Below, piece by piece: positions 1 through 64,000 of a stretch of DNA of 64,000 nt. The DNA is from Giardia intestinalis (lineage: Eukaryota). Below the pieces are notes generated by a model. The model was not told the origin of the DNA. It ran no database searches and saw only the letters and a program-made list of their open reading frames with translations. Position numbers and translations under genes: made by a program. The DNA lies in the NCBI GenBank assembly GCA_000002435.2, contig CM018789.1; one strand, given 5' to 3'. Each line of letters starts with the position of its first letter. Within the stretch, counting starts at the first letter, position 1.

Positions 1-370
1 TGCAGAGTTCGGAAGGAGCACACACTCTGGTCGCTGAAGGGCGATGTCTTTTGGGCCGTTGAGGATTCTGGTTAGGCCTTGGAGGACAGTTATCGAAACA
101 GAGGCAGGGCTACTGGCCAGGAGCGAAAGCATTGTGAATATGTACGCCCGTGACAGGACGTACGGTACTGAGCGGTACTTTCCCGAAAAAAGGGTGGCAT
201 AATGGTAGGGTGCCCGAGGCACTGGGTTCTCGGGAGCAGGGAGGAAAGCAGCGAAAACAGATGCGTCAAGGACAATGGGAGCCCTGCAATAGCAAACGTT
301 GTAAAAGCTTTCGAGAGTCAGTGAGGTACCGCCCAGCTCGACCACCGGTAACATCGCGAGATTTAAAATT

Positions 371-2008
371 ATGAAGTGTTTTTGCAGGACACGGCTACAC
401 TATGACGCAGATAAGAATATGAGTTTACTTGTAAAGGAAATGGTGGAAGCGATGTACCAAGGCGTTAGCGTAATTTTTGCCAGCCTCGATACGTCCTATG
501 ATTCTGTTCTAATTTATATGCTTCAGAATGGCTTTACCCTATTAGATTCTCGTTTCTATACTCAGTTTCAATACATAAGTCTCGCCACATTTGCGGAAGC
601 CACACATCTGGCAGATCCCCTTATGACACTTGATACGTTCTTAGATCACGCTGTAAGGTTAGTCCCCAAGGACACCAAGGATGCACTCATGATTATAGAT
701 CACGGGTCCTTCTTGGGGGGACCTTATAGCCTGACAACTATTACAAGTCTAGCTCAACTCATAGTGCATCACTCAGAGAATCACGGTACGCATGGGAATC
801 CTACACATGTGAATCAGGCACACACTGATAAAAAGCATTCGGTGCGGCATAAGTGGCCCGACAGCCTTTCCTTTGTTCTTAGCTTTGATAGTCATGTAAT
901 GTCTTCCCAGGAGCTCATTTACCTCCTTCTTAATGTACCGTCCCTCTACATTGATAATAGGGTTATACCTCACGACCATAACAATATCTTGCGGGTTCCC
1001 AGCAATGTTGGGATTGAAAGTCTGAGTAGCATTCTGAACCCTCTGTTAGTAGTTATTCTTTCCAAACTACTCAGCAAATCTGAGTCCAATCTCAAATCAG
1101 CGTCTTTGCATGCAGACCATAGTGCGTGCTACAAGGAATTGTTAGCTCTGCACTCTCGATGCGAAGCTTTCCAATCATTCATAGAAACGTCGTTGGCAGC
1201 AAACCCTAACAGCTTAGTGCTTACTAAGGAGATAGTAGAGCTGCTTGCTAGCAGACCAGCTATGCCGGCATCCTATGATCGCCTTCTTACTGAGCACGCT
1301 AAGTCAGGTGAAGAGCACGACCATAGACTTGGGCTACAAAGCATTTCTTCTCAGGTAGACACGGTCTCCCCGGCCCTCAGCGTCAATACAGATCTTAGCT
1401 GGATGCTGAGTCCAGACTACAATGCTCATGCTAACAACAAGTCTAGACACTCGCTACCCTCTGAACAGCGGCCTACACACGATGCTCACTCCAAGCTAAC
1501 TATAGCATATCTGGAGCATGACCAGAAAGCCCAGCAGCCTACAACAGAGGAACTAGAAAAGAAGGGCCCTGAAAGAAGCCCCGATCATTTGCGTCGTTCA
1601 AGCAAGGAAAAGTCTCTCCTACTAACTACATCCGTGCCCAATATGGGGCCGTATTTAGAGCAGATCCTTCACCAGAGCGAGTCTAGCACTATAGAGCAGC
1701 CGGCAGTCATCCTCCCGGCAGTTGCAAAGCGTCTAACAAGCATTTCGTCATTGGCCTGGTCACAGTCACCGAAGGAAAACAAATCGTCAAGCAACTCACC
1801 TAACAATGATACCATCGATGCGAACGTAGAGAAGGTCCCTAACTCTACATCGACTGTGACTATACCCACACATGCACCCGTAACGCCTCCTTCCTTGGTG
1901 CAGTCTCCACCGGCGAAAGCACAGGGGCTTCGTATGGTGACAAAAGGAAAAGGTGTTAAGCTTTCCGGCTCGCAGTCAAATGAGGCGCACCGGGCAGAGA
2001 AAACATAG
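371..2008 (+). CDS. hypothetical protein (545 aa), low-complexity Ser/Thr/Pro-rich C-terminus
   Basis: ATG at 371 directly preceded by A/T-rich 'atttaaaattATG'. Long uninterrupted ORF. No recognisable domain. Confidence 0.5.
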   Translation: MKCFCRTRLHYDADKNMSLLVKEMVEAMYQGVSVIFASLDTSYDSVLIYMLQNGFTLLDSRFYTQFQYISLATFAEATHLADPLMTLDTFLDHAVRLVPKDTKDALMIIDHGSFLGGPYSLTTITSLAQLIVHHSENHGTHGNPTHVNQAHTDKKHSVRHKWPDSLSFVLSFDSHVMSSQELIYLLLNVPSLYIDNRVIPHDHNNILRVPSNVGIESLSSILNPLLVVILSKLLSKSESNLKSASLHADHSACYKELLALHSRCEAFQSFIETSLAANPNSLVLTKEIVELLASRPAMPASYDRLLTEHAKSGEEHDHRLGLQSISSQVDTVSPALSVNTDLSWMLSPDYNAHANNKSRHSLPSEQRPTHDAHSKLTIAYLEHDQKAQQPTTEELEKKGPERSPDHLRRSSKEKSLLLTTSVPNMGPYLEQILHQSESSTIEQPAVILPAVAKRLTSISSLAWSQSPKENKSSSNSPNNDTIDANVEKVPNSTSTVTIPTHAPVTPPSLVQSPPAKAQGLRMVTKGKGVKLSGSQSNEAHRAEKT

Positions 2009-2055
2009 CACAAGGTCCGGAGCTGTATGGTTTACTTCGCTGAATAAGCGGCGTC

Positions 2056-2532
2056 CTATTTCTTGAACATTCCCGAGAGCTTCCCGAAGACAGGAGCCAT
2101 CTTCTGCCCCACTGATTGCAGATTCTGAGATGACAAATCCACCTTTCCGTTCTTAATCATCATGGCAGCAACTTCCGAGTAAATCGGCTTCAGCTCGTCA
2201 CTGTTTAGTTCAGCGTATATCTTTTTGACCTTTTCGATCACTTGATTGAAATCTATCTTCCCCTTTTGCTGGGGATTGGGGCCTGTTTCCTCGTCCAGAA
2301 AGACGACATCGAGAGGGTTACCATCCAATTGGGCGCCTGTAAGGTCGGCCTTGAGAGCAGCACGGTTGGCTATGACGCGAGCAACTCCAACCCTAGGCTT
2401 GTTATCTCCCGGGGTCAATATCTCAACGTTGAGGATCTCCGTAACAGACGCCTGCTGCTGAAGAAACTCCTTGAGACGCTCCTCTGTAGCATCGGGTTTG
2501 AGATTTAAGAGCTGAAGGTCGACTGTGCTCAT
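2056..2532 (-). CDS. hypothetical protein (158 aa), possible degenerate RRM-like fold
   Basis: ATG confirmed (cat at 2530-2532); upstream 'aaaattaaATG'. Beta1-alpha1-beta2-beta3-alpha2-beta4 spacing resembles an RRM, but RNP1 is degenerate (RVGVARVI). Confidence 0.45.
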   Translation of the reverse strand: MSTVDLQLLNLKPDATEERLKEFLQQQASVTEILNVEILTPGDNKPRVGVARVIANRAALKADLTGAQLDGNPLDVVFLDEETGPNPQQKGKIDFNQVIEKVKKIYAELNSDELKPIYSEVAAMMIKNGKVDLSSQNLQSVGQKMAPVFGKLSGMFKK

Positions 2533-2603
2533 TTAATTTTGGCGGACACACGGGCGAACCGGAACATACGCAAGCGCCGAACTAGCATAGTTTACACGTG
2601 GAA

Positions 2604-2954
2604 TCACAGCCTCTGCTTGATCCACTCCTTCATTGCAACGACCTCGCGGGGTCCAGAGTACTCCTCGACAAACTTGCTGTCCTTGTAGAACTTGACCGTC
2701 GGGTAGCCCTCGATGCCCTCCGACCCGCACAGCTCGTTAGCCTTGGTGCAGTCGACCTCGGCGATGACCACACCCTCGGGAGCGTCATCAGACAGATCGA
2801 CATACTTCGGGGCGAGGGCCTTGCAGTGGCCGCACCAGGGCGCGAAGAACTTGACCATCATCGGCTTGCCCTTCGCGAGCTCGGCCTTGAAGCTCGAGGT
2901 GACGTCCAGGACGGCGCCGAAGGCAGAGGCGACGAGGAGGAGGCCGGCAATCAT
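2604..2954 (-). CDS. single-domain thioredoxin/protein disulfide isomerase-like secreted protein (CGHC active site), paralog A
   Basis: FFAPWCGHCKALAP thioredoxin motif. N-terminal signal peptide MIAGLLLVASAFGAV. The ORF-track start at 3008 is GTG; the first ATG is at 2954, preceded by 'caaattaaaaATG'. Ends ...KQRL. Confidence 0.8.
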   Translation of the reverse strand: MIAGLLLVASAFGAVLDVTSSFKAELAKGKPMMVKFFAPWCGHCKALAPKYVDLSDDAPEGVVIAEVDCTKANELCGSEGIEGYPTVKFYKDSKFVEEYSGPREVVAMKEWIKQRL

Positions 2955-3007
2955 TTTTAATTTGCGGGGCGTTTTTTGAATGGCACCATATGACGTGTTG
3001 AGATGCA
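2809..3007. repeat. 199-bp segment 100% identical (inverted) to 32090..32288; covers 5' flank plus the N-terminal 48 codons of the PDI-like gene
   Basis: I reverse-complemented 2761..3007 by hand and compared it with 32089..32300. It matches exactly up to ...ggccctcgcccc, then identity drops to about 65-70%. Confidence 0.85.
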
Positions 3008-3109
3008 CTAGGCAATGCTAATAAAAAATACCAGATAACGTAAACCCTGCGCTTGTACTACCCTCGCAATAGTTTGATAAAATTAGTAGGATTGACTCGG
3101 AAAATTAAT

Positions 3110-3913
3110 ATGACACCGAATTGTAGCGACCCAACTTTACGCTACACAATCAAGGATGATACTATAATTGAAGAAACCCTTAGGGAGTGCAGCGACTTTA
3201 AGACTGCCGAGTATGTTCAAACTAAGAGCATATCACTTGACAAGATTCTACCAAGAGAAAAGTGGCTGTGGACGGACGAACGTTCCCATGTCAGTGCATC
3301 AATTGCTAGGATCGGACAATTGTTGGTGATATTTGGCATGCACTGTACAGGGGGCCAGAGCTGCTGTGGACAGGAAGATACTAATGTGACCATAATATTC
3401 AACATGGTTGACAATACTAGTCGTGTAACCATATCGGCCGAGGTGCCCCCAAGAGTTGGACAGACAGTTACGCGCATAGGAGATCTCCTTGTCCTGCACG
3501 GCGGAGAACATTGTTCTTGCCATCGAGCAAAGTTCCCCGAAAACATCTGCCAATACGAGGTGCCACTTGTAGACAAATATAATGACACATATACGCTGGA
3601 TGTAGATGAGTGTAGGTGGAAGAAATTGACAACGCACAATCCTCCACCTCCTTCATCTGGCCATGAAGCACGAGAGCTGGGCACATCTCAGCTCCTTATC
3701 TGGGGAGCTGATCTGTCTACTCCATACGTCCTTGACCTTGTATCTCTGGAGTGGAGCCCCAAGCCGATGATGTCTCAAGCCTTCAAAAGCTCGATAAGAA
3801 GCATCCAGTCCACTGATTACCTACATAAAGATTCGCTGGACGAGTACAAAAACGAAGGCCTGAGATACAGAGAACAGATGCAAACTAAGAGACGCCAACG
3901 CAAGCTCATATAA
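3110..3913 (+). CDS. hypothetical protein, possible kelch-repeat (beta-propeller) protein
   Basis: The ORF-track start at 3053 is TTG; the first ATG is at 3110 ('aaaattaatATG'). Repeated hhhhGG...W-like blades (LLVIFGMHCTGG, LLVLHGGEH, LLIWGADL). Confidence 0.4.
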   Translation: MTPNCSDPTLRYTIKDDTIIEETLRECSDFKTAEYVQTKSISLDKILPREKWLWTDERSHVSASIARIGQLLVIFGMHCTGGQSCCGQEDTNVTIIFNMVDNTSRVTISAEVPPRVGQTVTRIGDLLVLHGGEHCSCHRAKFPENICQYEVPLVDKYNDTYTLDVDECRWKKLTTHNPPPPSSGHEARELGTSQLLIWGADLSTPYVLDLVSLEWSPKPMMSQAFKSSIRSIQSTDYLHKDSLDEYKNEGLRYREQMQTKRRQRKLI

Positions 3914-5699
3914 ATGAAAGCTCTGCTTGATTGACTACTGCCAAGGAAGAGCCGTAAGTATCCATCATATCCGCACGACCCAACTGATCTTCCAACTCGA
4001 CCAGTGCATGAGGGAAAATGCTGTACTGCACAATGCGGCCACTAACCGTTAAGACTATTACCTTGCTGTCGTGAAGGATGGCCGACACTATGGCCTCTCC
4101 ACAATCAGCTTTGCCATGCCACCTATAGTACGGGGAGAAGATAGGCGAGGTCTCATCATCCAGAGCAAGAAGAGGTAGTCCAGTAACTAGATCCTTCGGT
4201 TTTATTATCCATCCAGCCAATTGACCACCTAAGCTGCACGCAATCACAATCTCCTCATCTAGAGCAGTCACAGAAGGTATATAGCCGTGAACCAAAGAGA
4301 TAACGGGCGCCTCGAATACCAAGCAGCGACTCGGCGCAATACTGGCTAAGTGCCTAACAATCTCAGACAGCCCCTGAACAGGGACGGTAGCAGAGCCTCC
4401 TGCAGCCAACCGAACAATTATGGTTCCTGCCATATGCCCTGTAATGCACAAGGGAGAGGCATCTGCGAACTCGCACGCAGCAGACGTGGCAGACGAAAAC
4501 ACCGTCTGCTTCTCGTTGGACACGCAAAGCTTGGCTGGCATCTCGATTATAATGGCTGGCTCCAAAAGGGCTCTCTGATTGTATATTCTTTGATCCCTTT
4601 TCGAGAGAACAAAGTCCAGTGTGATGGTCATCGTTGCAACACAGTTAGATTCGTAGAGCACGATCAGGGTCATTTGCTTCGTCCTTACAGAGGTACTTTT
4701 TGCAGTAACATCCAGTATTATGAGGCCCCGCACCGGAGAAAAATATGAGCGCGATAAAGAAGTTGTTATAAGGGCAGTATGAGATGTCGATATGTGCGAA
4801 TAAGTAATCTTGACAAGGTCAGGGTTTAATAGTGTTGAGAAGTTGCCTCCAGGTTGCATTATGTGGTGGTTGATTGTATACACAGTGACCTCACCAGTTG
4901 CAAATCCTAGCACGATAAAATCTTGATAAGTCTTTATAATTGTTGGCACGTCTGCCAAATTAAATAGACAAACGGCTTCGATAGATGGGTAGCCAGGTAC
5001 GGTTACAGTGTTCAGAAAATGGGTCTTGGAAAGCTCTCTATAGCTTTGTGCATTGGAAGAAGGAGAACACAGCACAATCATTATAACAACATTGTGCACT
5101 TGATAAAGACAGATGAAAAAGTCTAAGTTCAAAAGGGTAACGATCTTGAATGCAATAGGGAACAAGGTTATATCAACGTGTTTGTGAGCTTGAGATAGGA
5201 TGAGGTCGTGCAAATTTATGGGTCCTTGAGTTACCAAGTTGGATTCCGATGATGCGTCTGCCGTGTCGTCTAGAAGGAGATCGAGGATCGCTTCTGCCTG
5301 CATAGAATTAGTAATCATTTCTACCAACACAGAAGCCAAGCGGTGTCCATCATTGGCTAATCTGGCCAAGCGCGCCTTATCCTGCAGAAGTTCATAAACA
5401 AGCTGGCGTTCGCTATCATTAATTGGTTGCTCTTGGGTCGCAGACAGCGCAGGTGGAGAGGAGTTCGCACCAGCTGGAGCTATGTCCAGGGTACAACTTG
5501 TTTCTGACAGCTGTATGTGGCGGTGGGGCGCTCTTTCTCTTGTGCTCTCACCGACAGCATCTATTGGGCTAGCTGTGAGCTTTGCTTCGTGGATGTTTGC
5601 CAACATTGCAGTAATACGCTCTGCTATATCTACATTTGCGCGGAGAGCAGACTGCGAGTCAGCAATCAACTCGGCTACATTATCGGCATCATGTTTCAT
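3906..5699 (-). CDS. hypothetical protein (~597 aa)
   Basis: The ORF-track start at 5723 is GTG; the first ATG (cat at 5697-5699) is preceded by 'gaaattttaATG'. Long ORF. Its 3' end overlaps the convergent 3110..3913 gene by 8 bp. Confidence 0.5.
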   Translation of the reverse strand: MKHDADNVAELIADSQSALRANVDIAERITAMLANIHEAKLTASPIDAVGESTRERAPHRHIQLSETSCTLDIAPAGANSSPPALSATQEQPINDSERQLVYELLQDKARLARLANDGHRLASVLVEMITNSMQAEAILDLLLDDTADASSESNLVTQGPINLHDLILSQAHKHVDITLFPIAFKIVTLLNLDFFICLYQVHNVVIMIVLCSPSSNAQSYRELSKTHFLNTVTVPGYPSIEAVCLFNLADVPTIIKTYQDFIVLGFATGEVTVYTINHHIMQPGGNFSTLLNPDLVKITYSHISTSHTALITTSLSRSYFSPVRGLIILDVTAKSTSVRTKQMTLIVLYESNCVATMTITLDFVLSKRDQRIYNQRALLEPAIIIEMPAKLCVSNEKQTVFSSATSAACEFADASPLCITGHMAGTIIVRLAAGGSATVPVQGLSEIVRHLASIAPSRCLVFEAPVISLVHGYIPSVTALDEEIVIACSLGGQLAGWIIKPKDLVTGLPLLALDDETSPIFSPYYRWHGKADCGEAIVSAILHDSKVIVLTVSGRIVQYSIFPHALVELEDQLGRADMMDTYGSSLAVVNQAELSFI

Positions 5700-5800
5700 T
5701 AAAATTTCGCCGAGGGGCTCCACGTGTACGATCGGCCACGCCCCAGCCTGTGGGACTTGTTGTAGACGTATACTGCGTACGGAACTCCTGTAAGGGTTTA

Positions 5801-5806
5801 CTACAG
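5801..5806 (+). promoter_or_regulatory. CTACAG box (Myb2-type C(T/A)ACAG encystation element) about 40 bp upstream of the GlcN6P deaminase ATG
   Basis: The exact hexamer 'ctacag' lies in 'gtttactacagcagtagcag'. Known Giardia encystation genes carry this Myb2 site in their short promoters. A single 6-mer is weak evidence by itself. Confidence 0.3.
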
Positions 5807-5845
5807 CAGTAGCAGTATATATGTAACTGCCTCGCCAAAATAAAA

Positions 5846-6646
5846 ATGCCGTCCATCCACGTCTCCAAATGCGCTGATCCAGCCATAAAGCTTGCCCACC
5901 GTATCGCGGAAGTTGTCCGCAGCAAGCCGAATTGCGTTCTGGGCCTGGCGACCGGATCGACCCCCATCCCCGTCTACCAGGAGCTTGCCCGTCTCCACCG
6001 CGAGGAAGGCCTAGACTTCTCGCAGGTCAGGACTTTCAACCTGGACGAGTATGCAGGGCTCCCTCCCACGCACGACCAGAGCTACCGCTTCTTCATGGAG
6101 GAGCACCTCTTCAGCAAGGTCAATATAAAGCCGGAGAATGTACACTTCCTCAATGGAATGGCTTCGGACTACGAAAAGGAGTGCGAGCGCTATGAGCAGG
6201 AGCTCAAGGCGATTGGCCCCTGCGATGTCTGGCTTCTGGGGATCGGGCACAACGGTCACATCGCCTTCAACGAGCCGGGGTCCCCGAGAGACAGCAGGAC
6301 GCGCGTCGTCTGCCTGACCCAGAGCACGATCGACGCCAACGCGCGCTTCTTCGGAAACGACAAGTCGAAGGTCCCGACCAAGGCCCTCTCTGTGGGGATA
6401 GCAACCATCATGGAGAGCCGCGAGATCCTCCTTCTCGCCACCGGTGAGAGCAAGCGCGAGGCTGTTACTAAGAGTGTTAAAGGAAAGTGCGAGACCCATT
6501 GCCCGGCCTCCTTCCTCCATGAACATCCTCACTGTCGTTTCTATGTCGACATGGATGCAGGCAAGGAGGTGGATAACACTTGTTGCCAAGCTACAAACCA
6601 AGCAAGCTGCTGCGGCTCCACTTCCTGTCACGCTGCAAAAGCTTAA
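5846..6646 (+). CDS. glucosamine-6-phosphate deaminase/isomerase (NagB family)
   Basis: Full-length NagB-like sequence (LGLATGSTP, NLDEY, GIGHNGHIAFNEPGS, FFGND). ATG at 5846 preceded by 'ccaaaataaaaATG'. Unusual Cys-rich C-terminal tail (CCQATNQASCCGSTSCH). Confidence 0.9.
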   Translation: MPSIHVSKCADPAIKLAHRIAEVVRSKPNCVLGLATGSTPIPVYQELARLHREEGLDFSQVRTFNLDEYAGLPPTHDQSYRFFMEEHLFSKVNIKPENVHFLNGMASDYEKECERYEQELKAIGPCDVWLLGIGHNGHIAFNEPGSPRDSRTRVVCLTQSTIDANARFFGNDKSKVPTKALSVGIATIMESREILLLATGESKREAVTKSVKGKCETHCPASFLHEHPHCRFYVDMDAGKEVDNTCCQATNQASCCGSTSCHAAKA

Positions 6647-6898
6647 ACACGTGAATGGATGCCAATAAGTGAATATCTGTCCATGTCATCTTCAAACCAA
6701 GCAAGCGTGGAACTCTGCAGCTTCCTGGCCACAGCAAGGATATCCGCTCATAGATTCTGAATGATGGTAACAGCACCGAGCCAATTCGGCGCAACTAGAT
6801 AGACAGAGGTGAATTTCGCTGTGAATTTCACATTGCAATTATTTGCACCTGTATTTAAATTTGAATCTCAACAACTAAGCAAGACAAGAGATTGAGCT

Positions 6899-8923
6899 AT
6901 GTCCAGCAGTTCGTCTGTCCATTTTGAAGAAAGCAGCGACGACGGAAGGTTTATTCGAGTACACCCCCTCCTTCAGGCAGATGAGAATGAGCCAGAGAAA
7001 GTGACGCTTACTGGGTTTCTGGATGACCTCAAAGACGCACTTGCCGACCAAGACATGCTAGCTCTTATGGCCGTGGAGAGGGACAACATATCAACGAAGA
7101 GCGCAAACGTTCACGTTAAAGGAGTCACATCCTTCGAGCAGGCAGCAGCAGACCGAGTCCTTGTCCAACGGCAAGTATTCAACGACGTCTTGAAGTGGAA
7201 ACCTCTTTCAGCAGCGCAAACACGTGCAGATGTTGTCCTTAACTTTGCAGAGGACGGCATATCGGTACAGCCATCTTTTGAGCCAATCAAGCAACCAAAG
7301 CGCAAGGACTACGAAAAGAAACTCAGCAAGGATAGTAGCAACATAGCCAAAGAGCTCTGTGGAGATAGCGTTGATGCCACCCTCAAATTGGCTGGCCTTG
7401 TGCCTCTTGACGAGAGTGATAGTGAGAACATAAAGTCGAAATTAGCCCAAGAACAAGATTCCCTGGATATAATGACCCAGCAACAAGAGGCCCACCGATC
7501 CACTGCAGAGATTGCTCGTCTTCGGTCGCTGCTCTACTACAATGAACAAAAGTTAAAGGCCTGGGCGAAGATTAAGTCCAAGAAGTTTCGTAAAGTGCAC
7601 AACAGAGATAAACGATTAGCGCGACTTGAAAAGCGGCAGGAAGAGTGGAAGGAAAAGCATCGCTCAGCGGTGATGGAGCAGGCAGAGGACTTTCTAGATT
7701 CGCAATACAAGCTCACAAATGCTTCACTTGACACTTTCCAGCAGCAGACACGCAGAAATACTAAGGCAGACGATGAGTTTGAGACCCATAAGGTAGACGT
7801 CGACGATGTGCCCGAGTACGGCGAGGCCCCCATCGATAGAAATGCAAAGGGTGTAATGAGACTTGCATTCATGACCAGGGCGCTACAGGAACAAAGGGAT
7901 GCACGAGATGCTATTGCCAATGTCAGAGACAGTGATTGGGATAGCGCTGGTGACTCTGACGAAGATGGTGGTGTCGTCAAATCTGAATCACAACCCCGGA
8001 TTCCACGCCCTAATACAACTGAAAATCAGGTCCTGAAGGCCCATATTGATATGAAGGAAGATGACCAGCAACTGGAGCCAGAGCTTGTTGGCGAAAGAGA
8101 TATTATTCGCAAAGCTCAGCTAGCCAAGGTAAAGGAAGCAAAGACCAAGGGAAAGATAATCATTAAGGGGTGTAACGTAGCAAATAGATCGGCTACTGTC
8201 ATTGACAACCCGTTTCTTAAGCGTTTCAGCTCATCAATTTCAGCCTCCTTGGCGACATCAAACGAAATACATATCAGCGACCTGCCAGCCATAGCTAATG
8301 AGAACGTCCTGCCAAATGTCCCTCGTCCAGGTAATGTTGCGGCCTCTGCACTCACAGCAGATGTAGACCCAGAGCTGGAGTTTGCAGCTCAGAAATACAG
8401 CCTTGCCCTCCAGGAATCCCAGCCGGTTGCTCCAGAAAAGGAGCTGATGGGATGGGGAACCTGGTTTGGAGAAGGCATGTCTACCTACGACAAGGAAAAG
8501 CTTACGTTTAGACAGGAAGCGCGGCGCGCAGCTGTCACTGCAGAACTAAATAGAAGGATGGGCAGACGGAGAGACATTAGGGTTGCGAATGTCTCTATTA
8601 GCGAGGCGTCCAACCCTGCCATTGTAGAGCTATATGCCGCACACGGGATCCAAGGGATAACTGACGATGAATACGCAACATACCTATCAACCGCCGTAGG
8701 CCCAGAGTGGCAATCGATGACAGGATATCGCGGAAGCATACAAGCAGGGCGCCGGGTGGAGAAGGGACGCATGATTTTGCCCGCACAGCTTCCACAAGAC
8801 TACCAAAAGAAGATGGACGCGAGCCTAGAGAAGGAGCAAAAGTTACGGAAGCAGCTGGAGGCACAAATGCAGCTAATTCACAAAACAAAGCTAACCCAGC
8901 AGAGACGCAGCCTCAAACTATAA
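6899..8923 (+). CDS. U3 snoRNP protein Utp14-like (nucleolar, highly charged)
   Basis: AWAKIKSKKFRKVHNRDKRLARLEKR basic motif and C-terminal ELMGWGTWFGEGMS (the GWGSW-type Utp14 C-terminal signature). Acidic/basic low-complexity body. Confidence 0.55.
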   Translation: MSSSSSVHFEESSDDGRFIRVHPLLQADENEPEKVTLTGFLDDLKDALADQDMLALMAVERDNISTKSANVHVKGVTSFEQAAADRVLVQRQVFNDVLKWKPLSAAQTRADVVLNFAEDGISVQPSFEPIKQPKRKDYEKKLSKDSSNIAKELCGDSVDATLKLAGLVPLDESDSENIKSKLAQEQDSLDIMTQQQEAHRSTAEIARLRSLLYYNEQKLKAWAKIKSKKFRKVHNRDKRLARLEKRQEEWKEKHRSAVMEQAEDFLDSQYKLTNASLDTFQQQTRRNTKADDEFETHKVDVDDVPEYGEAPIDRNAKGVMRLAFMTRALQEQRDARDAIANVRDSDWDSAGDSDEDGGVVKSESQPRIPRPNTTENQVLKAHIDMKEDDQQLEPELVGERDIIRKAQLAKVKEAKTKGKIIIKGCNVANRSATVIDNPFLKRFSSSISASLATSNEIHISDLPAIANENVLPNVPRPGNVAASALTADVDPELEFAAQKYSLALQESQPVAPEKELMGWGTWFGEGMSTYDKEKLTFRQEARRAAVTAELNRRMGRRRDIRVANVSISEASNPAIVELYAAHGIQGITDDEYATYLSTAVGPEWQSMTGYRGSIQAGRRVEKGRMILPAQLPQDYQKKMDASLEKEQKLRKQLEAQMQLIHKTKLTQQRRSLKL

Positions 8924-8991
8924 CTGTTGCTATTGACCAGGACTCAGCAGCTTACGACTCATCTGCCAGTTCAGGTAGCCATAAGTAAATC

Positions 8992-9183
8992 TCAAAAAGT
9001 GAACGCTGGGCTGGTCATCAGAGAGGATCCCGGGAACCTGGACAAAAAGCGTACCCGCTGCTCCGAATACTTGTCATCGGGACTAAATTTTGCAGGATGT
9101 GCGGTGCGAGTCACGACCCCACAGTGCGGACAAGCCTCTTCGAGCGTGTATGCGTCGCATGAGGGACACTTACAAAGAATCAT
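8992..9183 (-). CDS. NOP10: H/ACA snoRNP subunit Nop10
   Basis: 63 aa. TRTAHPAKFSPDDKYSEQRV matches the conserved Nop10 core (SAHPARFSPDDKYSRQR). ATG confirmed. Confidence 0.85.
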   Translation of the reverse strand: MILCKCPSCDAYTLEEACPHCGVVTRTAHPAKFSPDDKYSEQRVRFLSRFPGSSLMTSPAFTF

Positions 9184-9191
9184 TTTTATAA

Positions 9192-9461
9192 ATGGAAGAC
9201 ATAGAAAAGCCGTCTATCACGATTAAAAACTGGTACGCCGTGGTGGAGTGGTCCTATAACATCGACGAGGCCAATTGCAGCATATGCAAAAGCCCCCTCT
9301 CCGAGCTATGCCCCGAATGTGCCGACCTCCTCACTCCTGTTTGCAGATCCGTGCGAGGGAGGTGTGGGCACGAGTATCACACGCACTGTATTCAGCAGTG
9401 GGTCGACAGTAACAAGACATGTCCATTATGCATGGCCGATTGGGTTGTTTCGGAGTGCTGA
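9192..9461 (+). CDS. RING-H2 RING-box protein (Rbx1/Hrt1 or APC11 family)
   Basis: WYAVVEWSYNIDEANCSICKSPL...CPEC...RGRCGHEYHTHCIQQWV...CPLC is the RING-box arrangement with the extra Zn-binding insert. ATG at 9192 is only 8 bp from the divergent Nop10 ATG. Confidence 0.75.
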   Translation: MEDIEKPSITIKNWYAVVEWSYNIDEANCSICKSPLSELCPECADLLTPVCRSVRGRCGHEYHTHCIQQWVDSNKTCPLCMADWVVSEC

Positions 9462-18299: not shown

Positions 18300-21200
18300 C
18301 TAAGATCTCCCAGCCACGGAATCCATCCTTTCTGCTACACGTGCAATAGAAAGAAAGACCTCCTCAAGAGTTGTCTGACGAATAGACCATTCGCGGATGA
18401 ACGCCGACCCCTCTATTTTCTGTAGGAATGTGCACATGGCCTGGCTGTCGCTGGTCTTGGGAACAGCAAGCGTGAGGTGCCCTCCTGCTTTTCCTACCAA
18501 AACAGCCTGTGGATAATATGTATTGATCAACTCGTCGCGAACACGCAAAACATCGCCCTCGTCCACATCCATGTCTAGCCGATAACCAGTGCCATATTTC
18601 TTTTTCAGATGAGACGAATTGCTTGAACAGCGCAGTACTCCCTTGGCTATTATTCCTATCCTATCTGAGAGGACATCTGTCTCCTCCATGCAATGGGATG
18701 TTAGTATAATTAGGCGATTCAACTTATACTTTTGAATCGCATCCCATACCTTACGGCGCGAAATAGGATCCAGCCCAGACGTCGGCTCGTCCATGAATAT
18801 GACACGAGGGTTTCCTACGCAGGCCAGGGCTATTGTGAGGCGGCGCTTCATACCACCAGAGAGGCTTCTCGACGGAAAATTGGCACTTTCCTGAAGGCTC
18901 ACATCAATAAGACGCTCAAATATCAACTCCTTTTCGCCAGGTTTCCATTTCTTATGATTCTTCTTCTTAGTTTCTAAAGCAACAGGCTTTCCCCGCTCCA
19001 AGGAGCTGACAAGCCCTGCTTTGGAGACAATCTCCCGTGCTCTTTGAAGTTCCTCCAGGTCCTCAGCATAATTGACCCCTCGCATATTGCAAAAGAACTT
19101 TATGTGCTCTGCAGGAGTTAGGTCCGGCCACAGAATGTCAAACTGAGGCGCATACCCAATGAGCTGGGACACCTTCTGACGCTGGTGCACAATGCTGTAC
19201 CCCTCTATGGTGACGTATCCGGAGGTTGGCTTGAGGGTTCCCGTCAGGACCGAGAGAGTCGTCGACTTGCCAGCGCCGTTCGGACCCAGGAGCCCATATA
19301 TTGTGTTGCGTGGAATGCTGAGACTCAGGTTTTTCACTGCATGCTTAGCCGGAAGCCACTTAATACCGCAGAACTTCGAATATGTGACATTGAGATCATA
19401 GATCAGAATCGAGGAGGTGCGGACCTTATTGTACTCAGCCGTTCCCGGAGGAGAAAGCACATACTTATACTGCTTGAGCACGTCCTTATCCCACCCCTCC
19501 AAGGGCTGAGGGCGGCGGTACCCCGGCTTATGCGAGTCTGGAGGGGGAGGCGTTCTGATGAAGCCCCAGAAGTTTAAAGTGAAAGGTGCCCAGAGATGCA
19601 TGCTCGCACCATGTGCAGCCGGGAGAATCAGGTCAATGTACGCTGCCAGGAAGCACTGGGCCACACAGATCGCCAGCTGCATCAGAATTGCAAACAGGAC
19701 AGTATGGCCGCAATCGTATGCCTCCGGACCGCAGTAGAAGCCTCCTGTTTCGGCAACAACCTTATCCATCTGAACCGATGCTGTGCTAGCAGAGACGCAC
19801 GCTCCTGTGAACTTTGCAACGTCTCTCAAGGTAAACTTCAGAGGTACAGATGGCATGTTATTTAGGGCAAACGGAACAGTTTTGAGCGAGATAAGAAACA
19901 TGGCTTGAAAGGCATGCGTAGGGAAGAACAGCCAGAACCCCGAGAACCCGCCGTTTTCGGGGTACATCACCCGGTGCGTGCTTGTCATAAGACCCAGCCC
20001 AGCTAATACTATCACCATCAAAAACGCAGTAAAACCCACAGCCTGGGCATGGTGCAGGAGGGACGCCATAACAAACGAAAAGCTAACGGCACCGAAATAA
20101 AGCAGCCAGATGATTACAAAGTTTATGATCCACGGACTGTTGATCCAATATGTGGCCTTGCTTAGCAAACCTGCAACGTTGACTAAGACAGACAGGAGGG
20201 CGGACAGGGCGACACCAATAACAATGTTACTTAGCCAATAGGCGGAGTCAAGCATTCCAATGGTATGGAGAGACTGGCGGAGTTTCGTCTCCTTCTCCGC
20301 AACCAACTGGTACATAAACACATAAAAGAGAACAACTGTAGAGGTCCCCAAAATCGGTGCTGCTAGGGTTGAGATTTTATTTGAGAAGTCGTCGTCTGTG
20401 TAGTATTCAAGATCCGGAAGCCACTGTATGGACATGTCGTTATCGTATCTTACCCGCCCATTCTTGATTGCAGTGGCGGCATACTTTAAATCATCGGATG
20501 TAAAGCCTTCTATTTTCGAGATAAAGATATTCTCCAAAAGATAGCGTGTAATTGCATGTTCCGTAAGACGCTGTGCACGATACGGATCAAAATACGAAGG
20601 ATCTAGGGGGTCGGCATAGACCTTCTTGAAATAGTCCGAGACACGCCACACGTAAAACAGTGAGATATTGTCTACTTTTGGATTCCGCAGCTCAAAGGTG
20701 AACGAGGCGTGATATTTGTCTGGCTCTGCGCTCACGTTTAAAGCACATGCAAGTTCGTTTTCAAATCCAATGACCTGATCGTCCAGCAAAGGAGGATCAA
20801 ATGCCTCTTTTAGATACTTTACAAAGGCAGCCATGGTAGGGTCTGCCAGAGGGTAGTAGGCCAGTCTCTTTGTCATATCGAATTGCCCTATGTCCACTGG
20901 ATCATGCCATACAGTGGGCACCTTAACCTGATAGGAGGGTCCGGTAATGATAAAGACCGAGAGGGGCGGAATCAAAAGGAGGAGCGCCAAGAGGATTGGG
21001 TGTCTGATAAGTACGAGGATATTCTTGATGAGAAGGACCTTGATCTGCCGCGAAAAGAGCGTCCGCCAATTGTCCACCCTAATTTGGTTCAGCACACCTT
21101 CGTCGCTGAGTTCTACGGCTGAGGACGCGGCATCCTTATGGGGCTTTGGCCCACGCTTACGTCTAGAGAAGGAAACTCGAGGCTTCTTTATCGGCAAAAT

Positions 21201-21497
21201 AACCGCGCCATCTGGTTGCAAGCTAGACGAGCCAGCAGGGACAGTCTTGACGTGTGACTCGACGGGCCCCATCCCCATGTCATCAACTCCGAAATAGGCG
21301 CTTGAGTCATGCAGCTCACGCACATCCTTGTGGACACTACTAGCCGCAAAGCTCCCGTTTCCGATGACTTCACTGAAAACCTTGGATGCCGAACTAAAGG
21401 ATTTGTTTTGGTCTGAGTAAAGCCCGCAAGAGCCAGAATGGCCGTCGTGCCGAAATAGGTCTTGACCCGGCAACGGGTCAAACAAAGTTGTCTTCAT
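18300..21497 (-). CDS. ABC transporter, ABCA-like half transporter (TMD followed by a single NBD) with a long N-terminal extension
   Basis: Walker A GPNGAGKST, ABC signature LSGGMKRRL, Walker B VIFMDEPTSGLD. Multiple TM helices precede the NBD. ATG confirmed. Confidence 0.85.
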   Translation of the reverse strand: MKTTLFDPLPGQDLFRHDGHSGSCGLYSDQNKSFSSASKVFSEVIGNGSFAASSVHKDVRELHDSSAYFGVDDMGMGPVESHVKTVPAGSSSLQPDGAVILPIKKPRVSFSRRKRGPKPHKDAASSAVELSDEGVLNQIRVDNWRTLFSRQIKVLLIKNILVLIRHPILLALLLLIPPLSVFIITGPSYQVKVPTVWHDPVDIGQFDMTKRLAYYPLADPTMAAFVKYLKEAFDPPLLDDQVIGFENELACALNVSAEPDKYHASFTFELRNPKVDNISLFYVWRVSDYFKKVYADPLDPSYFDPYRAQRLTEHAITRYLLENIFISKIEGFTSDDLKYAATAIKNGRVRYDNDMSIQWLPDLEYYTDDDFSNKISTLAAPILGTSTVVLFYVFMYQLVAEKETKLRQSLHTIGMLDSAYWLSNIVIGVALSALLSVLVNVAGLLSKATYWINSPWIINFVIIWLLYFGAVSFSFVMASLLHHAQAVGFTAFLMVIVLAGLGLMTSTHRVMYPENGGFSGFWLFFPTHAFQAMFLISLKTVPFALNNMPSVPLKFTLRDVAKFTGACVSASTASVQMDKVVAETGGFYCGPEAYDCGHTVLFAILMQLAICVAQCFLAAYIDLILPAAHGASMHLWAPFTLNFWGFIRTPPPPDSHKPGYRRPQPLEGWDKDVLKQYKYVLSPPGTAEYNKVRTSSILIYDLNVTYSKFCGIKWLPAKHAVKNLSLSIPRNTIYGLLGPNGAGKSTTLSVLTGTLKPTSGYVTIEGYSIVHQRQKVSQLIGYAPQFDILWPDLTPAEHIKFFCNMRGVNYAEDLEELQRAREIVSKAGLVSSLERGKPVALETKKKNHKKWKPGEKELIFERLIDVSLQESANFPSRSLSGGMKRRLTIALACVGNPRVIFMDEPTSGLDPISRRKVWDAIQKYKLNRLIILTSHCMEETDVLSDRIGIIAKGVLRCSSNSSHLKKKYGTGYRLDMDVDEGDVLRVRDELINTYYPQAVLVGKAGGHLTLAVPKTSDSQAMCTFLQKIEGSAFIREWSIRQTTLEEVFLSIARVAERMDSVAGRS

Positions 21498-21579
21498 TCT
21501 ACAATTTTAAATCCCAACCGTGCAATGATGACTTGTAATTGTCAAATTTTGAAAGTAAAGGGCATCAAAATTCGTCTGC

Positions 21580-24500
21580 ATGTCAGAGTTTGAACAGCTA
21601 TACGAGAAGATACACGTCAAGCCGCCGTTCAATGAAGAAAAGGTGGTCCCGGTAGTGCACAGGGAATCCGGCCGCATATGCGCACACATGCGTATCCCAT
21701 TATCGACCCTGACAGACTCTTCTCGAAGCCTTGTAGATAAGGAGATAATGATAATGGCCAGACTCACACACCCCGCCGTTTCATCTTTCAAGCAAGTAAT
21801 CTACGCACAAGACGCCATTCACATTGTTATGGATTACCACGGCGTTGAGACCCTTCAGGATTTCATAGATCGCCACCGTGAACTCTCTAAGATAGTGGAC
21901 GAGGCTACGATATGGTCCATTGCGGCGCAACTCCTGGATTGTGTCGTCTATCTTCATAGTATGTTCAAAGCAAATGCTGATGGAGTTTCACGCGTCTATC
22001 ATCAACACATCTCTCCCGCTAACATCACTATAGATCCATTGCTAAATCTGCGGCTAATAGACTTTCAGGGGATACGGCTCGCCAGAGACTCCACATACAG
22101 ACAGACCCTAGCAAGGTATTCAGATGTGGCTCCAGAGATGCGGTCAGGGGCGCCAGGAACTGATCGATCAGATATTTGGGCCATAGGTGCAACCCTGTAT
22201 TATCTTGCTACCTTGACCCCATTCATGGACTCTGTGGCCTCCACTGGGTACGTTGTGGATACCAGCAACAGCCCTCACGCATTTCAGCTCAATAATTATT
22301 CATCAGAACTGGTGAAATTTATTACCCTGCTCTGTGCAGATTCTCCAGCAGACCGGCCGTCTGCCAGTGACCTGATCCAGTATCCTGCAGTGAGGTCCGC
22401 ACTACAAGACGTTGAAGCGCAAAGACGCCTGGCACAGACACCAGAAAAAGACCCTTACCTTCGTCAGGCGTATGTTGCTTCTAACGTTAAAACGGTCTTA
22501 ATGCAAGCGGCCGAGTTCAATGACCCTGTGCGATGTATTCATAGGATTAATTATGAGGCTCGCACAAAACTGGCAGAGACAAACGAAACCGCCCTTCAGC
22601 TAGCTCTGAATGCTGGGAACTTACAACTTGCGCACCTCTTGACGCCCCTGGAGGGGTACCAATTACCCCTGACCCACGAGATGCTAGTTCGCACCCCGAG
22701 AAAGACGGAGCTTATGCTTGCAGCAGAGAGTGGAAACATAATTAAGGCCTGGCATTTTCTTAACGCACAAGCCAACATTTTGGATGTCAATGGAAAGACA
22801 GCACTTATGTATGCAGCAGAATGGGGGTACATTTCAATTGTCAGGCTCCTCATCCTTAAGGAATCCCGTCTTTCAATGCGCGACTGTGGTTCAACGGCCT
22901 TAATGCTTGCCACACGCAACGGACATAGTCTTGTAGCTAGGATTCTCGCTGATAGAGAGTCGCGGCTTGTCAACAAGCAGGGGATGTCTGCCCTCATATT
23001 TGCGGTGTATCGTGGAGATGTTCCACTAGTGCAAACTCTGGTAGACAAGGAAAGTCGGATTACCGACCGCAACGGAGACACCGCTTTGCTGCATGCAGTG
23101 CGGCTATTGACTGTGGACGAAACTGTGTACGGTATCCCTCATGCAAGTCTTCTAGAGATCATCAAGCTCTTAGCTCCTCGCGAAGCTCGGTTCATCAGCA
23201 CTAGAGACAAACGGAGTGCTCTTATGATTGCAGCAGAGCAGAATTGTTACGAAGCTGTGTCCATTCTTGCAGAATATGAAACGCATCTAAGAACATCTAA
23301 AGGGTGGACGGCTCTCATGCTTGCTGCTAAGTCAGGCGCTGTACAAGCGGCTCAGATACTCGCAGAAAAGGAAGCGGGAAGCGTAAGCTACAACAATACG
23401 TGTGCCTTTAAGATCGCTGCTCTAAACGGCCAGACAGAGATATGTAAAATCCTGTACAATCTGGAAGGCCCGCTCGTGGAAACTACCTTTGGTTTTTCAT
23501 TCATGAGCCTTGCTGCTACAATCAACAACTATCAGTACATAGAAATGTATAAAGAACACTTTCTCCAGCAACGTGACGCAGATGGGACAACGGCCTTGAT
23601 GCTCTCTGCCATAGGAAACCATATAGAGACAACTAAAATACTGCTGAATGATGAGGCTGGGCTCACGCGCAAGGACGGAGAGACCGCCCTCAGTCTCGCT
23701 CTGAAGGCAGGAAGCTTCGACACAGCGGCTCTTCTTCTTCGAGACGAGAGCGGCACAATTGAAGTGTCGAATATGGAATCAGGCAGGAAGACGGACCTAA
23801 TGCGGGCGGCCTCTTCTAATGACATCGTAAAGGTTTTCTACCTGAAGGACTCACAGGGCAGACTTACAGATTTGGTTGGCAAGACAGCACTTATGTATGC
23901 TGCCGAAGCCGGGCACCTCCCGGCAATCAAGATTCTAGCCCCTATAGAGGCAACAATGACAGTGCAACAGAATAACAAGTTTGTGGGGATGTGTGCCCTC
24001 TCGTTTGCTATCGACAAAAAGCACTTGCATGTTGTTAGGTACCTGTTAAAATACGAGAAGGATTGCGTCGATGGCTTCAAGCAAACAGCCCTAATGCGCG
24101 CAGCTCGTATAAATAATAGAGAAGCTGTCGAGATGCTTCTCCCTTACCTGGCCAAAAGGAGGAATGACATGCAATGGACGTCCTTGATGCTCGCTGTTTC
24201 TGAGAAGTGCGTCGATGCAGTCAGAATCCTAGTTCATAGCGAGGCCACCGAGCGCGATGACAAGGGAATGACGGCCTTGATGCGAGCAGTTCAGCTCAAC
24301 CACGTTGAAATTGCTGACATTCTAATTCCATATGAGGCCATGCTCACAAAGGATGACGGCACAACAGCCCTGATGATAGCGGCATCCAAGGGATATCTTG
24401 ACCTAGTGAAGCTTCTGCACTATAGAGAGGGCGGCCGTGTAACGCGGGATGGAACCACAGCCCTAATGCTTGCATCAGAGGTAGGGTGCACGGAGGCTGT

Positions 24501-25206
24501 CTCCTTGCTACTGGATACTGAAGCAGGACGGAAGTCCAACAAAGGGTGGACCGCGCTCATCATGGCGGCGCAAAATGGGCATGCAGACTGTGTGCGCGTG
24601 CTGAAAGCAAAAGAGGCTCGAGAGCGCGACTCAATGGGTTGGTCGGCCCTTATTTGGGCCTCTGCTAAAGGGCATCTCAAAGTCGTTATGGAGCTGCGGG
24701 ATTTAGAAGCAGGAGGAAAGCGTGCAACAGGTGGGACGGCTATGATGGCTGCTGCCGAGCGAGGCCACGTAGCAGTCGTCAAGGCCCTGATGGACTACGA
24801 AGCAGGGATGCAAGACAGCGACGGGAAAACGGCGACCATCTATGCTGCGATTAACGGGCACGCATCCATTGTTCGCCTTCTTGTAGAAAAGGAGGCTAAC
24901 CTTTGCGATACACTAAAGCAGACGGCGCTTATGTTTGCTGTTCAAAACAAGCATGCTGATTGCATTCGCTTGCTTATAGACTTTGAGCAGAACAGTCGTG
25001 ACATATATGGGAAGGCTGCTGCAGACATGACCGACGATCCGGCAATAAAGAAGCTGTTTGAGTCCTCCCTCAGTGCATCAACAGCACTGTCTAGGTCGAC
25101 TACCTGTCAGCTAGGCTCCTCCCGAACGATCACCAGCGGTGCGTCCATTCTGGCAGTGGAGGCTGTTGAGGCTGCCAGCCACGAGAATAGGACGGTCCAA
25201 AGCTAA
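21580..25206 (+). CDS. NEK-family kinase-like protein with long ankyrin-repeat array; predicted pseudokinase
   Basis: Kinase-like N-terminus with HRD replaced by HQH (HQHISPANIT) and DFG replaced by DFQ, and no clear VAIK lysine. More than 20 ANK repeats (TALMxAAxxGH...). ATG confirmed. Confidence 0.8.
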   Translation: MSEFEQLYEKIHVKPPFNEEKVVPVVHRESGRICAHMRIPLSTLTDSSRSLVDKEIMIMARLTHPAVSSFKQVIYAQDAIHIVMDYHGVETLQDFIDRHRELSKIVDEATIWSIAAQLLDCVVYLHSMFKANADGVSRVYHQHISPANITIDPLLNLRLIDFQGIRLARDSTYRQTLARYSDVAPEMRSGAPGTDRSDIWAIGATLYYLATLTPFMDSVASTGYVVDTSNSPHAFQLNNYSSELVKFITLLCADSPADRPSASDLIQYPAVRSALQDVEAQRRLAQTPEKDPYLRQAYVASNVKTVLMQAAEFNDPVRCIHRINYEARTKLAETNETALQLALNAGNLQLAHLLTPLEGYQLPLTHEMLVRTPRKTELMLAAESGNIIKAWHFLNAQANILDVNGKTALMYAAEWGYISIVRLLILKESRLSMRDCGSTALMLATRNGHSLVARILADRESRLVNKQGMSALIFAVYRGDVPLVQTLVDKESRITDRNGDTALLHAVRLLTVDETVYGIPHASLLEIIKLLAPREARFISTRDKRSALMIAAEQNCYEAVSILAEYETHLRTSKGWTALMLAAKSGAVQAAQILAEKEAGSVSYNNTCAFKIAALNGQTEICKILYNLEGPLVETTFGFSFMSLAATINNYQYIEMYKEHFLQQRDADGTTALMLSAIGNHIETTKILLNDEAGLTRKDGETALSLALKAGSFDTAALLLRDESGTIEVSNMESGRKTDLMRAASSNDIVKVFYLKDSQGRLTDLVGKTALMYAAEAGHLPAIKILAPIEATMTVQQNNKFVGMCALSFAIDKKHLHVVRYLLKYEKDCVDGFKQTALMRAARINNREAVEMLLPYLAKRRNDMQWTSLMLAVSEKCVDAVRILVHSEATERDDKGMTALMRAVQLNHVEIADILIPYEAMLTKDDGTTALMIAASKGYLDLVKLLHYREGGRVTRDGTTALMLASEVGCTEAVSLLLDTEAGRKSNKGWTALIMAAQNGHADCVRVLKAKEARERDSMGWSALIWASAKGHLKVVMELRDLEAGGKRATGGTAMMAAAERGHVAVVKALMDYEAGMQDSDGKTATIYAAINGHASIVRLLVEKEANLCDTLKQTALMFAVQNKHADCIRLLIDFEQNSRDIYGKAAADMTDDPAIKKLFESSLSASTALSRSTTCQLGSSRTITSGASILAVEAVEAASHENRTVQS

Positions 25207-25253
25207 ACCTTGCACAGGAGTTTACCCAAATAGCAATCTTATCACAGGGCGAC

Positions 25254-25901
25254 TTAGGATGGCAAAGTAAGTGATTTATGTGTAAGCTTGCTCTTAAGCC
25301 AGTAGTAGAAGAACTCTGCATAGAGCACTATTTGAATAATGCCTGTCGCCCAATTGATCCAGCCCATTCTAACGCCCTTCACTGTTCTGTAAATCCAGTT
25401 GAGCAGATAGAAGAACCTGTATCCACCTAACGTTGCAACATAGTCTGCTGTAAAGCTTTCCACGTTGCGGCTCAGGTATAGCATAAAGAATTGCGGGACC
25501 ATTGCAAAGGCTTCCAGAACAAGGGACCCTGTCCAGAAGATCTCGAAGATTGTCCACGGTCGTGCAAATAGAACGCCTGCCACATATGACGGAATTATGA
25601 CGTAGAGTACAGGCGTTTTGTCCAGTGGAGCGTGATAGGTATCTCTCAATCGGAAAGCTATAAGATAAATGGTGTAGAAGGTAGTGATGAGGTAATATAC
25701 CTTAAAGATCCAGTTGTATATTGAGGCAAAATTCCAGAATATGTCGAGGTATCGTGTAGAGAAGACAAATGCATAGATGAGCTGTGTCTTAAGAGATATG
25801 CCTGCACATGACTGGGACTTGTGGAGCTTCCTGATGAGAAGCCCCCGCGATGTGGCATGGAGGATGTCACCTGTTATCCTAAAAACGTTCATCGATGACA
25901 T
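25254..25901 (-). CDS. ERD2: ER lumen protein-retaining receptor (KDEL receptor, ERD2)
   Basis: MNVFRITGDILH...SCAGISLKTQLIYAFVFSTRYLDIF...ILWTFSI-type seven-TM ERD2 sequence. Collinear with yeast and human KDELR over 215 aa. Confidence 0.9.
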   Translation of the reverse strand: MSSMNVFRITGDILHATSRGLLIRKLHKSQSCAGISLKTQLIYAFVFSTRYLDIFWNFASIYNWIFKVYYLITTFYTIYLIAFRLRDTYHAPLDKTPVLYVIIPSYVAGVLFARPWTIFEIFWTGSLVLEAFAMVPQFFMLYLSRNVESFTADYVATLGGYRFFYLLNWIYRTVKGVRMGWINWATGIIQIVLYAEFFYYWLKSKLTHKSLTLPS

Positions 25902-25987
25902 CGGAATCTTTTATTAATTGCCTCATTAATTGCCTCGCACCGGGGCTTTCTACAAGTCGCTAGAGTCTGCAGATCAAGGGCATCACC

Positions 25988-28900
25988 ATGGCCATTCCGC
26001 TTGGTCTCCTTAGCCCACTGGAGCAGAGCTGGCTGCGCTTCCTCCATACAGTCCACCTCAGTGACCCAACCTACTCTTTCCAAAAGATATTCACTCACCT
26101 CCCCAGCCGACACTTGATCTCTCTCCAGTCGAAGTTTGATAACGCTCCCGGCGGGTGTCTGTCCTGCAGCGAATTTGTTTCTGCTATTGCCTCTTCTCGC
26201 GAGATATTCGCCTCCATCAACGAGCGTGGAACTACCGGACTAAAACGTTTGGCACGTGTCCTAAACTCATACATAAGCATTTACAACGATGATGTTCATG
26301 GGGGAAACAAGTTTCTTGCAAGATTACGTGCCCTTATACTGATTTTTAATCATATCGATATAACGCGTGTTAATAAGCTTTCCTGGGCAGATTTTTCTAA
26401 TTTCCTTTCCAGCTTTGTCACTCCAGCGCTTGCGATATCAAATTCGCACGTTGCTACAATCTATAATACGTCAATCTACTCTAAATACTTACTTTCTACC
26501 AAAATCTTAGAGCCCATCTATTCGGTAAGCTACTCATCTGAAGCAGATGCATTCTTGGCCTGTTGCCGAGACAACAATGTGCACATTTTAGACAGCAGCA
26601 CGTTTTTGCGCCAAGCGATTCTGCAGGAGCACAAGGCCCTCCCTGTGGTTGCCACATCTTTTAAGCCTGCGATTGAAGGCTTTAATCACGCAAAAAACAG
26701 AAGCCAGCCTGGTAATGGGCGACGAGTAATAGGTGGATTTAATTATATCACCTCTGGAGCTGATCGGAAAATAATAATATGGAATGGAATAGCACATACT
26801 CCGGTCTCCATCCTTCCAACAGAAAACATTCACACTGCACTGGCAACCATAGATGAGCTCCACTATCGGAAGTCCTCTCTGTCGCCGGCGATCTTCAGTG
26901 GAGATGACCATGGAAACGTACACTTTTGGAAGCTTACTGAGCAGCATATTCCTCAGCAGGCCTCCCCCACACGTACCTATAAGAAATTCAACTCAGAAGA
27001 GCCCACCAATGTCTCGCTCATACGAGACATGTACTTTGCCAAAAGATCGAAGGATCCTTCTCAGCAGGTGCAACCAAAAGGTCACCTTAGAACGTCTTCC
27101 AAGCAGCCAAGACCAAGTGACTTCTTTCTAAAATCAGATGCACAGGCAGATGAAACTAAGAGAACGACTGATACGCTGGTTGCTGGTATTGATACTAGTG
27201 CTATCAATGATGAACTTGAAGATGACAGCCACGGTACTGCCGTGCAGTTTTACAATTCGATGACCAGCGCGAGGCGGAAGCCCAATTCGTCTGTTCTAAA
27301 AGAAGATGCAGAGAACTTAATACTCTTTTACGACATGAAGAATTTTAGTGGGCACGTGCCTTTTGCTGAAGGATATAATCTTTCGTTCTTCTTAGAGGAC
27401 AGCGACGACTGGAAGAAAGCCTCGGGAGAATATCAGCAGGACACCTACAAGTACGATGCTGTCCTGACTCGTCTTTTCAACGACACATTTGAAGCCAGCA
27501 ACATAGCAGCACCAACTCCTGAGTTCACAGAGCTTGCCAAGAGGATGGCAACGGCAATCCAAGCAAAAGATCCGCCTGATTCGGCAGCTAACAATGGCTT
27601 ATTCTCTGCTGCATCAAATATGAATGAACAGAAACTGACTCTAGCAGAATCAAATGTGTATACACATAATCAGAGACAGACAGACTCTAGTACCTCTAGT
27701 CAAGATAGCGATGAATCGACCGGCTTCAGCGACGATTCGGATGATGACTCTATTAAGCAAGTTCAGCGAAACAAGGCCCTGATACAAAAGCATATGGCGA
27801 CAAACCGGCGCAGACAGAAGTACATTCAAAACTCCTTTAAATCTATGGGGACACAAGAGCTAGCTCCAATACCTATCTGGACCATCAAAGCCCACAAGGA
27901 TTGGGTTACGTGCCTTTGCCTTGACACAGTGACAAGCAACAATTCCACGATTTTGGCATCTGGCGGTGCAGACGGACTGATAAATGTCTACGATATCAAT
28001 AGAGGGGTTGCAAACTCCAATCTGCATTTTCATAAAGACTCTATTACAGGCTTGGCATGGCTTCATCGTAGAGGTCTCCTAGCAGCGTGCTCGCACGACC
28101 GCAAGCTCACTCTGTGGAGTCTTGGGACCTCCAATACAAAACCCGTGTCAGTAATATCCACATCTGATGCCCCGTATGTTGGGGTTTTTTCTCACAAGCT
28201 CAAGAGTGAGATTGTCTCAGTGGATGCAACGGGGAAGGTGGCAGTCTATGATGTGCGGAGGATGGAGCCAATTCACACAATCGGAAATAATATGGCGAAG
28301 ACAGGAAGGATCGTCTCTGCAGCATATAACGGGTATACGGGCCTTATCTCAACCGTGGGGAGGACCATAAACTATGTCGTTCCTGTCAACGAGGATGACA
28401 CTCATCGCTGCTCGCTTTCACCAATTAATGTTTGGTGCTGTTCTCCCACTGCTCCTATCGTCTTGTTTGTTAGTGACGGTTCCCTTCAGTTTTGGGATAT
28501 GCTTTATGGGAAGCTATTGCGGTCTGTTAGCCACGTTTTTACGCCCTCGTTGTACTTTAGGTCTAAGGAAATAGAACGAAACACGCGGGAAATGCTTGAT
28601 CTCCCACATCTGGATGTCGAGGAAACTAGGTCTGCCATGAAGACCAGCGCCGCGTCCTACAATTTATTCAACTTCCTTCCTCCTATTGGCAAGGATGATG
28701 TAGGTAAGTCTGGGTCGTCCCGAGGGGCTCATAAGCAAAGCTTTTCATACAACTCTAACTATGATAAATTGAAGAAGACCAAAGAAGGGGCACTAGGATA
28801 TATCGATTCTCGCTTAAATAACAGTGATGAGGCTCAGATGTACCAGAAGAATGTATCGAATCTATTCAACACAGACTTCTTCGGAGAAATTAACCTGAAG

Positions 28901-31900
28901 CAGTTGTCATTGGACAATATTCGCGAGTTACACAACCAAGAGCAGCAATTTCTAAAGAAGTTAGAGAAGGGCGACTGCGGTACAGTTACGTTCGGGCTCG
29001 AGTGCACCGCAATTGCTCTCTCTTCAGACACGAATGTTTATGGTGTGGCTATGACGGATGGACGCGTGACACTTTATGAACGGGTAACAGATAAGGTTCT
29101 CATGAAAATTCGGTACACGAGTGCATATCACGATCAGAAGCAGCTCCACATGGAGCAGTACTTTGATGCCATCGGAGTTAAAATGGAGCCCCAGCTTGAT
29201 AGAGTCGTCAGTAGTGACTCTTTATGTTCAGGAGTTGACTGGTCCGGATCCAAAGCCTCCAAGGGCATGCGGGTGCGTCAACTAGCGGCGGCAGCTAAGG
29301 ACGACTTCCATAAAGAGGCCTGTGAAGGGGCGTCTTCTGCGGAGGCTAACTTGTATGATGATGAGCCATGCACCAATCTGTTTTTCTCTGAACACCTCAC
29401 CCCTCTCTGTGTCCATCACCACGGACTCGGAGCAATGAACTCAAACGCCAAGAGTATGGCGAATGAGGCACAGCTTTCTCTGAAGAGTATGGAAGAAGGA
29501 TCTAGCACGCAACAGGTAGTGGCAAGTGCCACGATAGCCACGCAGGAATCGACCTTTACACCAATGATAGTCTGGCTTTTCTTCAAACAATCTGCACGTG
29601 TATACACATACAGGATTGCAAAGGACCAACCATACCTCCTAGGACGGCTTAAGCTGAGATCGTCATGGACAGACATCACGCCGTGTCACGACCTCAATGT
29701 GGTACACATCTACATGAACACAGAAGTCTATACTCTGAATGCAGATAGTGTAATGCTTGCCAAAGCAGAAGTTTCATTGGTGGATGCCAAGCAAACAACT
29801 CTAGATGCAGCAAGAGCAGCTGCAGCAGCATTTAAATTGGAGATAAAGTTTATTCTCACACCGGGAGAGCGCTTCCAATTGTGGATCCTCTCCTGCGGTC
29901 TTATCTTTGTTGTTCACATTAAGACGGGGTTCCTTCTAGCGGCTCTATCTATCCCCAACTTAATATATTGTGCATACGCCTCTTGTATGGAGGAATTCAA
30001 CAGCCTGGTCGTTCTTGATCATCTGGGACAGCTTCATTTCTACGACATAAGTGAGATAATCAGCCTTGTGACAAAGTTTGAAAAGGTCTTCATGCTTACG
30101 ATGCCCAAGGGCTCTAGCTATGCTAACTTTGCATCGGCCGTCCACTTTATTAATACGTTGAGCACCCAAAGAACCGGGGAGGGACTCTATGCGCCGTCTG
30201 ATGACCTGGAGTTTATGACAAAGGCGAGCGAGAACCTTAAAAGAAGCTACCCCGTCACCTCTGATATGCTGTCGATAGAGTCTCCGGCTCCAATTCAGGT
30301 GCAGGTGAGCACCAACTTTTTAACAAAGCGACACTACTTCACAGTCTTCGATGTCATGCCTAGGGATAGACACATATTTTCCAGCACGGTTGAACCAATT
30401 ATCTGGGAGATTGTGGACCTGTGCAACAACAACCTGAACATGAAGCAGATAAACACCAATCTGAAAACCCGCTCCCTACTCCCAGAGGAAAAGGCTTGGT
30501 ATTCCGGCCATCCTGTCATAGTCTGCCCGAAGCTATTGAACACTATTTCTACGGTACCGTTTCTGATTGATTTAGATAAGGGAAACATAGATGATAAACT
30601 GGACTCCGATACTACCAAGTCAACGAAAGTGCTGACTCAGTTGTCTAACTTCGGCATAATATCCATACAAGCTATTCGTGTGATCGGGCTTTATCTCTGC
30701 GTGTGTACCACAGGCTATATTCTGGCCTTCGATGCCCGTGAGGCGTGTTACTTGTGCACCCTGGTTCACCGAGGCTGGCCGCAGAAAATCAAAAAGTATC
30801 TAAGATACAATCTCACTACCGCTACACCGAACAGAATACAGCGCCAGTTATTAAATAGATTCATTTCCGAAGAGAAAAAATCCGTGTACTTGCATGCTTA
30901 TGTTTCCGACCAAATAAAGGAGCAGCTCAAGCAGATGGAGCTCGAGAGCCTCAACGCATCAGTATCTAGTTCCACAATGGTTGGCGGACTGTCTTCCATA
31001 ACGCTGAAGACCCCCCAGGGGTCAAGGCTCAATAAGGTGCAGACACTGTTTCCCACACCGATGCTCGGGGAGGTACAGACTCCGTTGGAGGAGACGTGCA
31101 GCGACGAGAGAGACCAATTGAATACGACACGTTCAGTGGCCAATTCAAAGAGGAATCTGACCATTATCACACGAAACAAAGATGGAACCCTGTTGACATC
31201 AGCACCTACAGCCTTTACACCCTATAGTTTTGGGAAGCTAATTGGTGCATCTGCCCCGATCAATGATGTCAGATTGCTGACACGCCCTGATGCCCCCTTT
31301 CAGCCCAAGGACCTCGGAGTCGGAAAATTCTTGATTCAATCCTGCATATCGGACATCAAGAACACGGCATTCAAGCAACTGAGCCCATCGGAGCGGGCAT
31401 CAATGGCGAAAGGATACACTAAAAGCATGAACAGGACAAAGAGCGCTATGACCCATCTAGTGGCTCTAGACACATCCCTGAAGGAGCTGTACAAAAATAA
31501 GACTGGGGCCAGCCCGATGCGCGTTCCACTTTCATCTTTAGATGGAACTGCGGGGAAGACCTCCAGCATCTTGGGAGCATCATTGAAGGAGAAGAATGTG
31601 GACTTAACGAGAAGCATGTTGGACATACCCGATCAGGACACTCAACAGGAAGAAGGAATGCAGGAGTCTGAGGTAAATAAGATCCTTGGAAGGGCGTCCG
31701 GAACAATAAAATCTCTAGATAGTACCGGGACGCGGCTTGACCTCACCGCGATAGTCTCTCGAAGAACATCCTCTATTTTCAACAGAGAAAATTCTCCTGT
31801 GCGGAAACTGCGTGCAAGTACAGTCGGAGCAACAGAGCAGCTGACCCCGCGGGTTCCTGAAAATATAGTTGAATCAGAAACCAATATGCAGGAGTCTACT

Positions 31901-32035
31901 GCCGTGCCACCAAGTGCGATATCTGAAACCTATGATATCCTTAGCATGCAGAAGCAAGATATAGCCATGTGCTACAAGAAGAAAATGACAACCATTAACG
32001 GGGGGTACGTGAATTACAACGCCATTAAAAAGTAG
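25988..32035 (+). CDS. large hypothetical protein (2015 aa) containing WD40-like repeats
   Basis: Long ORF with ATG confirmed. WD-like blades (ILASGGADGLINVYD, LAACSHDRKLTLWS, SVDATGKVAVYDV, SDGSLQFWDM). Remainder low complexity. Confidence 0.6.
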   Translation: MAIPLGLLSPLEQSWLRFLHTVHLSDPTYSFQKIFTHLPSRHLISLQSKFDNAPGGCLSCSEFVSAIASSREIFASINERGTTGLKRLARVLNSYISIYNDDVHGGNKFLARLRALILIFNHIDITRVNKLSWADFSNFLSSFVTPALAISNSHVATIYNTSIYSKYLLSTKILEPIYSVSYSSEADAFLACCRDNNVHILDSSTFLRQAILQEHKALPVVATSFKPAIEGFNHAKNRSQPGNGRRVIGGFNYITSGADRKIIIWNGIAHTPVSILPTENIHTALATIDELHYRKSSLSPAIFSGDDHGNVHFWKLTEQHIPQQASPTRTYKKFNSEEPTNVSLIRDMYFAKRSKDPSQQVQPKGHLRTSSKQPRPSDFFLKSDAQADETKRTTDTLVAGIDTSAINDELEDDSHGTAVQFYNSMTSARRKPNSSVLKEDAENLILFYDMKNFSGHVPFAEGYNLSFFLEDSDDWKKASGEYQQDTYKYDAVLTRLFNDTFEASNIAAPTPEFTELAKRMATAIQAKDPPDSAANNGLFSAASNMNEQKLTLAESNVYTHNQRQTDSSTSSQDSDESTGFSDDSDDDSIKQVQRNKALIQKHMATNRRRQKYIQNSFKSMGTQELAPIPIWTIKAHKDWVTCLCLDTVTSNNSTILASGGADGLINVYDINRGVANSNLHFHKDSITGLAWLHRRGLLAACSHDRKLTLWSLGTSNTKPVSVISTSDAPYVGVFSHKLKSEIVSVDATGKVAVYDVRRMEPIHTIGNNMAKTGRIVSAAYNGYTGLISTVGRTINYVVPVNEDDTHRCSLSPINVWCCSPTAPIVLFVSDGSLQFWDMLYGKLLRSVSHVFTPSLYFRSKEIERNTREMLDLPHLDVEETRSAMKTSAASYNLFNFLPPIGKDDVGKSGSSRGAHKQSFSYNSNYDKLKKTKEGALGYIDSRLNNSDEAQMYQKNVSNLFNTDFFGEINLKQLSLDNIRELHNQEQQFLKKLEKGDCGTVTFGLECTAIALSSDTNVYGVAMTDGRVTLYERVTDKVLMKIRYTSAYHDQKQLHMEQYFDAIGVKMEPQLDRVVSSDSLCSGVDWSGSKASKGMRVRQLAAAAKDDFHKEACEGASSAEANLYDDEPCTNLFFSEHLTPLCVHHHGLGAMNSNAKSMANEAQLSLKSMEEGSSTQQVVASATIATQESTFTPMIVWLFFKQSARVYTYRIAKDQPYLLGRLKLRSSWTDITPCHDLNVVHIYMNTEVYTLNADSVMLAKAEVSLVDAKQTTLDAARAAAAAFKLEIKFILTPGERFQLWILSCGLIFVVHIKTGFLLAALSIPNLIYCAYASCMEEFNSLVVLDHLGQLHFYDISEIISLVTKFEKVFMLTMPKGSSYANFASAVHFINTLSTQRTGEGLYAPSDDLEFMTKASENLKRSYPVTSDMLSIESPAPIQVQVSTNFLTKRHYFTVFDVMPRDRHIFSSTVEPIIWEIVDLCNNNLNMKQINTNLKTRSLLPEEKAWYSGHPVIVCPKLLNTISTVPFLIDLDKGNIDDKLDSDTTKSTKVLTQLSNFGIISIQAIRVIGLYLCVCTTGYILAFDAREACYLCTLVHRGWPQKIKKYLRYNLTTATPNRIQRQLLNRFISEEKKSVYLHAYVSDQIKEQLKQMELESLNASVSSSTMVGGLSSITLKTPQGSRLNKVQTLFPTPMLGEVQTPLEETCSDERDQLNTTRSVANSKRNLTIITRNKDGTLLTSAPTAFTPYSFGKLIGASAPINDVRLLTRPDAPFQPKDLGVGKFLIQSCISDIKNTAFKQLSPSERASMAKGYTKSMNRTKSAMTHLVALDTSLKELYKNKTGASPMRVPLSSLDGTAGKTSSILGASLKEKNVDLTRSMLDIPDQDTQQEEGMQESEVNKILGRASGTIKSLDSTGTRLDLTAIVSRRTSSIFNRENSPVRKLRASTVGATEQLTPRVPENIVESETNMQESTAVPPSAISETYDILSMQKQDIAMCYKKKMTTINGGYVNYNAIKK

Positions 32036-32089
32036 TCGCTGTTAAGTCCCCTCTGTATGCTATGGGTGACTAATGTGTCCGTTGCCTGA

Positions 32090-32288
32090 TGCATCTCAAC
32101 ACGTCATATGGTGCCATTCAAAAAACGCCCCGCAAATTAAAAATGATTGCCGGCCTCCTCCTCGTCGCCTCTGCCTTCGGCGCCGTCCTGGACGTCACCT
32201 CGAGCTTCAAGGCCGAGCTCGCGAAGGGCAAGCCGATGATGGTCAAGTTCTTCGCGCCCTGGTGCGGCCACTGCAAGGCCCTCGCCCC
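32090..32288. repeat. 199-bp segment 100% identical (inverted) to 2809..3007; covers 5' flank plus the N-terminal 48 codons of the PDI-like paralog B
   Basis: Same by-hand comparison as for 2809..3007. Weaker homology continues through the rest of both genes. Confidence 0.85.
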
Positions 32289-32493
32289 CACCTACGTGGA
32301 GCTTGGGGACAATGCCCCCGAGGGCGTGGTCATCGCCGAGGTCGACTGCACTGTTGCCCGTGAGGTCTGCCAGGAGGAGGGTGTCCGTGGATACCCGACT
32401 CTACGCTTCTACAAAAATGGCGAGTTCCTCGAGGCTTACTCCGGTGCCCGCGACCTTGAGAGCCTTAAGGCTTTTGTGACTTCTAAGAAGTAA
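32143..32493 (+). CDS. single-domain thioredoxin/PDI-like secreted protein (CGHC), paralog B
   Basis: N-terminal 48 aa identical to paralog A (signal peptide plus FFAPWCGHCKALAP). C-terminal half about 55% identical. ATG at 32143 ('caaattaaaaATG'); an extra in-frame ATG exists at 32089. Confidence 0.8.
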   Translation: MIAGLLLVASAFGAVLDVTSSFKAELAKGKPMMVKFFAPWCGHCKALAPTYVELGDNAPEGVVIAEVDCTVAREVCQEEGVRGYPTLRFYKNGEFLEAYSGARDLESLKAFVTSKK

Positions 32494-32515
32494 ACCTCTG
32501 TTTTTAGACTTCTGC

Positions 32516-33850
32516 ATGTTGTTGGGAGTTCTCTCTGCCTGTGCTCTCGCGTTCCAGCTGCGGGCCGAATGTCATGCGTTCCACTTCTCACAAGGAGTGA
32601 GGATCTCTGTCTTGCGTCAAGAGCCTCAAGACGTCTCCAAAATCGAACTCCAGTGCATAGTTGTAACAAGGCCTTTAGGCTGTGACTGCCTGATCACTTA
32701 CGTTGGAGACGCGGGGAAGGAGTCTATCTGGCTCCTAACGCTAGATCCAGTCAAACAGTGCAACGCAACTTCAGAACTCATTGTTAGTGCTGTATACAAA
32801 CAGACACATGGGGTCTCCAGTCGCGAAGTCCGCTTGCAAATGACGAATGACACCGTTCCAGGTTATTGTGGCATGTACCTGGACTGGATGAGACCCAATT
32901 TGACGTTCTTCACTCCATCTCACTCAATGCGAATTCACCTGGACTCTCGGCCCCATAAGTTGACAGCTCTAAATGTTGCTCGGACTCGACCCTCTGTTCT
33001 TTGTCCGGGGAACACCCTCCTGCAATTCCACGACCGCGTCAGAGATAGTACGCAAAGGTCGCATGCCGCTCTTGTGCAAGAAATTGAAACAGTTGTCCGG
33101 CGAGTCGGAGAGTTGGCGTGCCCAGATGCAAAGCGCATTCTTCTGGCAACCACAAACGAATATATGTCTATCAGAGCTGCCACCCTCAACGCCTTTGCGC
33201 GACTTGTCTGCCAGGGCCTTTCGGTTAAGCATCGGCAGAACTCCAGCGTCCTGCTTGTGTCTCTACCTTTAAAGGCCTCTTCTATAAAGGGTCTGACGAG
33301 CATGCTTGTGCACCTTCTCGTGAACCTGCTCCACAAGTTATCACTCCATGGTGAATCTGGAGCCGATCGCATATCGGAGGCGCTATTTGGCCTCGCTATT
33401 CCAGAGCTAAAGACTCTAGTTGAGCAGCGTGGTGCCACATGCTTTCTTCACGGGATCCGGACGCTCCGTGAATACACTTATCTTGAGCCGGACCTGAGTG
33501 GTTTCATGCACTGTCTTCTTCAACCAGACTTTGTACCGTCTGTAGAGCTTGTAGCGGACAAGCGCGGAGTAGATCTGGTTGGAGCTATCAATCTCCTACG
33601 CAAGAGACAGACCATTGTCTGCCTTTCTCCCAAAGATCTTGACATTGCATCATCACGAGTGCTCGGCTATTTCTGGAGATGGGGACGCCCTACCTACTTC
33701 TTCGCTTGCCTTTGCATGCTTGTCCTGGCCATTGCTGTCTATCTTGTCCGCCTCAAATGGCCAGTTATCAAACACCTAACCTTTGCTAGGCGCACCCGCG
33801 TTAAGCTGGAGAAGGTTTCTATGTACACTAAAGTTCATGAGATGGTATAG
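32516..33850 (+). CDS. hypothetical type I membrane protein (N-terminal signal peptide, C-terminal TM anchor)
   Basis: MLLGVLSACALAFQL signal-like N-terminus. C-terminal YFFACLCMLVLAIAVYLV hydrophobic helix followed by a short basic tail. ATG confirmed. Confidence 0.5.
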   Translation: MLLGVLSACALAFQLRAECHAFHFSQGVRISVLRQEPQDVSKIELQCIVVTRPLGCDCLITYVGDAGKESIWLLTLDPVKQCNATSELIVSAVYKQTHGVSSREVRLQMTNDTVPGYCGMYLDWMRPNLTFFTPSHSMRIHLDSRPHKLTALNVARTRPSVLCPGNTLLQFHDRVRDSTQRSHAALVQEIETVVRRVGELACPDAKRILLATTNEYMSIRAATLNAFARLVCQGLSVKHRQNSSVLLVSLPLKASSIKGLTSMLVHLLVNLLHKLSLHGESGADRISEALFGLAIPELKTLVEQRGATCFLHGIRTLREYTYLEPDLSGFMHCLLQPDFVPSVELVADKRGVDLVGAINLLRKRQTIVCLSPKDLDIASSRVLGYFWRWGRPTYFFACLCMLVLAIAVYLVRLKWPVIKHLTFARRTRVKLEKVSMYTKVHEMV

Positions 33851-33856
33851 AAATAT

Positions 33857-35917
33857 TCACTGAACGGTTTCTCGAGTCCACTGACCATTGTCATATCTGT
33901 AGCCTTGCTGCTGAAGGCCTGCAGCAGCCAATTGCCGTATTCTATTGTTATCTATATTGGTAACTAGCCATATCAATGCCTGTGAAGGTCGATTAGCAAA
34001 CCATTTAGTTTCTGCTAAGTCATGATCAGAGGAGAGAGCACAGGGGGCATTTACGAATCTCCTGACGGAATACACCTGCGGGTATACTGATTCTCCCCCG
34101 GAAACGCTCTTTGCCGCAGAGTCTTGAACTGCTGGTCCTTCCCCAGTGCCGGAAGCAACATGGAATCCATCCTCTGCAGTGAAATGTGCAGGATCTGAAC
34201 CACCAGCATCTAGATCAAATGAGGATGTGCTTCCAGTGTCATTGTTATCTGATAGAGAAGGCGTTTGATGGTCCTGCCTTTTAGCGCGACCCTTTGTTCG
34301 AAGCTCTGTCATAGCCTTCCTCACATTCGTCAATCTTGTCAGTTGCTGCTTACTCATCATACTAGTTCCAGGATTATATGTATAGTAGGGCTTGGTCTTT
34401 CCTCGCTCTGAGTTAAAGGTGCCCATGGTGATCCATATTTTGCTGATGGGACGCTCTGAGTATTTAAATTCAAGCATTATGTTGTGCGCAGCAACGTCAT
34501 TCAAAGCTTGGTGCTCATTACTAGTCTGCGTCGACAGCAATGATATGGAGCGGGGCAGGTCTGGAACTACATCCTTAAAAGCATGAGGCTTTGTGCAGAG
34601 CATCAGGGACTTTGGGAGCTTTAGAGAGTATAGAGCCATGGCTGCTGGCGTTACAGCTGGGACGTAGATTAGTGTGTTTTCCTTGAGCGGAGACGGACGT
34701 AGATAGGATAACTGGGAGGCCATCTGGAACACAGGCCGGACAACCCTAGTGCTATTTGTCTGCTCTACACCCTTTATAGGGGGTAGCCCCTGCTGCTGTG
34801 TCTGTGTTTGTGAGACTTTGGATCCATCGACATGCTCTGAATTAATTATGTCAAAGGACGACTTACCTTGCTTAGTAGTTTTATTCGCCTGTCTAGGTGC
34901 CATTGTTTGTCTTGTATTCGTGGTTTGACCCTCTGTTCTGTCGTTTGATGAAAGGTCTCTCATGGGGACATAGGCCTCGGCATCGCCCTCAGCAGCCACT
35001 CTAGAAGCGTCGGAAAACGTGATTTCGTCAAGGTCGTCCTGATCAGGGTTCGGTGATATGCTCCTTGTCCCTTTGTCATTGCCGCTTTGGACCTCTTTGA
35101 CAATCTTATTTCCAGACCTTGGGGATTTTGCCGAAGAGGGGGTCCAATTTGTGTATTCCGCAGCAGGCTCTTCAAATGATTCTATCGAACCGCACATCCT
35201 ATTTGTACGGATGAGATCCATAATATCATCGTAAATAACGGTTGTGATGTCAATGTCCGCACCCCCCTTGCAGGCTCGTATGACCTCATCGAGTGACTTC
35301 TTTAAGTATAGCTCAATATCAGCATGTGTTACATATCCTTCTTCGTATGCAGCTATAATGTCCTCTAACTGCTCTTTGTGTTCCTCTAGTTTTACGATAA
35401 GCTTATCAGCGGCGTTAACCTTAGTTATTTTCATATTTTTCTTTGTCGAACCCTGGAGCTGTACTCCATCTAGCTGCGAGCGTAAGTCCTCTAGCCGATT
35501 GTTCAGCTCTGTAAGGCAAAGGTCCAGCCATGCTTGAGTAGAGGCCCGTGGTCCTGCCCGCTTTTCGTTTTCATCATTTAACGCTACGTTGGAAAACTGC
35601 TTAGTCTTTGATTCGCGTTCGAGAATGTAATGCCTACGCATATCCGCTTCGATAGCATCTGTGCATCTTTTCAGCTTGTTACGTGTTGTTGCAACCTCAG
35701 GGAGGTCCATTAGCGTCTGTATTTGTTTGCGCAGACGTTTCAATTTGTCCAAATCTGCACGAAGAAGATTTTCGGTCTTTTCTCTGTTGGCCGGAGTTCC
35801 GTTCTCAAGCTTATCCCAGTGTTGTTGGAACGATGTCCGAAGCTCGTCAACCTTTGAGAGAACCTGCTCTATCTCCACCTGCAATTGCTGCTTGTGCTTC
35901 CCTTTGGTAGAAGACAT
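33857..35917 (-). CDS. CCR4-NOT complex subunit Not3/Not5-like
   Basis: N-terminus (KQQLQVEIEQVLSKV...DKLKRLRKQIQTL...ERESKTKQFS) matches the Not3/5 N-terminal coiled-coil domain. C-terminal QLAAAGLQQQGYRYDNGQW resembles the NOT-box. ATG confirmed. Confidence 0.6.
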   Translation of the reverse strand: MSSTKGKHKQQLQVEIEQVLSKVDELRTSFQQHWDKLENGTPANREKTENLLRADLDKLKRLRKQIQTLMDLPEVATTRNKLKRCTDAIEADMRRHYILERESKTKQFSNVALNDENEKRAGPRASTQAWLDLCLTELNNRLEDLRSQLDGVQLQGSTKKNMKITKVNAADKLIVKLEEHKEQLEDIIAAYEEGYVTHADIELYLKKSLDEVIRACKGGADIDITTVIYDDIMDLIRTNRMCGSIESFEEPAAEYTNWTPSSAKSPRSGNKIVKEVQSGNDKGTRSISPNPDQDDLDEITFSDASRVAAEGDAEAYVPMRDLSSNDRTEGQTTNTRQTMAPRQANKTTKQGKSSFDIINSEHVDGSKVSQTQTQQQGLPPIKGVEQTNSTRVVRPVFQMASQLSYLRPSPLKENTLIYVPAVTPAAMALYSLKLPKSLMLCTKPHAFKDVVPDLPRSISLLSTQTSNEHQALNDVAAHNIMLEFKYSERPISKIWITMGTFNSERGKTKPYYTYNPGTSMMSKQQLTRLTNVRKAMTELRTKGRAKRQDHQTPSLSDNNDTGSTSSFDLDAGGSDPAHFTAEDGFHVASGTGEGPAVQDSAAKSVSGGESVYPQVYSVRRFVNAPCALSSDHDLAETKWFANRPSQALIWLVTNIDNNRIRQLAAAGLQQQGYRYDNGQWTRETVQ

Positions 35918-36077
35918 CTGGGTGGATCACTTCTACGCGAGAGTTGTGTGTAAAGATCTTGCAAAAGTGGAAGCTCGTGCAATTGCACTTATAATGGCAA
36001 GTTATGCTTCTTTTATATTGAGATTAATTCATTTTAATTTGAATTTCGTCACTGCTTTTTGCCCGCTCCCGAGAGCC

Positions 36078-36698
36078 ATGGGTCGCAACGTCGCTTTCTC
36101 GAACATGCGTCGCTACAAGTGCACCAACAAGGGCCCGAACCTGATAAAGAACTGGTTCAACCAGCCCGCCCGTAAGATTCGCCGCCGCCAGACCCGTCTT
36201 CAGAAGGCAAAGGCCATATTCCCTTGCCCGCTCCAGAAACTCCGCCCGTCTGTCACGCGCTGCAGCCAAAAGTTCAACCTCACACAGAGGATTGGGCGCG
36301 GCTTCACCCTTAGGGAACTCCAAGGCGTGGGCCTAAGTGCAGGCAAGGCCCGTCAGATTGGCATTGCCGTCGACCCTCGTCGCAAGAACAAATCAGAGGA
36401 GAGCGTAGCTCGTAATGTGGCTCGCCTGAAGGAGTACCTGTCCAAGGTGACCATCTTCAGCAAGCAGGCCAAGCCCGAAGAGATCCAGCAGGCCATCCAA
36501 CACCAGGGCGTCGTTATGCCTGTCGTCAATCCGAAACCTGTCATCACCACCGGTTCCATCGCAGAGGCGAAGAAGGAGGTACCCGAGAATCTATTCATGT
36601 ATCTTAGAAATGCCCGAACGGCCCGCAATCGTGCGCGCCTGGCGAAGCGTGACGCGGAGAGAGAGGCCGCTGCAAAGACCAAGGGCGGAAAGAAGTGA
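36078..36698 (+). CDS. RPL13: 60S ribosomal protein eL13 (L13e)
   Basis: WFNQPARKIRRRQTR..., GRGFTLRELQ..., IGIAVDPRRKNKSEES..., LKEY-SK are eL13 hallmarks. The longer track ORF from 35661 is an artefact; the ATG is at 36078. Confidence 0.9.
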   Translation: MGRNVAFSNMRRYKCTNKGPNLIKNWFNQPARKIRRRQTRLQKAKAIFPCPLQKLRPSVTRCSQKFNLTQRIGRGFTLRELQGVGLSAGKARQIGIAVDPRRKNKSEESVARNVARLKEYLSKVTIFSKQAKPEEIQQAIQHQGVVMPVVNPKPVITTGSIAEAKKEVPENLFMYLRNARTARNRARLAKRDAEREAAAKTKGGKK

Positions 36699-36751
36699 AC
36701 GACCTCTTGTGGCATTTACTGATGTTGGCTCTCCCCTCGAGAGAAGAGAGC

Positions 36752-38491
36752 CTAGGGCTCGAGGCCCAGTCGCTCCCCTAGACATGAGAGGAGATTCTTA
36801 ACAAACCGCAATATAATCTTGGGCGTATGCACCTCCGTGCGCAGAAGCTCCCGAAACGATCTCTGTAGCGTGAGTTCGCGCTCAGGGCCGATCTCTGCAG
36901 GAGGGTCTGAAGACAGGGTGATAATAAGCTCCTTGACTAGAAGTTGCAGATTTTCATCCGTCTGCGTCTTTTCTTGATTGAACTTCTCACAGAAAAGAGT
37001 CATCACGGGTGGAAGAATCATGCCCAGCCCTTCCAGTAGGGTCACAAAGGAGGTTTCGTCGATCATAAAGGCTGTGTTGAAACTTGACGGGTAAATTTCC
37101 TCGTGCGGGATCATCCGTCGACGAAATCCGCTTTGGCTAACACTGCTTAAACGGTCATCGTCATCATCTGCACCATAGAAGCCTGAAGCCCGCGACCGTG
37201 TCATGGTTGAGTTTCTCTTCAAACGGGATTCAGTCAAGGCAGTTGAATCGGGGATTCGCATAACAGATGAGGCATTCGCGACAGACATGGGAGTCACGGA
37301 CTTGGAAAGCATCGGTGACTCTGTTGCCAGTTTCGTCAATAGAGGGTTGCTATCAGTGAGGGCTCCAAATGGCTTGTTTGGTGCCAAAATAGCCTCTTCA
37401 TCTTTCGTCTTCAGATCAACGACAGGACAATCTGCTGTGCCCTCAACTCCCGGGTCTGCGTTAGCATTTCTCTCGTTCTGAAGGAAGGAGTCATTGTTGT
37501 GCGTACTCAGACGTCCTGGGAGGCTGTCATCGTTCCGAAGAACCGATTCATCCTGGATTTGAGTCCATGCCTCTCCACGATTAGTACAGTCGACAATAAA
37601 CAGAAGAAACTCCCTGCTGTATACAGTGCTATCCATTCCTGCGCTAAGAAACTGATTGTGCCTATCGACGAGAGTGGAAATGAAGGACTGCGTCCTTATC
37701 TCACAGTTCAGTATTCTTGATGCTACTTGTATCAATGGCTTTGCCTGCAGCTGGGTGTGGGAGGCTAACACTATCTGCTCTTTGAGCTCATGCTGTAGGA
37801 TAGTAAAGAATCCCAGAACGTGAGAGGGGGTAAGGGTGGACAGGAGTAGCATAAGGAAGGCAGATACGAAAACAGAGTTTAGCCTGTACTTATTGAGATT
37901 GATAATAATCACCCAAATAAGACTGGCCATGTTCGGACCTGTCGAATTTGCTGGAAGAGACCGCTTGTAAATAGCCAAGGAGCGGCTGTGCAGGATAAAG
38001 TAAGTAAAGTTGTAGTAACTCTTGTTGGAGCTTGAGATCCTGCCCCTGCCCGATCCGTGGCCTTGGAGCAGGGGAGAACCATCACGCAAGAAGCTAGGCT
38101 GCTCCAGGTTGTGAGAGGACCCAACGAATTCGTAATAGTGCTCCTCGTACACATGTGTCATGAACCGTAATAGAGAGGTTATGTCAAGAGTTATATTTGT
38201 TTGGGCGATGCTGGGCTTGCAGCCAAGCACTGGCACCAAGGGGCCAAACTCCGCCATGATGGCCTTCATAGAGCCCTTTTCAGATGCGCTGCCCGGGGCT
38301 CCAACAGAATTGCTCCTCGCTGCACTCTGATTACTTTGTGACCGTACTTGGGGAGGAGAGACAATTGTGGCTATATACGTATTCGACTTGGGATTGTACG
38401 AGAACTTGGTGTCATTCTCGAGGAAGTATTGGTAGAAGACTTCCTTTTGCTGTGGAGAAAGAGCACTGAAAACGGCGACCTTGGGTGGCAT
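36752..38491 (-). CDS. hypothetical protein (579 aa)
   Basis: ATG confirmed. No domain confidently recognised. Confidence 0.5.
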   Translation of the reverse strand: MPPKVAVFSALSPQQKEVFYQYFLENDTKFSYNPKSNTYIATIVSPPQVRSQSNQSAARSNSVGAPGSASEKGSMKAIMAEFGPLVPVLGCKPSIAQTNITLDITSLLRFMTHVYEEHYYEFVGSSHNLEQPSFLRDGSPLLQGHGSGRGRISSSNKSYYNFTYFILHSRSLAIYKRSLPANSTGPNMASLIWVIIINLNKYRLNSVFVSAFLMLLLSTLTPSHVLGFFTILQHELKEQIVLASHTQLQAKPLIQVASRILNCEIRTQSFISTLVDRHNQFLSAGMDSTVYSREFLLFIVDCTNRGEAWTQIQDESVLRNDDSLPGRLSTHNNDSFLQNERNANADPGVEGTADCPVVDLKTKDEEAILAPNKPFGALTDSNPLLTKLATESPMLSKSVTPMSVANASSVMRIPDSTALTESRLKRNSTMTRSRASGFYGADDDDDRLSSVSQSGFRRRMIPHEEIYPSSFNTAFMIDETSFVTLLEGLGMILPPVMTLFCEKFNQEKTQTDENLQLLVKELIITLSSDPPAEIGPERELTLQRSFRELLRTEVHTPKIILRFVKNLLSCLGERLGLEP

Positions 38492-38515
38492 TTTTTGTTC
38501 TGATAAGTGATTTAC

Positions 38516-39268
38516 TTAAGATGCTAGACTCTCCAGAAGCATTCTGCGAGCATCCTGAATGTCTCGCATAGCGCTAACCAGAGATGTCACACGCTGCTGA
38601 ATATTCGGTGTGAAAGAATCCAGCGGGGCCTCAGCAAGCTGCTTGCCCAGGCACACAAGTCTATCTTTGAGAGCCTCCGCAAGATAAGCTATGGAGATAT
38701 CTGTCTCCTCCTTTCGTTCTGCCTGGTCCACAACACCACCCTGTGAATCATCTCCCTTCATGCTCGGCTGGCTGGCAATCAGCTTAACCTTCTGTGCTAT
38801 CTGATGGGCAAGCTCCTCGCTATTTATCCTGGATTGTGGCTCCGCAAACGCCGCGTCAGAGCTTTGAAACCCACAGGATGCGCAGAGAACCACGCTGTGG
38901 TCGGATGGCTTACGAGCTAGAGGAATGTTGCAGCCACGTGGACACGAAAGTGCCGACATTGTGTAACCACGAAGAAGGAGACTTCCAAGTAAGGCCGATG
39001 GAGACGATGCTCGCTGCGCCTCCTTACTATCGCAAGATTCGTGTAACAAAGATGTCTTTTGAGTCGCACCTGCATTGTCGACTGGTGGAGACGTGGTCCC
39101 TTCGCACAGGGTCACCTTTTCCGCACAGTCAACGCAGTATGTGAACGGGTAGCTTTTGTGCCAGAGCAAGGCTGTACCGCACGTCCTGCAGACAGCCCGA
39201 GTGGGCGGCAGGACCCTCCACCCCTCCGCAAGGTAGCAGTCGACCGTCTTACCAGGACTAAAGGCCAT
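38516..39268 (-). CDS. zinc-ribbon protein, possibly SSSCA1 (autoantigen p27)-like
   Basis: The ORF-track start at 39277 is GTG; the first ATG is at 39268. LLLRGYTMSALSCPRGC...CASCGF resembles the SSSCA1 LLRGYRML...CxxC...CxxC zinc ribbon. A second CxxC...CxxC pair sits near the N-terminus. Confidence 0.4.
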   Translation of the reverse strand: MAFSPGKTVDCYLAEGWRVLPPTRAVCRTCGTALLWHKSYPFTYCVDCAEKVTLCEGTTSPPVDNAGATQKTSLLHESCDSKEAQRASSPSALLGSLLLRGYTMSALSCPRGCNIPLARKPSDHSVVLCASCGFQSSDAAFAEPQSRINSEELAHQIAQKVKLIASQPSMKGDDSQGGVVDQAERKEETDISIAYLAEALKDRLVCLGKQLAEAPLDSFTPNIQQRVTSLVSAMRDIQDARRMLLESLAS

Positions 39269-39353
39269 GGCGCCCACAACGCCGGAGACTATGTTTACTT
39301 TTATTACTATACTATCTTACTATAAATCGCTTATGAAAAAGTTGTCTATGATA

Positions 39354-40250
39354 TCACTGGGGTAGCCAGCGGTCAGCCAGATGGCGAAGAAAGGCCGGGA
39401 TGTCCTTCGGCTTCGGCAGATGCTCGTTCTTGGGAACCTCAATTCTAGATAGCCCGTGCTGAGCACGAAGCTTACGGCGAAAGTTCTGCCAGTAAGACTC
39501 AACGTGCTTCTTCTCAATGCGACGATCTGGGCACTCCATCCTCATGAACTCGAGAATGCTCATCGTCTTAGCATTCCCAATTCCCAAGCTAAGAACGGCC
39601 TTCAGGAAGCAGGTCTTCCACTCATCATCCCAGCGGTTGAGCGACTCTGCATGATTTTTCCCATGTCTCTTAAGGCCAAGACCGTCAGCTGGAAGAGCAG
39701 CGCGAGTCCCGACCGGCTGGAAACCCGAGGCCTCCTGGCAGATGGGAAGGTTTGCGTGCCACTCGCTAGGAAAGATACGGCCATGCGCCCCAGCGGCAGG
39801 CCCAAAGCCCCCATAGCCGGACTCCAAGGAGAAGTAGCCCTGCTCGCAGGTAACACAGGTATCGAGCTTAGACTGCGCGCCATAAGGGCAGGACTGGTTG
39901 GAGAAGAAGTTGGCGAGGGCGCTGTGTGGCCCGCTAAGAGCGTGTGCAAACGGCCCAGGTCCACTGGCGAGTACCCCTTGGCCGGAAACAGAGCAACCAC
40001 CGACAGCTTGGGGCTCGGTATAAGAAGGAAGGTCACTCGCAGCGACGACTGGTTCACAGCGGACAATCTCTTGTTCCGAAGGATGGCCTCGAGCCGAGGA
40101 GTCGTAGCCATGGACATCGAAGTCAAGCTGTTCCGGATCAAGAGAATCGGGGCCGTCATGGAGGCCTACGGGATATGGACCTCCCCCAAACTGGTCGCTC
40201 GGGTCGGGGAGAGCGAATGGGTCGGAGTTGTCAAACGAAAATCTGAACAT
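39354..40250 (-). CDS. Myb-like DNA-binding protein, single SHAQKYF/GARP-type repeat at C-terminus
   Basis: WDDEWKTCFLKAVLSLGIGNAKTMSILEFMRMECPDRRIEKKHVESYWQNFRRK fits W..E.H..F..AV..LG...ATPK.IL..M.V.GLT...V.SHLQKYR. ATG confirmed. Confidence 0.5.
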   Translation of the reverse strand: MFRFSFDNSDPFALPDPSDQFGGGPYPVGLHDGPDSLDPEQLDFDVHGYDSSARGHPSEQEIVRCEPVVAASDLPSYTEPQAVGGCSVSGQGVLASGPGPFAHALSGPHSALANFFSNQSCPYGAQSKLDTCVTCEQGYFSLESGYGGFGPAAGAHGRIFPSEWHANLPICQEASGFQPVGTRAALPADGLGLKRHGKNHAESLNRWDDEWKTCFLKAVLSLGIGNAKTMSILEFMRMECPDRRIEKKHVESYWQNFRRKLRAQHGLSRIEVPKNEHLPKPKDIPAFLRHLADRWLPQ

Positions 40251-40455
40251 ATATTTACTTTTTCGGAAAGCCTATAGGGATTAATTTTTTAGGTTAATTA
40301 CTTTAGTGTACCAAACAGGAATGGCGAAGATTATAGAGACAAGCCTAATTCACTACTTGAGAGCACACTTCAGTTGGAACACAAACATGTTTTTTAGATT
40401 CTGGTGAGAAAGCATTTTAATTTCATTTCTAGTTTCATAAAATGGCCCGGGGTGA

Positions 40456-41202
40456 ATGCCAAAGGGCTCATTCTGCAAGGTCAACATCTCGAACCCCGTC
40501 ACGGGTGCCAACAAGAGCCTCATGATAGAGGACTTCCGTAAATCGCAGACTATACACGGCCTCCGCATGGCGTCGGAGTTCGACGGCGCTGCACTCGGAG
40601 AGGAGTACGCTGGATGCACGTTCCGCATCACTGGGGGGAATGATGCCCAGGGATTCCCCATGTACCAGGGTGTCCTGAAGAGCCAGCGCGCACGCCTTCT
40701 TCTGAGGCAGGGTGCTAAGTGCTACCTTCACCGCCGCAACGGTGAGCGAAAGCGCAAGTCTATACGCGGTTGCATCGTTGGCCCCGATCTCCACGCCCTC
40801 TCTGTCGTTCTTGTCGACGCAGGGGACAAGACTCTTCCGGGCCTCACTGATGTCGTCGTCCCCAAGCGCCTCGTCCCCAAGCGTGCATCCAAGATCAGAC
40901 GCCTCTTTGGCCTTCCGACCACCAAGGTTGATCCCAAGGACCAGATGCTTGTCTGCGAGCTGATCAAGGAGCTCGGGCACGAAGTGACTCTCAAGAATGG
41001 TGAGAAGAAGCTCAAGTACCCAAAGGTCCAGCGTGTTGTAACAGACGAGAAGTATGCTCGCAAGCAGAGGGTCATTGCTGAAAAGAAGGAGATCATGAGG
41101 AAGTCTTTGCAGCAGCTTGAGGAGTACAAGGCTCTCCTCAGCAGAATGGGCAAGCAGCACAATATCAGGATATACAAGCCTGCTAAGAGGACGGTTGAGT
41201 AA
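40456..41202 (+). CDS. RPS6: 40S ribosomal protein eS6 (S6e)
   Basis: KVNISNPVTG..., ALGEEYAGCTFRITGGNDAQGFPMYQGVL..., GERKRKSIRGCIV, GLTD..VPKRLVPKRASKIRRLF are eS6 hallmarks. ATG confirmed. Confidence 0.9.
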   Translation: MPKGSFCKVNISNPVTGANKSLMIEDFRKSQTIHGLRMASEFDGAALGEEYAGCTFRITGGNDAQGFPMYQGVLKSQRARLLLRQGAKCYLHRRNGERKRKSIRGCIVGPDLHALSVVLVDAGDKTLPGLTDVVVPKRLVPKRASKIRRLFGLPTTKVDPKDQMLVCELIKELGHEVTLKNGEKKLKYPKVQRVVTDEKYARKQRVIAEKKEIMRKSLQQLEEYKALLSRMGKQHNIRIYKPAKRTVE

Positions 41203-41842
41203 ACAGACGTCTTTCTACGCGGGCCTGAATCTGTTCGTTGCAGCGTTGCCTTATTGCTGCGAAGTCAAATTCCTTGGGGTTAGTTGCCATGACTGCAGAC
41301 TCTGTGTCTCTCTGACTTGAGCAGGGTTCAACTGGGAACTCTGTGGGAGACGCAGGATACAAGTGAAAGTCCCGAGCATTAAGAGCAAGGTTTGGCTGTT
41401 CGCAGTGGACACCATAGAATGCAGGAAATTCCTTGGGCACGCCAAGTTCGTTAAAACGGCTAATGCATGACTCAGAACTGGAATCATTCCCAAAAACCCC
41501 GGCGTAGTGGCTCCTAATTTCTGTTGGTGTGCAGCTAACAGGCCGTGCATACCGTCGCCGCAAATATTCCTGCACTCTTTCTTGCCATTCTGGAGAGGAC
41601 TTTAGAGGAGCAGCTGGTGCAACTAGTTCCTCAGAAATGGACCTCCTGGGTGTGCCAGACACGACAGGGTAAGACTGCTCAATCGCTCGGTGTCTCTCAG
41701 CTGTTAAAGCTCTGACCTGCATCCGGTGGAGCGTAAAGCCTAATCGACGAAGACGTTCCTCTCGCTGAAGCAGGCCGCGTGCAGACATACCTGGAGGCGG
41801 GGGTGGGATCAGCATTCCTCTGAAACCTACCATTGGAGCCAT
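41183..41842 (-). CDS. hypothetical protein (219 aa)
   Basis: ATG confirmed. Its 3' end overlaps the eS6 3' end by 20 bp (convergent). Confidence 0.45.
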   Translation of the reverse strand: MAPMVGFRGMLIPPPPPGMSARGLLQREERLRRLGFTLHRMQVRALTAERHRAIEQSYPVVSGTPRRSISEELVAPAAPLKSSPEWQERVQEYLRRRYARPVSCTPTEIRSHYAGVFGNDSSSESCISRFNELGVPKEFPAFYGVHCEQPNLALNARDFHLYPASPTEFPVEPCSSQRDTESAVMATNPKEFDFAAIRQRCNEQIQARVERRLFTQPSS

Positions 41843-41864
41843 GATTTAAAAAAAGGTACAAGAT

Positions 41865-43361
41865 ATGACAACCCGCACCGATTACCTTCGCGACCAGCGA
41901 GACATGGGACACACGATAGAGCATTTATCATCTGTACCTGCACACTATGCAGACCCAGTGGACCTAAGCATATTTACGCCCTTCTTTGGAAATGATTTAA
42001 ACGCTATCCAAGAGGCGTCTGCGAGAATCGTCAACTCCGGTGTGCCGGTCTCCACCATCACCATACCTTCGGGACTAATTGTGCGCCTTATTGAGCTTCT
42101 TGATGAAGGGCCGCAATTTTGCCAAGTCGGCCTAACAATGCTCACGTTCATCAGTGCTGGGCTTACATTTAACATAAATGAGTTTATTGCAGGAAACTTT
42201 GTGGAGCGCGCCATCAATCTGTTTCTTTCCTCAAAGGAAATGCTCACCATGTCTTCGGTCATTATTATTATAGGTAACCTTATTGGTGACGGCACGCTGC
42301 TTATTGATACATTTCTGGAGACCGGGTTTGTGAACGTTCTGAGCGAGTTTGTGGAAGAACACAAGACCAAGTACAACATTCTCCCAGATATTTGCTGGTG
42401 CATATGCAATTTGACTAGGCACATTCGCGATAAGGACTTTCCATATACAACGGACCAGCTGCATACAATAGCCGGGGCCATCTCCAAACTCTTGCCCTTG
42501 GTCGAGAGTCACGAACAGGCCGGCTACTACTTAGGCTGGGCCCTTACATACTCCCTCGATAGTGCTCAGTGCGCAAATTACTACGATACCACGCATGCAT
42601 TTTTCTATGCCCTTAAATTCTGTAAGGTGCAGAAGAAGGTGATTGGCTCAACAATGGCCTTCTTCAAGAGCATTGAAGCCTTCCTAAAGCAAAACCTCTC
42701 TGGAGAGAAGCTTTCTCTACTAATTAAGGGGCCAATCTATCAACAACTCCTCAGGAGCAATACTAGTAGCATTCCAGCGACTGTGCACTCTATCTTGCTA
42801 GACATATGGATCTTGATCCTTCAACTAGACCTCAACGACAAGATGCTGGCGGAGCAAGCAGCACCACTAGACAGAGAACTGGTATCTAGCATCCTCTCCT
42901 CGTCGCGTGTTTCGGACCCGCTTGCCTATCTGCACGTTCCACTCACGCGAGACACTGTCTGTGAAGCACTTATGAGCATCTTTCCTTCTTTACTGCAGAT
43001 TAATAACTCTAACAGCGTGTCTGCGCAGAAGCGCATCATAGAACTTCTTAGCGAGTTTTTGCTGAAGGCATCTGTGGAAGCCTGTCAGCAGATAATTGGG
43101 TCCTCGGACTTCATTCGCTTCCTTGAGCGATCGCTGAATCCATGCTATACAGAGCAGCCAGGCTATACAAAGAAGCTTCTCGAGCTTATCCTGGGGGCCC
43201 TAGAGATTCCTGGAATCTCCGTAGATACGTTCCGGACTGATCTTTCGGAAGCGAATCTGATAACGGCCATTGCAGACCTGGACCAGGACACTGCTACGTC
43301 TATCCTTGTAGGAGACATATTGCATTACCTCGGGGGCTCAGAGGAAGCTTTTCCAGAGTAA
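41865..43361 (+). CDS. hypothetical protein, possibly armadillo/HEAT-like helical repeat protein
   Basis: ATG confirmed. Repeating about 40-aa amphipathic units (IIGNLIGDG, ICNLTRH). Weak call. Confidence 0.4.
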   Translation: MTTRTDYLRDQRDMGHTIEHLSSVPAHYADPVDLSIFTPFFGNDLNAIQEASARIVNSGVPVSTITIPSGLIVRLIELLDEGPQFCQVGLTMLTFISAGLTFNINEFIAGNFVERAINLFLSSKEMLTMSSVIIIIGNLIGDGTLLIDTFLETGFVNVLSEFVEEHKTKYNILPDICWCICNLTRHIRDKDFPYTTDQLHTIAGAISKLLPLVESHEQAGYYLGWALTYSLDSAQCANYYDTTHAFFYALKFCKVQKKVIGSTMAFFKSIEAFLKQNLSGEKLSLLIKGPIYQQLLRSNTSSIPATVHSILLDIWILILQLDLNDKMLAEQAAPLDRELVSSILSSSRVSDPLAYLHVPLTRDTVCEALMSIFPSLLQINNSNSVSAQKRIIELLSEFLLKASVEACQQIIGSSDFIRFLERSLNPCYTEQPGYTKKLLELILGALEIPGISVDTFRTDLSEANLITAIADLDQDTATSILVGDILHYLGGSEEAFPE

Positions 43362-43440
43362 ACTCTACGCTGTGGGAGTGCTGGAAGTGCGTTCATTGCG
43401 GGATACCACGTCGTTTACTGTCCTGGCATGCTAGGTAAAT

Positions 43441-44676
43441 CTAAGATTCGTTGGGACGTGGCTTGCAACAGGGGGCAGAGTAAAGTCTTGAAATGCGCGC
43501 CATCCCGATGACCGCAATAACAGGGAAGACAATTATCGGGAAAATGGATTCAACGGGTAAGTGATCCTCTGCCAGAAGAGCGGTTGCCAAGGGGCAGATG
43601 GTCAAGCAGAAGAAGACGTAATAGACTAAGGACACGACGATATATAGGATGTTGTGGAAAATACAGAACGCAATAGGGTTGTATCTGCTACGCATCCCTT
43701 TATACAGGGGTGCAATCTGGGTGAGAACGAGCGTGCCTACCAACGAGAACATAAAGACCCCAAGCATGATATCCGATTGGCTTATAGATGTCCCGTAAAG
43801 GCCTGTAATCAAGTTTGCAAAGAGGACAATGATGCCGTAGCCAAGAAGCATCTGAATGAAGACAAAAATGGTGCTAAGAATGATTGCCATACTGACCTTG
43901 TCGATGTAGGTGCTTCCCGGAAGTATGTGCCACATCGCATGGCCACTGAACATATACCCGTTTATCAGTGACTGGACAAACGCCCCCCACGTGCCCCACG
44001 AGTCGTTAACGCCTGAAACCATAACGTTGTTGGCAATCTGGCCTGCGAAGAAGGCCCAGAAGAGCCACGAGACACAATACATGCAGATAACCGCGCGAAC
44101 CGGGCACATCCCCTGCTTCACTAGATTGTTACGGAAGGTGTATCTGTGAAGAGCATTCAGAAAGAAGAATGAAACACACTTCCACTCCAGTAGCACATAC
44201 TGCTGCTTCGTCTGGCCAATGAACAAAGACGTGGCACCCCCTTCAACAAAAGAGATGAGGAACGCGCACGCTAAGCAGATAAAGAATATTATAGAGAACA
44301 AGCCCAAGCCAACAACTCTCCTTTTTTCCAACTGTGCAATCACACTGGGGTGTGCCATGACTCCCTCAGCGAAAATCCACGCTTCATAGATACACATAGC
44401 AAGGTACGTTCCGTACGTTATGAAGAGATCCGAGCGCAGGCCCATTAGAATGTAAAGTAGAGGAACTATGAAGAACGGAGTAAATACTATGATCATAAGA
44501 CTTGCCAGGAAGTTGGCGTTTTCACATCGAAGACACTTCGTCGTCCTCCTGTTAGACTCGGTTCCTGCGTTGGTATTCTCGTCCTCAGTGGCAATCAGAG
44601 CCTTCCCCTCCTGGACCTCTTGTGTATCCTGCCCCGTAGAGTGGGACACAGAAAGCTCTGCATTAGGCTCCGTCAT
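43441..44676 (-). CDS. multi-pass integral membrane protein (9 or more predicted TM helices), family unknown
   Basis: ATG confirmed. Alternating long hydrophobic helices after a hydrophilic N-terminus of about 50 aa. Confidence 0.55.
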   Translation of the reverse strand: MTEPNAELSVSHSTGQDTQEVQEGKALIATEDENTNAGTESNRRTTKCLRCENANFLASLMIIVFTPFFIVPLLYILMGLRSDLFITYGTYLAMCIYEAWIFAEGVMAHPSVIAQLEKRRVVGLGLFSIIFFICLACAFLISFVEGGATSLFIGQTKQQYVLLEWKCVSFFFLNALHRYTFRNNLVKQGMCPVRAVICMYCVSWLFWAFFAGQIANNVMVSGVNDSWGTWGAFVQSLINGYMFSGHAMWHILPGSTYIDKVSMAIILSTIFVFIQMLLGYGIIVLFANLITGLYGTSISQSDIMLGVFMFSLVGTLVLTQIAPLYKGMRSRYNPIAFCIFHNILYIVVSLVYYVFFCLTICPLATALLAEDHLPVESIFPIIVFPVIAVIGMARISRLYSAPCCKPRPNES

Positions 44677-44715
44677 ACTTTTGCTTCCAACTGAAAACCT
44701 TTTACACTAAAACAG

Positions 44716-47700
44716 TTAGTCACCTTTCTTACTCGACTCTGCCTTTCCCTTAATCATGGTAATCACATCGGACACAGCATTTCGGAACTCTATGTCGCTG
44801 TGCATATTGATGGCTTGCCGCAGGTACTTGACGCTGTTAATATCTGCAAAGACCTTTCGGACCTCATTATTGAGGAACAGGCGCCGGAGAAGGTCAATGA
44901 TGATCTTCTTGATCTCTAGGGGTTTTGTTCTCATGCACTCTATCAACAGAACGGGCAGATTGTATTTCGTAAACATTAGTATATCCAAATGAAGCAGGTA
45001 CATAAAGTTTAGAGTATTGCATGTTGCAGCAAGAGCTGCAGTGTCGGATAGGCGCATAATGTGTGTGAAATTGGCTAGGAACCCGTTGAGTGACTTTTCT
45101 ATGGCCGCAATCATCTGAGATAGGTCTTCCGTCATGATAAGCCCTCTGTGTGCATCCTGCATGATTTCCTCCTCTATGCTTTCAGCTGTCTTCTGGTCCT
45201 GGGTCTCTTTTTGTTCCTTCTTTCCCTTATTTCTTCCTCGCTCCTTCTCCTTCTTGGGCAGGGAAACTGGGGGGAGATTAAGGACTGGCGGCTGGGGAAG
45301 TAGCTGGTCCTGCTTCGCCATGGCTTCAGTGGCTTCGTGAGACCCTGCGGATGACAATGATTTGGCCAAGTTGTCTGAAGAAGGAGCTATGATCAGCTCT
45401 GCAATGGATGGTGCAGATGGCACCGGCGCTAGTGCCACCGGTGCTCCGCTGCCTATGGTAGGTCCTCGCAGCACACGAGGACGCTCCTGTGCAGCAGCGG
45501 AGCCGCGCATGGTGGCACTGAGCTGTGACCCCCGAATCATGCCTGGGCGTCCAAAGCTGGATGTAGCCGGGTTAAGACTTCCCATAAGAGAAACAGACAT
45601 CCCCATTGCGCCAGACGCTGCTAAGCTCGAGCCGATAGGGGTTGTGAATGAGGCAGATTGATTGACGGAACTGCCTATGTCAAACATGACAGACTCGGTG
45701 CTTGTAAAGATATCCGGCAGGTTATGGGTATAGTCGCCGCTGATCATTCTACTTAGATCTTTCTGAACGTTGCCAGTAATCCGCGAAAGATAGAGAGACG
45801 TGGAATCAACCGGCCCCTCCTCGGGCGGTGGCATCTCCTGGGCACCCTCTCCGAGCTCCTCGTCTAGTCGCGTGTGCAAGTGGTCCTTGACCTTCAGATA
45901 GATTCCTGCAATCCCAGCGTAAAGGACATCGATGATCAGCATGCGCAACTCGGAGGAATCGATAATCAAGCACTCTCCAAGAAGATTGCCTAGTTCTGTA
46001 ATGATTTTGTACCCGTAATTCTTACACAGAGGCTTCAGAGGGTACAGGGAGCGGATCAGTATTCGTGAAATGCTGTCTCCGTACTCGGTGGTCACATTAT
46101 CTCTGTGTGCAAGCATTTGCTTATAGACACGGAGTAAGGGGACCATTTCCGGGTTTATGGATCCACGTTGCAAGGCGTTCCAGAGCAGGGTGGAAATGTC
46201 TGTTAGCTCACTGAGCTTGAGGCCACGGGAGAATTCTTCGTCGGTCAACACTGAGATTTCCTCCTTCTGCGCCGTCAACTTTTCGTTGAAATAGTCGTAG
46301 AAATAAAGACAGTTACCACAAATGCGGTCAACTATCTGAAGGAAGTTAACATTGACTACCTCTTTCCAAAAGTCCGTACACAAGGACATTTCAGCAAGCA
46401 GCATGAGGCTGACTTCTCGTGCTTCTGACTTTAGCTCTATCGATCCGTAGATGACAGAGTCCTTTATTTGTAGGAAGGATGGATAAGGGATGTCGCGTGG
46501 TGTTTGTATGTTGAGGTCACCCCTCGTTATCTTCATGGTGGGTCTGCAGCATTCCCTAAGCGCGGTAAGGGCCCACACAAACATCTGAGTAGCAAAGTCT
46601 ATTCCTCGCAGCCTCCAAACAAACTTAACATACTTCGGATCGAGGATTCTGTAGAGGACCTTCATAAACTGAGGAATTCGGATGTGGCGTAGGAGAGAAA
46701 CAAGGGAAAGGATGCCGTCGACACCAAATGCATAATGAGCAGTTGTGCTTGTTGCATGAAGAATAATAACTAGACCCTTCTCCAGAAAAGTTTCCAAAGG
46801 GACTAACTGGCAAGAAAGGGCGTCGCTCGGTGTACTGTTGTCCTTTCCTAATTTATCTAATTGAAGGTTGATGCGTGCGTTGGAAGGAGAAGCGTGTGGT
46901 GCTGCAGAGTCGGCCACTTGGAGCGCAGTTTCACTTTTGGTGGTACGAAAGAAAGATCCAGAGGTCGCACCTTCGTGGAGCAAGGTGTTTGCTGCTTCGT
47001 ATTCATAGCTGTCTATTAGCTTAGCTCCACATAAATTGGTGACTGAGCGAAATTCTTTGTTGAGTAGAGTAACGCTTGCTGGCTGTGACGTGGACTCCTT
47101 TATCGTTTGGCTCGTCGATTCAATGAAATCAGAGACTGCCTCTGTCTCCTCAAATACTAGACAACTCTTCGTTGTAATATGCTCATGGCCTTCTGAGATA
47201 GGTTCAGTGAAAATCTTGTCTACAGATATTTGGGACAACAAAGAGGCTTCGTGGGGTTCCGACGGAAGTTGCTTAACGGACGGCTCCTTTTTTTCCTTGT
47301 CTTTGATGTTGCTAATTGCAGCGGTATTTTGGGAGTTGGCCAGAGACTCTCCTGTGGTGGTTAGAGACTGCGACATCGTCAATATTTGGCTTTGAGTGGG
47401 CTGGGTTTGGTACTGGTGCCGCTGAAACAGCTTCTTCCTCTCAAGGTCATCAATTGCAAACTTCGTGATATTGAAATGTTCACATTGGATGCTATTAATC
47501 AGGCTCAAGGCATCGTACTCTGTTTGATATAGTTTCATGAGAAGCTCGAGAAAGTGGAGCAAGTAATCAATGGTTCCCACGTTATTACGAGACATGGGTA
47601 TGGTTCCCCAAGCAGCGTTGTAGATGGAAAAAGAGTGGGCCCCTGCTAGTATCTCAATGCTCTCAAGCATGTGGCCAGGGAGGGTAGAACAGAGAATGTC

Positions 47701-50700
47701 AGGAGACATCACCCTATCGAACAGTACGGTAAGTATTTCATTGGGAGGCTTTGTGGAGAACAGATCTTTCTGCTGATTGAGCTTATAGCCCTGGCTATCT
47801 ATAAGAAGAGATATCTTGTTCTTCACCAAGGCCAGATAGATCCCTAAAAGGACATTGAGCAGCTGCATACAGGTAGAAACAATGGTGAGAGAATTAGCCT
47901 CCTCCTTAGCGTCTAGGTAAAGCACGGTGTCTACCAGATTGTTCTCTATGTCTTCGTCTTCGTCCTTGACCCCAATAACAAAATTAACGGAGTCATCGGA
48001 ATGGCCATCCACTTGTTGCGCGTCCTTCTTAGACTTTATAGTTAGTAGCCCGAAATCAGCCTTATCTATTTTCTCGCTGTCTCTCTCTGCAAGTGCCTGC
48101 TTGCTTGCACGAAGCATAATGCTAAATGCTACGTATATGAGGATCTCTGGGTGGAAAATCTTTGTCTGTTGCAATCGGTCGTAAGTCTCCGGAGTGATTA
48201 AGCTGATGAGAGCGTGAACCATGGTCGGCTGGAAAAGGTTTATATTGGTGTAATATCGTAGCAGACAGCGAATGAGGATTGTAAGGTACGTGTCATTCTG
48301 TGACACTTTGTCAACAGAAATCTGCTCGTCTGCACGGTCAGGCCCTTTGATTTGAGAAATAGTCCCTACGCCAGCGGGGCGTCCAATGCCGGGGAGCATC
48401 GGTGCTTTGTTTCCAATAATGGAGCGTCCGTGGACAGCAACAGAGGCGTCCTTTCTGGGGCTAGCAGCATTGTATTGTGTATGTGCTTGATAGTACTTTT
48501 TCACTTCTACCTCGATGGACGTGTCAACAGAGTTAGATGTGATGTGGCCCAAAACACCAGAGAGTCCGAATAATAGGCCTGTGTCCTTTCCGGCTACTTC
48601 TCCATCATCTGTCCGAGGAAGTTCTGACGGAGAATCCAGCAAGGAAATGAACCTTGCGGGGTTGATTCTACTCTCCACCATAATGGTGCGCATAACATAG
48701 AGAACATCCCTATCCTTTGTCGTTATCAAAAAGGGAATCAGGCGCTTATAGAGAGACAAGTAAGCCTCGTAGAAAAGGCGGACCATGAAGGTAAAGGAAA
48801 AGTCGTCCGAAAAGAACGATATGCTGCTCTGACACTCTAATCGGAGGAACTCGTTTTCAGCCACACAGTTAGAGCAGAGCTCTATTGACGGGTAGCAGTT
48901 ACAATAGGGCTTTTGGAATTGCATAAAGAGAGTTATCATGCGTTGCTTATATTCCCGCTTGATGTCTACGCCGCCATACGCCATCTGAGAATAATCAGCT
49001 TCGCCGTTGTTTTCGTCGTTTGCAAAGATTGCAGCCTGATAAGAATTGATCAGGGTCTGAAGCTCAACAAAGTCAGTGTACAGCGGGACGTAGTTGTAAA
49101 AGGGGATTGGGTTAGCCATTTTCGTCGTCAGGAAAAGCATCGCCTCTGGAGAGAAGATGTTTCTAACGGTAGTAAAGGACAACAGAAGAACGCCGTACTC
49201 CAGGGTGCTGGACTGCGAAGCCGTGTTGAGGAGGAGCATGTTGATGCTCAGACATACCATATAAACAGATGCCTGGGAGTATGCCTCTTCTGCAGTGTTG
49301 AGGTACGTTGGATCTAACACGCTGCGGAAATTAAACACGTGTGGAAACTTCATCGATGGAATGCGTAGGTTCTTTATCCGTGCAGTGGCATACACGGTAC
49401 AGATGCTGGCATCCACAAACGAAATAAAGGCCGAGAGAACAGAGATCATTGCTGGAGTCTGACAGTGAACTGTCATTGTGGTGGAGCTAGGGAGCGTGGC
49501 CTGCAACGTGCCCATCTCAAAGGGCTTCTGGACATCGAGAGAGTCTGTTGACGCGGGGGTTGGTTGAACCACTTCAAAGGCATACGTTCCCAAGTATCGC
49601 ATCAGCGCTCGAAGGCACTTCAGAACATCCTGGTCGTTGCTCCTGAAGAGGATGCTCTCCCCCAGATTGCCATTCAGGTTACTCAGCGCAGAGACCATCT
49701 CAGGGTTCTGATGAACATACATGAAGAAGATGGAAACTATCTTGCTCAGGAGATTCACACAACGGTCAAAGGAGATCTCTGTTTGCGGAAGAAGAAAGTG
49801 AGTTATAAAGATGTTTTCGCTATAGAGCAGAGGATCTATTCCGTTATAACGTATTTCCTTCGTCACAGTCTCACTGAAAGTGTGGGACTTCTGGCTTGTC
49901 ATTACGGCTCCCTGGGGATAAATGGTCGACGAACTCGTCGGAATAGCCTCCATGCGTTTCCTAAGCAGGTCGTCTTTCTTCTTAAGTAAATCTGCAGGTG
50001 GCTCGTCCATGATACCGTCGAAGAGAATGGAATCTCGGAACTTCAGGAGACTCATTGCAGTAATTACGTTGTTTGTCAGGCTAAACAGTGAAAAGTAAAA
50101 GAAGCTCCAGTAGAGGCTTATCGCTGGCATAAGTGTTCCATCTCTGATGCAGGTCTGAAATGCTTCAAGGAAAGTTATCCAACGCTCGAAGCCTATTCTG
50201 CCAATGAGATATGCAACGTTAGAAACCGCTGGATGAACCGTCAAATCCTCGAAATTAAATGGTATCACGACAGGGATTGCGTTATGCGGAAACTCCACAC
50301 CTCGTCGAAGATAGAAATGCATTTGCAGATTGATTCCAAAGAGCCGAAGAAGCATTATGAGCTCAATCTTTTGCTCTTCTGTCATGGCTCGCGCGTTCTT
50401 CTGAAGAGCTAGAACAAGCTTCTCAGTGGGTTCGTAGGTGGCTTGTATCTTTTTCTTTGTGGTGAATGATTCATAAAACAGATCATACGCTGACTCCACT
50501 ACTATGACTTCTGAACGATCTGACTGCATGGTCATGGAAGTCCCCATGCGAGTTGTGTCATTTCGGTGCCGCTTATGCTTCTCCTTTGTGCAGATGATCT
50601 TTTCAAGACGCGTCTCCGCTTCGGGAGCAGCGTAGGCAACGTTCTCGATGTGATATCTAAGCGTGTCCCTCTTGCGGATCTTGTGGCCGTTCTCTATGCA

Positions 50701-52341
50701 GATATGAAATCCAGTATGGATGATCAACATTTCTTCTGGAACAGAAACTAGCCGTTCCTTACCAGACTGAAGGGCCAAGCTGTTGTCGGAGACGAAGGTT
50801 ATAGCCCTGATGACTTCGTTTTCACTCATTGATGTGCTTTTGGAAATCTGCCGGGTCTTGCCTTTGATAAGCTGGGTAACCACCCCATATCCCAGCTCTA
50901 TTTCAGGTCCCTGATTGATTTTGATAGACATAAACGTTGTTGGCCTGTCTATGGAGAGCAAGGCGGGAGTGGGGAGCACTGTTGCCAGTTGCTCTATATT
51001 CTCTTTGCTCTCCTTGAAAACACTGCTTATCTTTTCCAGTTTCAAGATATTCTGCGCGGATATTGTGTGCAGGGCGTTCAGGAGGGACTCAGGATCAAAT
51101 ATCTGAGTGCGCTCGAGCTTATTTAGGATGCGTTGAATCATCTCATTTATGTAGCTTGCAGGTTTTAGAGGATTAAGGTCCGCTGCATCAAGTCTAGTGT
51201 TGACATTATTGCTTTGCAGGGCGGTGAGGGACTCCTGCTGTTCTGCTCGTGGAATGTCGATGAGGGACCCATCATCCAACTTTGCAGATGCCTTGCACTC
51301 GTCGTCAGCGACTACAGTGCTGCTACGTGTGGTGGTGTCCGTTTTGGAGCTCTCCTTATAGTCGGTGTCACTATCAATGTCATCTACTGACTGGGGAGGG
51401 AGAGTGTCCCTAACCGAGGCGTGAGCAACCGGAGAGCTAGTCTCGTTGCCAAAGTAGACATTAAGCTGGTCACTAGATCCGTAGCCCTCCAGCTTAGCAA
51501 TAGCCTTGTATACCTGCAAGCTCTTTGTGTTTGAGCACTCGCATACCCGAAATTGCTTGTGGACGGTATCCCGGCCGGGAAAGATGGAAAACATGACGAT
51601 GTATGGACTATTGATGATTGCTGGCCAGTACCTAGTTTGCAGAATGTTGATTATGAAGGAGAAGAGCGTCTCGGATGTGAATTCGTTTTTCATCCCCTCG
51701 AGGCCAAGGGCGTAAGCGTCGTAGTCGAATTGAACTGCTTTGCAACGCCGTTCATTGACTAGCATGCAGGAGGACTTTTTAGAGAGAGGAGGCAATCTTT
51801 TCGAGTATGTAGTGTAGGATGACGTCGGGAGACAGTATCGCAGAATCATGTCTACAAGGACAAGGAAGTCGTAGTCCTGCTTGTAGCATGTAGTACAGTG
51901 GTATTGGAAGAGACTCAGCGCAGAAAGTGCGATGTTATTTTCAGGCATCACTAGCAGGTGCCGCATGGTGAAGTAGCCAACCATGATCTTGAGCTTATGG
52001 AGCGCGTAGATGCCCATTGTCGCAGAGTAGATGCAGATATGCAGAAGCTCCTGGTAGAGGCCCGATTCTAAGACCTCAAAGTCAATCACCGTCATCTCCG
52101 GCTTCTTGCATATCACTATAAACTCGTTGCCATAGACAAAGAAATCATAGACAGGCTGGACAAAGGGAGGCTGTGCATAGGCGAGAACTAGGGCTCGGAA
52201 GACAAGAAACTCTCGGTGGTCCCTCGAAATGATGGGGATCCGATACGCACAAAGGGGGACTGGACACGTTTGCGAGTATAGAGGGATCCACGTGTCATCT
52301 GTTGCACGCCTCTGGGAGAGAAAGTAGCAGTCAATGCACAT
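44716..52341 (-). CDS. giant hypothetical protein (2541 aa) with N-terminal degenerate protein-kinase-like domain and long alpha-helical body
   Basis: ATG confirmed. N-terminal about 200 aa arranged like a kinase hinge, alpha-E and catalytic loop (ALHKLKIMVGYFTMRHLLVMPENNIAL vs LH..IIHRDLKPENIL), but HRD and DFG are degenerate. The rest is helical repeats. Confidence 0.55.
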   Translation of the reverse strand: MCIDCYFLSQRRATDDTWIPLYSQTCPVPLCAYRIPIISRDHREFLVFRALVLAYAQPPFVQPVYDFFVYGNEFIVICKKPEMTVIDFEVLESGLYQELLHICIYSATMGIYALHKLKIMVGYFTMRHLLVMPENNIALSALSLFQYHCTTCYKQDYDFLVLVDMILRYCLPTSSYTTYSKRLPPLSKKSSCMLVNERRCKAVQFDYDAYALGLEGMKNEFTSETLFSFIINILQTRYWPAIINSPYIVMFSIFPGRDTVHKQFRVCECSNTKSLQVYKAIAKLEGYGSSDQLNVYFGNETSSPVAHASVRDTLPPQSVDDIDSDTDYKESSKTDTTTRSSTVVADDECKASAKLDDGSLIDIPRAEQQESLTALQSNNVNTRLDAADLNPLKPASYINEMIQRILNKLERTQIFDPESLLNALHTISAQNILKLEKISSVFKESKENIEQLATVLPTPALLSIDRPTTFMSIKINQGPEIELGYGVVTQLIKGKTRQISKSTSMSENEVIRAITFVSDNSLALQSGKERLVSVPEEMLIIHTGFHICIENGHKIRKRDTLRYHIENVAYAAPEAETRLEKIICTKEKHKRHRNDTTRMGTSMTMQSDRSEVIVVESAYDLFYESFTTKKKIQATYEPTEKLVLALQKNARAMTEEQKIELIMLLRLFGINLQMHFYLRRGVEFPHNAIPVVIPFNFEDLTVHPAVSNVAYLIGRIGFERWITFLEAFQTCIRDGTLMPAISLYWSFFYFSLFSLTNNVITAMSLLKFRDSILFDGIMDEPPADLLKKKDDLLRKRMEAIPTSSSTIYPQGAVMTSQKSHTFSETVTKEIRYNGIDPLLYSENIFITHFLLPQTEISFDRCVNLLSKIVSIFFMYVHQNPEMVSALSNLNGNLGESILFRSNDQDVLKCLRALMRYLGTYAFEVVQPTPASTDSLDVQKPFEMGTLQATLPSSTTMTVHCQTPAMISVLSAFISFVDASICTVYATARIKNLRIPSMKFPHVFNFRSVLDPTYLNTAEEAYSQASVYMVCLSINMLLLNTASQSSTLEYGVLLLSFTTVRNIFSPEAMLFLTTKMANPIPFYNYVPLYTDFVELQTLINSYQAAIFANDENNGEADYSQMAYGGVDIKREYKQRMITLFMQFQKPYCNCYPSIELCSNCVAENEFLRLECQSSISFFSDDFSFTFMVRLFYEAYLSLYKRLIPFLITTKDRDVLYVMRTIMVESRINPARFISLLDSPSELPRTDDGEVAGKDTGLLFGLSGVLGHITSNSVDTSIEVEVKKYYQAHTQYNAASPRKDASVAVHGRSIIGNKAPMLPGIGRPAGVGTISQIKGPDRADEQISVDKVSQNDTYLTILIRCLLRYYTNINLFQPTMVHALISLITPETYDRLQQTKIFHPEILIYVAFSIMLRASKQALAERDSEKIDKADFGLLTIKSKKDAQQVDGHSDDSVNFVIGVKDEDEDIENNLVDTVLYLDAKEEANSLTIVSTCMQLLNVLLGIYLALVKNKISLLIDSQGYKLNQQKDLFSTKPPNEILTVLFDRVMSPDILCSTLPGHMLESIEILAGAHSFSIYNAAWGTIPMSRNNVGTIDYLLHFLELLMKLYQTEYDALSLINSIQCEHFNITKFAIDDLERKKLFQRHQYQTQPTQSQILTMSQSLTTTGESLANSQNTAAISNIKDKEKKEPSVKQLPSEPHEASLLSQISVDKIFTEPISEGHEHITTKSCLVFEETEAVSDFIESTSQTIKESTSQPASVTLLNKEFRSVTNLCGAKLIDSYEYEAANTLLHEGATSGSFFRTTKSETALQVADSAAPHASPSNARINLQLDKLGKDNSTPSDALSCQLVPLETFLEKGLVIILHATSTTAHYAFGVDGILSLVSLLRHIRIPQFMKVLYRILDPKYVKFVWRLRGIDFATQMFVWALTALRECCRPTMKITRGDLNIQTPRDIPYPSFLQIKDSVIYGSIELKSEAREVSLMLLAEMSLCTDFWKEVVNVNFLQIVDRICGNCLYFYDYFNEKLTAQKEEISVLTDEEFSRGLKLSELTDISTLLWNALQRGSINPEMVPLLRVYKQMLAHRDNVTTEYGDSISRILIRSLYPLKPLCKNYGYKIITELGNLLGECLIIDSSELRMLIIDVLYAGIAGIYLKVKDHLHTRLDEELGEGAQEMPPPEEGPVDSTSLYLSRITGNVQKDLSRMISGDYTHNLPDIFTSTESVMFDIGSSVNQSASFTTPIGSSLAASGAMGMSVSLMGSLNPATSSFGRPGMIRGSQLSATMRGSAAAQERPRVLRGPTIGSGAPVALAPVPSAPSIAELIIAPSSDNLAKSLSSAGSHEATEAMAKQDQLLPQPPVLNLPPVSLPKKEKERGRNKGKKEQKETQDQKTAESIEEEIMQDAHRGLIMTEDLSQMIAAIEKSLNGFLANFTHIMRLSDTAALAATCNTLNFMYLLHLDILMFTKYNLPVLLIECMRTKPLEIKKIIIDLLRRLFLNNEVRKVFADINSVKYLRQAINMHSDIEFRNAVSDVITMIKGKAESSKKGD

Positions 52342-52400
52342 AGCGTGGTGACGTCAGGAGGATAGAGGACGTCTGTTTACTTTATTGAATTGATCATGGA

Positions 52401-53378
52401 CTAAAGCCGCACACGCTTTGCGAACTCTGTAGGCCCGTCATCGTCATCCGTGTCTTCCCTGTGGGCTAGGGCTGCTGCTATGTAAGCACTCTGCCGCTCC
52501 TGCTTCACCTTATCCTGACCTCGCCTCTTGTCCTTGACGTCGTGCTCGTCGTCATCGTCATCCCCGTAGTCTTCATCATCGGTACTACGATCAATAGCAA
52601 ACGTGTCATGACGGACCTCGTAGACGATCTTCTTCCAGCGATTGACGATCTGAGCAGCCTGCTCACTGAGTTGCGCGCTTCCCGACAGCTCTGAAGGATA
52701 CTTTGCCACAAAATTGACCCACCGTCCTATCTTAGAATCTCTGAAGCACGAGCTTGAAGAGTTGATACACTTACCGATGTCCCTGTCGCTAATGGACCCG
52801 ATGATATTCATTAGGACGTGCGTGCTCGCTATTGGAGGGAACGGAGGTGTATCTCGAATATCCTTCAGATTCTCTACATTGATGAATGACGAGAAGAGCA
52901 GGAATCCACAGGGTCGGAGGAAAGTCACTCGGTTGGGATGGTCGGTTATCAGCTTCATGATCTCGTCGCGCATGGCCTCCAAGGCCATCCCGTTTGGATA
53001 TGTCGACTCGCTCTTGAATCGGCGAAAGAAAGAATACTCTGTGTTCCGAAGCGCCTCTGCACTATCAGAAGCGATGGACGTCTTCTGTCTTATGCACATG
53101 TCTGCATACTTTTCCCACAGCTTCTCTACACCGACCTCTGGAGTTGTGATATCTTTTAGATACGCGACGAGGAAGAGACTGATTAACCGGAGGCTGAACC
53201 ATAGAGTCACGCTGGCCATTTTCTCTTTGAATTCTTTGGGCCTCAGCCTCTTCTCCCGCTTCTGTTCCATAGTTGCGTTCTTTATCTTTATCGGCCCGAG
53301 GATGTCCTCGTCGTACTCGACGGCAAGGACCCTAGTAGTCACAAAGCCTTCGTCAGAGTCAGACATGGAGCTCGACAT
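52401..53378 (-). CDS. hypothetical acidic protein (~325 aa)
   Basis: The ORF-track start is TTG; the first ATG (MSSSMSDSDE) is preceded by 'gaaaaataaaATG'. Asp/Glu-rich C-terminus. The start coordinate is uncertain by 1 nt, because my reading of a G-run near 53400 disagreed with the ORF track by one base. Confidence 0.5.
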   Translation of the reverse strand: MSSSMSDSDEGFVTTRVLAVEYDEDILGPIKIKNATMEQKREKRLRPKEFKEKMASVTLWFSLRLISLFLVAYLKDITTPEVGVEKLWEKYADMCIRQKTSIASDSAEALRNTEYSFFRRFKSESTYPNGMALEAMRDEIMKLITDHPNRVTFLRPCGFLLFSSFINVENLKDIRDTPPFPPIASTHVLMNIIGSISDRDIGKCINSSSSCFRDSKIGRWVNFVAKYPSELSGSAQLSEQAAQIVNRWKKIVYEVRHDTFAIDRSTDDEDYGDDDDDEHDVKDKRRGQDKVKQERQSAYIAAALAHREDTDDDDGPTEFAKRVRL

Positions 53379-53510
53379 TTTATTTTTCACAAGGCTGCGG
53401 GGACGGGGTAGAAGTAGCAAGGATTGCCAAGATCGTGCGGTCTATATACGGATCTCCTCGGAGAAGGCGTAAGAAAGTGCAATTATCACAATTGATTTTG
53501 CAAGTCATAA

Positions 53511-53759
53511 TCAATCTTTACCCGTGTCCTTGTCTGCGATCTCCGCAATGTTAACGAGTAGCTCGTAGAGCTGCCGGAAGCTTTCACGGCGCATGGCATC
53601 TGCCAGGGCAGCCTCTCGTTGGCGGTCTCCAGGCCGACTAAGGATACCCTCTATAGTTGCCCGAACCTCAGGATGGGAGACCAGATCCCTCACTCTCTTG
53701 CTTTGGCGCAGCTTGGCGCGATGGACATCTGTCAAGCGGGGCTCCTCGATGCTATTCAT
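53511..53759 (-). CDS. small hypothetical protein (82 aa, basic/coiled)
   Basis: Internal ATG of the 164-aa track ORF; the upstream part of that ORF overlaps the ClpB start and is discounted. A/T-rich sequence lies immediately upstream. Confidence 0.35.
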   Translation of the reverse strand: MNSIEEPRLTDVHRAKLRQSKRVRDLVSHPEVRATIEGILSRPGDRQREAALADAMRRESFRQLYELLVNIAEIADKDTGKD

Positions 53760-53849
53760 CCTGATTTTGATTAATTGAGGATCTATGCGAACATTCATTG
53801 ATTTACAATCGTTACTAATCAATTGATTAGTCTTATCTGCAAAATAAAA

Positions 53850-56498
53850 ATGCCAGCAGACAAGAAGTACACAAACGACTTGCAGAAAGTCATGACTGAA
53901 AGCATCCGAGTCAGCCAGCGCCACGGGCACAGCCTTGTCAATCAGTATCACATTGCTGCCGCTCTCTTCGCCGACGACGACTCTATATCGTCGAAGGCAG
54001 TGCAAAAGTGTTCAGGGGATGTCTCTGCAATTCGACGAGCCATCGAGACTGGTCTAAAGAAGACGCCCTCTGTCACTCCGGTCCCCGACACCCCGTCCCC
54101 TGCAGGAGGATATCTGGGGATAATCAATAAGATGAGCGCATACGCAGAAGAGGGACGCGATGAGTATCTTTCGACGTTTCACCTTGCAAAGGCCGCGGCA
54201 CAGGACACCGATCTCGCCCGCTGTCTTCGCGAGGGCCGTGTGACATCCAACCGGTTCGTGGAGGAGATTGAGAAGATGAAGAAAGGACGCTCCATGAATT
54301 CGGAGTTCGCAGAGGATACGTGTGAAGCTCTCGAGAAATACTGCGTGGAGATGGTTGCTAAGGCTGAGGAAGGCAAGTATGACCCGCTCATTGCCCGCGA
54401 TAATGAGCTTCGGCGCATCGTCGAGATTCTAAGTAGGAGGACAAAGAACAACCCCGTGTTAACAGGCCCTGCTGGCGTGGGAAAGACGGCTATCCTCGAA
54501 GGCCTTGCTCAACGTATTGTTCGCGCAGATGTTCCGCAGAACATCAGAAACGCTCGCATATATGCTCTTGATCTAGGGGCGCTTATTGCAGGGGCGCAGT
54601 ATCGTGGGCAATTCGAGGAGCGCCTTAAGGCTATTTTAGACGAGCTCAAGAAGTCAGAAGGAAACTCCATCCTCTTCATCGATGAGATCCACACGCTGAT
54701 TGGAGCGGGTGGTTCTAAGGGGACCTCTGATGCGGCAAACCTACTGAAGCCTGCACTTGCCCGCGGAGAGATACGATGCATCGGGGCAACAACTACTGAA
54801 GAGTACAGGAACCACATTGCAAGCGACCGTGCCTTTGAGCGTCGGTTTGCTGAAGTCTTCGTCGCCGAGCCCAACGTGGAAGATACAATTTCCATCTTGC
54901 GGGGCCTTTCAGGGCGATACCAATCTCACCACCAAATCCGAATCACGGACGGGGCACTTGTGGCTGCTGCCCAACTTGCTAACAGATATGTGCGAGCCAT
55001 GGGGCGTCACAACCCAGACGCAGCAATAGATCTTCTGGATGAGGCGGGCGCATCTGTACGTGTGACTCTGGATTCGCAGCCGGCACAGCTTGATGCCCTC
55101 AATAGAAAGAAGCTACGCCTCCAAATCGAGGAGGAGGCGCTTCGGCGTGAAAGCGAGGCACGCAACGCAGACTCCAGCATATCAAAGCGTCTTGCCGATA
55201 TAATAAAGGAGATTTCCAATATCGACATGCAAATTAAGCCATTGGAGGAGCAGTACAACAGAGAGCGCTCCAGCATAGATAAGATCAGCAACATCAAGGC
55301 TCGGATTACTGCCCTTGAAGACAAGCTTGAGGTCTACACAACCCGCGGAGAAGTCTCGAAAGCAGCAGATCTACAGTACGGGGCCATTCCTGAGTTACGT
55401 GATGAGCTTCGGCGTCTCGAGAAGGAGCAGGAGGCCGCAAGCTATGCACACCACGACGAGAAGGCGATGCTCTCGGCTGTCGTCACAGAGATGGAGGTTG
55501 CGAATGTCGTTTCCAAGTGGACTGGGATTCCAGTCAACAAGCTGACGCGCACAGACCGCGAGAAGCTTTTGAGCCTTGAGCAGACGATCTCATCGAAGGT
55601 GATCGGCCAGGAACCTGCAGTGAAGGCTGTCTGTAGCTCTATTCTACGTGCTCGTGCAGGGCTTTCGCGTCCCACGCAACCTTTGGGGAGCTTCTTGTTT
55701 TTGGGCTCCTCCGGTGTAGGGAAAACGTACCTTGCAAAGACCATCGCAGAAGAGTTATATGACTCTGTAGACTCGATGATCCACATAGATATGTCTGAGT
55801 ATACGGAGCAACACAGCGTTAGTCGGCTGATAGGTGCACCTCCAGGATATGTCGGCTACGAGCAAGCGGGGCAGCTGACAGAGGCGGTGAGTCGCAAGAG
55901 GTATGCAGTTGTTCTCTTTGACGAGATAGAAAAGGCCCATCCGAAGATACTTACGATTCTCTTACAGATTCTTGACGAGGGCCGGCTAACAGATGGAAAG
56001 GGGAACTGCGTGGACTTCACAAATACGGTAATCATGTTGACGAGTAACCTAGGTAGCCGTGAGCTCCTACAGTGCTACCACAGCAATGTCTCTGCCAGCC
56101 AAGCAAAGCAGGCAAAGGAACACGTCATTGGAGTTGTTCGAAGCACGCTGCCTCCAGAGCTCATCAACCGCCTCGATGATCTCATAGTCTTCAACCCGCT
56201 TACAAAAGATGCCCTTGTTAAGATCTTTCGCAGTCTTTGCGGGCAGCTTGAAGAGCGTCTTCAACATGAATCAGGGCTTCGCCTCCGAGTGGACGATGCT
56301 GTGGCCGACATTGCTCTCCGCGACAGCGATATGGTCTATGGAGCCCGGCCTCTGAGGCGCTTTATCGAGAGAGAGATTACCACCGCAGTCGCCCGAAAGT
56401 TGATCGAGGTCCCGTCAGATGCTCGTTCCAATCGCGAAAAGCGTCGCTGTGTGCACGTTTCTGCCAAGGATGACGGGATATTTGTGACCATCGTCTAG
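53850..56498 (+). CDS. ClpB/Hsp104-type AAA+ disaggregase
   Basis: Two AAA+ modules (NBD1 Walker A LTGPAGVGKTAI; NBD2 Walker A FLGSSGVGKTYLAK), Clp N-domain and coiled-coil middle domain. The ORF-track start is TTG; the ATG is at 53850 ('caaaataaaaATG'). Confidence 0.9.
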   Translation: MPADKKYTNDLQKVMTESIRVSQRHGHSLVNQYHIAAALFADDDSISSKAVQKCSGDVSAIRRAIETGLKKTPSVTPVPDTPSPAGGYLGIINKMSAYAEEGRDEYLSTFHLAKAAAQDTDLARCLREGRVTSNRFVEEIEKMKKGRSMNSEFAEDTCEALEKYCVEMVAKAEEGKYDPLIARDNELRRIVEILSRRTKNNPVLTGPAGVGKTAILEGLAQRIVRADVPQNIRNARIYALDLGALIAGAQYRGQFEERLKAILDELKKSEGNSILFIDEIHTLIGAGGSKGTSDAANLLKPALARGEIRCIGATTTEEYRNHIASDRAFERRFAEVFVAEPNVEDTISILRGLSGRYQSHHQIRITDGALVAAAQLANRYVRAMGRHNPDAAIDLLDEAGASVRVTLDSQPAQLDALNRKKLRLQIEEEALRRESEARNADSSISKRLADIIKEISNIDMQIKPLEEQYNRERSSIDKISNIKARITALEDKLEVYTTRGEVSKAADLQYGAIPELRDELRRLEKEQEAASYAHHDEKAMLSAVVTEMEVANVVSKWTGIPVNKLTRTDREKLLSLEQTISSKVIGQEPAVKAVCSSILRARAGLSRPTQPLGSFLFLGSSGVGKTYLAKTIAEELYDSVDSMIHIDMSEYTEQHSVSRLIGAPPGYVGYEQAGQLTEAVSRKRYAVVLFDEIEKAHPKILTILLQILDEGRLTDGKGNCVDFTNTVIMLTSNLGSRELLQCYHSNVSASQAKQAKEHVIGVVRSTLPPELINRLDDLIVFNPLTKDALVKIFRSLCGQLEERLQHESGLRLRVDDAVADIALRDSDMVYGARPLRRFIEREITTAVARKLIEVPSDARSNREKRRCVHVSAKDDGIFVTIV

Positions 56499-56509
56499 TA
56501 AATTAAAAA

Positions 56510-58039
56510 ATGGATCCGGAACGCTATCGCGACGTTACTCTCCTTGGCCAGGGGGCGTTCGGGAGTGTTCACCGGGCGACCAGGGTGCAGGACAATGTGG
56601 TCGTTGCTGTGAAGGAGATTGACCTCAACCGAGTGTCTGCGGAGTTTCATAGCACCTTTGAGCGGGAATACCAGATTGGCAAAAGCCTGATTCACAAGAA
56701 CATCCTTCGCTACCTTGCGTTGCACCAGAGAGGCGATAACGTGCTTCTTATCGAGATGGAGCTGTGTCCGGACGGCTCTCTCGACGATATGATTAAAGAG
56801 GCATCACGAGGGAACGAACTGGTAGCCGAGGATACAATCTGGGAAACAGTTGTCCAACTTTGCGATGGACTCGAGTACCTCCATGATAACTCTAATAAGT
56901 CGTGTGGCAAGATCATCCATCGGGATCTTAAGCCGGACAATATAATGTACTCGGGCGCAACTCTGAAGATCGGTGATCTGGGCTTGGCGCGCATGATTGA
57001 GAAGAATTCGAAGATGACGGTGTACGTCGGCACTCCGCAGTACATGGCGCCAGAGGTAGCCCGCGGACTGGAGTATGACACCTTCGCAGATATCTGGTCC
57101 GTTGGGTGCATTATATATGAGATGTGTTGTCTCCGGCGTCCGCCGTGGGACGCAAAGACCCTTGAAGGCGATCCGTCTGTCGACATTCCAGAGGAATACT
57201 CAAACGATCTCAAGGAGCTGATTAGAAACTGCCTTCGGTTTACTCCATCTTCCCGCATTGGACTAGCGTCCATCAGTACCAATGGACGAGTGCATAGGGC
57301 GCGCGATCGTATAAACAAAAAGACCGACGACTTTCTCGTTGCCGTGCGAGAGAAGAACGTCAAGCACATAAATGGGAACATTGATGTTCTGCAGCTGTGT
57401 GCCAAAGAGGCGGTCGAAATTGCCAGGAGGGATAAGCTGTTTGATGTAATGCAGATCTTGGTCCCACAGCTGTACCAAAAGAATATTCTCATCACTCTGG
57501 ATCCAATCGAGACGACGCAGACAGACAAGCCCACCGCACTAATGACTATGGTTCAGAACAACAAGTGGAAGGCGCCGAAGGCGCAGGAATACAAGGCAAG
57601 CCTTCAAAAGAACTACTCTGTATTGCTTACACTTGAGGACGACAATCCTGGCACTCCACGTTATGTCCTGGGCACAACAGCACTTATGGTTGCAGCGCAT
57701 TACAACAACGTGGAAGCAGTGAAGAATCTTCTAGCAGAGGTCGGGGCACGTGACAGTCAGGGCTTTACAGCCCTAATGTACGCGGCGCGCAGGGGCCACA
57801 CGCAGGCTGTTTCTCTTTTGCTGATCGAGGCCGGAGCCACGAATAACTTTGGACACACAGCCCTGATGCTCGCTGCTTGGCACGGCCACAAAGACTGCGT
57901 CAAGGTTCTCTATGAACTGGAGGAGGGTATCAGTGATCACAATGGCTATAAGGTCATTAGTTACGCTGAAAATCCAATGCCATCCATCCCGTCTGAAGTG
58001 CAGAAGGACATAGTCGAGATTATTTCTAGTCACAAGTAA
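56510..58039 (+). CDS. NEK-family serine/threonine kinase with C-terminal ankyrin repeats (catalytic residues intact)
   Basis: GQGAFGSV, VAVKEI, IIHRDLKPDNIM, GDLGLAR, GTPQYMAPE. Followed by TALMVAAHYNN/TALMYAARRGH ANK repeats. ATG is 11 bp after the ClpB stop. Confidence 0.85.
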   Translation: MDPERYRDVTLLGQGAFGSVHRATRVQDNVVVAVKEIDLNRVSAEFHSTFEREYQIGKSLIHKNILRYLALHQRGDNVLLIEMELCPDGSLDDMIKEASRGNELVAEDTIWETVVQLCDGLEYLHDNSNKSCGKIIHRDLKPDNIMYSGATLKIGDLGLARMIEKNSKMTVYVGTPQYMAPEVARGLEYDTFADIWSVGCIIYEMCCLRRPPWDAKTLEGDPSVDIPEEYSNDLKELIRNCLRFTPSSRIGLASISTNGRVHRARDRINKKTDDFLVAVREKNVKHINGNIDVLQLCAKEAVEIARRDKLFDVMQILVPQLYQKNILITLDPIETTQTDKPTALMTMVQNNKWKAPKAQEYKASLQKNYSVLLTLEDDNPGTPRYVLGTTALMVAAHYNNVEAVKNLLAEVGARDSQGFTALMYAARRGHTQAVSLLLIEAGATNNFGHTALMLAAWHGHKDCVKVLYELEEGISDHNGYKVISYAENPMPSIPSEVQKDIVEIISSHK

Positions 58040-58059
58040 CATTTACAAAACACGACCAA

Positions 58060-59925
58060 TCATCTGCGTCGCCTTCCCTTTGTGTGAATTCGTGAAACAG
58101 CAGAGACCTCCGTTCTATCTGTGACTGCTCCCTGATGGGTGGCCTTTCCTTTCTGAGCTTTTCCGTGGGCGTTTCGCATGGCCCGCGGCTGCCACTTCTC
58201 CGGTAGCGGCTTAGGCTCTCGCTTGCGAACAGGTAGGTCTGGCAAGTACGCGTTATTATATTCATTACTATATGCTTCTAGGGAAAGCTCTTTTCCCTGC
58301 TGCTCGTAATCGCTGGTACGCGCTTCATTGTGCCGAACTAGCCTGAGAAAGGCCTCACGCTGAAGAACGCGAAGACAGTCTAAGATCTCATCAGCCCCCT
58401 CTGCACATTTGCCGGCTTCTTGATTGCTCGCAGTGTATGCTTGTAAGGTGCTAGTCATGACGTCATACGCAACCCGAAGAAATCCCAGTTCGAGCAGTGC
58501 ATTACAAAGGCCAGACGCTGAGCCCTTGTTGAACAGCAGCGAGTGATCGAATGCCGGCAAACTGGAGGCACCGCTTGTGTCCCTGAACCGCCGCCGGATG
58601 GACACCCGTTGCTGCCTCGTCGACTCTTCACCGGTATAAGGGAGAATGGCTGACCGAGCGATCCACAAGAGCAGCCAGGTCGCAAAGGCAAAGTGTCCAC
58701 CGGGCCCCTCTGTCAGGCGATCGAGGTAGGCAGGCTTGTCCTCTGTCTCCTGTGGGGGCCTGAGAGTTGCATGCTCCGAGGACAAGTGTAATACTGCATA
58801 GAGGAAGTCGGTGAACTCGGAAGTATTGGGCTCTTCGTCAATATACGCCTCCCGCACGTAGACAAGGTGCTTGTGAAGAGCTGCATGGCCGGTCAGGAGG
58901 TGGGATACTTGCGTGTCTGTAGAGGCTACTGGCCTGGATTGCTTATTATTGCGTCTCCGTTGGCCTTCAGATGTGTTTGGAGTCTCGTGCAGGGACTGAT
59001 TCTGTTGACGGGCCCCAAAGTTCAGATCCCGCACGATGATCATGCTCTTGTAAGCCATACGAAGGCCGGTGTAGGGGTCCTTTGGGTCTATGAACGGTAT
59101 GCCATAAGACTCCGCCAGTCCAATCTCCTTCTTCGACGGATGAAAGTCTTTGAGAGGTTTGATTCTGCGGAGCAAGGGCAAGAGCTCCGTGTCCTGGAGA
59201 TCGTGGCCTGCGTATATTCTGGCAAAACACTTGAGTAAGCCAACACGGCACCGAGTGGCGTCGAGAATAGACTCGGCATGGGACTGCTGCTCTCCTAGAG
59301 CCTCTACAAGCGTGCACTTTACACGAGCCACGTGCCGCTCCAGTGAATCCGCCGCTTTGTTTGCTGCAGCCAAGGCCTCCTCAAAGGAAAGTCTGGAGAG
59401 ATGGTAGAGTGCACGGTTGTAGTTAAACTGATAAAGGCGTTTGTAGTCACTGTTAGACTCCAATGCGGCACAAGTGGTTCGCTCGGCTTCCTGAAGGCTC
59501 GAGGGGTCTAGAGCCACTGTGCACTGAGAAGCCGCAGCATAGAGGTCAAGTGGGCTGCCCAAGGCGTGAGATAGATCCTCGGATCCGCGCCTGAAGAGCT
59601 TCATATTCAAGCAAATCTGACCCTTAAGAGCGCTGTAGGCCGGAAGCTGACCTGGGTGTTCAAGAAACCACGAAGCGTCTCTTCCTTCCACAAAGTCAAG
59701 ATAGGCTCTTTCGAAGGGTAACGCGCGTGCTATGTTCGGTTGCAATTTCACAAATGCTGCGAGCTGCTGAATGTCTCTATCCTTGATTGCACAGTAGCAG
59801 ACGGCCCGTCCGGCGCGATACTTCAGTTCCCCACCAACAAGGTCCCAGGCTATCGCGCGAGCACGTGAAGTGTCGCTTGCCTCGAGCGCTGCGATAACAT
59901 CTTGCATACTATTTTTTATCGCCAT
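58060..59925 (-). CDS. signal recognition particle subunit SRP72-like (TPR protein)
   Basis: The ORF-track start is GTG; the first ATG is at 59925. C-terminal LPDLPVRKREPKPLPEKWQPRAMRNAHGKAQKGK resembles the SRP72 LPKNYDP...PDPERWLP.RER...KKGKK RNA-binding tail. The body is TPR-like. Confidence 0.5.
   Translation of the reverse strand: MAIKNSMQDVIAALEASDTSRARAIAWDLVGGELKYRAGRAVCYCAIKDRDIQQLAAFVKLQPNIARALPFERAYLDFVEGRDASWFLEHPGQLPAYSALKGQICLNMKLFRRGSEDLSHALGSPLDLYAAASQCTVALDPSSLQEAERTTCAALESNSDYKRLYQFNYNRALYHLSRLSFEEALAAANKAADSLERHVARVKCTLVEALGEQQSHAESILDATRCRVGLLKCFARIYAGHDLQDTELLPLLRRIKPLKDFHPSKKEIGLAESYGIPFIDPKDPYTGLRMAYKSMIIVRDLNFGARQQNQSLHETPNTSEGQRRRNNKQSRPVASTDTQVSHLLTGHAALHKHLVYVREAYIDEEPNTSEFTDFLYAVLHLSSEHATLRPPQETEDKPAYLDRLTEGPGGHFAFATWLLLWIARSAILPYTGEESTRQQRVSIRRRFRDTSGASSLPAFDHSLLFNKGSASGLCNALLELGFLRVAYDVMTSTLQAYTASNQEAGKCAEGADEILDCLRVLQREAFLRLVRHNEARTSDYEQQGKELSLEAYSNEYNNAYLPDLPVRKREPKPLPEKWQPRAMRNAHGKAQKGKATHQGAVTDRTEVSAVSRIHTKGRRRR

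Positions 59926-64000: not shown

What the first reader, a model, noticed from the sequence alone, without database searches (positions are those of the whole stretch)
2604..32493. Inverted 199-bp perfect duplication across two PDI-like genes brackets about 29 kb (gene-conversion tract or inversion substrate)
Two single-domain CGHC thioredoxin/PDI-like genes lie in opposite orientation 29 kb apart: 2604..2954 on the minus strand and 32143..32493 on the plus strand. Their 5' flank (about 52 bp), signal peptide and active-site region are 100% identical over 199 bp (2809..3007 vs 32090..32288). The remaining about 200 bp of coding sequence is only about 65-70% identical at nucleotide level and about 55% at protein level. 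The abrupt switch from 100% to diverged identity inside the ORFs is the signature of a recent gene-conversion tract homogenising promoter, signal peptide and catalytic motif. The inverted perfect repeats could also mediate inversion of the intervening 12-gene block. At the upstream boundary the copy-A codon is GTG where copy B has an in-frame ATG, so paralog B could carry an 18-aa N-terminal extension.
Basis: seen in the sequence. Interest (0 to 1): 0.65.

Follow-up and report, generated by a model that had tools for sequence, protein, structure and literature searches.

The report
Recurrent gene conversion between Giardia PDI3/PDI5
Two old, diverged Giardia protein-disulfide-isomerase genes lying head-to-head 29 kb apart keep overwriting each other's promoter, signal peptide and active site by gene conversion; this is a clean example of a well-known process, and a flip of the DNA between them is not shown.

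Summary
Window 2809..3007 (-) and 32090..32288 (+) are 199/199 identical. The rest of the two ORFs is 62% identical in DNA and 54% in protein, and sequence upstream of the tract is unrelated.

The genes are Giardia intestinalis WB PDI3 (2604..2954, -) and PDI5 (32143..32493, +).

In the 5' tract the two paralogs of one genome differ at 0-2 sites, while orthologs of different assemblages differ at 3-13. Lineage-specific and even isolate-specific substitutions sit in both paralogs. In the 3' part, sequences group by paralog, with 58-65 differences.

Tract ends differ between lineages: -53..+146, -54..+146, -44..+134 and -26..+146 relative to the ATG. One isolate shows a patch that extends further. 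This is recurrent, bidirectional interlocus gene conversion, that is, concerted evolution of part of a gene.

The inversion idea is unproven. Six contigs carry recombinant junctions of both reciprocal types. All are short or stop within 100 nt of the gene, and one has an N exactly where the paralogs differ. Every contig with long flanks on both sides has the window's orientation.

The 18-aa extension is not conserved and is not supported. This is a new instance of a known kind, of moderate interest.

The parts
2604..2954 (-). PDI3 gene (116 aa, single thioredoxin domain, CGHC site). The product is identical to GenBank XP_001709047 / AAF20171.
   Evidence: Exact-sequence look-up; Pfam PF00085 E=6e-29.
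32143..32493 (+). PDI5 gene (116 aa, single thioredoxin domain, CGHC site). The product is identical to XP_001709021.2. This is the ancestral locus by synteny with G. muris.
   Evidence: The G. muris PDI5 lies directly after the orthologous WD40 gene.
2809..3007 (-). Copy A of the 199-nt perfectly identical conversion tract (positions -53 to +146 relative to the ATG).
32090..32288 (+). Copy B of the 199-nt perfectly identical conversion tract.
2955..3007 (-). Shared 53-nt 5' flank of PDI3. It contains the AT-rich AATTAAAAATG initiator-like sequence and is the likely whole core promoter.
   Evidence: Sequence. Giardia promoters under 65 bp with an AT-rich initiator at the transcription start: PMC3656124. 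Promoter function is inferred, not tested.
32090..32142 (+). The same 53-nt flank at PDI5. Its -53..-27 part is PDI3-type sequence that is present at PDI5 only in assemblages A and E.
2746..2771 (-). Second, 26-nt identical block (+184..+209, codes VVIAEVDCT), PDI3 copy. It also carries lineage-specific bases shared by both paralogs.
   Evidence: B-specific +192T and +195G, and A2-specific +195T, occur in both paralogs.
32326..32351 (+). PDI5 copy of the 26-nt identical block.
2779..2808 (-). Divergent 30-nt segment (+147..+176; 14 mismatches between the WB paralogs) that forms the usual 3' edge of the tract. It is overwritten by PDI5-type sequence in isolate ROBE23 (L017) and in L018.
32089..32091 (+). 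In-frame upstream ATG that gave the old 134-aa PDI5 annotation. It is not conserved.
3008..32089 (.). Intervening 29,082-nt block that a crossover in the tract would invert. It holds about 14 genes: Kelch, glucosamine-6-P isomerase, Utp14, ankyrin protein, cathepsin-like protease, SNF2/ISWI, ABC transporter, NEK-type kinase, KDEL receptor, a 2015-aa WD40 protein and others.
3053..3913 (+). Kelch-repeat gene. It marks the PDI3 upstream side and was used to classify junctions in other isolates.
25988..32035 (+). 2015-aa WD40 gene. It marks the PDI5 upstream side and is conserved next to PDI5 in G. muris.

Best explanation
PDI3 and PDI5 are old paralogs. The PDI5 locus is the ancestral one. They lie in inverted orientation 29 kb apart on one Giardia intestinalis chromosome.

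Homologous-recombination repair repeatedly uses one copy as template for the other. The result is non-crossover (interlocus) gene conversion with tracts of about 170-260 nt. This keeps the proximal promoter, the signal peptide and the CGHC active-site half identical within each lineage. The C-terminal halves stay diverged and are each under purifying selection.

The upstream edge of the tract sits where homology ends. The downstream edge sits at a 30-nt segment with 14 mismatches. I infer that this segment blocks heteroduplex extension, and/or that conversions running past it are removed by selection.

Shown here: the identity, the concerted-evolution pattern, the variable end points and transfers in both directions. 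Inferred: the molecular route (double-strand-break repair by synthesis-dependent strand annealing), the reason for the 3' edge, and the promoter role of the flank.
For: 1. **Excess identity.** A 199-nt exact run sits among 80 differences in 412 nt, with 0 of 200,000 permutations reaching it. dS is 0.03 in codons 1-49 against 1.27 in codons 50-116, and 53 nt of non-coding flank are also identical.

2. **Concerted evolution.** In -26..+134 the paralogs of one genome differ at 0 sites (A1, A2, E, B-MERR22) or 2 sites (GS_B). A and B differ at 11-13, and A and E at 3. In +211..+351 everything groups by paralog, with 58-65 differences between paralogs against 0-24 between orthologs.
   - The A-versus-B synonymous changes (for example ATT GCC GGC CTC against ATC GCA GGC CTT) occur in both paralogs of every A contig and every B contig.
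   - E-specific -2T, +9A and +33G are in both P15 paralogs.

3. **Isolate-level sharing.** The AAAAAATTCCCCTCC variant is in both PDI3 (L001) and PDI5 (L008) of sample ERZ28615481. A2-specific +195T is in both DH paralogs.

4. **Different end points.**
   - WB -53..+146
   - DH -54..+146
   - P15 -44..+134
   - MERR22 -26..+146

5. **A non-crossover product.** L017 is a PDI3 locus with the Kelch gene on one side and the 534-aa gene on the other. It carries a PDI5-type patch at +147..+176.

6. **Direction PDI3 to PDI5.** The motif ACGTCAYATGGTGCYAT at about -40..-25 is upstream of PDI3 in A, E, B and the divergent L019 lineage. It is upstream of PDI5 only in A and E.

7. **Old duplication.** The C-terminal part of PDI5 is 54/67 identical to G. 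muris PDI5, while that of PDI3 is 36/67. G. muris PDI5 is syntenic with the WD40 gene.

8. **Both copies functional.** Ortholog dN/dS in the 3' part is about 0.02.
Against: - Most non-WB sequences come from 454 or short-read assemblies. Reads from the two copies cannot be told apart inside the tract, so some true paralog differences there could be masked. Three points argue against this mattering: GS_B keeps two internal differences, no A-like allele is seen at the A-versus-B sites in any of the twelve assemblage-B contigs compared, and WB is a chromosome-length record (1,485,438 bp).
- No direct observation of a conversion event or of its intermediates exists.
- Synonymous divergence between assemblages is lower in the tract than in the 3' part (7/35 against 42/91, p=0.008). 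Plain neutral conversion does not predict this. GC-biased conversion or codon selection may contribute: GC3 is 0.86-0.96 in the tract against 0.55-0.82 outside it.
Confidence: 0.9

Rival explanations
1. In addition to conversion, reciprocal crossover in the tract really inverts the 29-kb block. Both orientations would then coexist among isolates, or among the four genome copies of a cell.
For: Recombinant junctions of both reciprocal kinds occur in six contigs from six different samples or assemblies.
- WD40 side joined to a PDI3 body and PDI3 3' flank: L003 (GS 2009 assembly), L004, L021, L018.
- Kelch side joined to a PDI5 body and PDI5 3' flank: L013, L014.

L018 switches between +199 and +209, where DH-type paralogs share only 11 nt. 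That part cannot be a k-mer chimera of DH-like sequences.

Nanopore work predicts many intra-isolate inversions in Giardia: 162 in AWB and 746 in BGS (PMC7048089).
Against: - Every recombinant contig is under 1.1 kb, or ends 62-85 nt after the stop codon.
- L003 has an N at -10, the very site where the GS paralogs differ (C/T), which indicates a collapsed consensus.
- Several of these contigs have 2.5-3.5x coverage.
- The assembly graph is the same for both orientations when the repeat exceeds the k-mer or read length.
- All contigs with kilobases on both sides show the window's orientation: WB, DH on a single 203-kb contig, P15, GS_B, BAH15c1, Nepal, MERR22, L017, L019, L020.
- L018 can also be explained by a longer conversion tract followed by an assembly chimera.
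Confidence: 0.25
2. There is no recombination. The 5' halves are identical because purifying selection on promoter, signal peptide and active site froze them after the duplication.
For: The tract covers functionally important parts, and its protein sequence is invariant across A, B and E.
Against: Synonymous and non-coding positions are identical within a genome while differing between assemblages. Lineage-specific changes occur in parallel in both copies. End points vary. dS is 0.03 in the tract against 1.27 beyond it.
Confidence: 0.02
3. The identical tract is an assembly artefact of the window, with one copy's sequence pasted on the other.
For: Repeats of this size do confuse assemblers, as the chimeric-looking contigs L003, L004, L013 and L014 show.
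Against: The same tract is found in the DH assembly (A2), with both genes on one 203-kb contig. It is also found in other A-type contigs. Separate GenBank entries AAF20171 (PDI3) and AAF89535 (PDI5) encode the same first 49 residues.
Confidence: 0.02

Closest known systems
Partial interlocus (ectopic) gene conversion between old paralogs, for example human fetal globin genes HBG1/HBG2, RHD/RHCE and CYP21A2/CYP21A1P (from general knowledge)
   Same: There is a sharp switch from near-100% identity to old divergence inside the genes. Paralogs are more alike within a lineage than orthologs are between lineages. End points vary and transfer runs in both directions.
   Different: The tract here is very short (about 170-260 nt). 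The partners are inverted and 29 kb apart. The organism is a tetraploid, binucleate protist whose sexual recombination is disputed. The tract includes what is probably the whole core promoter.
Gene conversion described in Giardia (AI to AII non-reciprocal conversion, VSP-enriched; PMC12669663)
   Same: Same organism, non-crossover transfer, and an association with GC-rich sequence.
   Different: Those events are between allelic or orthologous regions of sub-assemblages and have a median length of about 3.3 kb. Here the exchange is between two non-allelic housekeeping paralogs. An earlier duplication survey stated that the mechanism for gene conversion was unresolved in Giardia (PMC2829556).
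Inversions mediated by inverted repeats through non-allelic homologous recombination, for example F8 intron-22 inversions and the emerin/filamin polymorphic inversion (from general knowledge)
   Same: Two inverted, identical repeats bracket a gene block, and recombinant junctions of both reciprocal kinds are seen in some contigs.
   Different: The repeat here is only 199 nt, near the lower limit for efficient homologous recombination. No contig with long flanks on both sides, and no long read, shows the inverted state.
Single-domain protein disulfide isomerases of diplomonads (Giardia PDI3/PDI5; Spironucleus and Hexamita thioredoxin-like proteins)
   Same: About 115 aa, an N-terminal hydrophobic leader, one thioredoxin domain and a WCGHC site.
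   Different: There is no classical multi-domain a-b-b'-a' PDI architecture and no KDEL end; the two proteins end in KQRL and TSKK.

Membership tests
Thioredoxin-fold protein disulfide isomerase (single-domain Giardia PDI3/PDI5) | Thioredoxin domain above Pfam's curated threshold | tested here: met
   PF00085: 100.5 and 105.4 bits against a cut-off of 23.5.
Thioredoxin-fold protein disulfide isomerase (single-domain Giardia PDI3/PDI5) | CXXC active site of PDI type (WCGHC) | tested here: met
   APWCGHCK is present in both translations and invariant in 21 relatives.
Thioredoxin-fold protein disulfide isomerase (single-domain Giardia PDI3/PDI5) | Identity with the deposited Giardia PDI3 and PDI5 proteins | tested here: met
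   Exact-sequence look-up: XP_001709047 / AAF20171 (PDI3) and XP_001709021.2 (PDI5).
Thioredoxin-fold protein disulfide isomerase (single-domain Giardia PDI3/PDI5) | ER targeting and retention (signal peptide, KDEL-type end) | tested here: inconclusive
   A hydrophobic N-terminus MIAGLLLVASAFGAV is seen in the sequence. No signal-peptide predictor was available. The C-termini are KQRL and TSKK, not KDEL.
Interlocus gene conversion / concerted evolution | An identical fragment significantly longer than expected from the divergence of the rest (GENECONV-type test) | tested here: met
   199-nt run; the largest permuted run is 76; p is about 3e-25.
Interlocus gene conversion / concerted evolution | Within the tract, paralogs of one lineage are closer than orthologs of different lineages; outside it the reverse holds | tested here: met
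   Distance tables for A1, A2, E and two B isolates.
Interlocus gene conversion / concerted evolution | Silent and non-coding sites are homogenised, which is not explained by protein-level selection | tested here: met
   dS 0.03 against 1.27, and 53 nt of identical flank.
Interlocus gene conversion / concerted evolution | Independent events with different end points, including a product flanked on both sides by the recipient locus | tested here: met
   End points. L017 is a PDI3 locus with a PDI5 patch at +147..+176. Caveat: L017 is a short-read metagenome scaffold.
Polymorphic inversion by recombination between inverted repeats | Inverted repeats of high identity bracketing the segment | tested here: met
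Polymorphic inversion by recombination between inverted repeats | Both reciprocal recombinant junctions observed | tested here: inconclusive
   Seen in L003, L004, L018, L021 and in L013, L014, but only in short or truncated contigs. L003 has an N at a paralog-discriminating site.
Polymorphic inversion by recombination between inverted repeats | Inverted orientation supported by sequence that spans the repeat with long unique flanks on both sides | tested here: not met
   All contigs with long flanks on both sides in A1, A2, B and E have the window's orientation. Raw long reads could not be examined.

The most novel reading that the evidence does not exclude
The 199-nt tract is also a site of reciprocal crossover, so the 29-kb, roughly 14-gene block exists in both orientations within Giardia populations or among the four genome copies of one cell. 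The locus would then be a natural, PCR-scorable reporter of both non-crossover and crossover homologous recombination in an organism whose sexual recombination is disputed.
Probability: 0.25. Interest if true: 0.55.

Novelty: new member of a known kind. Interest (0 to 1): 0.35.

Why it matters
- **A record of ectopic recombination in Giardia.** Giardia's capacity for homologous recombination, and whether it has sex, are debated. This locus records many independent ectopic recombination events across assemblages A, B and E and within sub-lineages. It can be scored with two short amplicons.
- **Annotation.** The locus explains an annotation trap. A PDI3-bodied gene is named 'PDI5' in the GS 2009 assembly, and PDI5 carried an obsolete 134-aa model.
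- **Typing and expression studies.** Reads, probes, primers and peptides from the first 49 codons and the promoter cannot distinguish PDI3 from PDI5.
- **Regulation.** In assemblage A the two genes share what is probably their entire core promoter.

The process itself, partial gene conversion between paralogs, is textbook biology.

Tried and rejected
- **JGI metagenome scan.** I scanned the JGI metagenome contigs for a 47-nt piece of the tract to get more independent contigs. There were 0 hits.
- **Supplements of the nanopore structural-variant paper (PMC7048089).** I searched for the two gene IDs and for 'disulfide isomerase'. Nothing was found.
- **Original papers.** The original PDI papers (PubMed ids 10514458 and 11470836) are not held. 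I therefore cannot say whether the shared N-terminus was remarked on there.
- **Literature searches.** Searches for Giardia with PDI3/PDI5, gene conversion or concerted evolution found no description of this case.
- **A rejected lead: the 134-aa PDI3 proteins.** I first read the 134-aa proteins starting with M (P0126) as evidence that the upstream ATG had been copied into PDI3. The DNA of L020 shows GTG, which a gene caller had translated as M.
- **A rejected lead: adjacent GS genes.** The consecutive GS accessions EES99386 and EES99387 suggested the genes were adjacent in GS. The first sits on a contig that joins PDI5 upstream sequence to a PDI3 body and ends 62 nt later.
- **Promoter scan not used.** The sigma-70 promoter and terminator scan does not apply to a eukaryote.
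- **Missing partner.** The PDI5 partner of the divergent PDI3 lineage (L019) was not in the protein collection, so concerted evolution could not be tested in that lineage.
Full report
**What is in the window**

The minus-strand ORF 2604..2954 and the plus-strand ORF 32143..32493 each encode 116 aa. Each has a hydrophobic N-terminus, one thioredoxin domain (PF00085, 100 and 105 bits) and a WCGHC site.

Exact-sequence look-up identifies them as Giardia intestinalis PDI3 (XP_001709047, AAF20171) and PDI5 (XP_001709021.2). Both lie on a 1,485,438-bp chromosome record of isolate WB.

A gapless comparison gives one exact run of 199 nt, 3007..2809 against 32090..32288.
- The run is 53 nt of 5' flank plus 146 nt of CDS.
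- After it, 127/205 nt (62%) and 36/67 residues (54%) match.
- Before it, the sequences are unrelated (28/93).

It is the only inverted repeat of at least 40 nt in the 64 kb. With 80 differences over 412 aligned nt, no permutation out of 200,000 produced an identical run longer than 76 nt. dS is 0.03 in codons 1-49 against 1.27 in codons 50-116.

**Related sequences**

The protein search and the cluster listing gave orthologs of both genes from several sources:
- DH (assemblage A2)
- GS and BAH15c1 (assemblage B)
- P15 (assemblage E)
- several metagenome or SRA assemblies
- a divergent lineage, L019
- a single G. muris gene

I fetched the DNA of 24 loci and aligned them in register with the ATG.

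**Concerted evolution**

Differences in the two regions are as follows.

| Region | Paralogs of one genome | Between assemblages or paralogs |
|---|---|---|
| -26..+134 | 0 (WB, DH, P15, B sample MERR22); 2 (GS_B) | A vs B 11-13; A vs E 3; B vs E 12-13 |
| +211..+351 | 58-65 between paralogs | 0-24 between orthologs |

- The synonymous A-versus-B changes inside the tract occur in both paralogs of every contig of the respective assemblage. They are ATT GCC GGC CTC against ATC GCA GGC CTT, CTG against CTC, CTC against CTT, and GCC CTC against GCC CTT.
- E-specific -2T, +9A and +33G are in both P15 paralogs.
- Within assemblage B, the flank variant AAAAAATTCCCCTCC is in both genes of sample ERZ28615481, while GS_B has AAAAAAATTCCCCC(C/T) in both.
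- A2-specific +195T is in both DH paralogs.

This pattern cannot come from selection on the protein or from a single old event. It is the signature of repeated interlocus gene conversion that has continued after the split of sub-lineages.

**Tract anatomy and direction**

Exact identity runs, relative to the ATG, are:

| Isolate | Exact run |
|---|---|
| WB | -53..+146 |
| DH | -54..+146 |
| P15 | -44..+134 |
| MERR22 (B) | -26..+146 |
| GS_B | two mismatches (-10, +78) inside -26..+143 |

The usual 3' edge is a 30-nt segment (+147..+176) with 14 mismatches. It is followed by a conserved block (+177..+209, the 26-nt identity at 2746..2771 and 32326..32351). That block again carries lineage-specific bases shared by both paralogs: B has +192T and +195G, and the PDI5 genes of the Nepal and MERR22 samples have the PDI3-like GGGGTAGTC.

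Transfers ran in both directions.
- **PDI5 to PDI3.** Scaffold L017 is a PDI3 locus flanked by the Kelch gene and the 534-aa gene. Its +147..+176 is PDI5-type, which makes it a non-crossover product. Contig L018 carries PDI5-type sequence to +198 and PDI3-type sequence from +210.
- **PDI3 to PDI5.** The upstream motif ACGTCAYATGGTGCYAT lies before PDI3 in A, E, B and L019. It lies before PDI5 only in A and E. PDI3 promoter sequence was therefore copied onto PDI5 in the A/E lineage.

**Age of the genes**

G. muris has a PDI5-type gene directly after the orthologous large WD40 gene. No second copy lies within 10 kb of it.

The C-terminal part of PDI5 is 54/67 identical to the G. muris protein, against 36/67 for PDI3. 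The duplication is therefore old and PDI5 sits at the ancestral position.

Between assemblages, each C-terminal half has dN/dS of about 0.02. Both genes are maintained as distinct functions.

**Likely mechanism**

The steps below are inferred.
1. A break in or near one 5' half is repaired by strand invasion of the other copy, on the same chromatid, a sister chromatid or another genome copy.
2. Short synthesis follows, then annealing back without crossover.
3. Homology ends about 55-60 nt upstream of the ATG, which sets the 5' edge.
4. The mismatch-dense +147..+176 segment sets the 3' edge by heteroduplex rejection, and/or selection removes conversions of the diverged C-terminal half.

Identity then favours further conversion.

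The flank ends in AATTAAAAATG. Giardia promoters of under 65 bp with an AT-rich initiator that positions the transcription start are documented (PMC3656124). In assemblage A the two genes therefore probably share their whole core promoter. In B only the proximal 26 nt are shared.

**The inversion idea**

Six contigs join the 'wrong' sides.
- WD40-side upstream with a PDI3 body and PDI3 3' flank: L003 from the GS 2009 assembly, L004, L021, L018.
- Kelch-side upstream with a PDI5 body and PDI5 3' flank: L013, L014.

That is what a crossover in the tract would produce. However:
- All six are under 1.1 kb or stop 62-85 nt after the stop codon.
- Two of them report 2.5-3.5x coverage.
- L003 has an N at -10, exactly where the GS paralogs differ, so reads of both copies were merged.
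- A repeat longer than the reads or k-mers gives the same assembly graph for both orientations.

Every contig with kilobases on both sides shows the window's arrangement. These are WB, DH (both genes on one 203-kb contig, about 29.7 kb apart), P15, GS_B, BAH15c1, Nepal, MERR22, L017, L019 and L020. There is thus no fixed inversion between A1, A2, B and E.

A polymorphic or heterozygous inversion remains possible. I put it at about 0.25. Nanopore studies predict many intra-isolate inversions in Giardia (PMC7048089), but their supplements do not mention these genes.

**The N-terminal extension**

The in-frame ATG at 32089 exists only in WB-type PDI5. DH and P15 have GTG there. Assemblage B PDI5 has unrelated sequence with an in-frame stop, and PDI3 has GTG. 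The old 134-aa model (Q9NDB1, XP_001709021.1) has been replaced by 116 aa.

With the initiator-like AATTAAAAATG at the downstream ATG, the extension is unlikely to be made. This is an inference and needs 5' RACE.

**Comparison with what is known, and novelty**

Partial gene conversion between paralogs is well known; the fetal globin genes and RHD/RHCE are examples from general knowledge. Gene conversion has been reported in Giardia between sub-assemblages, with a GC-rich bias (PMC12669663). An earlier duplication survey called the mechanism for gene conversion unresolved in Giardia (PMC2829556).

I found no paper describing conversion between PDI3 and PDI5. The original PDI papers were not available.

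I rate this a new member of a known kind. It is a tidy, multiply replicated case that could serve as a recombination reporter, but it is not surprising in principle.

**Unexplained residue**

Between assemblages the tract has fewer synonymous differences than the 3' part: 7/35 against 42/91, p=0.008, and A against E p=1e-4. Its GC3 is 0.86-0.96 against 0.55-0.82. This fits GC-biased conversion but could also reflect codon preference. The numbers are small.

Noticed in passing
window 60273..64000 (- strand): A large cysteine-rich ORF ends ...CRGKA, the hallmark C-terminus of Giardia variant-specific surface proteins (VSPs; that assignment is from general knowledge). It contains at least 12.2 perfect tandem copies of a 228-nt (76-aa) unit at 61215..64000 and runs off the window end. 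GC content there reaches 62%.
   Followed up: partly
window 2809..3007 / 32090..32288 and loci L015, L016, L002, L005: The converted tract has higher third-position GC (0.86-0.96) than the rest of the same genes (0.55-0.82). It also has fewer synonymous differences between assemblages (7/35 against 42/91). This is a possible signature of GC-biased gene conversion. It is not seen in the divergent L019 lineage.
   Followed up: partly
L003 (GS 2009 assembly, ACGJ01002882), gene at 9588..9938: The protein deposited as EES99386 'PDI5' has a PDI3 body behind PDI5 upstream sequence. The contig ends 62 nt after the stop and has an N at a site that discriminates the paralogs. It is probably a repeat-induced chimeric contig that led to a wrong gene name.
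   Followed up: yes
window 25254..25901 (- strand): A KDEL-receptor gene (PF00810, E=1.5e-47) lies inside the block bracketed by the two ER-type PDI genes. Neither PDI ends in KDEL; they end in KQRL and TSKK.
   Followed up: no
L024 (G. muris CM016925) 10001..10348: G. muris shows only a PDI5-type gene at the syntenic site. PDI3-specific residues (APKY, RE..AMK.W) resemble the single-domain PDIs of Spironucleus and Hexamita. PDI3 may therefore be the older type that G. muris lost. The whole G. muris genome could not be searched.
   Followed up: partly
L019 (Logan ERR3333379 contig 2756) 2548..2898: A PDI3 from an unidentified, more divergent Giardia lineage has 24 substitutions in codons 1-49 relative to WB (dS 1.1). 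Its PDI5 partner was not in the collection. This is the natural next test of whether conversion operates there.
   Followed up: no
window 22763..22830 and 23849..23916; 11527..11825: Weak direct repeats (68 nt at 71%; three 93-nt units at 68-81%) lie inside the NEK-type kinase/ankyrin gene and the 305-aa ankyrin-repeat gene. They are ordinary ankyrin-repeat periodicity.
   Followed up: no
window 5846..6646 (+) and 13079..14005 (+): The block also carries a glucosamine-6-phosphate isomerase gene (PF01182) and a papain-family cysteine protease gene (PF00112).
   Followed up: no
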